Below, piece after piece: positions 1 through 64,000 of a stretch of 64,000 nucleotides of DNA (positions within the stretch are counted from its first letter, which is position 1; each line of letters starts with the position of its first letter). The stretch is taken from the NCBI GenBank assembly GCA_965205265.1, contig CBDBGH010000003.1, forward strand, positions 3,904,001-3,968,000. Direction: 5' to 3'. A model generated the notes under the pieces. It worked only from the letters and a program-made list of their open reading frames with translations. It was not told the DNA's origin and searched no databases. The position numbers and the translations under genes were made by a program. Origin of the DNA: Alphaproteobacteria bacterium. Its GTDB lineage: Bacteria > Pseudomonadota > Alphaproteobacteria > Bin95.

Positions 1-34
1 TCAGGATTTCCAGCGTGACCTTGTCGATGGGCAT
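1..34 (-). CDS. Hydantoinase B/oxoprolinase family subunit, N-terminal fragment (runs off window)
   Basis: ATG at 34 reads MPIDKVTLEIL, a typical hydantoinase B start, directly after the hydantoinase A stop. Confidence 0.65.
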   Translation of the reverse strand, partial: MPIDKVTLEIL

Positions 35-35
35 G

Positions 36-2093
36 TCAGCCCTCCCTCGTCAGGATCAGGTTGCCGCGGACATCGACCTCGGCCGCAAAGCCCGGAGGGA
101 CCACGGTGGTGCAGTCGTCCTGCGAGACGACCGCGGGACCGGCGAAATTCCGGCCGGGAGCCAGGGCCGCCCGGTCGTAGAGCGCCGCCATGCGTTCGGC
201 GCCGTCGAGGAAGACCTTTGCCTGGCCCTTCGGCGCGGCCGGCCCCGGCGCGGCCGCGGCTTCCGCCAGGGCCGGCTTCGGCACGGACCCGCTCACCGTC
301 AGCCTGAGATTGACCGCCTGCACCGGCGCCTGCCTGTCGGCATGGTCGTAAACGCGGGCATGTTCGCCGTGGAAGGCATCCGCCAGCGCCGCGACCCGGC
401 CGGCGGCGATATCGGCGCGGCCCACCGGGGTTTCGATCTCGTAGGACTGGCCGAGATAGCGCATGTCAGCGGACCAGATGAGCCGCGCCTCGCCCCGGAA
501 GCCTTGCTCCTCGCGCAGCCAGGCGAGCGCTTCCGCCTCCAGTTCGCCCGCAAGCCCCTCCAGCACCGCCAGGCCGCCCGTGTCCAGATCGACGAAGGCG
601 GTACGAATGAAATCGTTGCGAATGTCGGCGATCAGGCCGCCATAGGCAGACAGCACGCCGGGCGCGGGCGGCACGATCACCCGCGCCATGCCGAGCTCGC
701 GCGCGAAGAGCGCGCCCAGCATCGGCCCGGCGCCGCCGAAGGCCAGCAGCGAGAATCCGCGCGGGTCCGCGCCCCGGCGCGACAGGAGCTTCGAGACCTC
801 CAGATACATGCCGGAGACCGCGACGCTCACAATGCTCTCGGCCGCCTCGGAGAGCCCGAGCGACAGGCGCTCCGCGACGCCGCCGACCGCGCGCCCGGCG
901 GCCGCCCGGTCCAGCCGGACGGCGCCGTAGCCGAGTTCGCCCGCGCCGAGCAGGCCCATCGCAACGAAGGCGTCGGTGACCGTCGGGCGTTCGCCGCCCT
1001 GGCCGTAGCAGGCGGGGCCCGGCCGGGAGCCCGCGCTTTCCGGGCCGACCTTCAGCACGCCGAAATCGTCCACCCGGGCGAGGGAGCCGCCGCCCGCGCC
1101 GATGGAAGTGACGGAGACCGTCGGCACATAGATCGGGAACTCGCCTACAAGCTCGCCCGTGCCGAAGGCCGGCGCGCCGCCCTGCACGACCGCCACATCC
1201 GCCGAGGTGCCGCCGACATCGAAGCTCAGCACGTCCCGGGCCCCGATGCGCGCCGCCGCGTCGGCCGCGCCTATGGCCCCGGACGCCGTGCCCGAGAGCA
1301 GCATGGCGATGGGGCGGGTCTTGCCGAGCTCCGCCGCCATGATGCCGCCGTTCGACTTGGTGATCATCGGCTCGGCCGGCACGCCGGCATCGCGGAGCGC
1401 CGCCTGCAGCGAGCCGATATAGGCGGCCACCCGGCGCTGCACATAGCCGGCGACGGTGGCCGTCACCGTGCGCTCATATTCCCGGATGACCGGCCAGACC
1501 TCCGAGGAGAGCGTCACCGCCATGCCGGGCTCCGCCGCCAGGATTGCGTCCCGCACCGCGCGTTCGTTCGCCGGGTTGGCGTAGGCGTGCAGCAGGGCGA
1601 CGACGATCGTGTCCGCGCCCGCCGCCTTCGCCTTCGCCGCCGCGTCCCGGACATCGGCGGGATCGACCGGCGTTTCGACCGAACCGTCCTTCAGCATCCG
1701 CTCGGCGATGCCGTAAACCCGCTCGCGCGGGACCAGCGGCGGCGGGCGGCGCGAGAAGATGTCGTAGGGGTCGGGCGTCTTCAGCCGCGCGACCTCCAGC
1801 ACGTCCTCGAACTCCCGCGTCGTGAACAGCGCCAGCGCCGCGCCCCGGCGCTGGATCACTGTGTTGACGCCCACCGTGGTGCCGTGGGTGAAGAACCTTA
1901 TGCCGGAGGCCGGCTGTCCGTGGCGCCGGTCCAGTTCGGCGATGCCCTGCATGACCTCCGCGCCCGGCGTCTCGGGCGTCGAGAGGATCTTCAGGGTCCT
2001 GAGCGCGCCGGTCGCCTCGTCGAAGGCGCAGAAATCGGTGAATGTGCCGCCGATATCGACGGCGACCCGGCATGCGTTTGCTGGTTCCGGCAC
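36..2093 (-). CDS. Hydantoinase A/oxoprolinase family protein
   Basis: Motifs DIGGTFTD, HGTTVGVN, DVGGTSAD, GPESAGSRPGPACYG, AFGGAGP; GTG start chosen at 2093. Confidence 0.92.
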   Translation of the reverse strand: MPEPANACRVAVDIGGTFTDFCAFDEATGALRTLKILSTPETPGAEVMQGIAELDRRHGQPASGIRFFTHGTTVGVNTVIQRRGAALALFTTREFEDVLEVARLKTPDPYDIFSRRPPPLVPRERVYGIAERMLKDGSVETPVDPADVRDAAAKAKAAGADTIVVALLHAYANPANERAVRDAILAAEPGMAVTLSSEVWPVIREYERTVTATVAGYVQRRVAAYIGSLQAALRDAGVPAEPMITKSNGGIMAAELGKTRPIAMLLSGTASGAIGAADAAARIGARDVLSFDVGGTSADVAVVQGGAPAFGTGELVGEFPIYVPTVSVTSIGAGGGSLARVDDFGVLKVGPESAGSRPGPACYGQGGERPTVTDAFVAMGLLGAGELGYGAVRLDRAAAGRAVGGVAERLSLGLSEAAESIVSVAVSGMYLEVSKLLSRRGADPRGFSLLAFGGAGPMLGALFARELGMARVIVPPAPGVLSAYGGLIADIRNDFIRTAFVDLDTGGLAVLEGLAGELEAEALAWLREEQGFRGEARLIWSADMRYLGQSYEIETPVGRADIAAGRVAALADAFHGEHARVYDHADRQAPVQAVNLRLTVSGSVPKPALAEAAAAPGPAAPKGQAKVFLDGAERMAALYDRAALAPGRNFAGPAVVSQDDCTTVVPPGFAAEVDVRGNLILTREG

Positions 2094-2276
2094 GGGGCGC
2101 CCCAATTCAATTCAGGATCGCGGCCGTCCAACGGGACGGCCGCATTGCCGCCCAGCATTTCCCGCGCCGGGCGCCAAGTCCAGCCTCGTCATCGCGCGGC
2201 CCCGAATGCCTGCGGGCGCCGCCCGGATATGCGATACAGGCGCAGAAGCCGGGACGGGCGGAAAGGGGCCGCTGCC

Positions 2277-3164
2277 ATGCTCGCAGGACTCAACACGGCG
2301 CTGGTGACGCCGTTCGATGCGGATTTCGCGTTCGACGAGGCCGCCATGCGCAGAAGTGTCCGCCGCCAGATCGAGGCCGGCGCGGCCGGGCTTTGCGCGC
2401 TCGGCGGCACGGGCGAGCCGCTGTCGCTCGCGCTTGCCGAGCATTTCAGGGTCGTCGATACGGTCGTCGGGGAGGCGGCGGGCCGCGTGCCCGTCACGGT
2501 CGGCTGCCTGCTCGGCGGGCAGGCCGACATCCTGGCGGTCGCGCGCCATGCGGAGCGCGCCGGCGCGGACTTCGTCATGCTCGCCCCGCCCTTTTTCTTC
2601 TCCGCCCGGCCCTTCGACATCGAGCGCCATTTCGCCGCCGTCGCGGAGGCCTGCGGGCTGCCGATCGTGCTCTTCCACACGCCCGGGCGGAGCGGCGTGC
2701 GCCTGAATGCCGACGAACTGCTCGCCCTCATCCATGCGGTTCCGGCCATCAGGGGCATCAAGGAGGCGTCGGGCGACATGGCGCTCGCCGGCGAGGTGAT
2801 GAACGGCGCGCCGGAGGGGTTCGCGTTCATGCAGGGCCTGGACGAGCTGCTGCTGCCGTCGCTGGCGATGGGTGCTGCGGGCGGCATCGTCTCGCTCGGC
2901 GAGCTGCTGCCCCGGAGCCTGTGCGCGCTCATCGAACATGCCGGGGCGGGCGAACTCGAGCCGGCGCGGCGGATACAACTCGGCCTCCTGCCGCTCTGCC
3001 GCTGGATCTACTCCGAGCCCAATCCCGGCCCGCTCAAATACGCACTCAAGCTAGCCGGCCGCCCGGCAGGCCCCTGCCGCCCACCCATCTACGGCCCCCG
3101 CGACGCCACGGCGCAGGCGCTAAAAGACCTGCTGCCGCCCCTGCTCCGCGCGGAGGCGGGCTGA
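2277..3164 (+). CDS. Dihydrodipicolinate synthase (DapA/NAL)-family aldolase/lyase
   Basis: TALVTPF, GGTGE, GIKEASGD (Schiff-base Lys), EPNPGPLK; real gene is the C-terminal part of the 15..3164 ORF. Confidence 0.88.
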   Translation: MLAGLNTALVTPFDADFAFDEAAMRRSVRRQIEAGAAGLCALGGTGEPLSLALAEHFRVVDTVVGEAAGRVPVTVGCLLGGQADILAVARHAERAGADFVMLAPPFFFSARPFDIERHFAAVAEACGLPIVLFHTPGRSGVRLNADELLALIHAVPAIRGIKEASGDMALAGEVMNGAPEGFAFMQGLDELLLPSLAMGAAGGIVSLGELLPRSLCALIEHAGAGELEPARRIQLGLLPLCRWIYSEPNPGPLKYALKLAGRPAGPCRPPIYGPRDATAQALKDLLPPLLRAEAG

Positions 3165-3175
3165 CGCGGTCGGGC

Positions 3176-4225
3176 CTAGCGGTATTTCGCTTCCTGGTCG
3201 CTTTCCTCGGCCGGGCGGGCCATGGCGTCGATGATCTGCTTCAGGCTTATGGCGCCGATCGCCTTTCCCTCGCCGTCCACGACCTTGGCCCGGTCGGCCC
3301 CTGCGGCGCTCACCGCCTGCAGCGCCTCGTCCAGGACGAGGTTGTGCGCCACGCTCGGGCCGTCGATGCCCGGGCCCGGCGTCATCACCGACCGCGCTTC
3401 GATGACCCGGCCCCGGTTGATGTCCTTGACGAAGTCGAAAATGTAGTCGTCGGCCGGGTGCAGGATGATGTCCTGAGGATTGCCCTGCTGGATCAGCGCA
3501 CCGTCGCGCAGGATGGCGATGCTGTCGCCGAGGCGAAGCGCCTCGTCGAGATCGTGGGTGATGAACACGATGGTCTTGTGCAGCTCCTCCTGCAGTCCGA
3601 GCAGGACCTGCTGCATGTCGTTGCGGATCAGCGGGTCGAGCGCGGAGAACGGTTCGTCCATCAGCAGGATTTCCGCGTCCGTGGCCAGCGCGCGCGCCAG
3701 CCCGACCCTCTGCTGCATGCCTCCCGACAGCTGCGAGGGGTAGTGGTTCTCGAATCCCGACAGCCCGACGCGGTCCAGCCATTTCCGGCTTTGCTCCTTG
3801 GCCTGCCCGATGGGCATGCCCTGGATCGCAAGGCCGTAGGCGGCGTTCTCGGCAACCGTTTTGTGGACATGGAGCCCGAACCTCTGGAACACCATCGAGA
3901 TGCTGTGCCGCCGGACCTCGATCAGCTCCTCCCTGGTCATGGCGAGCACGTCCCGCCCATTGACCACGATCCGGCCCGAAGTCGGCTCGATCAGCCGGTT
4001 GATATGCCGGATCAGGGTGGACTTGCCGGAGCCCGACAACCCCATGATGACGGAGATTTCCCGGGCGGAGACCTCGATGTTGATGTCCTTCAGGCCCAGC
4101 ACATGGTCGTGCTTTTCGAGCAGCTCCTGCTTGGACATGCCCTGCTGCACGGCGGCGAGCACGGATTGCGGCCGGGGACCGAAGATCTTGTACAGCTTCT
4201 CGATGCTGATCTTGGTCTCAGCCAT
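3176..4225 (-). CDS. proV: Glycine betaine/proline-type ABC transporter ATP-binding protein
   Basis: Walker A GLSGSGKS, LSGGMQQRVGLARAL, DEPFSALDPLIR. Confidence 0.9.
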   Translation of the reverse strand: MAETKISIEKLYKIFGPRPQSVLAAVQQGMSKQELLEKHDHVLGLKDINIEVSAREISVIMGLSGSGKSTLIRHINRLIEPTSGRIVVNGRDVLAMTREELIEVRRHSISMVFQRFGLHVHKTVAENAAYGLAIQGMPIGQAKEQSRKWLDRVGLSGFENHYPSQLSGGMQQRVGLARALATDAEILLMDEPFSALDPLIRNDMQQVLLGLQEELHKTIVFITHDLDEALRLGDSIAILRDGALIQQGNPQDIILHPADDYIFDFVKDINRGRVIEARSVMTPGPGIDGPSVAHNLVLDEALQAVSAAGADRAKVVDGEGKAIGAISLKQIIDAMARPAEESDQEAKYR

Positions 4226-5108
4226 GATCGACGCCCTCGCGATGCCGTTGCAGGCGCTGGCCGAATCTCTGCGACACGCGGTCGAAGATGATCGCCAGCG
4301 CCACGATGGCCAGGCCGTTCATCAGGCCAAGCGCCAGATACTGGTTCGAAATCGACCGCAATACCGGCACGCCGAGACCGGCCACGCCGATCATCGAGGC
4401 GATCACCACCATGGAGAGCGCCATCATGATGGTCTGGTTCACGCCGGCGAAGATGTTGGGCAGCGCCAGCGGAATCTGCACGCCGAACAGCTTCTGCCGG
4501 TAGTCGGCCCCGAAGGCGTCGGCGGCCTCCAGCGCCTCCTTCTCGACGAGCCTTATGCCGAGATTGGTCAACCGCACGATCGGCGGGATTGCGTAGATGC
4601 ACACCGCGATCAGGCCCGGCACCTTGCCGATGCCGAGCAGCATGACGACCGGTATGAGATAAACGAAGGCCGGAATCGTCTGCATGATGTCCAGCACCGG
4701 CGTAATCGCCGTCTGCATCCGGTCCGAGCGCGCCATCAGGATGCCGAGCGGGATGCCGATCGCGATGCAGAGCAGGGTCGCGACCGAGATGATGGCCAGG
4801 GTGGACATGGTGTCCTGCCACATGCCGAAATAACCGATCGCGAGGAACGACAGCACGGAACCGATAACGACCGTCCTGCTGCGCGAGCCGAGCCAGGCCA
4901 GCCCCGCGATCGCCAGAATGATGACCGGCCACGGCGCGGCGATCAGCAGTTTCTCGAACAGGACGAGGAACCTGAGCAGGGGCTCGAAGAAGTTCTCCAG
5001 CATCTCGCCGAATTCGCGCGAAAAGTCGCGGAACCCTCCGTCGATCGCCTTCTTCAGGTCGCGAAGGGCCTGGCGGTCCATCGAGGGAAATTCCAACAAG
5101 GATTCCAT
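4218..5108 (-). CDS. proW: Glycine betaine/proline-type ABC transporter permease
   Basis: LDIMQTIPAFVYLIP, EAADAFG, GVNQTIMMALSMVVIASMIG; hydrophobic helices. Confidence 0.9.
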   Translation of the reverse strand: MESLLEFPSMDRQALRDLKKAIDGGFRDFSREFGEMLENFFEPLLRFLVLFEKLLIAAPWPVIILAIAGLAWLGSRSRTVVIGSVLSFLAIGYFGMWQDTMSTLAIISVATLLCIAIGIPLGILMARSDRMQTAITPVLDIMQTIPAFVYLIPVVMLLGIGKVPGLIAVCIYAIPPIVRLTNLGIRLVEKEALEAADAFGADYRQKLFGVQIPLALPNIFAGVNQTIMMALSMVVIASMIGVAGLGVPVLRSISNQYLALGLMNGLAIVALAIIFDRVSQRFGQRLQRHREGVDHG

Positions 5109-5181
5109 GCGGGCCTCCCATCGGGCTCGAGGAACGATTATTCCTTGCAAATGCCCTTCCGACCCGGCGCCGGAGGGTGAC

Positions 5182-5216
5182 AAAAAGCCCGCCGGGACGG
5201 GTCCGGGCGGGCTTTT
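5182..5216. terminator. Stem-loop between proX and proW (intrinsic terminator or mRNA-stabilising hairpin)
   Basis: AAAAGCCCGCC...GGCGGGCTTTT inverted repeat with A/T tails. Confidence 0.65.
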
Positions 5217-5256
5217 CTCTTCGAGTCAGGCAGTCGGACCGACCGCAAGACCCGCG

Positions 5257-6261
5257 TTACATTCCCTTCACTTTCGCCGCGACCTCGGCAGGCACCCAGG
5301 GCTTCCACACATCGGCATGCGCGCGCAGGAACTCCGCCGCGGCATCCGCCCCGTCAGCCTGGTTCTCGTCCATATAGACCAGCATGCCGTTCATCACGTC
5401 GCCGGGGAACACGCGGTTCTTGAAATACGCCATGACCGCATCGCCCGCGTTCGCCGCGAAGTCCGCCGTGACCACGGTATGCACCTCCGACTCCGTCCAG
5501 GACGACGGCTGCGGGTCTGCGCATTCCTGCTCCGGCTTGACGATGCAGCCGTCCCAGTGCTCGCTGCCGACGAACGGCACGCCGAAGTCGAGCTTGACCA
5601 TCTTGTGCCGGCCGATGAGCGCGGTGGGCGACCAGTAGTAGCCGAACCAGTTCTCGCCGCGGTTGACCGCCTTGGACATGGAGCCGTCCAGCCCGGCCGC
5701 CGAGCCCGGGTCCACCAGCTTCCAGCCCTTTTCCGCCATCTTGAACGCACGGAACAGGTTCGCGTTGGTCAGCTGGCAGCCCCAGCCCGCAGGGCATCCC
5801 ACGAATGCGCCCTTCGAGGGGTCCTCGGCATCCGGGAAGAGGTCGGGACGCTTCAGCACGTCCAGCACGGTCTTGAGCTCGGGGTGCTTTTCCTGCACGT
5901 AGGGCGGGACCCACCAGCCCTCGCCCAGGCCGCTGATCGGACCGCCATTGGCGGATTTCAGCCTGCCTTCGTCCATGGCGGCCTTCAGGGGGTCGCGCAC
6001 GGCGTTGATCCACAGCTCCGGTGCCACGTCCGGCTCGCCCTTCTCGTTGAGGGAGGTGAAGGTCGGCATGGTGTCGCCGGGGACCAGCTCGACATCGCAT
6101 CCATATCCTTCGGCGAGGATGATCTTGTCGACTTCGGCCATCAACTGGGCGGAGGCCCAGTTCATATTCGCAATCTGGACCTTGCCGCAGTCCGCCATGG
6201 CCGCATTCGCGCCGAACGCCAGCGCCAGGCCCAGCAAAGCCGTCTTCAGCAAGTGTTTCAT
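5257..6261 (-). CDS. proX: Glycine betaine/quaternary amine ABC transporter substrate-binding protein
   Basis: Signal peptide, MNWASA, GCPAGWGC, YYWSPT; RBS GGAGG upstream. Confidence 0.88.
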   Translation of the reverse strand: MKHLLKTALLGLALAFGANAAMADCGKVQIANMNWASAQLMAEVDKIILAEGYGCDVELVPGDTMPTFTSLNEKGEPDVAPELWINAVRDPLKAAMDEGRLKSANGGPISGLGEGWWVPPYVQEKHPELKTVLDVLKRPDLFPDAEDPSKGAFVGCPAGWGCQLTNANLFRAFKMAEKGWKLVDPGSAAGLDGSMSKAVNRGENWFGYYWSPTALIGRHKMVKLDFGVPFVGSEHWDGCIVKPEQECADPQPSSWTESEVHTVVTADFAANAGDAVMAYFKNRVFPGDVMNGMLVYMDENQADGADAAAEFLRAHADVWKPWVPAEVAAKVKGM

Positions 6262-6530
6262 GTCTGTTACCTCCTCCGGTTCATGTGTGGCGATCGGGAC
6301 GGTGCGCGACGCGCGATATGGCCCCCTGACATCCGGCAGCCCTGCGGAGACGGCCGGCGGGCCGCCTCCCTCCGCCACCGGCAAAGGAAAAGGCTAGCAT
6401 GGGGCCACAACGCGGACAAGGAGCCGCCCCGGTGGCGGCCCGACACCCGCCCGCGTTTCCGGCGAAAGGCAAAGTCCTGTAACCTCGCCCGTCGCGGCCG
6501 AAATGCGCTGCTGGCGGCGGGAGCGGGACA

Positions 6531-7583
6531 GTGACGGATCTTCCGGGGTTTCTGAAGCGCATTCCGAAGGTGGAGCTGCACTGCCACCTGCTCGGCACCG
6601 TGCGCAAAGCAACGATGAAGGCGATGGCGGCCCGCAACGGCGCGCGCACGACCGAAGAGCAGATCGAGGGGTTCTACATCCGCGGCGAGAAGCCGGTCGG
6701 CGTGCTCGCGATCTTCCGCGAGATGGAGGCCCATATCCTGATGACGCCGGCGGACTTCCGGCAGATTGCCCGCGAATATCTGGAGGACGCCGCCGCCCAC
6801 ACGGTCCGCTATGCCGAGATCTACTGGAACCCGACCGGCAATCTCCGCCACACGGGCTTCTCCTACGGCGAGCTGCAGGCCGCCGTCCTCGCCGGCATGG
6901 CGGATGCGGAGCGGGACTTCGGCATCGCCAGCAACCTCATCCCGAGCATCGACCGGGAGGCGCCGCCGGAGGACGCGGTCGAGATGGTGCGGCAGATGAT
7001 CGCCAACCGGGACCCGCGCGTGCCTGGCATCGGCATCGACTATCGCGAGGTGGACAATCCGCCGGAGAAGTTCGCCGAAGCCTATGCGCTGGCGCGCGAC
7101 GCCGGCTTCCGGCTGACGGCGCATGCGGGCGAGTTCGGCGAGCCCTGGACCAATGTCGCCGCAGCCCTCGACCTGCTCGGGGTGGAGCGGCTCGACCACG
7201 CCTACACCGTCCTCGACAATCCGGAGCTCACGGCCCGCTGCGCGGCCGAAGGCATCGTCATCACCGTCGTGCCGTCCAACAGCTACTATCTGCGCGAGCT
7301 GGACAAGTCCGAATGGGCGGAAAAACACCCCATCCGGCGCATGGGGCGTGCGGGGCTCCGCATCCACCCGAACACCGACGACCCCGCCTTCCACCTGACG
7401 GACCCGACCCGCTGCTGGCAGAGCATGGTCGTCGATTTCGGCTATTCGCTGGCCGATCTCCGGGGCTTCATGCTGAACGGCCTCGACGGCGCCTGGATCG
7501 ATGACGGGCTGCGCCGGCGCTGGAAGCGGGAATGGAGCGCCGAGTTCGACCGCCTCGCGGAAGAGCACGGCATCGCCGGCTGA
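6531..7583 (+). CDS. Adenosine/adenine deaminase family protein
   Basis: PKVELHCHL, HAGE, RLDH, NTDDP metal-binding motifs. Confidence 0.88.
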   Translation: MTDLPGFLKRIPKVELHCHLLGTVRKATMKAMAARNGARTTEEQIEGFYIRGEKPVGVLAIFREMEAHILMTPADFRQIAREYLEDAAAHTVRYAEIYWNPTGNLRHTGFSYGELQAAVLAGMADAERDFGIASNLIPSIDREAPPEDAVEMVRQMIANRDPRVPGIGIDYREVDNPPEKFAEAYALARDAGFRLTAHAGEFGEPWTNVAAALDLLGVERLDHAYTVLDNPELTARCAAEGIVITVVPSNSYYLRELDKSEWAEKHPIRRMGRAGLRIHPNTDDPAFHLTDPTRCWQSMVVDFGYSLADLRGFMLNGLDGAWIDDGLRRRWKREWSAEFDRLAEEHGIAG

Positions 7584-7584
7584 C

Positions 7585-9000
7585 ATGGACGGCGCCGGCA
7601 TCGCGCAGACGGCGGCGACGCTCACAGGGGCGCTCGCCCGCTTCGGCGCCGCCTTCTCGCTCGGCGACGTGCCGGAGGATGACCGGCATTATGCGAAGCT
7701 GCTGGCGCTCGACCTGTTCGGCTGCGCGCTTGCCGGGCTCGACACGGAAGAGGCCCGATTGGCGCGCCGGGCCGCTCACTCCCTCTCCCCTGGCGGCGGC
7801 GGCAGTGCCTCGATATGGGGCGCGGGCGAGGCGGCAGCGCCCGGCGTGGCGGCGATGGTCAACGGCACGGCCGCCCATGCGCTGGAGCTCGACGATTTCC
7901 ACGGGGTGGACCATTCGGGCGCGGTGACGCTGCCTGCGCTGATGGCGGCGGCGGATACGGGCGGCGAGGCGGACGGCCGGCGCGTCCTCGAAGGCATGAT
8001 ATTCGGCTACGAGGTCGGCCGCCGGCTTCTCGACGGCGCGGGCGGATACCGCCGCCACAACGCCGCCGGCTGGCACACGACCGGCACGCTCGGCAGCTAT
8101 GCCGCCGCGGCCGCGGTCGCGAAACTCCTCGGCCTCGACGGGCAGCGCACGGCCTGGGCGCTCGGCATCGCCGGCAGCTTCACCGGCGGCACATGGGCGT
8201 TCAGCGGGGACGGCGCGATGAGCAAGCGCTACCACGCGGGCGCCGCCGCCCAGACCGGCCTGCAGGCGGCCTTCCTTGCGCGCGAGGGCTTCACCGGGCC
8301 GGCGGCGGTGCTGGAGGCGGAGCGCGGCGGCTATTTCCCGCTCTACGGCGAGGGCATGACGCCGGCGGCTCGCGCCGCGGCCGACGGCCTCGGCCGGGAT
8401 TTCCGCATCGGCTGGGCCGGGGTCAAGGTCTATGCCTGCTGCCGGGGCATCCACAGCGCGCTCGACGTGGCGCTGGCGTTCCGGCGGGAACACGGCTTGC
8501 GCGCGGAGGAGATCGAAAGCGTGCATGTGCTCTGCACGCCGGTGCAGAAGGGCCAACTCGGGCTCACCCTGCCGAAGACGCGCATCGAGGCCCAGTTCAG
8601 CCTGCCCTACAGCACGGCCGTCGCCTTCCTGCACGGCGAGGCGGGCTACGAGTTCTTCACCGAAAAATGGATCGGCGACCCGGAGATCGAGGCGCTGGCC
8701 GCCAGGGTGGCGCTGGAGGCGGACGAAAGCCGGTCGCTGGAGGAAGAACCCGTGATAACGGTAAGAACGCGCGACGGCCGGGTCTTCACCGGCCAGCAGC
8801 CCGTCCCCGTCGGCGATCCCGCCAACCCCGTGCCGGAGGCCGATATCCGCGCCAAATACCGCGCGCTCGCCGGCCGCCACCTCGCGCCGGAGACCGTCCG
8901 CCGCCTGGAGGAAGCCGTGCTGGCCCTCGACCGCCCCGGCCGCCTCGTCGAGGTCCGGACGATCCTGGCCGCGCGGGCGGAGCGTTCCGGCAGAGAATAG
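7585..9000 (+). CDS. MmgE/PrpD family protein
   Basis: NGTAAHALELDDFH, GWHTT, KVYACCRGIH, AQFSLPY. Confidence 0.9.
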   Translation: MDGAGIAQTAATLTGALARFGAAFSLGDVPEDDRHYAKLLALDLFGCALAGLDTEEARLARRAAHSLSPGGGGSASIWGAGEAAAPGVAAMVNGTAAHALELDDFHGVDHSGAVTLPALMAAADTGGEADGRRVLEGMIFGYEVGRRLLDGAGGYRRHNAAGWHTTGTLGSYAAAAAVAKLLGLDGQRTAWALGIAGSFTGGTWAFSGDGAMSKRYHAGAAAQTGLQAAFLAREGFTGPAAVLEAERGGYFPLYGEGMTPAARAAADGLGRDFRIGWAGVKVYACCRGIHSALDVALAFRREHGLRAEEIESVHVLCTPVQKGQLGLTLPKTRIEAQFSLPYSTAVAFLHGEAGYEFFTEKWIGDPEIEALAARVALEADESRSLEEEPVITVRTRDGRVFTGQQPVPVGDPANPVPEADIRAKYRALAGRHLAPETVRRLEEAVLALDRPGRLVEVRTILAARAERSGRE

Positions 9001-9066
9001 GGCGCGGTTCCGCCGGGAGAGAATCGACCGATCGCGTCCCGGCCAACGGCTTCGACTGGAGCGCGC

Positions 9067-9315
9067 CTAGTTCCGCCGCGCCTGGACGAGGACGCCGACG
9101 ATGGTTTCCTCGCCCAGGGACCGGCACGCCTCCAGACGCTGAAGGCCTTCGACCAGCACCAGGCGCTTGCCGTCCTGGCGCACCAGGATCGGCGTGCGCT
9201 GACCCTCTTCCAGTATGCTCTCGGCGATTGCCTGGACGGCTGCAGGATCGACGGTGCGGCGCCGCTTCATCGGAATGTAGATGTCGGCGATCCTGAAGAC
9301 CTGGTCTCTCAACAT
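9067..9315 (-). CDS. Small stand-alone ParB N-terminal/sulfiredoxin-like domain protein
   Basis: IAESILEEGQRTPILVR...LVEGLQRLEA matches the ParB-N core. Confidence 0.75.
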   Translation of the reverse strand: MLRDQVFRIADIYIPMKRRRTVDPAAVQAIAESILEEGQRTPILVRQDGKRLVLVEGLQRLEACRSLGEETIVGVLVQARRN

Positions 9316-9525
9316 GCCTCAGCTTCTCACGCGCGGACGGCCCGTGAAAGGATTCCCTTCCCCGGCACGCCACCACCGCTTTGCCGAAGGCCCCGGAGGG
9401 CTTTACCGGCCCTGCCTTTTCCGAAGGGTCGGAGCCCTGCCGGGAGCAATATCTGCCTCCCGCGCAAGCCTATAAGCGGCCATCGGCGCGGAGGCGGGCT
9501 TCGACCTCTTCCATGTGCGCAGCCG

Positions 9526-10251
9526 CTACACCGCCCGCCCGAGCTGCTCCCTCAGCGCCTTGCGCTTCACCTCGGCGACCGCGCCGCGCGGCAGGTGGCC
9601 GAGCTGGAAGGGGCCGTAGGCGATGCGGATGAGCCGGTTGACCGGGTGGCCGAGATGTTCCAGCACCCGGCGGACCTCGCGGTTGCGGCCCTCGGCGAGC
9701 GCGACGGTGAGCCAGGCATTGCCGCCGCGCTGCTCGTCGAGGCTCGCCGCGACCGGCCCGTAGCGCCAGCCGTCGATCTCGACGCCGCCGGCGAGCCGCG
9801 CCAGGCGCCCCTCATCGACCCGGCCCCGCACCCGCGCCCGGTAGCGCCTGACCCAGCCGCGCGACGGCAGTTCGAGCTCGCGGGCGAGCCCGCCGTCGTT
9901 CGTCAGCAGCAGCAGGCCCTCCGAGGCAAGGTCGAGCCGGCCGACGCTCACCACGCGCGGCAGGTGGGCCGGCAGGCTTTCGAACACGGTCGGCCGGCCT
10001 TCCGGGTCGCGGTCGGTCGTCACCAGCCCGGCCGGCTTGTGGTAGCGCCAGAGGCGGGCCGGCTCCGGGGCGGCAAGGGGGGCGCCATCCACCTCCACGA
10101 GGTCCTGCGGCCCGACATTCACCGCCGGGTCCCGGAGCGCCTTACCGTTCAGGCTCACGCGCCCGGCGAGGATGCGCCGCTCGGCCTCGCGCCGAGAGCA
10201 GACGCCGGCCCGCGCGATGCGTTTCGCGATGCGCTCGCCGTCCCCGTTCAC
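9526..10251 (-). CDS. 23S rRNA pseudouridine synthase (RluB-like)
   Basis: S4 domain ERIAKRIARAGVCSRREAE; catalytic VGRLD; EGRNREVRR. Confidence 0.92.
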   Translation of the reverse strand: MNGDGERIAKRIARAGVCSRREAERRILAGRVSLNGKALRDPAVNVGPQDLVEVDGAPLAAPEPARLWRYHKPAGLVTTDRDPEGRPTVFESLPAHLPRVVSVGRLDLASEGLLLLTNDGGLARELELPSRGWVRRYRARVRGRVDEGRLARLAGGVEIDGWRYGPVAASLDEQRGGNAWLTVALAEGRNREVRRVLEHLGHPVNRLIRIAYGPFQLGHLPRGAVAEVKRKALREQLGRAV

Positions 10252-10973
10252 GGCATGGCGTCGCGCGCTGCTTCCACGAAGGCCTCGACGATGCGCGCGT
10301 CGCCGGGGTCGATATGGAACTCCGGGTGCCACTGCACGCCGAGGCAGAAGCGGTAGCCCGGCGCCTCGATGCCCTCGATCACGCCGTCCGGCGCGCGCGC
10401 ATTGACGATGACGCCCGGCGGCTCGTCGGCGGCGGCCTGGTGGTGGGCGCTGTTGACGCTGAGCGGCCCCGCCCCGACGATCTCCGCCAGCCGCGTGCCG
10501 GGCCGGACGGCGACCTCGTGGCCGGGCTCGGTGCGCGGGTTCGCCTGCTCATGGGCGAGCGCGCCCGGCACCTCGTCCGGGATATGCTGGATCAGCCGCC
10601 CGCCCAGCGCCACATGCAGCAATTGCTGGCCGCCGCAAATCCCGAGCAACGGCATGTCGCGGGCGAGCGCGCCCTCCACCATGGCGAGCTCGAAATCGGT
10701 GCGCCCGGGCTTGAGCGAGACGGTCTCGTGCCGTTCCGCCGCGCCGAACAGCGCCGGATCGACGTCGAAGGCCCCGCCCGTGACCATGAGCCCGTCTATG
10801 CGGTCGAGATAGGCCCCGGCATGGGTCCTTTCATGCGGCAGCAGCAGGGGGATGGCGCCGGCCGCGCTCACCGCGCCCGCATAGTTGCAGCGCAGCGCAT
10901 ACCACGGCAGGCTGGAATAGCCGCCGGCGGGTTCCCGATCGACGGTAAGGCCGATGACTGGAAGGCGCGCCAT
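10248..10973 (-). CDS. Gamma-glutamyl-gamma-aminobutyrate hydrolase family (peptidase C26)
   Basis: LGICGGQQ, VNSAHHQA, GVQWHPE triad motifs. Confidence 0.9.
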   Translation of the reverse strand: MARLPVIGLTVDREPAGGYSSLPWYALRCNYAGAVSAAGAIPLLLPHERTHAGAYLDRIDGLMVTGGAFDVDPALFGAAERHETVSLKPGRTDFELAMVEGALARDMPLLGICGGQQLLHVALGGRLIQHIPDEVPGALAHEQANPRTEPGHEVAVRPGTRLAEIVGAGPLSVNSAHHQAAADEPPGVIVNARAPDGVIEGIEAPGYRFCLGVQWHPEFHIDPGDARIVEAFVEAARDAMP

Positions 10974-11001
10974 GGCGCCCATCTACACGCTTCGCCGGGC
11001 A

Positions 11002-11439
11002 ATGCAACGGGCGCTTCGGCTGGCGGAGGCGGCCGCGGCCCGCACGCCCGCCGATGCGCCGGTGGGCGCGGTGCTGCTGAGCGCGGACGGAACGGCGCTG
11101 GCGGAGGCGCATAACGAGGTCGAGGCGGCAGCCGACCCGACGGCCCATGCGGAGATGCTGGCGCTCCGCCGGGGTGCCGCCAGGCTCGGCCGGCCGCGCC
11201 TCGACGGCTGCACCCTAGTCGTCACGCTCGAGCCCTGCGCAATGTGCGCGCAGGCGGCAGCGCACGCCCGGATCGCGCGGCTCGTCTTCGGCGCCTGGGA
11301 CCCGAAGGGCGGCGGCGTGGACCACGGCGCGCGCGTCTTCGACCGCGAAACCTGCACCCACCGCCCGGAAGTCTTGGGCGGCCTGATGGAAGCCGAAGCC
11401 GCCGCCCTGCTGACGGCGTTTTTTCGTGCGCGGCGGTAG
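11002..11439 (+). CDS. tadA: tRNA adenosine deaminase / nucleoside deaminase
   Basis: PVGAVL, DPTAHAEM, TLEPCAMC, FGAWDPKGG; start could be 10972. Confidence 0.85.
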   Translation: MQRALRLAEAAAARTPADAPVGAVLLSADGTALAEAHNEVEAAADPTAHAEMLALRRGAARLGRPRLDGCTLVVTLEPCAMCAQAAAHARIARLVFGAWDPKGGGVDHGARVFDRETCTHRPEVLGGLMEAEAAALLTAFFRARR

Positions 11440-11651
11440 TGCGCGGCTCGACCCGCGAAAGTCTCCCGGCCCCCAAACGTCGCCCCGGACCCCGATCCGG
11501 GGCCTCGTGCAACAAGGGCAATGCTGGACGGAGACCCCGGCTCGACGCTGGTGCGCCGTCCGGGGTGACGCAAGAAGCGTGAGGACCGCCAGCCGCTTGA
11601 CGGCGCCGGGCGGGCGTTCCATAAGGACGGCGATGCCGGCTTTGCGCCGGC

Positions 11652-11705
11652 TCCGCGGGATTTGATCGGGCAGCTTGCAGCCGCGTCACCAAGTGCTAAA
11701 GCGCC
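11652..11705 (+). ncRNA. SAM-II (SAM-alpha) riboswitch
   Basis: CGCGG-GATTTG...CTTGCAG-CCGCG...AAGT-GCTAAA fits the alphaproteobacterial SAM-II pseudoknot; lies directly upstream of metZ. Confidence 0.85.
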
Positions 11706-11755
11706 ACGGAAAGCGTTTCCGTGGGCCCGCCAACCGGCAACCCAGGGAGACGCTC

Positions 11756-12976
11756 ATGCCCCGATTGCCCGACCCGCTCCATGCGGACACGACCGCCGTT
11801 CACGGCGGCATCCAGCGCAGCCAGTTCGACGAGACCGCCGAGGCCCTCTACCTCACCTCCGGCTATGTCTACGGCACGGCCGAGGAGGCCGCCGAGGCCT
11901 TCGACGGCGAGCGCGACCGCTACATCTACAGCCGCTACGGCAACCCGACGGTGCAGATGTTCATCGACCGGCTGTGCGCCATCGAGGGCGCGGAGGCGGG
12001 CGCGGCGATGGCGAGCGGCATGTCGGCCGTGTTCACCGCGCTCATCGCGCTCTTGCGCAGCGGCGACCGGCTGGTCGGCTCGCGGGCGCTGTTCGGCTCC
12101 TGCGCCCATATCTGCACCCATATCCTGCCGCGCTACGGCATCGAGACGGAGCTTATCGACGGCAATGACCGGGCGGCCTGGGAGCGGGCGCTCTCGCAGC
12201 CGGCGAAGGCGGTGTTCCTGGAGACGCCCACCAACCCGCAGCTCGACATCATCGACTTGAAGGCGGTCTCGGAGCTGGCGCATGCCGCGGGCGCGCAGGT
12301 GGTCATCGACAATGTGTTCGCGACGCCGCTGCTGCAGAAGCCGCTGGAGCTCGGCGCCGACGTGGTCGTCTATTCCGCCACCAAGCATATCGACGGGCAG
12401 GGCCGCTGCCTCGGCGGGGCGATCCTCGGCACGCGGAAATTCTGCAACGAGGACCTCCAGCCCTTCATCCGCCATACCGGCCCCAGCATGAGCCCCTTCA
12501 ACGCCTGGGTGCTGCTCAAGGGCCTGGAGACGCTGGCGGTCCGGGTCGAGCGCCAGTGCCGCACGGCGATGGAGGTCGCGCGCTGGCTGGAGGGCCGCGC
12601 CGGCGTGAAGCGGGTCATCTACCCCTTCCTCGATTCCCACCCGCAGGCGGCGCTCGCGCGCCGGCAGATGAAGGACGGCGGCACCGTCGTCACCTTCGAG
12701 ATCGAGGGCGGGCGGGGGCAGGCGTTCGCCCTCCTGAACGCGCTCCGCCTCATCCCGATCTCCAACAATCTGGGCGACGCCAAGAGCATCGTCACGCACC
12801 CGGCCTCGACGACCCACCACCGGATCGGGGCGGAAGGCCGCGCCGCCGTCGGCATCGGCGAGGACATGATCCGCCTCTCCCTCGGCCTCGAACACGGGCC
12901 GGACCTCATCCGCGACCTCGATCGCGCCATCGCCGCCGCCGGCCTCGGGACGGGCTGCCGGGGGCGGGAGATGTAG
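11756..12976 (+). CDS. metZ: O-succinylhomoserine sulfhydrylase
   Basis: ETAEALYLTSGY, YSRYGNPT, YSATKHIDGQGR, ISNNLGDAKS. Confidence 0.93.
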   Translation: MPRLPDPLHADTTAVHGGIQRSQFDETAEALYLTSGYVYGTAEEAAEAFDGERDRYIYSRYGNPTVQMFIDRLCAIEGAEAGAAMASGMSAVFTALIALLRSGDRLVGSRALFGSCAHICTHILPRYGIETELIDGNDRAAWERALSQPAKAVFLETPTNPQLDIIDLKAVSELAHAAGAQVVIDNVFATPLLQKPLELGADVVVYSATKHIDGQGRCLGGAILGTRKFCNEDLQPFIRHTGPSMSPFNAWVLLKGLETLAVRVERQCRTAMEVARWLEGRAGVKRVIYPFLDSHPQAALARRQMKDGGTVVTFEIEGGRGQAFALLNALRLIPISNNLGDAKSIVTHPASTTHHRIGAEGRAAVGIGEDMIRLSLGLEHGPDLIRDLDRAIAAAGLGTGCRGREM

Positions 12977-13023
12977 CGGCAGGCGTCCTTCCGCAGACCT
13001 TCGCGGGTCCGGTACATGGGCTG

Positions 13024-13380
13024 CTACGCCGCCATCACCCGCTGGAGCGAATGGCGCCGGTTGCGGGTGTGCGGGCGCACCTCGCCGGGCCAGCGCCCGC
13101 GCTCGACCGCCTCCGCCCACGCCGCGCTCTTCATGACGTCGGGGCTTTCGATCTCGTAGATGGCGTGCCATGTCGGGGTCTCGCCGCGTGCCACGGACCT
13201 GAGCTCGCCGCCCATCGACACCTCGAAGTCCAGCGCCTTCAGGCGCGTGACCGCTATCACGCCCGGCACCTCCAGCAGGTAGGGCACGTGCTCGGTGTCG
13301 TAGACTTCGTTGAACAGATCCTCCTTCTCCGGGTCCACATCCATGCTTGCGATGAAGACGTAGCGGGTGCCGATGGGCAT
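13024..13380 (-). CDS. EthD/DUF4286-like dimeric alpha-beta barrel protein
   Basis: MDVDPEKEDLFNEVYDTEHVPYLLEVPGV pattern; RBS GAGGAG. Confidence 0.7.
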   Translation of the reverse strand: MPIGTRYVFIASMDVDPEKEDLFNEVYDTEHVPYLLEVPGVIAVTRLKALDFEVSMGGELRSVARGETPTWHAIYEIESPDVMKSAAWAEAVERGRWPGEVRPHTRNRRHSLQRVMAA

Positions 13381-13552
13381 GTCGGTGCTCCTCGTTTGCG
13401 GACGGCCAAGCGTACCCGATCGGCGTCCAATCTGCGCGCCGGACAAGAGCCTCGTCGAATTGGCCAACGAACAATGGCTCCGGCGCCCGCAATTCGCCCG
13501 AAGCCGGCCGCAGGGTTGCCGGCCTCGGGCCGGGAACGGCGGCGCGGGCGCC

Positions 13553-14575
13553 TTACTGCCGCGCCTTCACGGCCTCGCCCGCATCCCAGGCATCGACATG
13601 GCTGAGCAGGAGCGGGGAGAACGCGAAGGAAATCCGGCCGGGCGCGGGGATATGCGCATGGAGACCGTCTGCCGCGAGCGCTGCGGCCAGTTCCCCGGCA
13701 TGCGCGCGCGCCAGCACGACATGCGCGCTGCGGGAGGCGGGCGCGAGCGGGTCCGGTTCGCCGAGTGCGCCCAGAAATACCGCCGCGAGCGTGCGGGCCT
13801 TCCAGCCGAGCGCCTCGATATCGGCGCCGGCGAGCCTGTCGAGCGCGCCGTCGAGCGCCGCGAGCGCCAGCGCGGACGGCGCGGGCAGCGCTTCCAGCGC
13901 GCCGGCGAACGCGCCCGCGGCATGGACCCAGGCCGGCGCGCCGGGTCCGCCGCAGAGGAAGCCGCAGCCCCGCCCGACCGCCGCCTCCACGCCCGAGCGC
14001 TCCAGCGCGGCCGGCAGCACGCCCGCCGTCTCCGAGAGGTCGAAGGCGGCGAGCGCGCCGGCCTCGCGGGCCTGCCGGGCAAGCGCGGCGATGTCGCGAA
14101 GCGCGCCCGTCGCCGGGTCGAGGCGGCGGGCCAGCAGCAGCGTGTCGCCGTCGAGCCCGGCCTCGGGCGTCTCGGCTTCCGCGACGGCGCGGCCCTGCGC
14201 GGCGAGCCGGGCCAGCAGGGCGGGAAATTCGCCCGGCGCGGCGAGAACGCGCTGGCGGCCGGCAGCGAAGGCGGCGTCGGCGAGCACTTCCAGCGCATCG
14301 TTTGCCGTGGCGGCGAAGCCGAGCCGCTCCGGCGGCGCGCCCAGAAGCGGCGCCAGCTTCTCCGCCGCCGCCCCGGCAAGCCCGCCGCCGTCGGAGAAGC
14401 CCGCGCCCCACTCGACATGCATGAAGCTTGCGAGCCGCGCCCTCGCCTCGCGGGTCAGCGGCCCCAGCCGGTCGCTGTCGAGGCGCAGCGTCCCGGCCGG
14501 CACGAGGAAGCCGTCGCGCAGATAGGCGAGCGGGTCGCCGGCATCCAGCGCCATGCAGTCCGCCCGCGCCGTCAT
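13553..14575 (-). CDS. Kynureninase-like protein, degenerate active site
   Basis: N-term ALDAGDPLAYLRDGF, DLSETAGVLP, GGPGAPA, FSPL..SHVDAWDA resemble KynU, but the PLP Lys is absent. Confidence 0.75.
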   Translation of the reverse strand: MTARADCMALDAGDPLAYLRDGFLVPAGTLRLDSDRLGPLTREARARLASFMHVEWGAGFSDGGGLAGAAAEKLAPLLGAPPERLGFAATANDALEVLADAAFAAGRQRVLAAPGEFPALLARLAAQGRAVAEAETPEAGLDGDTLLLARRLDPATGALRDIAALARQAREAGALAAFDLSETAGVLPAALERSGVEAAVGRGCGFLCGGPGAPAWVHAAGAFAGALEALPAPSALALAALDGALDRLAGADIEALGWKARTLAAVFLGALGEPDPLAPASRSAHVVLARAHAGELAAALAADGLHAHIPAPGRISFAFSPLLLSHVDAWDAGEAVKARQ

Positions 14576-15381
14576 CGGTCCGCGAACAGCAGTTCGGCCG
14601 CGCGCCGGGCCATGCCCGCATTGTCGTGGCCGACGCCGGGGGCGGTGTGCAGCTCCCAGGCGAAGGGCGCGGGCAGGAGGCGCGCCATGTCCTCGCCCGC
14701 GGCGTAGAAATACCGGCCGCGGGCCAGGCGGTGCGGCCCCTGCGCCATCGCTTCCGGCGATTTCAGCAGCATGGGCGCGTCGGTGACGGTGTCTTCCTCG
14801 CCGAGCAGCACCATGAGCCGCACGGAGAGGGCGGCGGCGAGCGCCTCGTCGTCCATGGCGAGTCCCGTGAGGCCGTAGGGATAGCGCTCCTCCTCGCGCG
14901 GCACGGTGTAGGCGCCGGCATTGGCGGCCACGGCCGCCTCGATGCGCGCGCGCCGCGCGAACAGCGCCATGCGGTGGACGAACTGCCCGCCGGCGGAATG
15001 GCCGTAGAGAAAATAGCGCCGGGCTTCCGCGCCGCTCCAGGCGCAGGCGGCGTCGAAGGCGCTCTCGACCACGCCGAAGCTCCAGTCTTCCTCCGGCAGG
15101 AAGGCGCGCCGGTCCGGCGTGCGCATATTGCCGACCTCGTATTCGCGCGGGCCCGGAAACTGCTCGCGGTCGAATTCGGGCGCCGCGACCAGCACACGAT
15201 GGCGCTCGGCATGCTCGGCCCAGACATCGCGGTAGTCGGCGGCATTGCGCCGGTAGCCGTGCAGCACGACCAGCACCGGATCGGCCGGCCGCCAGGCCGC
15301 CGGCCGCCAGAGATGGGTGCGGACGGCGACATCTCCCTCGGTCGGACGGCGGTGCGGAACGGTGATCTCCGCCGCGCTCAC
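14572..15381 (-). CDS. Alpha/beta hydrolase
   Basis: VLHGYRRNA, GHSAGGQF nucleophile elbow, PGVGHD; GTG start overlaps upstream stop. Confidence 0.85.
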   Translation of the reverse strand: MSAAEITVPHRRPTEGDVAVRTHLWRPAAWRPADPVLVVLHGYRRNAADYRDVWAEHAERHRVLVAAPEFDREQFPGPREYEVGNMRTPDRRAFLPEEDWSFGVVESAFDAACAWSGAEARRYFLYGHSAGGQFVHRMALFARRARIEAAVAANAGAYTVPREEERYPYGLTGLAMDDEALAAALSVRLMVLLGEEDTVTDAPMLLKSPEAMAQGPHRLARGRYFYAAGEDMARLLPAPFAWELHTAPGVGHDNAGMARRAAELLFADR

Positions 15382-16211
15382 CGCCTCGCCTCGGTCACGT
15401 CCGTGCCGGAATACACGGCGCCCAGCATACGCTGCATCGCCGCCGTGTGGGCCGCGCAGGCCGCCGCGTCGAGGTCGGCCGCCGGCCGGGGCTCGAGCTC
15501 GAAATGCCCGTAGCGGTCCTCGCCGCGCACCAGGGTCGCGGAATCGTCGAGTTTCACCTGGCGCACATAGGTCGGGATGTAGCGGACCGCGAGGCCGATC
15601 CGCCGGTCCGCCACGCGGTTCGGCTTCGAGCCGTGCACGAGGCGGATATGGTGGAGCGAGAACTCGCCGGCCCGGAGCGGCGCATCCACGGCCAGCGCCT
15701 CGTCCACCTCCATCTCGATTTCCTGCCCGCGCGTCAGCAGGTTGTCCTCGGCGAAGCTGTCGGTGTGCGCCATCTGGTCGAGCTTGTGCGAGCCCGGCAG
15801 GAAGCGCATCGGGCCGCTCTCGAGCGGCGCGTCGGAGAGCGCCACCCAGGCGGTGACGACATCGTGGGGGTCGAGCCCCCAATAGGTCGAATCCTGGTGC
15901 CAGGAGACGAAGGCCGGGTCGTTCGCCTCCTTGATGAAGAAATTGGTCGTCCAGCAAAGCAGGTCCGGCCCCAGCAGGTCCTCCACCGCGTCGAGGATGC
16001 GCGGATGGTGGACGATCTCGTCCGCCCAGCGGAACAGCAGGTGGACCTTGTGGCGCATATTGGAATGGATCGCGTCGCCGGTCCCGGCCTCATAGGCCTC
16101 CAGCCCGTCGCGGTAGCGCCGCGCCTCAGCCGCGGAAAAGGCGCTGAGCGGAAACACGTAGCCGTCGCGGGCATAGGCCTCGATCTGGGCCTCGGTCAGC
16201 AATTTGCCCAT
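15378..16211 (-). CDS. Phytanoyl-CoA dioxygenase (PhyH) family protein
   Basis: SWHQDSTYW, VTAWVAL, HGSKPN...RRIG. Confidence 0.92.
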   Translation of the reverse strand: MGKLLTEAQIEAYARDGYVFPLSAFSAAEARRYRDGLEAYEAGTGDAIHSNMRHKVHLLFRWADEIVHHPRILDAVEDLLGPDLLCWTTNFFIKEANDPAFVSWHQDSTYWGLDPHDVVTAWVALSDAPLESGPMRFLPGSHKLDQMAHTDSFAEDNLLTRGQEIEMEVDEALAVDAPLRAGEFSLHHIRLVHGSKPNRVADRRIGLAVRYIPTYVRQVKLDDSATLVRGEDRYGHFELEPRPAADLDAAACAAHTAAMQRMLGAVYSGTDVTEARR

Positions 16212-16235
16212 GGGTCTTTCCTTGCTGCTGGCGGT

Positions 16236-16736
16236 TCAGTTGCCGGTGAGGCGCGGCGTGACGGGGCGCCAGAGGCGCCCGCCGGGCGGCGCGTCGGGCT
16301 TGCCGGCGATGGCCCAGCCGCGCCAGGCGACGGTCCGGTCGAGGCCGGCGCAGCGGAGCCAGTCGAGATCGAATCCCGGGCAGTCCGCCGGCCCGTCGGC
16401 GGAGTCGACGACCGCCAGAAAGGCGTCCTCCGGCACTTCCGGCAGTGTGTGAAGGCCGTCGAACAGGTTGCGCGACCAGTCGATGATGTCCGCCTGCCAT
16501 TCCCCGAAACCGCCGCCGCCCGCGCCGCGGTAAGTCGCCCGGTCGAAGAATTCCGTCCCCGGCACGGTATGCACCGCAAGCCAGGGCGCCGGCCCGTCGT
16601 CCACCGCGCGGAAACGCTGCGAGGCCTCGAAACCGGGAAGGGCCAGCAGCGAAGCCAGTTTCGGTCCGCTGTACCATTCGGACCAGGCCGCCTCGCGCGA
16701 CCGGTCCCTGAAGCCGCACTCCACCATGTAAAGCAT
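16236..16736 (-). CDS. Hypothetical protein (EthD-like N-terminal half)
   Basis: MLYMVEC...EAAWSEWY...LLALPGFEASQRF; codon usage fits the genome. Confidence 0.65.
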   Translation of the reverse strand: MLYMVECGFRDRSREAAWSEWYSGPKLASLLALPGFEASQRFRAVDDGPAPWLAVHTVPGTEFFDRATYRGAGGGGFGEWQADIIDWSRNLFDGLHTLPEVPEDAFLAVVDSADGPADCPGFDLDWLRCAGLDRTVAWRGWAIAGKPDAPPGGRLWRPVTPRLTGN

Positions 16737-16779
16737 GAATGCGAGTATAGAAGCGCGCTGCGGGAGGCGAAAGCAGGGC

Positions 16780-17352
16780 ATGGCCGAAGGCGGGATGAAC
16801 TGGAGCGGCTATTATGCGAAGACACGGGGCCGGCCGCCGCGCCCGACGCTCCTGGAGGCGCTGGCGCGCTTCGGCGGGCGCGCCGGCCTTGCCGTCGATC
16901 TCGGCATAGGCGGCGGACGCGACGCGGCGGAGATGCTGGCGCGGGGCTGGCATGTGGTTGGCATCGACAGCGAGCCCGCCGTGCTGGCGCTGCCGCGCCA
17001 TCCCCGGCTGACGGTCAGGCGGGAGGCGTTCGAGACCGCGATGCTGCCGCGGGCGGACCTCGTGAATGCGAGCTTCAGCCTGCCCTTCTGCCCCCCGGAC
17101 GCCTTCCCGGCGTTCTGGCAGCGCATCGCGGCGGCGCTCACTCCCGGCGGACGCTTCGCCGGCCAGTTCTTCGGCCCCCGCGACGGCTGGTTCGGAGACC
17201 CCGGCATTACCTTCCTTGCCGAATCCGAGGTCCGGGCCCTGCTCGCCCCCTTCGCCATCGAACGTTTCGACGAGGAGGAAGACGACGCCGAAACCCCGCG
17301 CGGCGCCATGAAGCACTGGCACATCTTCCACGTCGTGGCGCGGAAGCTGTGA
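16780..17352 (+). CDS. Class I SAM-dependent methyltransferase
   Basis: AVDLGIGGGRD, VNASFSLPF, LTPGGRF. Confidence 0.85.
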   Translation: MAEGGMNWSGYYAKTRGRPPRPTLLEALARFGGRAGLAVDLGIGGGRDAAEMLARGWHVVGIDSEPAVLALPRHPRLTVRREAFETAMLPRADLVNASFSLPFCPPDAFPAFWQRIAAALTPGGRFAGQFFGPRDGWFGDPGITFLAESEVRALLAPFAIERFDEEEDDAETPRGAMKHWHIFHVVARKL

Positions 17353-17359
17353 GAGCCCG

Positions 17360-18094
17360 CTACACCGCCTCCACAATCAAAACGAGGCCGGAGAGGCAGA
17401 GGAGGCCGGTTACGATGCGGTGGAAGAGCGCGGCGTCGATGCGGCGATAGAGGCGGGCGCCCGTCCAGGCGGCGGCGAGTGCCACCGGCAGGCAGATCGC
17501 GGCGGCCGTCAGCGCGGCGAGGTCCATGGCGCCCGAGACGGCCATCGCCGCGGCCGCCAGCGCCAGCACGACGAGGTTGAAGGGCTGGTAAACGGCGCGC
17601 TGGGCGTCGGCGCTGCCGCCCCGGAGCCTCAGCCAGATCACCGGCAGCGGGCCCGAGAGCCCGGCGAAGCCGCCGAGCGCGCCGCCGCCGAGCCCGATTG
17701 CGGCGTCGGCCGCGCGCGAGGGCGGCGGCGAGGGCAGCCGCCCCGCCAGTGTAATCGCGGTATAGCCGACCAGCAGCAGCCCGACGGCAAGCCGCAGCAG
17801 GTCGGGCGAGGCGACCGCAAGCGCCGCCACGCCGAGCGGCACCCCGGCGATGCCGCCCAGAAGGTAGGGTCCGGCGCGGCGCCGGTCGAAGGCATGGCGC
17901 ACGAAGAGCGACGCCACCGCCTGCCCGCCGACGGAGACGAGCGCGACCAGCGGCGGCACCGTCCCCGGCTCCAGCGCGTGGAACCACACGCCTGCGGCCG
18001 CCAGCCCCGTGCCGAAGCCGGCGAGGCCCGTCACGAAGCCGCCGGCGAGCGCCCCCAGCAGCAGGAAGGGAAGCGCAGCGACATCAAGCTCCAT
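17360..18094 (-). CDS. Sulfite exporter TauE/SafE family membrane protein
   Basis: GFVTGLAGFG and GALGGFAGLSGP repeats; multiple TM helices. Confidence 0.85.
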   Translation of the reverse strand: MELDVAALPFLLLGALAGGFVTGLAGFGTGLAAAGVWFHALEPGTVPPLVALVSVGGQAVASLFVRHAFDRRRAGPYLLGGIAGVPLGVAALAVASPDLLRLAVGLLLVGYTAITLAGRLPSPPPSRAADAAIGLGGGALGGFAGLSGPLPVIWLRLRGGSADAQRAVYQPFNLVVLALAAAAMAVSGAMDLAALTAAAICLPVALAAAWTGARLYRRIDAALFHRIVTGLLCLSGLVLIVEAV

Positions 18095-18136
18095 GGCAGA
18101 CTGCCGGCGCGAGCGCGGACAAAGGAGGGGCCGGCG

Positions 18137-19336
18137 TCAGGCGAGTCGGGCCATCGCGCGGGCGATGCGCCGGCCGGCCTCCTCCAGCCGGTCGAGCGGG
18201 GCCGCATAGCTCACCCGGACATGCGGCGAGAGGCCGTAGGAGGCGCCCTGCACCACGGCCACATGCGCCTCTTCCACCAGATAGTCCGTCACCGCCGTGT
18301 CGTCCTCGAGCCGCTTGCCGGCAGGCGTGCGGGCGCCGATGGCCGAGGCGACGGAGGGATAGACATACATCGCCCCTTCCGGCGCATGGCAGGGCAGGCC
18401 CGCTTCGTTGAGCGCGGCGACCATCAGGTCGCGGCGCTCGCGCATGACCTGCCGGCGCTCCTCGACGATGTCCTTCGGCCCGTCGAGCGCCGCCAGCGCC
18501 GCACTTTGCCCCACGGCATTCGGACAGGAGACGAGCTGGCCCTGGAGCTTGCCCATTTCCCGGACGATGTCGCGCGGGCCGCCGGCGAAGCCGACCCGGA
18601 AGCCGGTCATCGAATAGGCCTTGGAGACGCCGTTGATGGTGAGCGTGCGCGGGAAGAGTTCCGGGACCGCATTGGCCATCGTGGCGAGCGGCGCGTCCGT
18701 GTAGAGCAGGTGCTCGTAGATGTCGTCCGCCATCACATGCACATGGGGGTGCCGCGCCAGCACGGCGGCGAGCGCCTTCAGGTCCTCCGCGGAATAGGCC
18801 GCGCCCGAGGGATTGGAGGGCGAGTTGAGCGAGAGCCACTTGGTCTTCGGGCCGATCGTGGCCTCCAGGTCCTCCGGGAGCAGCCGGAAGCCGTTCTGCT
18901 GCGGGCAGGAGACCGGCACCGGCACACCGCCGGCGAGCCGCACAAGGTCCTCATAGGCGCCCCAGAAGGGCGCCGGCAGGATCACCTCGTCGCCCGGCGC
19001 CAGCGTGGCGAGGAAGGCGCAGGAGATCGCCGCCTTGGCGCCCGTGGTCGCCAGCACCTCGTCGGCGGCGTAGTCGAGGCCGTTCTCGCGGCTGAACTTG
19101 CGCCGGATCGCCTCCTTGAACTCGGGCGTGCCGTCGCGGTTGGTATAGCCGACGACGCCGTTCGCCATCGCCTTCTCCGCCGCTTTGCGCACATGGTCCG
19201 GCGGCGGGAAGTCGGGCTGCCCGATGGTGAGGTTGATGACATCGATGCCGTCGACCGCCATGGCGCGGGCGCGCATCGCGGCGTTCTGGCTGGCGGAGGC
19301 CTTGAAGCGGCGCATCCTGGGCGCAATGATCGACAT
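18137..19336 (-). CDS. PLP-dependent class I (aspartate-type) aminotransferase
   Basis: LNSPSNPSG, DDIYEH, NGVSKAYSMTGFRVG. Confidence 0.93.
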   Translation of the reverse strand: MSIIAPRMRRFKASASQNAAMRARAMAVDGIDVINLTIGQPDFPPPDHVRKAAEKAMANGVVGYTNRDGTPEFKEAIRRKFSRENGLDYAADEVLATTGAKAAISCAFLATLAPGDEVILPAPFWGAYEDLVRLAGGVPVPVSCPQQNGFRLLPEDLEATIGPKTKWLSLNSPSNPSGAAYSAEDLKALAAVLARHPHVHVMADDIYEHLLYTDAPLATMANAVPELFPRTLTINGVSKAYSMTGFRVGFAGGPRDIVREMGKLQGQLVSCPNAVGQSAALAALDGPKDIVEERRQVMRERRDLMVAALNEAGLPCHAPEGAMYVYPSVASAIGARTPAGKRLEDDTAVTDYLVEEAHVAVVQGASYGLSPHVRVSYAAPLDRLEEAGRRIARAMARLA

Positions 19337-19402
19337 GGGAAACCCGCCCCTCCCGAGGCCTCGCAACGGCGCGGGTTATAGCACCGAAAGGAGAACCGCC
19401 CC

Positions 19403-20371
19403 ATGCCGGACAAGTCATCGCGCTGCATCACCGTGGCCGCCGCCCAGATGGGGCCCATCGCCCGCGCCGAGCCGCGCGCGCAGGTCGTCCGGCGCCTCGT
19501 TGCGATGATGCGCGAGGCGCATGGACGCGGCGCCGGGCTGGTGGTCTTCCCGGAGCTTGCGCTCACCACCTTCTTCCCGCGCTGGTTCATGGAAGACGAA
19601 GCGGAACTGGCCGCCTTCTACGAGGCGGAGATGCCGGGGCCGGAGACGCAGCCGCTCTTCGACACGGCCGCCGAACTGGGCGTCGGCTTCTATCTCGGCT
19701 ATGCGGAACTGGCGCAGGAAGGCGGGCGCGAGCGGCGCTACAACACGTCGATCCTCGTGGACCGGCAGGCGCGCATCGTCGGCAAATACCGCAAGGTGCA
19801 CCTGCCGGGCCACAGCGAATACGACCCGGCGCGGCCCTGGCAGCATCTGGAGAAGCGCTATTTCGAGGTGGGCGACCTCGGCTTCCCGGTCTGGCGGACG
19901 ATGGGCGGCGTGATGGGCATGGCGCTCTGCAACGACCGGCGCTGGCCGGAGACCTTCCGCGTGATGGGCATGAAGGGCGTGGAGCTGGTGATGCTCGGCT
20001 ACAACACGCCCGCCGCCAACTCGCTCGGGCCGGAGCCGCATCATGTGCGCATGCTGCACAACCATCTCTCCATGCAGGCCGGCGCCTACCAGAACGGCTG
20101 CTGGGTCGTGGGCGTTGCCAAGGCCGGCCATGAGGAAGGCTGCGACCTGATGGGCGGAAGCTGCATCGTCGCGCCGTCAGGCGAGATCGTGGCCCAGGCG
20201 CACACGCTGGAGGACGAGGTGGTCGCCTATAAATGCGACCTTGAGGAAGGCCGCTTCAACAAGCGGACGATCTTCAACTTCGCCGCCCACCGCCGCCCGG
20301 AGCATTACGGCATCATCACCGCGCAGACCGGCGCGACCGAACCCGCCGCGGAAGAAGGCGCTTCGCTGTAG
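19403..20371 (+). CDS. N-carbamoyl-D-amino acid hydrolase (nitrilase superfamily)
   Basis: FPELALTTFFPRW, KYRKVHLPGH, CNDRRWPE, GYNTP. Confidence 0.92.
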   Translation: MPDKSSRCITVAAAQMGPIARAEPRAQVVRRLVAMMREAHGRGAGLVVFPELALTTFFPRWFMEDEAELAAFYEAEMPGPETQPLFDTAAELGVGFYLGYAELAQEGGRERRYNTSILVDRQARIVGKYRKVHLPGHSEYDPARPWQHLEKRYFEVGDLGFPVWRTMGGVMGMALCNDRRWPETFRVMGMKGVELVMLGYNTPAANSLGPEPHHVRMLHNHLSMQAGAYQNGCWVVGVAKAGHEEGCDLMGGSCIVAPSGEIVAQAHTLEDEVVAYKCDLEEGRFNKRTIFNFAAHRRPEHYGIITAQTGATEPAAEEGASL

Positions 20372-20528
20372 TCGGGACTTCTCGCCAGGCGCGCGCGCCG
20401 GCAGACGGCGGCGCCGGGCCGGTACGGCATGTCGGTTCGCCTGTCCGCTATCCACCGGCCGCCGGCCGGGCTGTCGGCGCGCCGTGCGCCTCCTGTTATG
20501 TTCGGCGCATCGCGAGAGAGGCCGGGGC

Positions 20529-20843
20529 ATGAGCGCGGAGATGATTGCGATCCTGGCCGTCGGCGTGGCGCTGGCGGGCCTTGTGCTGCGGGGCCAGCAC
20601 GGCCTCGGCAGGCGCGTGGACGAACTCCGCGAAGACTTGGGCGCGCTCCGCGCAGACCTGGACCGGCGGGTGGGCGAACTCCGCGAAGACTTGGGCACGC
20701 TCCGCGGGGACATTGCCGGGCTCGATGCGCGGCTGCGGGGCGTGGAGACCGGCCTTGCCGAGGTGAGGGGCCAGTTGACGATGGTGCGGGACTACATCAC
20801 GGGCCGCAACCTGCGCGAGGCGGAGCCGGGCGCGGAGGAGTGA
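20529..20843 (+). CDS. Small membrane-anchored coiled-coil hypothetical protein
   Basis: N-terminal TM helix followed by a duplicated ELREDLG-LR heptad segment (54-bp internal repeat). Confidence 0.7.
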   Translation: MSAEMIAILAVGVALAGLVLRGQHGLGRRVDELREDLGALRADLDRRVGELREDLGTLRGDIAGLDARLRGVETGLAEVRGQLTMVRDYITGRNLREAEPGAEE

Positions 20844-20894
20844 CCGCCGGCGGCGGGCCTGCCGGATTCGTGCGTCGCCCCGGCCCCCCGGCGC

Positions 20895-21250
20895 AATCGC
20901 TTTTGAAGATTTGCGAGCAGGGCGCATAACCGGCATTCAACCGGGTTTCGAGGGGTCCGGCGGGATCGGGACCCGGATCGACGCCCGGCGGCCCGGCCCT
21001 CTGGCCCCTCATCCTGAGTAGCGACCGCACCAGCGGGCGCGTAGTCCTGAGCCTGCCGAAGGGATGCCCCCCGCGCCGTCCCTCGATACGCGGCTGGCGC
21101 CGCTACTTGGGATGAGGGAATGGAGGACCGCAGACGTCGCGCGCTCCCGAAACCCCGCTCGGCTCCCCCCAATGTCTAAACCGGACAGCAGTGGAACAAG
21201 TCTGGGCATGACGGACGGGGGCGATCGGGGCGGCGGGCGTCGAAGCCGGA
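20895..21250. repeat. Composite intergenic repeat (MITE-like segments plus REP-like palindromes)
   Basis: Reverse-complement matches to 29265-29357 and 53003-53062; MITE end CTAAACCGGACAGCAGTG at 21176-21193 abuts REP half GAACAAGTCTGGGCATGACG. Confidence 0.8.
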
Positions 21251-21320
21251 ATGGGTTCCGATCAACGACCGTTGGTATCATCCATGCGCCGCACTTCCGG
21301 AAGACGGCAGCCGCCAGCCC

Positions 21321-22367
21321 CTATCCGAGAGCGGGCATGACCTCTTCGGCGATGCGGCGCACGCTTGCGGCGGCCTGTTCCTCGGTGAGGCCGTTGCCGG
21401 CATTGGTCTCGACCATGATGCCGTCGATGTCGAGCGTCTCGCGCCAGCGCCCCAGCGTCTCGACGAGCTGGGCGGAGGAGCCGACGGCGACATAATGGGC
21501 CCGGATGTCCTCCCAGGTGAGCGCTGAGAGCCGGGCCGCGGTCGCCGACGCGCCGCCCCTGCCGGTGCCCTTCTTCGCGCCCTGGCTCGCCACCAGCCGC
21601 GCCTGGCGCTCGAAATAGTGGACGAGCGTCGGGCGCGCCTCGGCGATGGCGGCCTCCGGCGTCGCGCCCGCATAGACCGGCACGCGCAGATGCACGGTCG
21701 GCCGGCCCGGATGGCCCGCCTCGGCCCAGGTTTCCCGATAGACGCGGATATTGGCGGCGAGCGGCTCCAGCCCGTCGCCGCGCAACCCGACGAAGAGCGG
21801 CAGGCCGAGCGCGCCGACCTTGGCGAAGGTGGCCGGCGACGTCGCCGCCATATACATGGGCGGGTGGGGCTTCTGGTGGACGGGTGGCATCAGCTGGGAA
21901 TCGCGCACGCGGTAGTAGCGGCCCTCATAGGAGAACCGCCCGCCCGCGAAGACGCCGCGCAGCACCTCCAGCGCCTCGTCGAAGCGCGCCTCGCTCTCTC
22001 CGTAGTCGATGTCGTAGCCGCGATATTGCGCGACGAAGCCGCTGCGTCCGATGCCGAAATCGAAGCGCCCGCCGCTGATCTGGTCCACCGTTGCCACCTC
22101 TTCCGCGATGCGCAGCGGGTGGGCGAGCGGCAGCACATAGACCGCCATGCCGATCCGGACGCGCCTGGTGCGCGCGGCGAGCGCGGCCGCCACCGCGATC
22201 GGCGAGGAGAGCACCGAGCGGTCCGGCATGAAATGGAACTCCGCCAGCCAGACCGAGTGCATGCCGAGGCGCTCGGCGAAGTCCGCCAGTTCGAAGCCCT
22301 CGCGGAAGATGTCGTCCGGCGCCCGCCCGTTGCGGACCCCGAATTCGAGGAACAGCCCGAATTCCAC
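21321..22367 (-). CDS. LLM-class (luciferase-like) flavin-dependent oxidoreductase
   Basis: VWLAEFHF, HPLRIAEEVATVDQISGGRFDFGIGR. Confidence 0.92.
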   Translation of the reverse strand: MEFGLFLEFGVRNGRAPDDIFREGFELADFAERLGMHSVWLAEFHFMPDRSVLSSPIAVAAALAARTRRVRIGMAVYVLPLAHPLRIAEEVATVDQISGGRFDFGIGRSGFVAQYRGYDIDYGESEARFDEALEVLRGVFAGGRFSYEGRYYRVRDSQLMPPVHQKPHPPMYMAATSPATFAKVGALGLPLFVGLRGDGLEPLAANIRVYRETWAEAGHPGRPTVHLRVPVYAGATPEAAIAEARPTLVHYFERQARLVASQGAKKGTGRGGASATAARLSALTWEDIRAHYVAVGSSAQLVETLGRWRETLDIDGIMVETNAGNGLTEEQAAASVRRIAEEVMPALG

Positions 22368-22373
22368 GGCCCC

Positions 22374-23504
22374 TCAGCCCCCGAGGAACGCGGCGCTGCG
22401 GACGCGCAGCACGGCCTCGGCGTCCGTGACCAGCTCCGCCATGATGTCCGCGGCCGGGCGCACGGCGCGGACCATGCCGATGCCCTGGCCAGCGAAGCCG
22501 GGGTTGACATCGGCGCGGCCGGCGAGATTGGCCGCGACCATGACCGGGCGCGAGATATAGCCCTGATACGGCATGGGCAGCGGCTCGCGCTCCGGGTCGT
22601 TCGCCCAGAGCTCGGTCCATTTGGAGCGGATGATGCGCGCGGGCTTGCCGGTGACGGAGCGGGAGACCGTGGTGCCCTCGTCGGTCGCATCGACGATCGC
22701 CTGCTTCTGGCCGGGCTCGATGCCGGATTCGGCGGAAGCGAGGAAGGCCGAGCCCACCCAGGCGCCATCGGCGCCCAGCATCATCGCCGCCGCCACGCCG
22801 CGCCCGTCCGTGATGCCGCCCGCGCCCAGCACCGGCACCTTGCCCTCCACCGCGTCCACCACCTGCGGGATCAGCGCCATCGTGCCGATGGGTGAGTTGT
22901 GCCCGCCGCCGTCATGGCCCTGGGCCACCAGCGCGTCGAGACCGACGGGAAGAAGCTGCTTCGCATGGCGCACCGTGCCGATCACGGCCAGCACCTTCGT
23001 GCCCTTCTCGCGCAGCCGGTCGAGCCAGGCGGCCGGGCTGCCGAGCCCGGAGGCATAGACCGGCACGGCCTCCTCGATCACCACCTCCATCTGCGCCTCG
23101 AAAAATTCCTTCGAGAAGAGCGCCGGCCCGTCCTGCTGCGGCCAGACGGCCTCCTCGGGCGCTTCGGGAATGCCCTCTTGCGTGAGGAAGGCCTGCGCGC
23201 GTTCGCGGTATTCCGGCACGAGGTCGCGCGGCTGCGGGCCGTTGGCGGGCCAGCCTTTGTTCGCGCCCCGGCGCACCGAGGCCGGCAGCAGCGTATCGAC
23301 GCCGAAGGGCTTGTCGGTCAGCTCCCGGCAGCGGGCGATCCATTCCCGCAACTGGCGGGGCCCGAGCCCGGCCGCGCCCATAATGCCGAGCCCGCCTGCA
23401 TTGGAGACGGCGGCGGCAAGCTCCGGCGTGCTCGCCCCGCCCATGCCCGCCAGCAGGATCGGGTGTTCGATGCCGAACAGTTCGCAGATCGGCGATTTCA
23501 GCAT
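22374..23504 (-). CDS. Nitronate monooxygenase / FabK-like flavoprotein
   Basis: PILLAGMGG, AAVSNAGGLG, QGHDGGGH, AGGITDGRG. Confidence 0.9.
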   Translation of the reverse strand: MLKSPICELFGIEHPILLAGMGGASTPELAAAVSNAGGLGIMGAAGLGPRQLREWIARCRELTDKPFGVDTLLPASVRRGANKGWPANGPQPRDLVPEYRERAQAFLTQEGIPEAPEEAVWPQQDGPALFSKEFFEAQMEVVIEEAVPVYASGLGSPAAWLDRLREKGTKVLAVIGTVRHAKQLLPVGLDALVAQGHDGGGHNSPIGTMALIPQVVDAVEGKVPVLGAGGITDGRGVAAAMMLGADGAWVGSAFLASAESGIEPGQKQAIVDATDEGTTVSRSVTGKPARIIRSKWTELWANDPEREPLPMPYQGYISRPVMVAANLAGRADVNPGFAGQGIGMVRAVRPAADIMAELVTDAEAVLRVRSAAFLGG

Positions 23505-25180
23505 GCGGCCATGCCCCCCCGGGGTTGGATACGTTCCTGCGCGTCGGCGCGCCGCTCGATACGTTCCTGCGCGTCGGCGCGCCGCTCGATACGTTCCTGC
23601 GCGTCGGCGCGCAGTTCGACCTTTCGGATCTTGCCCGATGCGGTCATCGGGAATTCGTCGATGAAGAAGACATGCGCCGGAATCTTGAAGCTCGCAACCT
23701 TGCCCCGGCACCAGGCGGTCACGGCCCCGGCGTCGAGGAGGCTCCCCGGCTCCCGCTCCACATAGGCGGCGGCGACTTCCGCCAGCCGTTCGTCCGGCGC
23801 GCCGACCACGGCGGCCTGGCGGATTTCCGGATGGTCGAGCAGCAGGCCTTCGACCTCCATCGGATCGACATTCTCGCCGCCCACCTTGAGCATGTCCTTG
23901 TAGCGCCCGAGGAAGCGCATATAGCCGTCCTCGCGCCACACGGCCATGTCGCCGGTGCGGAACCAGCCGTCCTCCGCGTAGCTCTCGGCGGTCTCCGCGG
24001 GCTTCTTGTAGTAGCCGAGCATCAGGCTGAAGCCGCGCACCTGCAGCTCGCCCTCGACACCGGGCGGGCAGGGGGCGCCGGTTTCGGGATCGACGATGCG
24101 CGACTCGTAGCCGGGCGCGGGATAGCCGGAGGTCTCGGTGCGGTGCTCCAGACCGTCATCGACGGAGCCGACCGTGACGCCGAGCCAGACCTCCGTCATG
24201 CCGAAGCCGGAGACCGCGCGGAACGGCTTCAAGGTCTCGGCCCCGCGCCGGCAGACGGGCGTCGCGCTCTTCATGCCGGCGGCGAAGAGCCCGGTGCGCA
24301 AGCTGGAGAGGTCGCGCGGGCGGGCCTCCTGGGCCTCGCAGAGCCCCTTCATATGCGCCTCGAAGCCGTGCATCACGCTCACGCCCTCGGCCTCGACCAG
24401 GTCCAGGCATTCGTCGGGGTCGAAGGCCGCGGTCAGGATCTGGCGCGCGCCGAAGAGCGGCGACATCAGCGCGCCCTCGGAATAGCCGAAGGCGTGGAAC
24501 AGCGGCAGGTAGTTCAGGATGGTGTCGCGGACGGTCAGGCCCAGCTTGAAGCCGCGCTCCTCATTGTTGCGCACGAGCTTGTGGCTGTGCATCGCGCCCT
24601 TGGGGAAGCCGGTCGTGCCGGAGGTGTACATGATGAAGGCCACGTCATCGGGCGCGACCGCGGCCGCGCGGGCGCCGAGCTCCGCCTCCGGCACGGCGCG
24701 GCCTGCCTCCAGCGCCGCCCGCCAGCCGGCGAAGCCTTCCGGCGCCTCGTCCTCCGAGACCAGCACGATCCCGCGCAGTTCGGGGAAGTCCGCCCGGTCG
24801 AGTTCGCGGAGCATGGCGAGGTAGTCCACCGGCCCCGACACGTCGTGCGCGACCAGCATCGCGCTGTCGGACTGCTTCAGCACATAGGCCAGGTCGCGGG
24901 TGCGGAAGCGGGTGTTCACCGGCACGGTGACCGCGCCGATCTTGGCCAGCGCGAAATGGACGAAAACCCATTCGTCGCAATTGGTGAGCCAGAGCGCGAC
25001 ATGCTCGCCGGGGCCGACGCCGAGGCCGATCAGCGCGCGCGCCGCTTCGTCCACCTTCGCCGCGGCTTGCGCGAAGGTGTAGCGCCGGTCCCGATAGACC
25101 AGCGCCTCGCGGTCCGGCCAGCGCGCCGCCGCCTCGTCATAGAGGTCGCCGAAGCGGCGTTTCGGATACCAGTGCTCCAT
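23498..25180 (-). CDS. Acyl-CoA synthetase (AMP-binding protein)
   Basis: [36 protein letters not shown]. Confidence 0.92.
23528..23612. repeat. 30-bp tandem repeat (about 2.8 copies) in the 3' end of the acyl-CoA synthetase
   Basis: GATACGTTCCTGCGCGTCGGCGCGCCGCTC at 23528, 23558 and partial at 23588. Confidence 0.95.
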
Positions 25181-25194
25181 GCCCCGCTCCTTCC

Positions 25195-27150
25195 TTACGC
25201 CTGCAGCTCCGGCAGGCCCCGGAAATGCTCCAGCGCGTCGGGGTTCTCCAGCGCCTCGACATTGGCGACCGGGCGCCCGTGGACCACGTCGCGCACCGCA
25301 AGCTCGACGATCTTGCCCGACCGCGTGCGCGGAATGTCGGCCACCTGCGCAATGACGGCCGGGGCATGGCGCGGCGAGGCATGCTCGCGGATGCGCCGGC
25401 GGATGCGGTCCCGGAGCGCGTCGTCGAGCATGGCGCCGCCGGCGAGGCGCACGAACAGCACGATGCGCGTGTCGCCGTCCCATTCCTGGCCGATCGCCAG
25501 CGCCTCCTCCACTTCGTCCATCGACTCGGCCTCGCGGTAGATCTCCGCCGTGCCGATGCGCACGCCGCCCGGATTGAGCGTCGCGTCCGAGCGCCCGTAG
25601 ATCGTCATGCCGCCCGTCTTCGACGAGATGGAGGCGAAGTCGCCCTGGCGCCAGACATTGTCCCAGCGGGCGAAATAGGCCTCGCGGTAGCGCGCGCCGT
25701 CCGGGTCGTTCCAGAACCCGACCGGCATGGAGGGGAAGGGCCGCGCGCAGACCAGCTCGCCCTTCTCGTCCAGCACGTCCCGGCCCCCGCCGTCGAACAC
25801 GCGCACGTCCATGCCGAGCTGCGGGGCCTGGATTTCGCCGCGATGGACCGCGCCCAGCGGGTTGGCGCCGACGAAGCAGCCGAGCAGGTCCGTCCCGCCC
25901 GACATGGAGCCGACGGCCATGTCCGCCTTCGCCCTGCCGTAGAGCCAGTCGAAGCTCTCCGGCGCGAGCGGCGAGCCCGTGGTGAGCACGCTGCGCAGCG
26001 CATCCAGCCGCCGCCCGGCCGCCGGCTCCACGCCCGCCTTGCGGACCGCGTCCACATATTTGGCCGAAAGGCCGAGATGGGTGATGCCCTCCGCCTCGGC
26101 GAAGTCCCAGAGCGCCTCCGGGCCGGGGTGGAAAGGCGATCCGTCATAAAGCATCAGCGCCGCCCCGAAGGCGAGGCCGCCGAGCAGCCAGTTCCACATC
26201 ATCCAGCCGAGCGTGGTGAAGTAGAACACCCGGTCGCCCTCGCGGACATCCGCGTGCAGGCGGTGCTCCTTCAGGTTCATCAGCAGCGCGCCGCCCGTGC
26301 CGTGGACGATGCATTTCGGTTTCCCCGTCGTGCCCGACGAGTAGAGGATGAAGAGCGGGCGGTCGAAGGGCCCGCGGTTCCAGGCGATCGGGCCGGGCGC
26401 GAAACCGCCCGCGAAATCCTCCAGCGACACCGCCTTCGGCACGGCGGCGAGGTCCGGCTCGTCCGCCAGGTAGGGGATGACCGCGACGGTCTCGACCGTG
26501 GGCAGGCCGGATGCCACCTCGGCGAGCTTCGCGCGGATGTCGTGGTCGCGGCCCGCATATTTGTAGCCGTCCACGGCGAACAGGATGCGCGGCTCGATCT
26601 GGCCGAAGCGGTCGAGCACGCCGGCCGCGCCGAAATCCGGCGAGCAGGAGGAGAACACCGCGCCGAGCGCCGCCGTCGCCGCCATGACGGCCACCGATTC
26701 CGGCATGTTCGGCAGCAAGGCCGCCACCCGGTCGCCCTCCCGCACGCCCGCCGCCGCCAGCGCCTGCAAGATGCGGGAGGCCTCCTCGTGCAGCCAGTCG
26801 CGCGACCGGACGCGCCGGAGCCCGTCCTCGCGCCGGAAGACGATTGCCGGCGCCTCGCCCCGGAGCCGCAGCAGGTTTTCCGCATAGTTGAGCCGGGCGC
26901 GCGGGAAGAAGCGCGCGCCCGGCATGAGATGCCCGTCCTCCAGATAGGGCGCCGCGCCCTTCCCGCCGACAATGCCGGCGTCGTCCCAGACGAGGTTCCA
27001 GAAGGCTTCCGGCTCTTCGACCGACCAGCGGTGCAGGGCGGCGTAGCCGTTTGCGCCTGCGCCCTTTTCCGCATTGGCGCGCGCCATGAAGGCCGCAAGG
27101 TTGCTCGCTGCCTTGCGCGCGGCGGAAGGTTCCCAGAGGAGTTCGGACAT
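25195..27150 (-). CDS. Acetoacetate--CoA ligase
   Basis: [53 protein letters not shown]. Confidence 0.93.
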
Positions 27151-27289
27151 GCCTCTCGACCCGGTGACGGGACGGGGACCGGTGCGAACGATAGCCGCTT
27201 GCCCGCGCCCGCGAAACCTCGGCCGTGCGGCTTCTGGCGGCAGTCGGCGCGGCTTGACCCTGCCTCGCGGCGGCGGCACTTTGCCGGGC

Positions 27290-27682
27290 ATGGCGCGCGC
27301 GCTCGGACCCGCCCTCCGCAACGGCCTTCGCCGCCGCTGCCCGGCCTGCGGCCGGGGGCCGCTGTTCGCGGGCTATCTGCGCCCCGTCCGGTCCTGCGGC
27401 GGCTGCGGCGAGGCGCTCGGCCATATCCGCGCCGACGACTTCCCGCCCTATATCGCCATTCTGGCGGTGGGCCATATCGTCGTGCCGCTCCTGCTGTTCG
27501 CCGAGCAGAGCTGGGCGCCGCCGCTCTGGCTGCAGGCGCTGGTCTGGCCCGCTCTGGCGCTGGCGCTCGTCGCGGTGCTGCTGCCGGTGGCGAAGGGCGG
27601 CGTGCTCGCGGCGATGTGGGCGCTCGGCCTCACCGGCGGGGAACGGCAGGAAGAGCCGGGCGCCGGGGGGCGGGGCCCGTGA
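27290..27682 (+). CDS. DUF983 family membrane protein
   Basis: [11 protein letters not shown]...C..CGE...RADDFPPY plus two TM helices. Confidence 0.85.
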
Positions 27683-28119
27683 CCTTCTGGCGCGAGAAGC
27701 GGCTGGAAGAGATGACGCCGGAGGAGTGGGAGTCGCTCTGCGACGGCTGCGGCAAATGCTGCCTGATCAAGATCGAATGGGCGGACACCGGGGAAATCGA
27801 GCCGACCTGCGTCGCCTGCCGGCTGCTGGATTCCGAAAGCTGCCGCTGCACGGACTACGCCAACCGCAAGGCCCGCGTGCCGGACTGCATCCAGCTCTCC
27901 CCGGGCAATATCGCCGAAATCCCCTGGATGCCGTCGAGCTGCGCCTACCGCCTGCTGCATGAGGGCAAGGACCTCTACTGGTGGCATCCGCTGGTCTCGG
28001 GCGACCCGGAAACGGTGCATCTCGCCCAGATGTCGGTGCGCGGCAAGGTAGTATCCGAGGACGAGGCCGGGACCGGGCAGGAAGACCTGGAGCGCCACAT
28101 TGTCGACTGGGCGCTATAG
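27679..28119 (+). CDS. YcgN (UPF0260) cysteine-cluster protein
   Basis: [43 protein letters not shown]. Confidence 0.92.
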
Positions 28120-28849
28120 GGAGGTCCGGCTCGGCGGGCGCGACCTGCGTGTCGCCATCCGGCGCAACCGGCGCGCGCGGCATATCTCGCTCCGGGTCCA
28201 GGGCGGCGAGGTGCGGCTGACGCTGCCGCCCGGCGCGAGCGAGGCGGCGGGCCTCGCATTCCTGAAGAGCCGCGGCGAGTGGGTCGAGGACCGGCTGCGG
28301 GACGCGCCGGCCCCGGTGCCGTTCCGGCCCGGCGCGGCCGTCCCGTTCCGCGGCCGGCCGCGCCCGATCTGCGTCGTTCCGGGCCTCCGCGACCCGTTGC
28401 GCCTCGAAGAGGACCGCATCCTGCTCGCAACCGCCGCCGGCTGCGAACGGCTGGTGGAGGGCTGGCTCCGGCGCGAGGCGCGGCGGGCCTTCGAGGAGGC
28501 CGCGGCCCGCCATGCCGCCGCGCTCGGCGTCGAACCCCGCGGCATCTCGATACGGGACCAGAAGACCCGCTGGGGCAGCGCCAGCGCCGCCGGGCGGCTG
28601 AATTTCAACTGGCGCGCGGTCATGGCCCCGCCCTTCGTGCTCGACTATCTGGCCGCGCATGAGGTGGCGCATCTTCGCGAAATGAACCACGGGCCCCGCT
28701 TCTGGAGCCTCTGCCGCCGCCTCTGCCCGGAAACAGACGCTGCCGAACGCTGGCTGAAGACCGAAGGCCCGGGGCTGCACCGCTACGGACGGGAACAGGG
28801 GCGCGCCGCCCAGCCGGGCCAGCCTTCCGGCTATTCTGGAAGCACGTAA
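28100..28849 (+). CDS. M48/YgjP-like (DUF45) zinc metalloprotein
   Basis: [26 protein letters not shown]. Confidence 0.9.
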
Positions 28850-28909
28850 TTTTGGGGCTTATATGGACAGGTTGACAACAGGTTTGCGAGGCTTCGCGCC
28901 TTCTCTCCA

Positions 28910-29425
28910 ACGTCATACCCGCCTTCATATCGTCATGGCCGGACTTGTTCCGGCCATCCACGCGGTCTCCCGGCGACCGGCGCGTCTTGCCGATAGAGAT
29001 GCCCGGAACAAGTCCATTGCTGTCCGGTTCAGCCATTGGGTGAGGCTGAACAGGAGTCCGCCGGGGGTTTCGGGGGCGCGCGGCGTCTGCGATCCGCCCC
29101 TTGCCCGTGAGGCTCGAACGCCCCCCTTCGGCAGGCTCAGGGCAGGCTCTTTCGTCATGCCCGGACTTGTTCCGGGTATCCATACGGCCGCCCGGCTGAG
29201 CCGCTTGAGAGAGATACCCGGAACAAGTCCGGGTATGACGATATGGGGCGCGTATGACGATGTGAGGGCCGGGCCGCCGGGCGTCGATCCGGGTCCCGAT
29301 CCCGCCGAACCCCTCGAAACCCGGTTGAATCCAAGCCATGCGCCCTGCCCGCAAATCCTGAACCGGACAGCAATGGAACAAGTCCGGGCATGACGAGAAG
29401 AAGACATAAGTCCGAAGTCGAGGCT
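28910..29425. repeat. Cluster of REP-like palindromes (GTCATGCCCGGACTTGTTCCGGGCAT family)
   Basis: Inverted copies near 28931, 28998, 29153, 29213 and 29376; the same unit recurs near 31447, 33476, 49431 and 52868. Confidence 0.88.
29015..29375. mobile_element. 361-bp MITE with 18-bp perfect terminal inverted repeats
   Basis: CATTGCTGTCCGGTTCAG ... CTGAACCGGACAGCAATG flanked by direct repeat GAACAAGTC (29006-29014, 29376-29384). Confidence 0.8.
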
Positions 29426-29475
29426 GTTGGCATGAGAACTCGTCTCGTTCTCAATTCCGGTTACGTGCGAAAGAT

Positions 29476-29494
29476 AATGCGAAACATTCGCATA
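29476..29494. promoter_or_regulatory. Putative Fur-family (alpha-type) box upstream of bfr
   Basis: AATGCGAAACATTCGCATA palindrome (TGCGAA-N3-TTCGCA); a similar box lies upstream of bfd. Confidence 0.6.
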
Positions 29495-29558
29495 TATTCT
29501 GCGAATGAAATTGAAAACACCTCGCAAATAATGTTTGTAACTTGTTAAGTTACAGGTC

Positions 29559-29588
29559 TTGACGTTGCGATGTTCCAGCCTATATAAT
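29559..29588 (+). promoter_or_regulatory. Sigma70-type promoter of bfr
   Basis: TTGACG-N18-TATAAT about 50 bp upstream of the ATG. Confidence 0.6.
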
Positions 29589-29637
29589 CTTTCAGCATTC
29601 CCATGCTAGGAAATCATTTCAGCGGCAGGAGAGAGGC

Positions 29638-30120
29638 ATGAAGGGCGACAAGAAGGTCATCGCAATACTCAACGATGTGCTAAAGAACGAGCTGACGGCG
29701 ATCAACCAGTATTTCCTGCATTCCCGCATGCTGAAGAACTGGGGAATCTCGAGGCTTGCAAAACACGAATACGAGGAATCGGTCGATGAGATGCGCCACG
29801 CCGACGAGCTCGTCGAACGCATCCTGTTCCTCGAGGGCCTGCCCAACCTCCAGGACATCGGCAGGCTGCGCATCGGCGAGACGGTGCAGGAAATCCTCGA
29901 CGCCGACCTCGCGCTGGAGCATGAGGCGATTCCCGCGCTGCGCGAAGGCATCGCCCATTGCGAAGCGGTCTCCGACTATGTGACCCGTCACCTGCTGCGC
30001 GAAATCCTCGAAAGCGAGGAGGAGCATGTGGACTGGCTGGAGACCCAGGGGGAACTCATCTCCCGCATGGGCATGCAGAACTACATCCAGCTTCAGAGCA
30101 AACCGGCCGACGACGACTGA
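29638..30120 (+). CDS. bfr: Bacterioferritin
   Basis: MKGDKKVI...[45 protein letters not shown]. Confidence 0.97.
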
Positions 30121-30144
30121 GGGAGGGCTCCGGCGGCCGGCGCC

Positions 30145-30363
30145 TCAACCGGCGCGCACGCCGGACGGCTCCACGGCGGAAACCGCATGGGCGGCGGGCG
30201 CGCCGTGCTCCCGGTCGATCAGGTCCTGGGCAACCGGCAGGCAGCGGCCGCATCGGGGGCCGCTGCCAAGCGCGGCATAGGCCTTGTGCACGCAACGCAG
30301 GCCCGATCGCGCCGCCTCGCGGATCTCGGCATCGCGATAGGCGTTGCAGACGCAGACATACAT
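30145..30363 (-). CDS. bfd: Bacterioferritin-associated [2Fe-2S] ferredoxin
   Basis: MYVCVCNA...PRCGRC (CxC...CxxC). Confidence 0.88.
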   Translation of the reverse strand: MYVCVCNAYRDAEIREAARSGLRCVHKAYAALGSGPRCGRCLPVAQDLIDREHGAPAAHAVSAVEPSGVRAG

Positions 30364-30406
30364 GCCGCCGCCTCCGGATGAACCCATGGACTCTGGCCAG
30401 TCTGCA

Positions 30407-30425
30407 AATGCAAGTCAATCGCAAA
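30407..30425. promoter_or_regulatory. Putative Fur-family box upstream of bfd
   Basis: AATGCAAGTCAATCGCAAA resembles the TGC-A-N5-T-CGCA box, about 45 bp from the bfd start. Confidence 0.55.
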
Positions 30426-30544
30426 TTTGACAGGCGCCGCTTGCGGGACCATCGCATTCGTGCATGAGGCGCAATCCGGCATGAATCCGGCGGCCGGTCG
30501 ATGCGAACATTTATTGTTCCAAATAATCGAGTAATATTTCTCTA

Positions 30545-30790
30545 TAAGACTTGCGTTTTCAGAAAGTGTGCTATTATGGGTTCGAGGGAAGCGGCATCCA
30601 TGGACCGCGTCCCGCCCGCGCCGGCCCGGTGCGGACCGACCCCGATTCAGCCGACAGGCGAAGTGCGCCCTGTGCCCGCCTCGCGCACGCGCAATCAGGC
30701 GCGCGAACCGCGCCGCCGCGAAACGCCCGCCCGCCCGCGCACAGGCGCCCGCGCAGGATGACGCGCGAATAAGGGTCGCTCCCCGCCGGG
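30545..30790 (+). repeat. Conserved promoter plus leader, copy A (copy B at about 50270-50508, minus strand)
   Basis: Shared blocks AGACTTG..GTGTG.TAT.ATGG..AGGGAAGCGG and GCCTCGCGC.CGCGCAATCAGGCGCGCGAACCGCGCCGC.GCG.AACGCCCGCCCGC..GCACAGGCGCCCGCGC. Confidence 0.85.
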
Positions 30791-30835
30791 CCGGTGTGCC
30801 GGATGAACGCGAACCGGAACGAAGGAGCCGCACCC

Positions 30836-31333
30836 ATGCCCGTGCTCGACCCGACCCTCTCCCTCTCCTCCCGCCAGGAAGCCTTCTGCAATCACTACCA
30901 TGACAAAACACGAGTTAACATGACATTCCGTGACACGCCGCAACAGCCTGTCCAACCGGCGTCGTCCCGGACGGCGCGAAGCAGCCTGCCCCGGACCCCG
31001 ATCCGGGGTCGATCCGGGACCTCAGGCGGCCCGGCGTCATTCCGGCTGGAGCGCAGCGGACGGGACCGCACCGGCAGGCGACCTGCCCCGGCCGAGGACA
31101 CTTACGACTCGGAGCAGTTCCCCGGCGAGTGGGCCGACGGAGACCGCCCGAGCGAGGAGGAGCGGGCCGGGGGCGTGGAAACCGACTGGCTCTACCAGCG
31201 CCGCAACGACTATGCCGAACTCCACGACCCCTGGCCGCCGGAGAACATCGAACGCCGCCAGGCGGACAGCCTCAACCGGCTCGAAAGGGCCGGCCCCTTC
31301 AACCTGCCCGCCCCCGACCATGACATTTCATGA
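30836..31333 (+). CDS. Orphan protein with small-terminase-like N-terminal motif (possibly internally deleted)
   Basis: RBS GAAGGAG; starts MPVLDPTLSLSSRQEAFCNHY, resembling the TerS L-x-x-KQ-x-x-FC-x-x-Y motif. Confidence 0.5.
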   Translation: MPVLDPTLSLSSRQEAFCNHYHDKTRVNMTFRDTPQQPVQPASSRTARSSLPRTPIRGRSGTSGGPASFRLERSGRDRTGRRPAPAEDTYDSEQFPGEWADGDRPSEEERAGGVETDWLYQRRNDYAELHDPWPPENIERRQADSLNRLERAGPFNLPAPDHDIS

Positions 31334-31413
31334 CATCCCATGACGTGGCGCGGGGGACCGCTGCAATTCCCCTCCTCCCCTGCCTGCGAGAAAGATCAGG
31401 AGGGGGTAGTACC

Positions 31414-31525
31414 AGTGGCCTCGACTTCGAACTCATGTCTTCTTCTCGTCATGCCCGGACTTGTTCCGGGCATCCAAGCGGCCGCTCGGTGAAGGTGGTT
31501 GAGAGAGATGCCCGGAACAAGTCCG
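31414..31525 (+). repeat. 112-bp direct repeat, left copy (IS1634 target duplication)
   Basis: Matches 33442-33553 by eye. Confidence 0.92.
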
Positions 31526-33441
31526 CCTGACTTCGACGGTTGATTCGCATAAGTAGTTGATATTGCCTGGTTCTCATTTCGGCTAGGCACTACATCCGGC
31601 ATTTCTTCGAGCCGTGCTTCGTCGACGGTCAGGCGAGTTGATACGGGGTGATCGTCAGGGGCAGCCCCATGGTTGCGTAAATCTGCTCCGCCGCCGGTGT
31701 CGGCTTCGAGGGGATGACGTAGCGGTTGCCCGATTGCCGACAGCGCAGCAGGGAGCACTGGCGGTGGACGAGGGCGGAGCGGATGACCTCCGGGGACATC
31801 CGCCGCTTCTGGATGGCGACGCGGTACGCAAGGTGTCGAACGCAGGCGAAGGCCAGGAAGGCGATGGCGATGTGAGCGCGGATCCGGTCCGGGTTCCAGT
31901 GCCAGATGGGACGTATCTTCAGGTCGTGTTTGGTGATCCGGAAGCTCTCCTCGACCTGCCAGAGCCCCTGGTAGTGAGCCATCACTTCGGTGACGCGCGC
32001 GTCGCGCAGATTGGTGATGACGCCGGTGAGCCCGTCCCATCGTGCGGCCTCGGCGATCTTCTCCGGGTTCACCGTGAGCCGTGCGTCGCCCTCGACGGCG
32101 ATGAAGCGCTTCGCCCCGTGATTGGAGAGCAGTTCCCTGGGATTGTCGCTGCGGGCCAGCCTGTCGAGCAGGCGTTCCACCTGATGGCGGCGCTCGTGCG
32201 CGTCCTTGCGTGCGCGCTGGGGGCAGAAGACGACGATCAGGCGACGGCCCTTGTACTCCCACTCGCCGACCCGGCGGTCCTGTGAGCCCTCCAGCGGGGC
32301 ATAGGTCCCGGGGTCGAGAACCTGCCCCAGCAGCGCGAGCGGCAGCTTGCGCAGCCGCGCGCCGACGACATACTCGCCGCCGATGGCGTCCATGGCGTCG
32401 AGGTTGTCGGCGCTCAGCATGCCCCGGTCGGCCACGCATACCGTGCGCTCCACCTGGTGGCGGCGCTGCATGTCCTGCAGGACCGGGACCATGCTGTGTC
32501 CCTCGTAGGTGGCGCCGGGGAAGACCTCGTAGCTGATCGGCAGCCCTTCGCGCGTCACCATCAGCGCCAGCAGAACCTGCGAGTCCTTGTGTTTGCCGTC
32601 CTTGCTGAAGCCGTGCTGGCGAAGCTCGTCCTCGGCGGCCGTCTCGAAGTAGAGCGTGGTGCAATCGAAGAAGAGGATCGCGACCGGCTCCGGCAGCAGC
32701 GACCGGCTCGCCTCGCCGACGCGCGTGCGCAGTCGCTCGATCACCGTCGCGTCGAGCTGATCCATCATCCGGTAGACCTTCTCGAGCGGAAGACTCACGC
32801 CGAAGTCCTCCTCGAGCCGGCGCACGCTGCCCCGCTTGCTGTCGGGGTTGGCTACCCGCGCCATCACCACATGGAACAGCGCGTCATGGGAGGCCCGGTA
32901 GCGCGAGCGCGGCAGCAGCGCGTCGAGGCCCAGCAGCCGGTAGATCTCGCCATAGACCTCGTGGATGCCTGTGATCAGGCGCTGCTCCTCTTCAAGCTGC
33001 TTGAGGTCGACCGGGAGTTCCTCCTTGCCGTCCCCCCGGCGGCCGACACGGATCGCCTGCTCAGCGATCTTCTCGGGCGCAAACAATGCCGGCTGACGCT
33101 CGTCCTCCAGCTTCGCCTTGACGTACTCGCCGAGCTGCCTCAGGCGCTCGAGCTCGTCCTCGTCCATGGCCACGCCGACATGGCGGACGATGCGCTGTCG
33201 GACCTTGCCGCCGTCGCGCACGGCCTCGACGATCTGGACCGAGCGTCGCGGGCTGTTGGGGGAGGTCTTGATGCGCACGAACATGGGGGGAGTGTAGCGC
33301 GTGGCGGAGGCATTGACAGTCTCAAAGATTTACTAGGCACTACAACGCAGCTTGACCGCACCGCAACTGCCAACTCATTGGCTTTACTGAAAACTCCAGA
33401 CGCGAGATCGGTCAGAAGTCAGCCCAACCGTCGAAGTCAGG
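31526..33441 (-). mobile_element. IS1634-family insertion sequence
   Basis: 17-bp perfect TIRs CCTGACTTCGACGGTTG / CAACCGTCGAAGTCAGG enclosing one transposase. Confidence 0.92.
31629..33284 (-). CDS. IS1634-family DDE transposase
   Basis: FFDCTTLYFE, GFSKDGK, VADRGM, YQGLWQVEESFRITK, RPIWH, RIRAHI. Confidence 0.93.
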   Translation of the reverse strand: MFVRIKTSPNSPRRSVQIVEAVRDGGKVRQRIVRHVGVAMDEDELERLRQLGEYVKAKLEDERQPALFAPEKIAEQAIRVGRRGDGKEELPVDLKQLEEEQRLITGIHEVYGEIYRLLGLDALLPRSRYRASHDALFHVVMARVANPDSKRGSVRRLEEDFGVSLPLEKVYRMMDQLDATVIERLRTRVGEASRSLLPEPVAILFFDCTTLYFETAAEDELRQHGFSKDGKHKDSQVLLALMVTREGLPISYEVFPGATYEGHSMVPVLQDMQRRHQVERTVCVADRGMLSADNLDAMDAIGGEYVVGARLRKLPLALLGQVLDPGTYAPLEGSQDRRVGEWEYKGRRLIVVFCPQRARKDAHERRHQVERLLDRLARSDNPRELLSNHGAKRFIAVEGDARLTVNPEKIAEAARWDGLTGVITNLRDARVTEVMAHYQGLWQVEESFRITKHDLKIRPIWHWNPDRIRAHIAIAFLAFACVRHLAYRVAIQKRRMSPEVIRSALVHRQCSLLRCRQSGNRYVIPSKPTPAAEQIYATMGLPLTITPYQLA

Positions 33442-33553
33442 AGTGGCCTCGACTTCGAACTCATGTCTTCTTCTCGTCATGCCCGGACTTGTTCCGGGCA
33501 TCCAAGCGGCCGCTCGGTGAAGGTGGTTGAGAGAGATGCCCGGAACAAGTCCG
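33442..33553 (+). repeat. 112-bp direct repeat, right copy
   Basis: Matches 31414-31525 by eye. Confidence 0.92.
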
Positions 33554-33689
33554 GGCATGACGAACGGGGGCCATCGGGGCGACGGGCGTCGAAGCCGGGA
33601 CGACCCCCGCTTTCAGCGAGGGCAGGCGGTTGGGGCGCGGCGGGCGGCCGCTCTTGTCCATCGCATCCGGCCTGTCGCCGGCGCTGCGG

Positions 33690-34091
33690 TCAGCCCGCCT
33701 CCGCCGCCCTCGGGTCGTCCACATGCAGGTGCTCGGTCGGCTGCGGGGTCGCGGTCATCACCTTGACCCCGTCTTCCGAGGTGAAGCGGTGCCAGCAGCC
33801 CTGCGGCACCACCAGGAGGGCGCCGGCGGTGAGCCGGTGCGACTCGATCTCGTCGTCCACGATGATGTCGAAGCGGGTCGAGCCTTCGAGAATCTGCACG
33901 ATCTCGTCGCCCTTGAGGTGCCGCTCCCAGCCGCTGGAGCCGCTGAAATGCGCGGCGAACAACCCGCCGTCGCGGAAGTCGGCGAGCTTCCGGAAGGAAG
34001 CCTGCGCCTCCGCTTCCGTGGTGTGGGCGCCGCGCCCTTCCAGCAGGACCAGATCGTCCAGGTCACGGCGAAGGTCGAGCGGTTCGATCAT
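33690..34091 (-). CDS. Cupin domain protein
   Basis: WERHLKGDEIVQILEG, VVPQGCWHRF. Confidence 0.85.
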   Translation of the reverse strand: MIEPLDLRRDLDDLVLLEGRGAHTTEAEAQASFRKLADFRDGGLFAAHFSGSSGWERHLKGDEIVQILEGSTRFDIIVDDEIESHRLTAGALLVVPQGCWHRFTSEDGVKVMTATPQPTEHLHVDDPRAAEAG

Positions 34092-34113
34092 GGATAACTC
34101 CGGTATGGCGCCG

Positions 34114-34752
34114 TCACACCGGCGTGTCGCCGCAAATGGTGACGCGGTGCATGATGCGGGTTTCGCCGGGATAGTCGTCGAGCGCGTAATGCTGGGTGCA
34201 GCGGTTGTCCCAGAAGGCGACGGACCCCTCCTCCCAGCGGAAGCGGCACTGGAATTCGGGCTTGATCGAGTGACTGCGCAGCCAGTCGAGCAGCGGCTCG
34301 CTCTCCGCGTCCGTCAACCCGTCGAAATGCTGGCAGTGGCCGCCGACATAGAGCGCCTTGCGGCCCGTTTCCGGGTGGGTGCGCACCACCGGATGCGAGG
34401 AGGTGGTCTGCACATTGCCGGGGTCCTTGACCTGCATGGAGGTGCGCCCCGCATACATCTCCTTGCGCGTCTTGCCGCCCGCGCTCTTGAACCGGTCGCC
34501 GACGGAGATCGCGCGGAGCCCGGCCAGCGCCTCCTTGAGGCCGTCCGAGAGCGTCTCATAGGCGAGATACTGGTTGGTGAACAGCGTGTCGCCGCCCCTG
34601 GACGGCACCTGCTTGGCGTAGAGGATGGTGCCCATGGCGGGCTGGGGCGAGAACATCTGGTCCGAATGCCAGGCGCCGCCGAAATTCTTCGTATCCGCCG
34701 GCGTCTTCTTGATTTCGAGAAGCTCCGGATGGTCGTCCATGCCCTTCATGAA
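34114..34752 (-). pseudogene. TauD/TfdA dioxygenase, 3' part (interrupted by IS1595 element)
   Basis: WHSD, GGDTLF, HPVVRTHPETG, WDNRCTQH; N-terminus lies at 38999-39222. Confidence 0.9.
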
Positions 34753-34782
34753 GGGGATTATGTAGGAAAGTGCCGAGACGGG

Positions 34783-35055
34783 CTACTCGTCGGCCGCCTC
34801 TAGCTGCGTCGCCGACTGCGGGTTCCACGGCAAGACAACACCAAGGCGGAGATCAAGCCGCTCTATGGTCGTTGGTGCCAGCGGGTCATCGGCCCGAATG
34901 GCGGATTCGTAGATGTGCATCGAGCTTTCGGGGCGCGATACGAACATGTATTCGCCCCACTCATTCTCGCCGAATTCAACGCGGAAACCTTCGTCCCGCA
35001 GCCAGTCGGCATACTGGCGGTTGACCGGGAAATCCGGGAAGGGGAATGCGGGCAC
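34783..35055 (-). CDS. Small hypothetical protein, possibly HicA-like fold
   Basis: About 90 aa, starts 2 bp after the HicB-like stop; pattern WLRDEGFRV...L.PTTIERL..RLG suggests alpha-beta-beta-beta-alpha. Confidence 0.5.
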   Translation of the reverse strand: MPAFPFPDFPVNRQYADWLRDEGFRVEFGENEWGEYMFVSRPESSMHIYESAIRADDPLAPTTIERLDLRLGVVLPWNPQSATQLEAADE

Positions 35056-35057
35056 CG

Positions 35058-35369
35058 TTACGCCGCCAGCGTCTGTTCCGCCACGCCGTGCCTGTCGTAT
35101 ATAGTGCCGCGCACCACATCTGGAGGACCAGACTTCCACAACTCAAAGAACCGGGCCGGCGCGCGCATGATCCCTTGGAAGGCGAAGCTGCTGTGTTCTC
35201 GGGAATGGTCGAGTTCGGCCCGGTAGGCGCATTTCAGGCCATTCTCGGCTTCCTCTCTCGTCCGGCCCTGTGCGCCGATGAAGTGCTCCAGACAGATTGC
35301 GACCCACGCGCCTTCCTCGCTAAAGAGCACATAGCGCAGTTCATTGGCCCGGTGCATCTCTCCGGTCAT
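35058..35369 (-). CDS. HicB-like antitoxin domain protein
   Basis: EEGAWVAICLEHFIGAQGRTREEAENGL matches the HicB N-terminal pattern. Confidence 0.65.
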   Translation of the reverse strand: MTGEMHRANELRYVLFSEEGAWVAICLEHFIGAQGRTREEAENGLKCAYRAELDHSREHSSFAFQGIMRAPARFFELWKSGPPDVVRGTIYDRHGVAEQTLAA

Positions 35370-35440
35370 AGACTGTCTCCCATTGCAGTGGGGACATACT
35401 AATTCCGGGCGAAAAAAGTGCCAATCCCGGAATTTCGCGT

Positions 35441-35468
35441 TTGACATACTTTGGCACTTACCTATATT
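35441..35468 (+). promoter_or_regulatory. Sigma70-type promoter for the transposase-MTase-REase unit
   Basis: TTGACA-N16-TATATT about 28 bp upstream of the transposase ATG. Confidence 0.55.
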
Positions 35469-35495
35469 TGAATGTGAAAGCAGGGAGCTACGGGA

Positions 35496-36482
35496 ATGGC
35501 GAAGAAAAAAGCGGCAGGCAAGGCGCACCGGACGGGGATCAGCATGGTGGAGCTATTCCGCCGCTGGCCGGACGACGCGGCGGCCGAGGCGCGGTTCATT
35601 GAGCGCCGCTGGCCTGACGGTATTCACTGTCCGCATTGCGGAAGCTGCAATGTGCAGACCGGCGCGAAGCACAAGACCATGCCCTACCGCTGCCGGGAGA
35701 AGGAATGCGCCAAGCGGTTTTCCGCGAAGACCGGGACCGTCATGGAAGGTTCAAAGCTGGGCTTCCAAGTCTGGATGATTGCGACCTATCTGCTTTCGAC
35801 AAACCTCAAATCGGTATCGTCCATGAAGCTGCACCGGGACTTGAAGATCAATCAGCGCAGCGCGTGGTTCCTTGCGCACCGGCTGCGGGTTGCCCTGTCG
35901 GAGCGCGAAGGGCCGTTCGAGGGACCGCTGGAGGCGGACGAGGCGTATTTCGGCGGCCGCCGGTCCAACATGTCCAAGAGCAAGCGCAAAGAGCTTGCCG
36001 GGCGCGGCACAGTGGGGAAAACCGCCGTGGTCGGAGTGAAGGACCGCGCGACAAATCGTGTCGCAGCGAAGGTTGTCCCTTCCACCGACGGCCCGACTCT
36101 GCAATTTTTCGTCCGAGTCCATGCCGGGGAGGACGCCGTGATCTACACGGACGAGCATGGGGCATATGCTGGGCTCGGCGCGGAGTTCAAGCACGAAGCC
36201 GTCAATCATAGCGCGGGCGAGTATGTGCGCGGCATGGCGCACACGCAGGGCATCGAGTCCTTCTGGTCGATGCTGAAGCGGGCGCACAAGGGAACCTTCC
36301 ACAAGTTTTCGCCCAAGCATCTTGATCGGTATGTCGGCGAGTTCTCCGGCAGACACAATGTCCGGGACGCTGACACCATCGACATCATGGCGACCTTCGC
36401 CGCCGGGGCCGTTGGCAAGCGCCTTCGCTACCGGGACTTGATCGCCGACAACGGGTTGCCGTCCGGGGCGCGCAGCGCATGA
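35496..36482 (+). CDS. IS1595-family transposase
   Basis: RWPDGIHCPHCG...YRC..C zinc ribbon, EADEAYFGG, YTDE, VNHSAGEYV, GIESFWS. Confidence 0.95.
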   Translation: MAKKKAAGKAHRTGISMVELFRRWPDDAAAEARFIERRWPDGIHCPHCGSCNVQTGAKHKTMPYRCREKECAKRFSAKTGTVMEGSKLGFQVWMIATYLLSTNLKSVSSMKLHRDLKINQRSAWFLAHRLRVALSEREGPFEGPLEADEAYFGGRRSNMSKSKRKELAGRGTVGKTAVVGVKDRATNRVAAKVVPSTDGPTLQFFVRVHAGEDAVIYTDEHGAYAGLGAEFKHEAVNHSAGEYVRGMAHTQGIESFWSMLKRAHKGTFHKFSPKHLDRYVGEFSGRHNVRDADTIDIMATFAAGAVGKRLRYRDLIADNGLPSGARSA

Positions 36483-37876
36483 CGACGCAAGCCGTCTCTC
36501 CGCACGGTGGTCCCGTCAGAGAGCGACAGGCACTGGCGGCGCGCTTCGCACCTCGCTTGGCCACGAACGAACTCTACTGCCGTCGGATTGTTTCATACCA
36601 AGGGAATCGCAAGGCACCGGGCTTGCGCTGGATGAAATACAAGGAAGGCTTTTCCAGCGAGCTTGTGACTGACTTGATCCAGCAAGAGCGGCCGACCGCC
36701 GTTCTGGACCCCTTCGCCGGGATTTGCACAACGCCACTGGTCGCTGCCGGGCAAGGAATCGAGGCGACGGGCATTGAGATCATGCCGGTAGGGGTTTCGG
36801 CTGGCACGGCTATCGCCGAAGCTGCGAACGGGCTTTCGCAATCCGATTTCGACAGGCACTCCGCCGCGCTCTTGCAGGCGACCAGGGCAAGGGGCAGGGC
36901 AGCCAGCTTCGCATTCCCGCATGTGCGGATAACCGAGGGCGCATTCGCCGACAAGACAGAGCGGGAGATCGCCGCCGCCCGCCGGTTCCTTTCGCGCATG
37001 GAAGATGACGGCTTGCGGACACTGTTGGATTTCGCCTGCATGTCGGTTTTGGAGGAAGCCAGCTATACGCGGAAGGACGGCCAATATCTACGATGGGACC
37101 GCCGCGCCCCGCGACAGTTGCGATCCTCGTTCGACATAGGGCCTATAGCTGGTTTCAGCGACGCTCTGGAACGGCGGATAGGCGAGATCGCAGCCGACAT
37201 TCCGGCGCTCAAAAAGCAGTTCGGGCAAGGGTATCCAACCCTATTGACTGGCTCATGTCTTGAACTGCTTAGGACCATCCCGGACGGCGCGTTCGACATG
37301 GTGGTGACCTCGCCACCCTACGCGAACCGTTATGACTACACGCGGACCTACGCGCTGGAACTCGCATGGATGGGCTTCGACCAAGCAGGCTTTTCAGCTC
37401 TCCGCCAGCGGATGCTCTCGGCCACGGTGGAGAACAAGGCCAAGACGGAAACGCTCGCCGCGATTTATGGGGACAACCGGGCCACCTTGGAGCGCGCCGC
37501 TCGCCTGTATGAGGCACAGGGGGCCGTGCATGAGGTTCTGGGCATTCTGCGGAAGCGGCAAGGCGAGTTGAGCAACCGGAACGTCCTGACCCTGATCGAA
37601 CAGTATTTCTTCGAGATGGCCGTGGTCATAGCCGAGTTCGGGCGCATCGTGCGCCCCGGCGGGTCGGTCTTCATGGTCAATGACAATGTTCAATATCACG
37701 GCGAGGAACTACCAGTGGACTTCATTCTAGCCGACTTCGCCGAAGGCGCGGGGTTCCGTTGCGATCAGATATGGAAGCTCGCAAGAGGCAAGGGCAATTC
37801 GAGCCAGCAGATGGCGCGGTTCGGGCGGCGCGAACTGCGGAAATGTGTCTATAGGTGGGTTCGTTCCTATGACTGA
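36479..37876 (+). CDS. Site-specific DNA amino-methyltransferase (probably N4-cytosine)
   Basis: W.KYKEGFS, motif I VLDPFAG, motif IV VVTSPPY. Confidence 0.9.
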   Translation: MTTQAVSPHGGPVRERQALAARFAPRLATNELYCRRIVSYQGNRKAPGLRWMKYKEGFSSELVTDLIQQERPTAVLDPFAGICTTPLVAAGQGIEATGIEIMPVGVSAGTAIAEAANGLSQSDFDRHSAALLQATRARGRAASFAFPHVRITEGAFADKTEREIAAARRFLSRMEDDGLRTLLDFACMSVLEEASYTRKDGQYLRWDRRAPRQLRSSFDIGPIAGFSDALERRIGEIAADIPALKKQFGQGYPTLLTGSCLELLRTIPDGAFDMVVTSPPYANRYDYTRTYALELAWMGFDQAGFSALRQRMLSATVENKAKTETLAAIYGDNRATLERAARLYEAQGAVHEVLGILRKRQGELSNRNVLTLIEQYFFEMAVVIAEFGRIVRPGGSVFMVNDNVQYHGEELPVDFILADFAEGAGFRCDQIWKLARGKGNSSQQMARFGRRELRKCVYRWVRSYD

Positions 37877-38777
37877 CGACGCTCTCCGGTCCCGCCTCTT
37901 TTCCGACATTTTGAGACAGCGAAAAGACCGGGCGCAGCGCCGGCTCATTGACACATTCGGCGCAGAACTCGACTTCTGCCCACTCGACGAACTGATGATA
38001 AGCGGCGCGGCCTGGGATCATGTGCAATCGCTCGGCATTGAGCCGAAGGTGGTCTTCGCGCATCCCGACTTGCTGCGGGCGCACCCGACGACCTCGCTCT
38101 ACTATCGCGGGTTGGCGCTGCTTTCCCGCAAGCGGGTTGGCCAAGCAGCCGCGTCAGTGACGAATTGGGAGGACGGGACGCGCTCCACGCCGATTCGAGA
38201 GGGCACGGCCCGCAAGGTCGCTTGCCTCTACAACACCATGATCTCATCGATCATCGAAGGTTCGTCGGATTGGACTTTGGAGAACGGCTACCGGAACATC
38301 GTCGCCACAATGGGCATTTCCATCGACGGAATGTTCCGTAATCAGATAGGCGATGCGGCGGAGGCATTGGTCAAAAGCCGGCTCGTGGAATGGCTGAAGG
38401 CGAAGGACGTCCTTCCGCCGGACAGCCCAGAACATGGCCGGTATCTGCTACCCGGCGACACGCTCATGAATTTCGGCTCGGAGCCAGACATTGAGTTCAT
38501 CCGGAACGACCGGCTTATCGCGACGATTGAGGTAAAGGGCGGCCGCGACCCGGCCGGCGCTCTTGAACGGCTCGGTGCCATGACGAAGAGCTTTGCCGAG
38601 ACGCCGCCGGGCTGTGTCAATTTCCTTGTCGCTGGCGTTATCACGACAGAGATGCGGACGCGCCTCGAAGCCATTGGCAGCGTCAAGGTCTATGAACTGG
38701 ACGACATTGCCCAAGATGGTGCGCTCTGGAACGACTTCACGAATGAGGTCTTCCACCATGCCGTCCGCGTAATCTGA
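37869..38777 (+). CDS. Type II restriction endonuclease, XcyI-like (PD-(D/E)XK)
   Basis: EPDIEF...IEVKGG catalytic motif; VFAHP...YYRGLALLS; overlaps the MTase stop. Confidence 0.78.
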   Translation: MTDDALRSRLFSDILRQRKDRAQRRLIDTFGAELDFCPLDELMISGAAWDHVQSLGIEPKVVFAHPDLLRAHPTTSLYYRGLALLSRKRVGQAAASVTNWEDGTRSTPIREGTARKVACLYNTMISSIIEGSSDWTLENGYRNIVATMGISIDGMFRNQIGDAAEALVKSRLVEWLKAKDVLPPDSPEHGRYLLPGDTLMNFGSEPDIEFIRNDRLIATIEVKGGRDPAGALERLGAMTKSFAETPPGCVNFLVAGVITTEMRTRLEAIGSVKVYELDDIAQDGALWNDFTNEVFHHAVRVI

Positions 38778-38790
38778 CAGGGAGGAAGCC

Positions 38791-38967
38791 ATGACGAAGG
38801 CCAAGCCGGAGCCGCGCGAGGTCCATATCGTGCATCACGACTACCAGCCGAGCAAGGCGCAGTTGGAGGCCGACGCGCGGGTTGAGGCGAGTTTCGAGGA
38901 AGCCGTTGACGCGCTCACGCAGCCAGTCCGCATCCGCAATGTCATCCGGCCGGGGCGCGCTCGCTGA
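38791..38967 (+). CDS. 58-aa hypothetical protein at the right end of the IS1595 element
   Basis: Strong RBS GGGAGG; MTKAKPEPREVHIVHHDYQPSKAQLEADARVEASFEEAVDALTQPVRI; below the ORF-track length cutoff. Confidence 0.65.
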   Translation: MTKAKPEPREVHIVHHDYQPSKAQLEADARVEASFEEAVDALTQPVRIRNVIRPGRAR

Positions 38968-38998
38968 GCGGCCTTCGGCACTCTTCTACATAATCCCC

Positions 38999-39222
38999 TT
39001 CATGAAGGGGTGCAGGTGGATGTCCCCCCAGCGCCGCGCGAAGGCGAGCTGCTGTTCGGGTGTCATGTCCTGCTCGCGGAAGAAGATCACCAGGTTCTCG
39101 TGCAGCGCGCGCCGGATTTCCGCGAAGGTCTCGTCATCGACATTCGCCAGATCGACCCCGCCCACCTCGGCGCCGAGCGCGCCGGCGACGGGCTTCACCT
39201 CGATGCGCTGGAAACCGGACAT
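38999..39222 (-). pseudogene. TauD/TfdA dioxygenase, 5' part
   Basis: IEVKPVAGALGAEVGGVDL...VIFFREQ. Confidence 0.9.
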
Positions 39223-39325
39223 GGAGCCTCTCCTTCCCATGATGACGGCGCGAGCCTATATCGATTTCCGGCCGGGGTCCAAACCCGCCGCGCTGCCGCC
39301 CCGCCTCCGAGGGAGACCGTTCCCC

Positions 39326-39781
39326 ATGCTGACGCCCGAAATGACGGCGCTCATCCGCGACAACACGCTGGCGCTGGTGGCGACGGTGACGCCGGAAGGC
39401 GAACCCGCGGTTTCGCCCAAGGCGACGGTCGTGGTGCTGGACCCGGCGCGGCTCGCCTTCTCAGACCTGCGCTCTCCCGGCACGAGGCGCAACCTTGCCG
39501 CCAATCCGGCCTGCGAGCTTGCCTTCGTCGATGTGTTCCGGCGCAAGGCGGTCCGCGTGCGCGGCCGCGGCTCCTGCCATGCGCGCGGCGCGCCGGAGTT
39601 CGACGCGCTCCTGCCCCGCTTCACCGAATGGCCGGACCTGCAGCCCCGCATGCACGGCATCTTCGATATCGCCGTCACCGCGGCCGAGATGGTGGTGTCG
39701 CCCGCCTACGACACGGGCGCCGACGAGGCGGAGCTTGCCGCCGGGTGGCTCGCCCGCTACCGCAAGCTCATCGAAGGCTGA
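39326..39781 (+). CDS. Pyridoxamine 5'-phosphate oxidase-like FMN-binding protein
   Basis: VATVTPEGEPAVSPK, RSPGTRRNLAANP, SPAYD. Confidence 0.82.
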   Translation: MLTPEMTALIRDNTLALVATVTPEGEPAVSPKATVVVLDPARLAFSDLRSPGTRRNLAANPACELAFVDVFRRKAVRVRGRGSCHARGAPEFDALLPRFTEWPDLQPRMHGIFDIAVTAAEMVVSPAYDTGADEAELAAGWLARYRKLIEG

Positions 39782-39798
39782 ACGCCCGCCCGCCGCCC

Positions 39799-40566
39799 TC
39801 AGCCCCCGGCCTCGATTTCAGCCAGCAGCTTCGCGGCGCGTCCGTCGATAATGCGCTGATAGGCGTTCTTCGCCGGCTGCGCCATGGCCTGCCGGAGCAA
39901 CTCCCGGGCGCGGTCCATGTCGCCGTCCAGCATGCGCAGCGCGCGGGCATATTCGTAGAGCGGCGCTTTCTCGCCGGGCGCGGCCTCGAGCACGCGGCCG
40001 AACAGTTCATGGACCGACTCCTCGCGGGCGCCGTAAGTGATCCGGCCCAGGAAGGAGCCCGCGACCTCCACGACGCGGGCGTGCCAGATGGCGAGGCCCG
40101 TCATCGCCTTCACGGAAGCGGGTTTCAACTCCAGCGCGCGTTTCAGCGAATCGCGGATCTTCGTCCCGTAGCCCCGGTCGCTGGCTTCGGACGTGCTCAG
40201 CGTCTGTCCATGGCGGCCCATGACGCGCGCCGCCGCAATATGCGCATAGGCCCGGTCCGGCGCTGCCTGAACCGCGCGCGCCGCCAGCGCGAGCGCCCTC
40301 TCGAACAGCGCGGGCCGGTCCTGCTCCGCCGCGAGATAGAATGCCTGCAGGGCCAAAGATTCCGCCGCGAAGGCAAGGCCCTCCGGCCTGCCGGTTTCCT
40401 CCGCCATGTCGGCGGCTTCGAGGAACCGGCCTTCGGACCATGCCGCCCGCGCGGCGTCCAGCGGTCCGGCCGCCGCCGGGACCGCCGTCAGCGCCGCCAG
40501 CAATGCGGCCGCCAGGACGATGCGAAACCGGGATGAGGGCAGCGGAACGATGTGTCGAGCGGGCAT
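39799..40566 (-). CDS. Secreted TPR-like helical protein
   Basis: Signal peptide; alanine-rich helical repeats such as KRALELKP. Confidence 0.7.
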   Translation of the reverse strand: MPARHIVPLPSSRFRIVLAAALLAALTAVPAAAGPLDAARAAWSEGRFLEAADMAEETGRPEGLAFAAESLALQAFYLAAEQDRPALFERALALAARAVQAAPDRAYAHIAAARVMGRHGQTLSTSEASDRGYGTKIRDSLKRALELKPASVKAMTGLAIWHARVVEVAGSFLGRITYGAREESVHELFGRVLEAAPGEKAPLYEYARALRMLDGDMDRARELLRQAMAQPAKNAYQRIIDGRAAKLLAEIEAGG

Positions 40567-40700
40567 GGCGGGGAAACTATACAACGCGGACAGGCGGGGA
40601 GAAGACCGATTTTCACTCCGCCCCGCCGCCGTGCCGGGGCAGGAGCGGGCAGGTCGTCCGGCTGGACTTTCGTCCTCCGCGTTATAGAATTGCCGGCGCC

Positions 40701-41105
40701 ATGGATGCCAAGGATTCCGACATCGGAACGCGGCTGCGCCGGGCCGGGCTGCGGCCGACGCGGCAGCGGCTCGGGCTGGCGCGGCTCCTGTTCGCCGGGC
40801 CCGACCGCCATGTCCGCGCCGAGGAGCTGAGCCGGGAGGCGCGCGAGGCCGGCGTCCGCGTCTCCCTGGCCACGGTTTACAACACGCTGCACCAGTTCGT
40901 GGATGCCGGGCTGCTGCGCCGGGTGGATGTGGAGCCGGGCCGCGCCTGCTTCGACACCAACCTCTCCCGCCACCACCATTTCTACGACACCGGCACGAAC
41001 GAGCTGATCGACTTCGACGCCGAAGATGTCGGCATTACCGGCCTGCCCGAAGCGCCGGGCGGCAAGACGGTGGAGCGCATCGACCTGGTGGTGCGGATCC
41101 GCTGA
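40701..41105 (+). CDS. irr: Fur-family regulator, Irr type
   Basis: GLRPTRQR, VSLATVYNTLHQF, FDTN..HHHFY. Confidence 0.85.
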   Translation: MDAKDSDIGTRLRRAGLRPTRQRLGLARLLFAGPDRHVRAEELSREAREAGVRVSLATVYNTLHQFVDAGLLRRVDVEPGRACFDTNLSRHHHFYDTGTNELIDFDAEDVGITGLPEAPGGKTVERIDLVVRIR

Positions 41106-41120
41106 CCCGAAATGTCCCAA

Positions 41121-41137
41121 CCTGGAATCGGTCTAAA
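41121..41137. promoter_or_regulatory. ICE-like (Irr) box upstream of katG
   Basis: Reverse complement TTTAGAC-CGA-TTCCAGG versus consensus TTTAGAA-N3-TTCTAAA. Confidence 0.45.
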
Positions 41138-41144
41138 TTGTTGA

Positions 41145-43460
<2,316 letters not shown>

Positions 43461-43465
43461 GACCG

Positions 43466-43507
43466 GCGGGGACATCCGGCCCGCGCGGCCGGCCGGATGT
43501 CCCCCGC
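43466..43507. terminator. GC-rich hairpin after katG
   Basis: GGGGACATCCGGCC...GGCCGGATGTCCCC; no U-tract. Confidence 0.5.
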
Positions 43508-43538
43508 AAATCCTTCCGTCCCGGGAAGGTCCGAGCCC

Positions 43539-44888
43539 ATGCGCGATGGCAGCCCCGATCCCCCGGCGCGCCGTCCGCTGGCATGGGACGCGCCGGGGTT
43601 CGACGACCCCGAGGCCATCGACGCCGAGCTCCGGCGGGTGTTCGGCATCTGCCATGGCTGCCGGCGCTGCTCCGGCCTTTGCGACGCCTTCCCGCGCCTC
43701 TTCGCCCTGATCGACAAGGCCCCGTCGAGCGGGCTCGACACGGTCGATCCGGCGGATTTCAAGGCGGTTGCGGACGCCTGCACGCTCTGCGACATGTGCT
43801 TCAGGACCGAATGCCCCTATGTGCCGCCGCACCCCCTGGAGGTGGATTTCCCGCACCTGATGCTGCGCCACCGGGCGGCGGAATTCCGGCGCGGCGCGCG
43901 GCGCTTCGAGGACCGCGAGATCGCCGCGACCGACCGCAACGGCCGCGCGGGCGGCATGGCGGCGCCGCTCGCCAACTGGGCGCTGGACACCGCGAACGAG
44001 CCCCTGCGCACGCTGATCGAAGGGCTCACGGGCGTCCACCGCGAGGCCGCGCTGCCGCGCTTCCACCATGAGAGCCTCGAGCACCGCGCCATGGCGGGCA
44101 GTCCGGCGCTCAACGAGGCCGCCCCCGCCTTCGGGCGCAGGGCCGCGCTCTACGCCACCTGCCTCGGCAATTACAACGAGCCGGAAACCGGGCTCGCCGC
44201 CCGCGCCGTGCTGGCGCGGAACGGCGTCGAGACGCATGTCGTCCATCCCGGCTGCTGCGGCATGCCGCAACTGGAGCTGGGCGATATTGAGACGGCAGCC
44301 CGGCGGGCCGGGCGGATCGCCCCGGAATTGCTGGCGCTCGCCGACGCCGGCTACGACATCGTGGCGCTGATGCCCTCCTGCGCGCTCATGCTGAAGTCCG
44401 AATGGCCGCTGCTGCTGCCCGGCAATGAGGACGCGGCGCGGCTGGCGCGCACGGTGTTCGATCTCAGCGAATATGTGGTGGACATCGCCCGGCGCGAGGG
44501 GCTGGCGGCGGGGCTGAAGCCGCTTGACGGGCCGGTCGCCGTCCATATCGCCTGCCATGCCCGCGCGCAGAATATAGGCCGCAAGGCGGCGGAGCTGCTG
44601 GCGCTCATTCCCGGCGCGGAAGTCGAGGCGATCGAGAGCTGCTCCGGCCATGGCGGCTTCCGGGGGTGCCTCAAGGACAATTTCGAGACCGCGCTCCGTC
44701 TCGGCCGCCCGGTGGCCCGGCAGGCGCTGGAGGCGGGCGGCCCTGTGGTCTCCGAATGCCCGCTTGCCGCCCTGCATATTACGCAGGGCATGGGGCGCCT
44801 CGATCCGGACGCGCCGCCCAGGCGGGTCGGGCACCCGATCCGGCTTCTCGCCCGCGCCTACGGCTTCGAGGAAGACGCCGCACCTTGA
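43539..44888 (+). CDS. GlpC/heterodisulfide-reductase-like Fe-S oxidoreductase
   Basis: CHGCRRC..LC..FP, CTLCDMC...CPYVPPH, CCGMP, CSGHGG. Confidence 0.88.
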   Translation: MRDGSPDPPARRPLAWDAPGFDDPEAIDAELRRVFGICHGCRRCSGLCDAFPRLFALIDKAPSSGLDTVDPADFKAVADACTLCDMCFRTECPYVPPHPLEVDFPHLMLRHRAAEFRRGARRFEDREIAATDRNGRAGGMAAPLANWALDTANEPLRTLIEGLTGVHREAALPRFHHESLEHRAMAGSPALNEAAPAFGRRAALYATCLGNYNEPETGLAARAVLARNGVETHVVHPGCCGMPQLELGDIETAARRAGRIAPELLALADAGYDIVALMPSCALMLKSEWPLLLPGNEDAARLARTVFDLSEYVVDIARREGLAAGLKPLDGPVAVHIACHARAQNIGRKAAELLALIPGAEVEAIESCSGHGGFRGCLKDNFETALRLGRPVARQALEAGGPVVSECPLAALHITQGMGRLDPDAPPRRVGHPIRLLARAYGFEEDAAP

Positions 44889-45541
44889 TCGCCGACCTCT
44901 TCAAAGCCTTTGCGCAACTTTCCGACCGGCGCTTCCGCCGCGTGGTGCTGTTTTCCTGCCTGCTGGCCGCGCTGCTGCTGGCCGCGCTCGCGGCAGGCGC
45001 CGGCTGGGCGCTTGGCGGGCTAACCGGCATCGGCTGGCTCGACGTCGCGGCGGGGCTTGCCGGAGGCGCAGCGGCGCTGGCAGCGGGCACCATGCTCTTC
45101 CCGGCGGCGGCGGCGGCCTTGCAGGGCCTGTTCCTGGAGCGCGCCGCGAGCGCGGTCGAGGCCCGCCATTACCCGGGTCTCGGGACGCCCAGGGCGCAGG
45201 GCTGGGGCGAGACGCTCCGCCAGACCGCCTACTTCGCCGGCGCCGCGCTCGGCATCAACCTCCTGCTGCTGCCGGTCTGGCTGTTCGTGCCGCCCCTGGG
45301 GCTCCTGCTGTTCTGGCTGGCGAATGGCTGGCTCTGCGGGCGTGAGTATTTCGAGGCGGCCGCGCTCCGCCGGCTCGAACCGGAGGCCGCCCGCGCGCTC
45401 CGCCGCCGCCACCGCTTCCGCGTGTGGCTCGCAGGCGTCGCCATCGCCTGGCTGATGACCCTGCCGCTCGCCAACCTCGCCGCGCCCGCCATCGGCACGG
45501 CCTTCATGCTGCACCGCTTCGAGCGCCTGCGGAGGCTGTGA
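44885..45541 (+). CDS. EI24/CysZ-like membrane protein
   Basis: AVEARHYP, NGWLCGREYFE; TTG start overlaps upstream stop. Confidence 0.8.
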   Translation: MIADLFKAFAQLSDRRFRRVVLFSCLLAALLLAALAAGAGWALGGLTGIGWLDVAAGLAGGAAALAAGTMLFPAAAAALQGLFLERAASAVEARHYPGLGTPRAQGWGETLRQTAYFAGAALGINLLLLPVWLFVPPLGLLLFWLANGWLCGREYFEAAALRRLEPEAARALRRRHRFRVWLAGVAIAWLMTLPLANLAAPAIGTAFMLHRFERLRRL

Positions 45542-45559
45542 GCGGCGCCCGCGCGCCGT

Positions 45560-47074
45560 TCAGGTCACGCGGCTTCGCACATGGCCCGGCATGTCTCCGA
45601 CGACGATATGCCCTCCGTCACCATCCTCGTGCCAGCAATAGTAGATGCGCAGGCACCGCGCCGGGTCGCGGGTATTGCCGCCGCTCTTGATATGCCAGTC
45701 GGCCCGCAACCGCTTCCCCTGCCAGTCGAACTCGAACGAATCGCCGCCGCTCCTGTCGTTGCGGACGCCGGAACCGGCCGGGACCGGGCCCTGCAGGCTG
45801 TTCCCCGTCCCCTCCAGCCGCGCCTGGCGGTAGTCGCCGGCCAGCCACGCCAGGCATTGCGCTGCAAGCCCGACATCCTCGTAACGCGCCTTCTTGATCG
45901 AACCGAAGGCGCGCGGCGACAGGGCAAGACGACCGTCCAGTTGCGTCTCGCACCAATGGGCGAACTCGCCCCAGGACGCGGGCAGCGGCGGGTCGGCGGT
46001 CCCGGCCGGGGCTCCCGTGTCCTCTTCCATCGCGCTGCCAGCCGCCGGGGGGGCGTCCCGCTTCTCTCCGGTTCGCCCTGCGGCCCGGGCCTTTCGGCGC
46101 TTTCCGGCCTCCGGACCCGGACGCTCCGGAGGCTCGCCCGCCTCGACCGCCGCCGAGGCCGCGGCCATCCGGGCAAGCAGCGTCTCCACTGAGGCAAGCT
46201 GGCGGTTCCTTTCCGCTTCGAGTTCCGCCAGGGCCTCCGCCTCCCTCGCGATCGCCGACCAGGGTGCGCCGTCGGCCCTCTGCCGTTCGAACTCCTTCTC
46301 CTTCGCCGCCAGCCCTATTTCCGCCTCGGCCAGCGCATCGACCGGCGTGTGGGCTTCTTGCGCGATTTCGGCCAGCGCCGCCAATTGCGCGGCTTCGAGC
46401 GTGTCGAGGCGCTCCAGCACCTCAGCGGCGCGGCCCAGGTCGGAAAGAGCCTCGAGCAGGATCCGTATATCGACGCGGCTTCGCTCCAGTTCCGCAGCCT
46501 GTTTCCGGACTTCGCTGCCGGCCTCCAAAAGCGCCTCGGCGGCGGCCTCTATCCGCTCGACCGCGTCCGGCGTCGGGCGGTCCAGCTCGTCCAGAAGGCT
46601 GCGCAGTTCCGCGCCGGCCGATTTCCATCGTTCTTCGGCAAGCGGCGCCTGGCGGGCCTTTGCCTCTCTTTCGACCCGCCGCATGGCCGCGATGATGTCG
46701 CGCAGATCGCGCTCGGCGGTGGCGTCGCCGAACAGGTCGACAGGCGCGTCGAGTATGTCGTCATAAGAGAACAATTCGGGAATCTTCTGGACCAGCCACC
46801 GGCTCGCGCGATAGGTGAAAGCCTTTTCCCTGTCCTTCTTCTTTTTCGACCCGAGAAACCTTCGGTCGAGCCCCGCTGTGAATTCGCCGTCGCGCCGGAA
46901 TTTGTGCAGCAGCGCCTGGTAAAACAGTTCGTCGTCGTTCCTTTGCGCCTCCGCGATCCCGGTTCCGGCCAACAGGTCCCAATGCTCGCGCCTGAGCGAC
47001 GCCGCAACCGGGAACACCTGTTTCAGGATTTTCCAGGTCAGCCCGCCCTGAACGATAGTCTCGCTGTCCGGCAT
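45560..47074 (-). CDS. Hypothetical protein: unique N-terminus, coiled coil, RelE-like C-terminal domain
   Basis: 504-aa ORF with RBS GGAGGAG; C-term WHIKSGGNTRDPARCLRIYYCW...IVVGDMPGH. Confidence 0.7.
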   Translation of the reverse strand: MPDSETIVQGGLTWKILKQVFPVAASLRREHWDLLAGTGIAEAQRNDDELFYQALLHKFRRDGEFTAGLDRRFLGSKKKKDREKAFTYRASRWLVQKIPELFSYDDILDAPVDLFGDATAERDLRDIIAAMRRVEREAKARQAPLAEERWKSAGAELRSLLDELDRPTPDAVERIEAAAEALLEAGSEVRKQAAELERSRVDIRILLEALSDLGRAAEVLERLDTLEAAQLAALAEIAQEAHTPVDALAEAEIGLAAKEKEFERQRADGAPWSAIAREAEALAELEAERNRQLASVETLLARMAAASAAVEAGEPPERPGPEAGKRRKARAAGRTGEKRDAPPAAGSAMEEDTGAPAGTADPPLPASWGEFAHWCETQLDGRLALSPRAFGSIKKARYEDVGLAAQCLAWLAGDYRQARLEGTGNSLQGPVPAGSGVRNDRSGGDSFEFDWQGKRLRADWHIKSGGNTRDPARCLRIYYCWHEDGDGGHIVVGDMPGHVRSRVT

Positions 47075-47109
47075 GAAAAGCGGCTCCTCCCCTTCGCCCG
47101 GCCCGCCCC

Positions 47110-48186
47110 TCAGATATGCCGGACATTCTCCGGGGCGGGGGCGATTTCCCTGCGTTCGACGCGCTTCACCACCTCGACGATGGCGCGGTTGGCGGGGGTG
47201 TCGAGGCCGAGGCGGACCGCATAGTCCACCACGAGCCCGTTGATGAAGTCGATCTCCGTGCGCCGGCCCTTCCGGATGTCCTGGCCCATGGAGGGGCGGT
47301 CGGTGGCCGAGCGGCCCTGCGCATTGCGCTCCAGCACCGCCTCGATCTCGGTCATCGCCTCGTTGCTGCCTTCCGCCGCTTCCGCGACGCGCTGCGGGTC
47401 CATGCCGTAGAGCTTTTCCAGCGTAAAGCCGTGCGCAAGCCCGGTGCGGATCGCCTCGCCGGCGATGCGGATGGCGAGGCGGCGGGTATAGTCGAGCCGG
47501 TCCGCCTCAACGCCGCCGAGGCCGGTCGCCGCCGACATCGGGTTGCGCATGGAGTTGACGACCAGCTTCGACCAGCGCTCGCCCCAAAGGTTGGAGGTGG
47601 CTTTCGCGCTGTCCACATGGCCCAGCATTTCCGCGACGAGCCGCGCGCGTTCCGTGATCCGGCCGTGCGGCTCGCCCACGCGGAAAACGGTGTGCCTCTC
47701 CCCGCCGAGCTGCACATTGCGGCGCACCTCGCCGGGCGCGTGCAGATCGACCGAGATCGCACTCGCGATCGAGCCCAGGGTCTTGCCCCAGCCGACGACG
47801 CCGGCGATCCGCTCCTCGTTGATGCCGTTCTGGAGCGAGACGACGAAGCCGTCCGGCGCCAGATATTGCCGGATCATCTCCGTCGCCCAGACCGTGTCGT
47901 AGGACTTGGCGCAGACGAACGCGATATCGACCGGGCGCTCGCGCGAGAGCCGCTCCAGTTCGGTGACGTGCCAGGCCTCGACCGGCTGGGTGAAGCACTC
48001 GGCTTCCGTCATGCCGGTGAGCTTCAGCCCGTCGCGGCGCATGGCGTCCACATGCTCCGGCCAGAAATCGACCAGGATCGGCGCGTAGCCGGCCCTGGTC
48101 AGGTGCCCGCCGACATGGGAGCCGACGGCTCCGGCGGAGACGATCGCGATCTTCGGCCCGCCTTCGGGCGCGGTCTTGCTGTTCAT
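47110..48186 (-). CDS. 2-dehydropantoate 2-reductase (ApbA/PanE) family
   Basis: AGAVG, KSYDT, SLQNG, WSKL..N, SMGQD..KGRRTEIDFING. Confidence 0.9.
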   Translation of the reverse strand: MNSKTAPEGGPKIAIVSAGAVGSHVGGHLTRAGYAPILVDFWPEHVDAMRRDGLKLTGMTEAECFTQPVEAWHVTELERLSRERPVDIAFVCAKSYDTVWATEMIRQYLAPDGFVVSLQNGINEERIAGVVGWGKTLGSIASAISVDLHAPGEVRRNVQLGGERHTVFRVGEPHGRITERARLVAEMLGHVDSAKATSNLWGERWSKLVVNSMRNPMSAATGLGGVEADRLDYTRRLAIRIAGEAIRTGLAHGFTLEKLYGMDPQRVAEAAEGSNEAMTEIEAVLERNAQGRSATDRPSMGQDIRKGRRTEIDFINGLVVDYAVRLGLDTPANRAIVEVVKRVERREIAPAPENVRHI

Positions 48187-48218
48187 GGAAACTCCGGAAG
48201 GTCTCGGGGGAACAGGCC

Positions 48219-49076
48219 TCAGGAGGGCCGGTCGCCCTCTATGGTGCAGCGGTGCATGTGGCGGCGGTAGCCGTGATAGTCGTTGAGCGCGAAATGGTGC
48301 GTGCAGCGGTTGTCCCAGAGCGCGACCGAGCCCGGCTCCCAGCGGAACCGGCAGGTGAACTCCGGCCGCGCGATATGCTCGCAGAGCCAGTCGATCCAGG
48401 GCCGGCTTTCGGCCTCGGTCCAGCCCTCGAAGCGCACCGTGTGGGCGCGGTTGAGGTAGAGCGCCTTCTCGCCGGTGTCGGGGTGGGTGCGGACCACCGG
48501 ATGCCAGGCTTCCAGCGTCTCCTCCTTGTCGAGGCCGATTGCGGTCATCGCGCCCTTGAATTTGACGAATTGGCCGGCCCGCCCGGCCTCCGCATAGCGG
48601 ATTTTCGCGCTGGAGAGGCCCCGCAACCCGGCAAGCGCCGCCTTCATGCCGTCCGAGAGCGCGTCATAGGCGAGCTTGGTGTTGGCGAACAGCGTGTCGC
48701 CGCCATGCGGCGGCGTCTCGACGGCGTAGAGCAGGGTGCCGAGCGGCGGCCTCTCCAGATAGGTGGTGTCGGAATGCCAGAGGCCGCCGAAATTGAAGGT
48801 CTCGTCCGGCTCCTTGATAACCGGGATCACCTCCGGGCATTCCTCCAGCCCGGCGACGAAGGGATAGCGGTTGCAGGGGCCGAAGCGCGCGGCGAAATCG
48901 CGCTGCCCGGACGGCGTCAGCTTCTGGCCGCGGAAGAAGATCACCCGGTGTTCGAGGAAGGCGCGGTGGATTTCCGAGAAGACGCTGTTGCCCAGCGGCC
49001 CCGCAAGGTCCACGCCCCCGATTTCGGCCCCGAGCGCGCCTGCAACCGGCGCAACCTCGATTTCGCGATAGTCCAT
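48219..49076 (-). CDS. TauD/TfdA alpha-ketoglutarate-dependent dioxygenase (intact)
   Basis: GALGAEIGGVDL, WHSDTT, GGDTLFAN, WDNRCTHH. Confidence 0.93.
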   Translation of the reverse strand: MDYREIEVAPVAGALGAEIGGVDLAGPLGNSVFSEIHRAFLEHRVIFFRGQKLTPSGQRDFAARFGPCNRYPFVAGLEECPEVIPVIKEPDETFNFGGLWHSDTTYLERPPLGTLLYAVETPPHGGDTLFANTKLAYDALSDGMKAALAGLRGLSSAKIRYAEAGRAGQFVKFKGAMTAIGLDKEETLEAWHPVVRTHPDTGEKALYLNRAHTVRFEGWTEAESRPWIDWLCEHIARPEFTCRFRWEPGSVALWDNRCTHHFALNDYHGYRRHMHRCTIEGDRPS

Positions 49077-49102
49077 CGCCTCCCCCCGTCCCGTCGGGAA
49101 GC

Positions 49103-49177
49103 TGGAGCGGGCGATGGGGATCGAACCCACGGCACTCGGCTTGGGAAGCCGATGCTCTACCACTGAGCTACGCCCGC
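49103..49177 (-). tRNA. tRNA-Gly (CCC)
   Basis: GCGGGCG-TAGCTCAGTGGTAGAGC-A-TCGGC-TTCCCAA-GCCGA...GTTCGATC...CGCCCGC-T-CCA cloverleaf. Confidence 0.96.
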
Positions 49178-49430
49178 TTCCGCTTGTCATTCTGCCCCGC
49201 CCGCTCCGCCTGTCAACCGCGCGGCGGCCGGCCGACGCCGGTGACATGTCATGTTCTGTCATGAGGCGCCTGAGCCTCCCTGGCGCTGTGTCATGAAATG
49301 TCATGTTCTGCATGTGTGTGATGCATGTTCCATGAACCGTTCGAGCATAGCGCTCGGCTCATCGACCTCTTTCCCGCCTGCCCTCACCGGCGCCCCGGAC
49401 GCCCGCAGAGCCTCCCCCGGCCACTCGTCC

Positions 49431-49640
49431 CGTCATGCCCGGACTTGTTCCATTGCTGTCCGGTTTAGCCATTGGGCGAGGCTGAACGGGAGTCTGCCGG
49501 GGGTTTCGGGGGCGCGCGGCGTCCCCGGTCGGCCTCCTGTCCGTCATGCCCGAACGCCCCCCTTCGACAGGCTCAGGGCAGGCTCTTTCGTCATACCCGG
49601 ACTTGTTCCGGGCATGACGATATGGGGGCGGCCATGACGA
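49431..49640. repeat. REP-like palindromes with a MITE left end
   Basis: 49451-49620 closely matches 29015-29180; TIR CATTGCTGTCCGGTTTAG directly follows GGACTTGTTC. Confidence 0.85.
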
Positions 49641-49656
49641 CTTGGGGACCGGGACA

Positions 49657-50253
49657 CTACCGCCCGCCGGCGCTCCCGCCTCCTTCTGCGGCCTCCCTTG
49701 CGGCGAGTTCTGCGGCCTCGCGGCGTTCCTGGCGGGCGAGCCAGTCGTAGAACGCGGGCGTGGTCAGCTTGCCCACATACTGGCGCTCACCGAAGTTGTA
49801 GTAGTCCTCGCTGCCGTCGTAACTGTCCTCGTCCGGCACCAGCGGCCCGAAGCGACGCTCCTGCTCCGCATGCCAGGCCCGGAACTCCGGCGTCTGCTGG
49901 CTGCCGACATAGACCTCGTCGAAATAGTGGTATTCGTCCTCGCTGCCGTCATAGCCGGTCTCGGGCTCCGGCTCCGGAACCCAGTCGTCGAGGTCGTCCG
50001 CCGGCTCTTCGGCAGGCAGAGGCTCCGGCTCGGGCATGCGGGCGGCGGCCCAGTCGAGGAGGTTGAGGAGCTGGCGCAGATGGGAGAGCGCGGCGCGCCC
50101 GGCGCGATGGCGTTCGGCCGAGGCACGGTTGTCCTCCGGCGGCGGCGCTGCGCCCATGTCCTGGGCATAAGCTTCGGCAAGGGCTGCGGCGGCCGGGGCC
50201 AGCTTTTCGGCCAGCATCGCCGCCAGTTCGGGGCGGGGGTCGGGTGCGGTCAT
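49657..50253 (-). CDS. Orphan protein with helical N-terminus and two acidic C-terminal repeats
   Basis: RBS GAAGGAGGAG; repeat YDGSED.Y.....YVG...TP.F..W.A.QERR occurs twice. Confidence 0.65.
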   Translation of the reverse strand: MTAPDPRPELAAMLAEKLAPAAAALAEAYAQDMGAAPPPEDNRASAERHRAGRAALSHLRQLLNLLDWAAARMPEPEPLPAEEPADDLDDWVPEPEPETGYDGSEDEYHYFDEVYVGSQQTPEFRAWHAEQERRFGPLVPDEDSYDGSEDYYNFGERQYVGKLTTPAFYDWLARQERREAAELAAREAAEGGGSAGGR

Positions 50254-50269
50254 CGTCTCTCCTCCTTCG

Positions 50270-50508
50270 ACGGGGAGCGTGTCCCTGTTTCGCGCGTCTC
50301 CCGCGCGGGCGCCTGTGCCGGCGCGGGCGGGCGTTACGCAGCGGCGCGGTTCGCGCGCCTGATTGCGCGCGCGAGGCGGCGGGCGCACCTCTCCCGTCGG
50401 CTTCTCGGGTGTTTTCAGAAACGGCGCTGCGCAGCACCCGGGGAGGCGGCTCCGGAAACCGCTTCCCTGGGGACCATCATACCACACTCCGCCAGATGTC
50501 AAGTCTCA
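50270..50508 (-). repeat. Conserved promoter plus leader, copy B
   Basis: TTGACA-N15-TATGAT with extended -10 TG, then a leader homologous to 30545-30790. Confidence 0.85.
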
Positions 50509-50597
50509 AACCAGAACTATTTCATGAAACGCGAACGAATTTCCATCGCCGGCCGGTCGCCGGCCCGGCCCTCACCGTTCCGGACCCGCGCCGGCCT

Positions 50598-51431
50598 TCA
50601 GTGGATGCCCTGCATTTCCGGGATGAATTCCGAGGCGCGCCAGAAGCGGTCGAGGCTGTCGGCATGGACCGCTTCGGCGGCCTCCCCGCCGCCCGGCCCG
50701 GGGCGCGGCTCCGGGTCGAAATGGCCCCAGCGGTCCCGGCCGCGCACCAGGGAAGCCGAGAGCCGGACGGGCGTTACATGGCGGACATGGGCCGGGATAT
50801 AGCTGATGCCGATGCCGATGCGCCGCCGGGTCGAGCGGTTGGGGCCGGAACTGTGCATGACCATGGTGTGATGGAAGGAGACCTCGCCCGGCGCGAACTC
50901 CAGAGGGACGGCGCTGTCCTCGTCCACGCCGCGCTCGACGGTCTGGCCGCGCGACAGCATGAGCGTCTCGTCGTCATGGTCGCGGTGCTGCACCTGGCCG
51001 TCGCGGTGGGAGCCCGGCAGGAAGCGCAGGCACCCCATCTCCCTGGTCGATTCGGTCAGCGCCACCCAGGCGGTCACCTGTTCCAGCGGTTCGAGGCCGA
51101 AATAGGTCCCGTCCTGGTGCCAGGGCACGAAGGACCCGCTGCCGCCTTCCTTGATCCAGACGGTCGTGTGGAACACCAGGATGTCGGGGCCGATGAGGGC
51201 CTCCACCATGTCCAGCAACCCCGGATGGCGCACAAGCTCCGCCGCCCAGGGAAACAGCAGGTAAGGCTTGGTCCTGCTCGCCGCCTGGCGCCGGGAGGGT
51301 TTCCGTCCCGCCTCCACGCAGGACCGTTCGCAGGCCTCGCGGTAGCGGTCCGTTTCAGGAGCCGTCAGCAGGGGCCTCGGACGGATGAAGCCATTGTCGC
51401 GGTAATGGTCGAGGTCGCCCGGGGTCATCAT
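50598..51431 (-). CDS. Phytanoyl-CoA dioxygenase (PhyH) family protein
   Basis: PWHQDGTYF, VTAWVAL, HSSGPN..RRIG; paralog of 15378-16211. Confidence 0.92.
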   Translation of the reverse strand: MMTPGDLDHYRDNGFIRPRPLLTAPETDRYREACERSCVEAGRKPSRRQAASRTKPYLLFPWAAELVRHPGLLDMVEALIGPDILVFHTTVWIKEGGSGSFVPWHQDGTYFGLEPLEQVTAWVALTESTREMGCLRFLPGSHRDGQVQHRDHDDETLMLSRGQTVERGVDEDSAVPLEFAPGEVSFHHTMVMHSSGPNRSTRRRIGIGISYIPAHVRHVTPVRLSASLVRGRDRWGHFDPEPRPGPGGGEAAEAVHADSLDRFWRASEFIPEMQGIH

Positions 51432-51506
51432 GGCTGCAGCCTCTCCCTCATCCGGATGCCCTTCCCGGCGCAGCGGACGACGGGGTCGCGCAGGCGGCGC
51501 TCCCTG

Positions 51507-51761
51507 TCAGGCCGCCGCGACGCCTGTTTCGCGCCGGGTCCGGTCGCCGCGCCCGGCCAACAGGCCCGAGACCGAAATGTCCTCGTCGAGCGCTTCCCAA
51601 TGAATGCCGCCGGCGGTGAGTTCATACTGTTGCAGGGCGTCGGCCGGCGCGCCGCAAAGCCGGGGAAACCAGGCGAGCGGCACGCCGAGCACCCGGCCGT
51701 CGGAGAGCGACACCCACATGGAGTCCCCGTCGAAGGACACGCGTTCAGCCGAAATGGTCAT
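51507..51761 (-). CDS. DUF2442 family protein (putative antitoxin)
   Basis: LSDGRVLGVPLAWFPRL, GIHWEALDEDISVSGLL. Confidence 0.88.
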   Translation of the reverse strand: MTISAERVSFDGDSMWVSLSDGRVLGVPLAWFPRLCGAPADALQQYELTAGGIHWEALDEDISVSGLLAGRGDRTRRETGVAAA

Positions 51762-51987
51762 TCCATGCCTTCCGGATCGATCCCGCCCTGTCTGACGCCA
51801 AGCCGGTCAGGACCCGCAACTCGCGCGCATTGAAACCGCGACTTTCCACCACACGAACCGTCGGTTCAAGCATAATCTTCGCGGAGGAGGACCCTTTCCG
51901 CACATGGACATGCACAGGCTCCCGCGGCGAGCCTTCATTGGAGTAAAAGAAGAACTTATTCCCGTCTATACGAAATACAGTCGGCGC
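51745..51987 (-). pseudogene. DUF4160 family protein lacking a canonical start codon
   Basis: Frame reads (GCG)PTVFRIDGNKFFFYSNEGSPREPVHVHV...WNDHFG; in-frame TAA two codons upstream. Confidence 0.75.
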
Positions 51988-52184
51988 GGATTACCCCGAT
52001 TGCTTCATATATCCCGCAGGATTCGCCGTGTTCGCGACTTTCATCTCAACCTTCATATGTCTGAATGAATTTCGAACGATACCGTTGTATCGAATGCCGG
52101 AAACCGCGCGCAATCGTGAGTTTCAAGAGCGCAGCGCTCTTGCCGCCGGAAGACCGGGCGGCCGGAACGCAACGCGCCGGGCGG

Positions 52185-52808
52185 TCACGGTTGCAGCCTC
52201 TCCCTCGTCCACGCCCCCCCTTCGGCGCGGCACACGATTCGGTCGTGCAGGCGGTGCTCTCCCCGCCGCCAGAACTCGATGCGCGAGGGCCGGAGCCGGA
52301 AGCCGCCCCAGAAGACCGGCCGCGGGATGTCGGCCCCGCCGAACCGCGCCTCCATCTCCGCAACGCGCGCCTCGAGCGCCGGCCGGTCCGCCACAGGCTC
52401 CGACTGGCGGGACGCCCAGGCGCCGATCCGGCTGCCGCGCTCACGGCTTTCGAAATAGGCGTCGGAGACCGCGTCCTCGACGCGCGCAACCCGTCCCTCC
52501 ACCCGCAATTGGCGGTCCAGAACGCGCCAGTGGAAGGTCAGCGCCGCCAGCGGCCGGGCGGCAAGCTCGCGGCCCTTGCGGCTTTCGTAGTTGGTGTAGA
52601 AGACCAGCCCTTGCGCCTCGACCGCCTTCACCAGCACGATGCGGCAGGACGGCATGCCGTCCGCGCCCACCGTGGCGAGCGCGGCGGCGTTGGCGTCCAC
52701 CGGCTCGCAGGCTTCGGCTTCCTCGATCCAGCGCCGGACGGCGCGCACCGGGTCGCGCCCGATTTCATCCTCTTCCGCGTCCAGGGCAATCGCTTTTGGA
52801 TTTGTCAT
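52185..52808 (-). CDS. pdxH: Pyridoxamine 5'-phosphate oxidase
   Basis: RIVLVK, FYTNYESRKG, RQLRVEG, SRIGAWASRQS, EFW....HRLHDR. Confidence 0.93.
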   Translation of the reverse strand: MTNPKAIALDAEEDEIGRDPVRAVRRWIEEAEACEPVDANAAALATVGADGMPSCRIVLVKAVEAQGLVFYTNYESRKGRELAARPLAALTFHWRVLDRQLRVEGRVARVEDAVSDAYFESRERGSRIGAWASRQSEPVADRPALEARVAEMEARFGGADIPRPVFWGGFRLRPSRIEFWRRGEHRLHDRIVCRAEGGAWTRERLQP

Positions 52809-52821
52809 GCGTGAACACCCC

Positions 52822-53062
52822 CGTCATGCCCGAACGCCCCCTTCGACAAGCTCAGGGCAGGCTCCTCCGTCATACCCGGACTTGATCCGGGTATCTCTCT
52901 CCACCGCTTCCGCCGAACGGCCGCATGGATACCCGGAACAAGTCCGGGTATGACGGGAAGGGGATATGACCGGAAGAGCGTCGGGGCTTCGATTCGACCG
53001 GCGCCCTCGAAACCCGGTTGAATCCCGGTCACGCGCCCTGCTCGCAAATCTTCAAAGCGATT
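52822..53062. repeat. REP-like doublet plus MITE-like segment
   Basis: GTCATACCCGGACTTGATCCGGGTATC ... GATACCCGGAACAAGTCCGGGTATGAC; CCCTCGAAACCCGGTTGAAT block shared with about 20935 and 29311. Confidence 0.85.
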
Positions 53063-53197
53063 ACCCTGCTTCCGCGTCTTGCATCCCTTGACGAACCGCC
53101 CCAAGAGCACCTTATTGGAGAGTGGATATCCACAATAGGCCGGCCCGCTGCCGAGGCAAGCGCGCGGTTCCGGCCGGAACCAAGGGGCGGTTTTCCG

Positions 53198-53674
53198 ATG
53201 AAACAAGCACTCGCCGTTGCGGCAGCCGTCTTCCTGCTGGCCGCCTGCGGCCCCGATCAGGGCCCCAAGCAGACCCTCGGCACCATTATCGGCGGCGTCG
53301 GCGGCGCCGTGCTCGGCAATGAGGTCGGCAAGGGCCGCGGGCGCAAGGTGGCGATCGCCGCCGGCACGCTGCTCGGCGCCATGCTCGGCAGCCGGCTCGG
53401 CCGCCAGCTGGACGAAGCCGACCGCATTGTGGCCGCGGAGACCACGCAGGGCGCGCTGGAACGCGGGCGCACCGGCGACCGGTCGGAATGGGAGAATCCG
53501 GACAGCGGCAATTCGGGCTGGGTCGTGCCGACGCGCACCTGGCAGGAGGATTCCGGCCGGTATTGCCGCGAGTACCAGACCGGCATCGTCGTCGGCGGCG
53601 AGGAGCAGACCGCCTACGGCACGGCCTGCCGCCAGCCGGACGGCAGCTGGAAAATCGTCCAGCCCGCGGCCTGA
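53198..53674 (+). CDS. 17-kDa surface antigen-type lipoprotein (glycine zipper)
   Basis: Lipobox LAAC, glycine zipper, WENPDSGNSG, CREYQ, GTACRQPDGSW. Confidence 0.9.
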   Translation: MKQALAVAAAVFLLAACGPDQGPKQTLGTIIGGVGGAVLGNEVGKGRGRKVAIAAGTLLGAMLGSRLGRQLDEADRIVAAETTQGALERGRTGDRSEWENPDSGNSGWVVPTRTWQEDSGRYCREYQTGIVVGGEEQTAYGTACRQPDGSWKIVQPAA

Positions 53675-54531
53675 TGCGCGACCCCTATGCGGCGCTCGGT
53701 TGCCCGCGCGACGCCGACGCCGGAACGCTGAAGCGCGCTTACCGGCGTATCGTCAAGGAGAACCACCCGGACCGCAATCCGGGCGACGCGAACGCCGAGG
53801 CGCGTTTCAAGGAAGCCGCCTCCGCATGGGACCTGCTGGGCGACCCGGACAAACGCGCCCGCTTCGACCGGGGCGAGATCGACGCCGAGGGCCGCGAGCG
53901 CGCGCCATTCGGCGGGTTCGGCAATTTCGGCACACAGGGCGGGTTCGACCCCGGAGACCTGTTCGGCGACATCTTCTCCGGCTTCCGCAACCGCCCCAGG
54001 CGCGGCGCCGACATGCGCTACCGGGTCGCGGTGCCGTTCATCGACGCGGCCAAAGGCGGCACGGTGCGGCTCACCCTGAAATCCGGGCGGAGCATCGCGC
54101 TCAAGGTGCCGCCCGCCACGGAGGACGGCGCGCGGCTCAGGCTTGCCGGGCGCGGCGAACCCGGCCCGTCCGGCGGGCCGCCCGGCGATGCGGAGGTCGA
54201 GATTTCGGTCGAGCCGCATCCCTGGTTCCGGCGCGAAGGCCGCACCGTCCTGGTCGATCTGCCGGTCTCGCTCGCCGAGGCCGTCCGGGGCGGCAGGGTG
54301 CGCGCGCCGACGCTGGACGGCCCGGTGACGGTGCGGATCGCGCCGATGACGAGCTCAGGCGCGCGGCTGAGACTGAAGGGCAAGGGCGTGCCCGACCCCG
54401 AGGGCGGCCCGCGCGGCGACCAGATCCTGCGCGTGATGATCCAGCTCCCGCGCGACCCCGACCCGGCGCTTGCCGAGGCGGCCGAGGACCGCGCGGACGC
54501 GGACCCCCGCGTCGAAGCCGGGATGGCCTGA
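53674..54531 (+). CDS. DnaJ-class co-chaperone without Zn finger (CbpA-like)
   Basis: MRDPY..LG, HPD motif, C-terminal LRLKGKG. Confidence 0.9.
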   Translation: MRDPYAALGCPRDADAGTLKRAYRRIVKENHPDRNPGDANAEARFKEAASAWDLLGDPDKRARFDRGEIDAEGRERAPFGGFGNFGTQGGFDPGDLFGDIFSGFRNRPRRGADMRYRVAVPFIDAAKGGTVRLTLKSGRSIALKVPPATEDGARLRLAGRGEPGPSGGPPGDAEVEISVEPHPWFRREGRTVLVDLPVSLAEAVRGGRVRAPTLDGPVTVRIAPMTSSGARLRLKGKGVPDPEGGPRGDQILRVMIQLPRDPDPALAEAAEDRADADPRVEAGMA

Positions 54532-54546
54532 CGCGGGAACGCCGGC

Positions 54547-55962
54547 TCAGTCGTCGTCCACCTCCGGCATCAGCACGAACTCCGGATAGGCCTCGATGCC
54601 GAGCTCGGCGGCGTCCTGGCCGAGTTCCTCGACCGTCTCGGACACGCGCGCGCCCATCGTGTATTTGAGGCCGAGCCAGATGAGCAGCGAGGCGCCGAAG
54701 ACGAAGGCGCCGACGGCCAGCACGCCGGTGAGCTGGACCAGCACGTCGCCGCCCGCGGCGATGCAGACCGCCATCGTGCCCCAGATGCCGGCGAAGAGAT
54801 GCGCCGGGACCGCGCCCACCACATCGTCGATCCTGAGCACCTCTAGGAATTTCAGGCCCGCGGTGGTGACCGCGCCGCCGACCAGGCCGATGACGACCGC
54901 CCAGTAATGCTCGACGATGTCCGGCCCGGCGGTGATCGCGACCAGGCCGCCGATGGCGCCGTTCAGGCCCGCCAGCAGGTCGATGCGCCCGAACAGCGGC
55001 CGCGCCAGCGCCAGCGCGGCCAGCACGCCGGCGGCAGCCGCAAGGTTGGTGTTGGCGAGGATGTTGGCGAGCGCGACCGCGTCCGCCGCGCCGCCCAGCG
55101 CCAGCTGCGAGCCGCCGTTGAAGCCGAACCAGCCGAGCCAGAGGATGAAGACGCCGAGCGTGACGGCCGGCACGTTGGAGGGCGGCGTTGCCCTCGGGGA
55201 GCCGTCGGCGCGGAACTTGTGCTTACGGGGCCCGACGATCACCGCGCCGGCGAGCGCCGCCCAGCCGCCGGTGGAGTGGACGATGGTGGAGCCGGCGAAG
55301 TCCTGGAAGCCCAGCGCCGAGAGCCAGCCGCCGCCCCAGGTCCAGGCGCCGACGATGGGATAGACGATGGCGGTCAGGATGGCGATGAAGACGAAGAACG
55401 AGGGGAGCTTGACGCGCTCGGCCAGCGTGCCGGAGACGATGGAGGCCGTCGTCGCCACGAACACCATCTGGAAGAACCAGTCGGACATGACGGCATAGCC
55501 GTTGCCGACCACGGCCTCGGCCGCGCCGGCATCGCCGCCGAGGAGCGCGATCTCGTCGGCGCTCGTGCCGTAGAGGAAGGTGAAGGTCCCGATCCAGCCG
55601 CCCTCTTCCACGCCGACATACATGAGGTTGTAGCCGAGGAAGTAGAAGGTGAGCCCGGCGATGGAATAGAGGCCGATATTCTTCAGGCAGATGACCGAGG
55701 CGTTCTTGGTGCGCACCGAGCCCGATTCGAGCATGGTGAAGCCGGCGCACATCCACATGACGAGCGCGCCCCAGACGAGGAAGGCGAAGCTGTCGAGGAC
55801 GAATTTCGTCTCCCCCTCGACGGCCGCCCCGGCGGCGTCGGGGTACAGCAGGAAAAGCGACGCCGTCAGGACGGCGAGGACCGCCGCAATCCGGGGCGCG
55901 GGTGAAACAGCGGACAGCCTTTCTTGCGGGCGAAAACCGGCTCTTTCCTTTGCATGCTTCAT
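54547..55962 (-). CDS. amtB: Ammonium transporter
   Basis: FFQMVFVAT, DFAGSTIVHSTGG, WLGWFGFNGGS, IDDVVGAVPAH; start uncertain. Confidence 0.93.
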   Translation of the reverse strand: MKHAKERAGFRPQERLSAVSPAPRIAAVLAVLTASLFLLYPDAAGAAVEGETKFVLDSFAFLVWGALVMWMCAGFTMLESGSVRTKNASVICLKNIGLYSIAGLTFYFLGYNLMYVGVEEGGWIGTFTFLYGTSADEIALLGGDAGAAEAVVGNGYAVMSDWFFQMVFVATTASIVSGTLAERVKLPSFFVFIAILTAIVYPIVGAWTWGGGWLSALGFQDFAGSTIVHSTGGWAALAGAVIVGPRKHKFRADGSPRATPPSNVPAVTLGVFILWLGWFGFNGGSQLALGGAADAVALANILANTNLAAAAGVLAALALARPLFGRIDLLAGLNGAIGGLVAITAGPDIVEHYWAVVIGLVGGAVTTAGLKFLEVLRIDDVVGAVPAHLFAGIWGTMAVCIAAGGDVLVQLTGVLAVGAFVFGASLLIWLGLKYTMGARVSETVEELGQDAAELGIEAYPEFVLMPEVDDD

Positions 55963-56056
55963 GATTCCTCCCAGAGCGGCGGTCCCTGCGGACCGCGACG
56001 CCATCGTTCCGCGGGAAATGCAAGAGCGGGCGCATTATACCCGATTCGCATGCCGC

Positions 56057-56476
56057 CTAACCCGTCCGTTTCCTGCGCGGCCGGCCTCCTTTCGCGCCGT
56101 TCGTGCGGGACGCGGCGGCTTTGGCGGGCGTTGTGGTGCGACCGGCCCTGCGCGCCCACTCCTTCGCCATCCAGTCCCGCGTGCCGAACACGCCGGCGAC
56201 CAGGGCGGGGACATAAAGGTCGGCGTCGAGCGCGGGCCAGTGCAGGTTGAAGCCCGCGCCGTCGACCGCGACGCCGGACAACGCCTCATCGTCCGCGCCC
56301 TGCAACTCCTGGGCCAGCTCCGCGGGAAAGATGTAGGTACAGCCATTCGCGAGTTCGACCGCTACGCGGCCCGTTTCGCGGTCGTAGCGCGCTGCAACGG
56401 CCCGGGGCTCGGACTTCATCATCTCGCGGCCGCGCGCTTCGGCGGCCTCGAACCCGGAGTCAGTCAGATCGACCAT
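56057..56476 (-). CDS. DUF2442 family protein (long form, basic C-terminal tail)
   Basis: LHWPALDADLYVPALVAGVFG, KAAASRTNGAKGGRPR. Confidence 0.88.
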   Translation of the reverse strand: MVDLTDSGFEAAEARGREMMKSEPRAVAARYDRETGRVAVELANGCTYIFPAELAQELQGADDEALSGVAVDGAGFNLHWPALDADLYVPALVAGVFGTRDWMAKEWARRAGRTTTPAKAAASRTNGAKGGRPRRKRTG

Positions 56477-56708
56477 GAATACGCTCCCATTCCCGCATGA
56501 GCCGGTTCCGGTGCTCTGTCACCTCCGCAAGCAGGCGCCGCATATCCGACTTCTTGATGCCGATGACATCCACAACTTCCGGGCGACCGTCCGACCCAAG
56601 CAGATCGACCTTCGCCCGCCCCGCCCCGACGATATGAACATGCGCCGGCTCGTGGTCCTGGGTGTAGATGACGACCCGGAAGCCGTGAGCACGGTGAACG
56701 ACGACCAT
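56460..56708 (-). CDS. DUF4160 family protein (putative toxin)
   Basis: VIYTQDHEPAHVH, EWERIHG; overlaps its DUF2442 partner. Confidence 0.88.
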   Translation of the reverse strand: MVVVHRAHGFRVVIYTQDHEPAHVHIVGAGRAKVDLLGSDGRPEVVDVIGIKKSDMRRLLAEVTEHRNRLMREWERIHGRSD

Positions 56709-56870
56709 AAATCACTATAACCCATCCGTTGGGTTTTTGCAGGCGGTCGGTCACGCATATATTTGCACGGAACGGAGGTCAAGCAGGACGCCCGATCGCT
56801 TTCATCTCCCCTTCTTCGGAATCGGTTCCCGGCAGGCTATGGTGTTGCGGCAGTCGAGGCGGAGGCGGCG

Positions 56871-57914
56871 ATGACGGAGCGGGCGGCGTTCTACGAGGAG
56901 ATCGGAGCGCGCAACCTGGCGCCGCTCTGGGAGGTCATGGCCGGGCTGATCACGCCCGAGCCCGCCAGCGCCTGCCGGCCCGCGCTCTGGCGCTGGGACG
57001 AGGTGCGCGGCCCGGTCATGGAATCGGGCGCCGTCATCAGCGCGGCGGAGGCCGAGCGGCGCGTGCTGGTGCTGGAGAATCCGGGGCTCAGGGGCACCTC
57101 GCGCATCACCACCTCGCTCTATGCCGGCTTGCAGCTCGTTCTGCCCGGCGAGGTCGCGCCCGCCCACCGCCACAGCCAGTCGGCGCTGCGCTTCGTGGTG
57201 GAGGGCGAAGGCGCCTACACCGCGGTCGAGGGCGAGCGCACCACCATGGCGGAGGGCGATTTCGTCATCACCCCGCACTGGACCTGGCACGACCACGGCA
57301 ACGACTCCGACCGGGCGATGATCTGGCTCGACGGGCTGGACATCCCGATGGTGCAGTTGTTCGACGCCTCCTTCGCCGAACGGCTCGGCGACGACCGCCA
57401 GCCGCTCTCGCGGCCGGAGGGCGACAGCCTCGCCCGCTACGGCCAGGGGCTGCTGCCGGTGGACCACGAGCCGGGCTCGCCGGCCTCGCCGGTGTTCAAC
57501 TATCCCTATGCCCGCTCGCGCGAGGCGCTGGAGGCCATGCGCCGGCGCGAGGCCTGGGACCCCTGCCACGGGCTGAAGCTGCGCTACGCCAACCCGGTGG
57601 ACGGCGGCTACGCCATGCCCACCATCGCCGCGCATCTGCAGCTGCTGCCTGCCGGCTTCGAGACGGCAAGCTATCGCGCGACGGACGCGGCGGTGTTCGC
57701 GGTCGTGGAAGGCCGCGGCGAGACGCGCATCGGCGATGAGGCGGTGTTCGCCTGGGGGCCGCGCGACATTTTCGTGGCGCCGAGCTGGCACGGCGTGAGG
57801 CACAGCGCCGCCGAAGACGCCGTGCTGTTCAGCTTCTCGGACCGCGTCGTGCAGGAAAAGCTCGGCCTCTGGCGCGAAGACCGCGGCAACGCCCGGACGG
57901 GGGACGCAGGATGA
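56871..57914 (+). CDS. gtdA: Gentisate 1,2-dioxygenase
   Basis: AERRVLVLENPGL, LYAGLQL, APAHRHSQSALRF, WHDHGN, WLDGLDIP. Confidence 0.92.
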   Translation: MTERAAFYEEIGARNLAPLWEVMAGLITPEPASACRPALWRWDEVRGPVMESGAVISAAEAERRVLVLENPGLRGTSRITTSLYAGLQLVLPGEVAPAHRHSQSALRFVVEGEGAYTAVEGERTTMAEGDFVITPHWTWHDHGNDSDRAMIWLDGLDIPMVQLFDASFAERLGDDRQPLSRPEGDSLARYGQGLLPVDHEPGSPASPVFNYPYARSREALEAMRRREAWDPCHGLKLRYANPVDGGYAMPTIAAHLQLLPAGFETASYRATDAAVFAVVEGRGETRIGDEAVFAWGPRDIFVAPSWHGVRHSAAEDAVLFSFSDRVVQEKLGLWREDRGNARTGDAG

Positions 57915-58795
57915 CCGGACTCGACACGGGCCTGACGGCCTGGCGGATGACGAGCAACCACAACCGGATGATCGCACTGCAGGCCGACCGCTCGCCGGCG
58001 CGCGACGGGCCGGTCGAGATCGCCTATTTCGGCAGCTCGGCCTTCCGGATCGCCTCGCCGAAGGGGGTCACCGTCATGGTCGATCCCTGGCGCAACCACC
58101 CCTCGCGCCGCTGGGACTGGTATTTCCGCGACTTCCCGGTGACGGCAGTGGATATCGGCGCGTCCACCCATGCGCATTTCGACCATGACGCGCTGCACCG
58201 GCTGGATGCGCATGTGCTGCTCGACAGGCCGATCGGCCGCTACGAGTTCGCCGATGTCGCCATTCGCGGCATTGCCGACAAGCACGCCACGGACTCGAGC
58301 CAGGCGCTCTACGACTTCAAGAAGATCCACCGGGCCTTCGGCGGCGCGGACATCGAGCCGCCGGACAATCCGCGCTCCTGGGACAACTGCCTCATCACGG
58401 TCGAGACCGGGGGGCTGCGCATCCTCCACTGGGGCGACAACCGCCACAACCCGCCGCCGGAGGTCTGGGAGGCGCTCGGGCGGATCGACATCGCGCTGCT
58501 GCCCGTGGACGGCTCGCAGCACGTCATGGGCTTCGCTATGGTGGAGCACATCATCGACACGCTCCGGCCCCGCGTCGTCATCCCGCACCACTACTACATC
58601 TGGGACGTGGTGCAGCGGCAGAGCACGCTGCAACCGGCCGACGCCTGGGTGGACGCGCGCGCCGGCGCGGAAAAGCTCGACGGCCCGAGCCGCGCTTACA
58701 CGGCGGCGGACATTCGCGGCCTCGACCGGGCGGTCCATTTCTTCGGCGACCATGTGGCCTTCGACCGGGAGGCCTGGCACCGCGACAGCGGCTGA
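57911..58795 (+). CDS. Metallo-beta-lactamase-fold hydrolase
   Basis: THAHFDHD, LHWGD, VIPHHY. Confidence 0.85.
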   Translation: MTGLDTGLTAWRMTSNHNRMIALQADRSPARDGPVEIAYFGSSAFRIASPKGVTVMVDPWRNHPSRRWDWYFRDFPVTAVDIGASTHAHFDHDALHRLDAHVLLDRPIGRYEFADVAIRGIADKHATDSSQALYDFKKIHRAFGGADIEPPDNPRSWDNCLITVETGGLRILHWGDNRHNPPPEVWEALGRIDIALLPVDGSQHVMGFAMVEHIIDTLRPRVVIPHHYYIWDVVQRQSTLQPADAWVDARAGAEKLDGPSRAYTAADIRGLDRAVHFFGDHVAFDREAWHRDSG

Positions 58796-58797
58796 GG

Positions 58798-59190
58798 CTA
58801 TTCCGGACCGCCCTGCCCCGGCGGCAGGCGCCTGTCCTTCTCCGCGCGATCCTCCAGCGCGCCGGCCAGATCGTCCTCCGCGCGTTCGAGCCGGTCCTGC
58901 ATCCGGTCCTGCCGCTCCTCGATCCGGTCCATACGGCTGTCGATCCGCTCGATGCTGCGGTCGAGCTTGTCCTCCATCCGCTCCAGGCTTTGCGCCATGC
59001 GGTCCACGCTCTCCCCCATCCGGTCCACGCTTTCGCTCAGCCGGTCCACGCCCTCGCCGATGCGGTCGATGCCCTCGCCCAGACGGTCCATGGAGCGGCG
59101 CATATAGGAGCGCAGCCAAAAGACCCCCGCGGCGATGACGGCGAGCGCGAGCCAGGGCGCCAGTTCGGTGAGGAGGGAGGACACGGACAT
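58798..59190 (-). CDS. Small membrane-anchored heptad-repeat protein
   Basis: TM helix then repeats of (V/I/M)DR(L/I/M)xEx (21-bp periodicity). Confidence 0.7.
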   Translation of the reverse strand: MSVSSLLTELAPWLALAVIAAGVFWLRSYMRRSMDRLGEGIDRIGEGVDRLSESVDRMGESVDRMAQSLERMEDKLDRSIERIDSRMDRIEERQDRMQDRLERAEDDLAGALEDRAEKDRRLPPGQGGPE

Positions 59191-59206
59191 GGGCGGCAGG
59201 CTCCCG

Positions 59207-59974
59207 TCAGATCGGCGGCACGCCCAGCAGGTCGAGCAGCCGGCGGACCTCATTGCGGGCCGCGACATGGCTCATGGAGAGCGACCGTTCGATGCCGGGC
59301 TGGCGCAGGTCCATCAGCCCGAGCCCGTCCGGGAACATCTCGCGGAAGATCGTGCGCTCGCCGAAGCCGGGCGCGATGTCGAACGCGAAGCGCCCGGCGA
59401 GGTCCCGCAGAAGGCCGCGGACTTCGCGCGTATTGTGCGAATCGACCTGGCGCACCCGGTTCAGCATCACGATCCAGTCGAGCGCCTTGCGGCCGGAGCT
59501 GGCGCGCACCATGCGCTGCTTCCAGACCATCTCCGCATAGACGCCCGGACGCGCCGAGGAGCGGGTGCCGGGGTCCAGCCGCCCGATCAGGTCCAGATCG
59601 ACATGGCTGTCGTTCAGCGGCGTGATGAGCACATCCGCATGGGCATGGGCGCGCTGGGCCGCCGGGTCGGGCCGGCCCGGGGTGTCGACCACCACGGCGT
59701 CGTGGCGCGCGGCGAGCGCCTCCAGCGCCCCGTCCAGCGCCTCCGGCCCGTCGGCGGTCTCGACCTCCGGCTCCGGCAGCGCGGTCCCGGTGCGTTCCGC
59801 ATAGGCGCGGCGGTTCCCGACCTGGCGCGACAGCGTCGCCTGGCGGGGGTCGAGGTCGATGCAGCCGACGGATTTGCCGGCGCGCAGCAGGCCGACGACG
59901 AGATTGAACGCCACCGTGGACTTGCCGGTGCCGCCCTTCTCATTGCCGAGGACATAGATACGAGTTTCGGTCAT
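59207..59974 (-). CDS. mipZ: Division-plane positioning ATPase MipZ
   Basis: GNEKGGTGKST, DLDPRQ, DTPG, TPLNDS.VD.D, ER.IFREMFP.GL. Confidence 0.9.
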   Translation of the reverse strand: MTETRIYVLGNEKGGTGKSTVAFNLVVGLLRAGKSVGCIDLDPRQATLSRQVGNRRAYAERTGTALPEPEVETADGPEALDGALEALAARHDAVVVDTPGRPDPAAQRAHAHADVLITPLNDSHVDLDLIGRLDPGTRSSARPGVYAEMVWKQRMVRASSGRKALDWIVMLNRVRQVDSHNTREVRGLLRDLAGRFAFDIAPGFGERTIFREMFPDGLGLMDLRQPGIERSLSMSHVAARNEVRRLLDLLGVPPI

Positions 59975-60031
59975 TTCGGGCCGTTTCATGCTACATGCAG
60001 GCCCATGGCCGCAAGAGCCGGAGGCAAGGAA

Positions 60032-60808
60032 ATGCGGATAGGCATCATCGGAGCCGGCGGGCGCATGGGCGGGCTGCTGGTGGAACTTGTGCGCGCGGCG
60101 GACGACCTGGAGCTCGCCGCGGCCTGCGAAGCGCCGGGCCATCCGGCCATCGGGCGCGACCTCGGCGGCGGCATCGCCATAGGGGACGACGCGGCGGCGG
60201 TGTTCGAGGCGGCCGAGGCGGCGATCGAATTCACCCTGCCCGGCCCGACCGTCGAGCATGCCGCGATGGCGGCCGCGGCCGGCACGCGCCATGTCATCGG
60301 CACCACCGGCCTCGATGCCGGGCAGGAGGCCGCGCTCGCGAAGGCGGCGGAGGCCCTGCCCATCGTCTATGCGCCCAATATGAGCGTGACCGTGAACGCG
60401 CTGTTCGCAACCGTCGAGCGCATGGCGGGCTTGCTTGGCGAGGAATACGACATCGAAATCTTCGAGATCCACCACAAGCACAAGGTGGATGCGCCCTCGG
60501 GCACGGCGGTCGGCCTCGGCCGGGCGGCGGCGGCGGGGCGCGGCGCCGATCTGGACGGGATCGCGCAATGGAGCCGCGAGGGCCACACCGGTGCGCGGCG
60601 CGCGGGCGATATCGGCTTCGCCACCCTGCGCGGCGGCAATGTGGTGGGCGAGCACACGGTCATGTTCGTCGCCGAGGGCGAGCGGCTCGAATTCACCCAT
60701 CGCTGCATGGACCGCTCGCTGTTCGCGCGCGGCGCGTTGCGCGCGGTGCGCTGGTCGGCGGGCAAGCCGCCCGGCCTCTACTCCATGCGCGACATTCTGG
60801 GCCTCTGA
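60032..60808 (+). CDS. dapB: 4-hydroxy-tetrahydrodipicolinate reductase
   Basis: GAGGRMG, IGTTG, EIHHKHKVDAPSGTA, RGGNVVGEH. Confidence 0.95.
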   Translation: MRIGIIGAGGRMGGLLVELVRAADDLELAAACEAPGHPAIGRDLGGGIAIGDDAAAVFEAAEAAIEFTLPGPTVEHAAMAAAAGTRHVIGTTGLDAGQEAALAKAAEALPIVYAPNMSVTVNALFATVERMAGLLGEEYDIEIFEIHHKHKVDAPSGTAVGLGRAAAAGRGADLDGIAQWSREGHTGARRAGDIGFATLRGGNVVGEHTVMFVAEGERLEFTHRCMDRSLFARGALRAVRWSAGKPPGLYSMRDILGL

Positions 60809-60838
60809 TCCGGGAGGACCGCGGCAACCGGCACAGAC

Positions 60839-63800
60839 ATGGCGGGCAGGACGAGCAGACGCAGACGGGACATCAACACCTGGCCGGGCTTCGTGGACGC
60901 GCTGGCGAGCCTGCTGATGGTCGTCGTCTTCCTGGTCATGGTCTTCGTTCTGGCGCAGTTCTTCCTGAACGAGGCGCTCTCCGGGCGCGACGAGGCGCTG
61001 TCACGGCTGAACCGCGAGCTTGCCGAGCTCGCCGAGATGCTGGCGCTCGAGCAGACGACCAGCGCCGGCCTGCGCAACGACCTCGAGGCGCTGACGGCGG
61101 AGCTGCGCATCGTCACCGAGGCGCGCGACGACTATGCGGGCCGGCTGGAGACGATGACGGCCGAAGCCGAGCAGGCCGCCGGCACCGTCCTGCTGCTGCG
61201 CGAAGACTTCGCGCGGCTGACGGACAGCGCGGCCGCCGACCGGGACAGGCTGCAGGTCCAGGAAAGCGAAATCGAGCGCCTGGAGCGCAACCTGATTGCG
61301 CTCCAGCGCAGCCGGGATGCGCTGGAGGCGGCGCTTTCCGACTCGCGCCAGCAGAAGAGCGACGCCGACAAGGCGCTCGAAGAAGCACGCCGCCTGCTCG
61401 CCGCCAATCTCGAACGGCTCGCCGCGCGCGAGCGGGAGGCCGACGCCCTCAGCGCCCGGATCGAGGCGGTGCAGCAGGAATCCGCCAGCCGCGCCGAGGA
61501 GGTCGCGCGCCTCGACGCCGCGCTGCTGGCGAGCCGGGAGGAGACCGCCGCGCAGGCGGAGAAGCTGGCGGAGCTCAACCGGATGATGCGCGGCCTCCTG
61601 GCGGCGCGCGCGGCGCTGGAGGAAGACCTGGCCGCGCTCAGGACCGAGGGCGATGCGCAGGCTGCCGAGGCGGAACGGCTCAGGGCCGCGCTGGGCGAGG
61701 CCCGCCGCGCGCTCGCCCAGGCGAATGACGAGGCGGCGCGGCTGAAAACGGCGCTGGCGGAGAAGACGGAGACGGCGGCCGCCGACATCGCCGCGCTGGA
61801 GAAGGCGCTGGCGGCGGCGGAAATCGAAATCGGCCGCCTCACTGGCCGGCTGGCGGACTCCGAAGCGGGAGAGGCCGCAGGCCGGGAGGAAATCGCCCGG
61901 CTTGAGGCGGCGCGCGCCGAAGAGGCCGATGCGGCGAAATCCGACATCGCCGGGCTGGAGCGCGCGCTGGCGGCGGCGGAAGCGGAAATCGACCGCCTCG
62001 CTAGACAGCTGAAGGAGACCGAGGCGGGCCGGCTTGCCGAGGCGGATGCCGCGCGCGCGGAGATGGCGGCGGCCGAGGACAAAATCGCGCGCCTTTCCCG
62101 GCAATTGGCGGAAACCGAAGCCGACCGGAACGCCGGGCGGGAAGAGATTGCGCAACTGGAAACGGCGCGCGCCGGAGAGGCCCGGGCGGCGCAGGCGCGG
62201 ATCGCGGCTCTGGAACGGGCGCTGGCCGGCGCGCAGGACGAGATCGGGCGGCTGGCGGCGCGCCTTGCCGATATCGAGGGCCGGCGGCTCGCGGCACGGG
62301 ACGAAATCGCCCGGCTGGAGACCGCGCGGGCCGGAGAGGCGGAGGCGGCGCGCGCCCGGATTGCGAGCCTGGAACAGGCGCTGGCCGGAGCGCTGGCGAA
62401 AATCGACCGCCTTGGCGCGGCGCTCGCCGAAACCGAGGGCCGGCGGCTCGCGGCGCGGGACGAAATCGGCAGGCTGGAAGCCGCCCGGACCGCGGAGGCG
62501 GAGACCGCGCGCTCGGACATCGCGGCGCTGGAACGGACGCTGGAGGAGGAACGGAAGAACGCGGCCTCCCTTTCGGCCCGCCTCGCCGATACGGAAAGCC
62601 GGCGGGCCGCCGCCGTGGACGAAATCGCCAGGCTCAGGCAGGCGCTCGATGAGACTTCGGAAACGGCGGCATCGTTGCGACAGTCGCTGGCCGAAGCGAG
62701 GTCGGAAGCGGCGTCCCTCTCCGCGCAGCTCGGCGACACGGAGACCCGGCGCGCCGCAGGCGAGGACGAAATCGCCAGGCTCAGGCAGGCGCTGGAGGTG
62801 GAAACCGGGACGGCAGCCTCGCTGGAGCGGTCGCTCGCCGAAGCGAGGACGGAGGCCTCCTCTCTCTCCGCCCGGCTCGGCGACACGGAAACCCGCAGAG
62901 TTGCGGCGGAAGAAGAGATCGTCCGGCTCAGGCAGGCGCTTGAAGAGAAGTCGGAAGCGGCGGCGGTGCTGGAACGGGCGCTTGCGGCGGCCGAGGCAAG
63001 GGCGGAGGGCCTTGCCGGGCGCCTTGCCGAAGCGGAGGCCGGGCTGGCCGCCGGCGAACGGGAGATCGCAGGCCTGAAGCGGACGCGCGCCGAGGAGGCG
63101 GAAACCGCCCGCAGCAGTATCGCCGATCTGGAAGGCGCACTGGCGGCCGCGAAGGAGGAGATCGACTCCCTAGCAAGCCGGCTTGTCGATATGGAGATCG
63201 CCCGCCTTGCCCGGCAGCAGCGGATCGAGGCGCTGGCCGAAGCGCTTGCCGAGGCCGAGGCGAAGGCCGTCGCGCTTGCCGAAAGCCTGGAGAAAGCCGA
63301 GGCGGACCGGGCGGCCGGGCGGGAAGAAATCAGGCGGCTGGAGTCGGATACCGCCCGGTTCGAGGAAACGGCGAACCGGCAGCTTGCAGCGCTGCAGAAG
63401 GCGCTCGCGGAAGCGAGGGCGGAGGCCGCCGCCCGCGCCCGGCTGCTTGAAAGCGCCGAAGCCGAACGCGATGCGCAGGCGGCCGAAGCCGTGAGGCTCC
63501 GGGAAGCGCTGGCGGCGGCGGAAGGGAATGCGGCGTCGCTTGCGGAGCGGCTGGCGGCCGCGGAACGCGAGCGGGACGCGCAGCGCAATGAAGCCGCCCG
63601 GCTGGAGGCGGCGCTTGCCGAAGCGACCGCGAAACGGGAGGCGGACCAACGTGTCGGGGAAGGCAGGCTGGAGGACGCGCTCGCCAACGCCGCGCGGCTC
63701 CGCCAGCAGCTCGACCTCGTGCGCAAGCGCCTCGCCGAAGCGCGCGAGGAACTGCAATTGCGGCGCGGCGTTGCGCAGGGCGGCGAGTTTGGCGCGCCCC

Positions 63801-64000
63801 AGTCCGTATCGGCAGCCCTGTACGAAGTGGCGCAAACCCGCCTGGCGCAGCTCTCGGCTGAAAACACGCGTCTTCGGGACCAGCTGGCCGATCTCGACGC
63901 CATCGGGCGGGACAGCGAGGACCACATTGCCGCGCTGCGCCGGCAGATCGACGAGCAGATCGGGGAAATCGAGCGGCTGGAGGCGCTGCGCCGGGCGCTC
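60839..64000 (+). CDS. Very long coiled-coil membrane protein with MotB/OmpA-family-type N-terminus (runs off window)
   Basis: Starts MAGRTSRRRRDINTWPGFVDALASLLMVVVFLVMVFVLAQFFL; frame appears open for 1054 codons to the window end, so it is missing from the ORF track. Confidence 0.85.
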   Translation, partial: MAGRTSRRRRDINTWPGFVDALASLLMVVVFLVMVFVLAQFFLNEALSGRDEALSRLNRELAELAEMLALEQTTSAGLRNDLEALTAELRIVTEARDDYAGRLETMTAEAEQAAGTVLLLREDFARLTDSAAADRDRLQVQESEIERLERNLIALQRSRDALEAALSDSRQQKSDADKALEEARRLLAANLERLAAREREADALSARIEAVQQESASRAEEVARLDAALLASREETAAQAEKLAELNRMMRGLLAARAALEEDLAALRTEGDAQAAEAERLRAALGEARRALAQANDEAARLKTALAEKTETAAADIAALEKALAAAEIEIGRLTGRLADSEAGEAAGREEIARLEAARAEEADAAKSDIAGLERALAAAEAEIDRLARQLKETEAGRLAEADAARAEMAAAEDKIARLSRQLAETEADRNAGREEIAQLETARAGEARAAQARIAALERALAGAQDEIGRLAARLADIEGRRLAARDEIARLETARAGEAEAARARIASLEQALAGALAKIDRLGAALAETEGRRLAARDEIGRLEAARTAEAETARSDIAALERTLEEERKNAASLSARLADTESRRAAAVDEIARLRQALDETSETAASLRQSLAEARSEAASLSAQLGDTETRRAAGEDEIARLRQALEVETGTAASLERSLAEARTEASSLSARLGDTETRRVAAEEEIVRLRQALEEKSEAAAVLERALAAAEARAEGLAGRLAEAEAGLAAGEREIAGLKRTRAEEAETARSSIADLEGALAAAKEEIDSLASRLVDMEIARLARQQRIEALAEALAEAEAKAVALAESLEKAEADRAAGREEIRRLESDTARFEETANRQLAALQKALAEARAEAAARARLLESAEAERDAQAAEAVRLREALAAAEGNAASLAERLAAAERERDAQRNEAARLEAALAEATAKREADQRVGEGRLEDALANAARLRQQLDLVRKRLAEAREELQLRRGVAQGGEFGAPQSVSAALYEVAQTRLAQLSAENTRLRDQLADLDAIGRDSEDHIAALRRQIDEQIGEIERLEALRRAL

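Follow-up and report, generated by a model that had tools for sequence, protein, structure and literature searches.

Small self-promoted cassettes, some of which carry a small-terminase-like gene, are dispersed in about seventy copies over the chromosome of a sponge-associated alphaproteobacterium

Two loci in opposite orientation, at 30545 to 31345 on the plus strand and at about 49240 to 50508 on the minus strand, are present, as an earlier note on this DNA had described them, in the stretch of 64,000 nucleotides analysed here (the window), where their neighbours encode a ferritin, a DDE transposase and PhyH and TauD dioxygenases. The features of the first locus, cassette A, are as follows.

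30480 to 30550, plus strand: AT-rich left flank, at which homology among A-type copies starts (copy-number profile and full-copy alignments)
30551 to 30577, plus strand: promoter, with a -35 of TTGCGT (30551-30556), a 15-nt spacer and an extended -10 of TGcTATTAT (30569-30577)
30586 to 30835, plus strand: GC-rich leader, beginning with a 5' hairpin and with a near-invariant core at 30650-30790
30821 to 30827, plus strand: ribosome-binding site GAAGGAG, read from the sequence
30836 to 31333, plus strand: ORF A, 165 aa, a chimeric remnant (paralogue comparison)
30899 to 30935, plus strand: internal array CATGACA, CATGACA, CGTGACA, at which a short A-derived cassette has its right end
31088 to 31330, plus strand: remnant of the protein A C-terminus, residues 218-303, 79% identity (tblastn)
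31319 to 31345, plus strand: terminal array, with three CATGAC boxes at 10-nt intervals (sequence and motif search)

Those of the second locus, cassette B, are listed in the direction of transcription.

49224 to 50593, minus strand: whole segment absent from the orthologous site in congener G008, the empty site (orthologous-site comparison)
50476 to 50502, minus strand: promoter, with TTGACA (50502-50497), a 15-nt spacer and an extended -10 of TGgTATGAT (50484-50476); B-type copies begin here
50254 to 50468, minus strand: leader, with a 5' hairpin and the shared core
50268 to 50262, minus strand: ribosome-binding site GAAGGAG, read from the sequence
49657 to 50253, minus strand: ORF B (198 aa and a stop codon), among the nine intact copies
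49430 to 49650, minus strand: REP-like repeats between ORF B and the right end, absent from other B copies (copy-number profile)
49247 to 49425, minus strand: right end, a conserved block followed by CATGACA clusters at 49305-49289 and 49263-49247

The layout which the two loci had been said to share is borne out by their alignment across promoter and leader, with a mean column identity of 76% and a block of ~110 nt which is nearly identical, and their proteins are indeed dissimilar to each other (hhalign probability 0.15%). A promoter scan called neither promoter, that of A having a weak -35, that of B a 15-nt spacer and both an extended -10. The left flank of cassette A contains a conserved GTTC motif and a palindrome-like AATATTTC block. 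ORF A is a deleted copy of the gene which A-type cassettes carry. Its terminase-like residues 1-21 lead into the internal array and a filler derived from repeats, after which the C-terminal ~86 residues of protein A follow in frame; the junction at the internal array recurs in four other copies, and the TGA stop codon sits within the second box of the terminal array. Neither Pfam nor PHROG gave a match to ORF A. The N-terminal motif that had been likened to small terminase subunits (TerS) does come from a terminase-like gene, but it survives here as a 21-residue stub, without the helix-turn-helix, which matches no family. In the predicted structure of ORF B two beta-hairpin-plus-helix modules come after a helical hairpin, and no known fold matched it; no Pfam family reached its cut-off, and PHROG 31793, of unknown function, was matched only weakly. 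The suggestion that ORF B is a TerS- or prophage-like protein was not upheld, profile and fold searches giving no TerS or phage-structural similarity. The REP-like repeats downstream are an insertion filling the gap between ORF B and the array, and not an ancestral part of the cassette.

The earlier note had proposed a multicopy family with one promoter and leader on the basis of these two loci. A blastn search of the bacterium's own chromosome with the leader core of cassette A found 71 copies, of which 62 have, within the next 1,061 nt, a phased CATGACA array that points the same way; the small cassettes, each with a promoter of its own, number about seventy and are dispersed over the chromosome. 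Within a cassette the promoter is followed by a GC-rich leader of roughly 250 nt, then by a ribosome-binding site and the cargo ORF, with the array last. What follows the leader is non-random, being either of only two cargoes or the first ~20 codons of one of them: cargo A, a protein 303 aa long whose N-terminus is of the Terminase_2 family (seven intact copies), and cargo B, a 198-aa orphan unrelated to A (nine intact copies). Full units are about 1.25 kb long with a single ORF, and units as a whole range from 0.45 to 1.3 kb with one gene or none; units longer than this are simply ones that other IS elements interrupt. About 38 short units carry no cargo, as against 16 intact coding units, and short alleles retain both cassette ends together with those first ~20 codons. 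Of the two window loci, the A-type one is a decayed member of this proliferating family of minimal cassettes and the B-type one is intact.

The phased CATGAC repeats noted at both loci are well above chance. The pattern CATGACA-N2-4-CATGAC forms 85 clusters in the genome and its reverse none, and the strict form CATGACA-N3-CATGACA was counted 103 times, its control 0 times. Homologues both close and remote have arrays of two to five boxes at 10-nt spacing which overlap the stop codon; of 20 A homologues that were aligned, with identities as low as ~45%, 13 have HD-x-S/T/A as their last residues, and consequently their stop codon falls inside an array box. Many B homologues have the same ending, and some cassettes possess a second CATGACA cluster about 45 bp past the first. 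The arrays have no constant relation to neighbouring genes in orientation (43 same, 40 opposite) or in distance, nor are they associated with tRNA genes, one of which lies within 500 bp of 2 of the 85 arrays (random mean 1.0).

It is in the full-length paralogues of A that the proposed resemblance to small terminases finds its basis. One scored 50.7 bits against Pfam Terminase_2 (PF03592; cut-off 26.1) over residues 11-87, and the only matches to this family in the genome are the seven intact A copies; ORF A of the window gave none, and so the window copy itself falls outside the small-terminase family. The interpretation in the earlier note is thus borne out in part. The closest fold to the predicted structure of protein A (mean pLDDT 69.6) appears to be the SF6/SPP1-type small terminase G1P, whose structures 3zqq, 4zc3 and 2cmp were the top Foldseek matches at weak E-values of 0.16-0.26; over the DNA-binding domain, and with the same weak E-values, the target TM-score was 0.82 and identity 39-40%. 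Beyond residue ~120 protein A resembles nothing known, its two additional helical regions and acidic tail having no recognised fold. Searches of Pfam, NCBIfam and PADLOC assigned neither A nor B to a catalytic family.

The lack of a large terminase or capsid gene around the loci, noted earlier for the window, holds for the whole genome. There were no matches to large terminase families (PF03354, PF03237, PF20441) and no HK97-type capsid in this 98.98%-complete genome, in which the sole portal match was a sub-threshold fragment on contig C2. That 43-kb contig was considered as a phage and rejected, being a mobilisable plasmid. The cassettes yielded no integrase, att site or helper phage. Viral contigs gave four matches to A at 28-36% identity and no close homologue, which makes any helper phage purely hypothetical.

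A perfect GAAC-N7-GAAC, which matches the Caulobacter SOS box listed in Table 1 of PMC9578287, lies upstream of 36 of the 67 terminase-like genes of relatives, being present at 25 of the 40 that have the leader and at 11 of the 27 that do not. Both lexA promoters of the window's genome contain it too. In a distant clade it immediately follows the -10. Within the bacterium's own cassettes the box is degenerate, being perfect in only 3 of 71 units and in neither window locus; the leader of cassette A has three GAAC repeats at 30805-30820 (plus strand), spaced by N8 instead of N7, which look like a degenerate remnant of it. The best reading of these sequences is that the terminase-like cassettes were ancestrally under predicted SOS control. 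However, leader-bearing cassettes place the box ~230 nt downstream of the promoter, an odd position for an operator.

Of 17 congeneric genomes, 13 possess protein A along with the leader and 100-320 arrays. Three others (G001, G003 and G013) have no A, 0-1 arrays and no leader match or a weak one, and G008 has 23 arrays and no A. There are 5-18 near-identical copies of the A gene per genome, and copies are monophyletic by genome (7/7 for G000, at 100/100 support), the copy tree requiring 7 changes of genome label against a shuffled mean of 21.6. Insertion sites are polymorphic. The B site is empty in G008 and occupied by short alleles in G014 and G007, and synteny breaks exactly at the unit ends in five genomes (G003, G010, G012, G015 and G016); at the A site, G005 and G007 have full-length A, and the unit is absent from G015.

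The reading which we tentatively prefer is that the cassettes are dispersed, proliferating modules resembling terS with pac. The ancestral cassette would have been a small-terminase-like gene standing alone under LexA control, with a stop codon inside an array whose TGACA-core boxes recur once per DNA turn. In a genus-specific step the leader of roughly 250 nt would have been added behind the promoter, the second and unrelated cargo B would have adopted the same chassis, and most copies would have lost their cargo via internal deletion. We infer that protein A, with its SF6 G1P-type helix-turn-helix and long helices, may oligomerise on the array that ends its own gene, as TerS does at pac, so that each cassette would be a terS-pac module, akin to the LexA-controlled packaging module of a SaPI with the rest of the island missing and present at about 100 chromosomal sites. 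Upon DNA damage or infection such modules might capture the large terminase of an incoming phage and start packaging host DNA, which, if true, would interfere with the phage and also promote transduction. Several points count against this reading: it offers no means by which a module copies itself to new sites, a pac function leaves the conserved promoters of cargo-less units unexplained, B has neither an assigned role nor a known fold, large terminase and capsid were not found, the LexA boxes of the genome itself are degenerate, those of leader-bearing cassettes are oddly placed and the E-value of the fold match is weak.

In a rival reading the promoter and leader (left end) and the array (right end) would be the cis sites of a new kind of transposing cassette, with A and/or B as DNA-binding proteins of the element that recruit some host or IS enzyme and the cargo-less units as MITE-like non-autonomous derivatives. 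This is rather unlikely, though the earlier note's alternative of a non-autonomous mobile cassette does fit both the presence/absence polymorphism and the short derivatives. The high copy number, the excess of short over intact units, the retention of both ends and first codons, the all-or-none distribution which tracks protein A, the clustering by genome, the synteny breaks and the empty site with a possible 7-8-bp duplication (CYGCGCG) all favour mobility. However, A and B lack a catalytic domain, end alignments revealed no terminal inverted repeats, there is no preference for tRNA genes or orientation, and the duplication, from the one empty site examined at base level, is ambiguous in such GC-rich sequence. 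Moreover, the A unit occupies the same orthologous site in three species, so that gene conversion, as opposed to new insertions, may underlie the clustering by genome.

An SOS-linked terminase-like protein which coats phased arrays could also have been domesticated with no connection to packaging, as a roadblock, a nucleoid organiser or a repressor acting via -35-like TGACA boxes. We regard this as improbable. The array box is one base from the -35 hexamer TTGACA, LexA boxes are present, no packaging partner was found in the genome and distant stand-alone homologues of A adjoin housekeeping genes such as purA and patatin; yet the arrays are inconsistent in orientation and distance to their neighbours, and a regulator has no need of so many near-identical gene copies or of polymorphic insertion sites. 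Less probable again is a family of RNA genes, whose product would be a transcript of roughly 400 nt (leader plus 3' block), regulatory or protein-sponging, with the ORFs as passengers. Consistent with this, 36 short units keep the key promoter positions (TTG 0.9; -10 A2 and T6 0.8) while spacers drift (0.3-0.6), ~35 nt of the leader are almost invariant over 62 sequences from many genomes, indels in the region after the start are not multiples of three, and the A leader folds more stably than 200 of 200 shuffles (z = -4.13). The B leader, however, reached a z of only -1.47 (15 of 200 shuffles equally stable), RNAalifold gave 18 pairs with 0 compensatory changes, GC repeats permit many alternative helices and a distant clade has gene and array without the leader. 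At gathering score the sole Rfam 15 match in the window was a tRNA, with no leader family, and at E <= 1 the sole match in four other units was ALIL (E = 0.45, chance level).

Returning to the preferred terS-pac reading, close parallels exist in SaPIs, phage-inducible chromosomal islands that occur singly, measure about 10-15 kb and carry an integrase, att sites, a repressor and genes for replication and capsid remodelling. The cassettes, in contrast, are 0.45-1.3 kb long with one gene or none, number from about 70 to several hundred and have none of the integrase, att, repressor and replication functions of such an island. What they share with the SaPI packaging module (operon I) is a small-terminase gene away from any large terminase. 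The SaPI terS operon is LexA-controlled according to PMC5052747, as is predicted for the cassettes, and in the same text is thought to divert the terminase of a helper phage to its own pac, as may the cassettes. G1P of SPP1/SF6 is the best match in sequence and fold to the N-terminal DNA-binding domain of A and the helices that follow; A differs in being twice as long and in having no large terminase gene (terL) adjacent to it, and none was found elsewhere in its genome. At the pac site of SPP1, short repeats near terS are the docking site. The cassette arrays, likewise short phased repeats next to a terS-like gene, differ in lying at the 3' end of that gene and overlapping its stop codon. In the pac site of phage P1 a spacer lies between two clusters of a short hexamer repeat, and some cassettes similarly have two CATGACA clusters separated by a spacer, although the motif is different.

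As with MITEs and their parent IS elements, or REP/BIME sequences, many short cargo-less derivatives keep the ends of a longer coding element, the distribution across species is all-or-none, copies cluster by genome and orthologous sites are polymorphic for presence or absence. Unlike MITE/IS families, the cassettes have no transposase or recombinase gene or domain and showed neither inverted repeats in end alignments nor a clear duplication of the target, and their short forms retain a functional-looking promoter. In lateral transduction, pac belongs to an integrated phage or island which supplies the machinery. A chromosomal pac site there starts headful packaging of adjacent host genes, according to PMC8575950, and the cassettes, if packaging does begin at them, would share this idea of a launch from the chromosome, whereas they differ in being orphan sites and about a hundredfold more numerous.

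The two cassettes of the window, at locus A (+ strand) and locus B (- strand), are built to the same plan, with promoter region and GC-rich leader in common (76% mean column identity in the alignment, including a block of ~110 nt which is nearly identical). In each, an AT-rich upstream region leads into a -35 and an extended -10 element (TGnTAT[G/T]AT), a 5' hairpin and the leader, followed by GAAGGAG, an ATG with its ORF, and CATGACA boxes at 10-nt spacing. A consensus promoter scan made no call at either locus, the -35 being weak at locus A and the spacer only 15 nt at locus B, and the consensus scan tool for intrinsic terminators returned none in the window. The surrounding genes are ordinary (ferritin, DDE transposase, PhyH and TauD dioxygenases) and the sole Rfam match in the window is a tRNA-Gly at 49103-49177. 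Two features need to be given individually:

30836-31333, + strand: ORF A, made up of codons 1-21 of the gene for protein A, an internal array (30899-30935), repeat-derived filler and the last ~86 residues of protein A in frame
49189-49216, - strand: consensus-like candidate promoter of the tRNA-Gly (TTGACA, 16 nt, CAGAAT), immediately beyond the right end of cassette B

No family match was found for ORF A, and one further genomic copy is likewise arranged in frame, its linker being shorter; these two cases are weak evidence that such a fusion is in use. ORF B is intact, its right end being split off by REP-like repeats (49430-49650) which are absent from other B copies. This GC-rich inverted repeat with a CCGGG core, present in ~130 genomic copies, is inserted both there and beside cassette A (31425-31525). 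An IS element at 31525-33300 (~62 genomic copies) carries a 551-aa ORF (31629-33284, - strand) with a DDE_Tnp_1 domain.

The two loci, from which an earlier note had proposed a dispersed cassette family, prove to be two of many. The assembly comprises 5.70 Mb in three contigs, and blastn with the leader core (30650-30790) found 71 copies, every one on C3, the contig of which the window occupies positions 3904001-3968000; the two-box array motif gave 85 clusters and the reversed motif 0, and an array in the same orientation lies no more than 1,061 nt downstream of 62 of the 71 cores. Full A-type units measure ~1.25 kb and are 92-99% identical to each other. Only two kinds of cargo were found, with seven intact copies of protein A (303 aa) and nine of protein B (198 aa), whilst 38 units have a core-to-array distance of 330 nt or less and hence no real ORF. 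Across 36 short units the key promoter positions are better conserved (-35 TTG 0.9, -10 A2/T6 0.8) than the spacer (0.3-0.6), which argues that even these promoters are under selection. A longer, autonomous version was sought, and the overlong units turned out to be merely interrupted by other IS elements; two more IS families, of ~34 and ~20 copies, interrupt other cassettes. No leader core (0/71) lies past C3 4,632,918, that is, in the stretch from 4.64 to 5.46 Mb, the two arrays there duplicate arrays near the C3 start, and the unit at C3 351 is identical to that at 4,632,918. There are two lexA genes, at 193 kb and 5.30 Mb, and contamination of the genome was estimated at 7.28%; the assembly may be chimeric or carry a duplication at the C3 end.

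The resemblance to small terminases which the earlier note had seen in both ORFs held for protein A. This protein passes Pfam Terminase_2 at 50.7 bits, also matches small-terminase PHROGs, and was modelled by AlphaFold (mean pLDDT 69.6) with a confident helical N-terminal part of ~110 residues, for which Foldseek ranked G1P small terminases of the SF6/SPP1 type highest, with a target TM-score of 0.82 and 39-40% identity across the DNA-binding domain but a weak E-value (0.16). Beyond this N-terminal part, protein A has two helical regions and an acidic tail, none of which resembled anything. Protein B is not homologous to A by profile comparison; it has at least 142 homologues, and those listed carry no Pfam domain and no informative name (the single named one is a 'hypothetical protein'). 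Its model (pLDDT 76) consists of a helical hairpin and two beta-hairpin-helix modules, for which fold searches against PDB, BFVD and ESM Atlas gave no usable match. Residues ~100-135 and ~145-180 of ORF B are an internal duplication of a YDGSED...YVG...TP.F..W...QERR module, each predicted to form a beta-hairpin and a helix. Neither protein matched PADLOC or NCBIfam.

The array is tied to the gene it follows. Of 20 aligned A homologues, 13 end in HD-x-S/T/A, down to ~45% identity, so that the stop codon lies inside an array box; endings of this type were also found in many B homologues. Homologues of a distant clade have 3-4 boxes of the type C(A/C)TGACA or close to it, again at 10-nt spacing, from which the conserved core of the box is TGAC(A). 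The idea that the boxes provide start codons in three frames for downstream fusions was rejected, as long array-started ORFs mostly have non-coding GC3 and as the distant CCTGACA arrays have no ATG, whilst the TGA stop within the box persists. The boxes ATGACA and CTGACA are one base off the -35 hexamer TTGACA of the cassettes' own promoters, both genome-wide and at distant loci (L088, L093, L103). Arrays are the preferred insertion site of a small element which has inverted ends: 9 of its 17 copies adjoin AACATGA or TCATGTTT, and one site has an apparent 8-bp duplication. The arrays are thus themselves the target of another mobile element. Example sites are as follows:

C3 980248-980495, 1205672, 3619636 and 4009077 of the window's own genome: copies of the array-inserting small element

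A probable link to the SOS response is seen in the distant clade, which has no GC-rich leader and in which the same CTTGCA-type promoter runs directly into GAAC-N7-GAAC and the ribosome-binding site. Among the terminase-like genes of relatives, a perfect box precedes 25 of the 40 whose locus has the leader core, ~25 nt upstream of the start codon, and 11 of the 27 whose locus lacks it. The motif is the same as the SOS box of Caulobacter as listed in Table 1 of PMC9578287. In the window's own genome, which has 98 perfect boxes in total, it lies in the promoters of both lexA genes, recA having GTTC-N7-ATTC. Only 3 of the 71 units here have a perfect box, with GAAC-N7-G[AG]TC at the homologous place in eight; the GAAC repeats of locus A are spaced by N8, and there are none at locus B. 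Judged by these sequences, the LexA box is decayed in this genome. The LexA box would offer a concrete handle on induction, and a LexA-controlled terS module is among the features described for SaPIs in PMC5052747.

The lineage consists of apparently sponge-associated Rhodospirillaceae or other alphaproteobacterial MAGs. In 13 of the 17 congeneric genomes the leader occurs together with protein A (7-18 matches per genome) and 100-320 strict matches to the array; three (G001, G003, G013) have 0-1 arrays, no A and absent or weak leader matches, and in G008 there are 23 arrays and A is missing. Copies of A group by genome in the tree, all seven from the window's genome with 100/100 support, and the seven label changes observed compare with a mean of 21.6 after shuffling (0 of 200 shuffles were that low). 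At the orthologous position of locus B, G008 is empty, G014 and G007 have a short unit in which the leader and ~19 codons are fused to the right end, and in five genomes (G003, G010, G012, G015, G016) the flanks are unlinked, either inverted or separated by several kb, and the break lies at the unit ends; cassettes may be rearrangement hotspots. The orthologous position of locus A has full-length A in G005 and G007 and no unit in G015. Together these observations indicate that the family proliferates or is homogenised within genomes and is acquired or lost in its entirety. Integration at tRNA genes was rejected.

These data best support a proliferating family of minimal terS-pac-like modules, ancestrally under SOS control, to which the long leader and the second cargo were added later. 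Protein A would dock on the array, as we infer from its terminase fold, the phasing of the boxes and the strict linkage and co-occurrence of the two; hypothetically, the modules would then capture the terminase of a phage and cause host DNA to be packaged. A packaging partner was sought in the genome (98.98% complete), with no match to two large-terminase ATPase families, the terminase nuclease domain or the HK97 capsid, and one sub-threshold portal fragment on contig C2. C2 was rejected as a helper phage, as this 43-kb contig is a ~28.3-kb mobilisable plasmid assembled ~1.5 times, with genes for a MobA/MobL relaxase-helicase, RepA, ParA and a resolvase (L138-L140). Viral contigs hold no close relatives of A, remote ones only, and distant stand-alone homologues also sit among housekeeping genes.

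Three rival explanations bear on the same observations. One is a mobile element without a transposase, which the empty and missing sites would suit. A domesticated regulator which binds the arrays is another rival, to be set beside the housekeeping neighbourhoods of distant A homologues; as mobile promoters for downstream genes the units were rejected, 43 being co-oriented and 40 opposed. The cassettes could instead be a family of RNA genes, for which the evidence of leader structure points both ways: the leader of locus A has a fold z-score of -4.13, that of locus B one of -1.47, there is no Rfam match for the leader, RNAalifold on 62 leaders gave 18 pairs with 0 compensatory changes, and a helix scan found so many alternative CGCG helices that the structure could not be fixed. 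In metatranscriptome contigs from four RNA runs the summed depth was 85-593 over the leader, ~9 over the flanks and 0 over the ORF B body, values which are uninformative on expression, as leader and flank differ in depth by just the copy number and the runs may include carried-over DNA.

Beyond the reading as terS-pac-like modules, it is conceivable, though on balance improbable, that the terminase-like protein and the phased TGACA arrays make up a self-propagating system of an undescribed kind. One possibility is a mobile element without recognisable transposase, whose sole gene encodes a DNA-binding protein derived from a small terminase; the other is that ~100-300 orphan pac sites form a network throughout the host, armed by stand-alone small terminases under SOS induction, which, if true, would make a generalised transducer of the symbiont chromosome out of any pac-type phage that infects the host. 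Modules which still interact with phage terminases would mean host-encoded phage interference and would also cause chromosomal genes to be transferred very frequently among uncultivated sponge symbionts, and modules which do not would be a mobile or regulatory element founded on a terminase DNA-binding domain, new in either case. A literature search, which covered papers without their supplementary material, found no account of such cassettes. Small terminases are known from phages, gene transfer agents and phage satellites; here, a terminase-like gene and its presumptive docking array are reduced to a 1.25-kb module and multiplied to dozens or hundreds of copies, in genomes with no detected large terminase or capsid gene.
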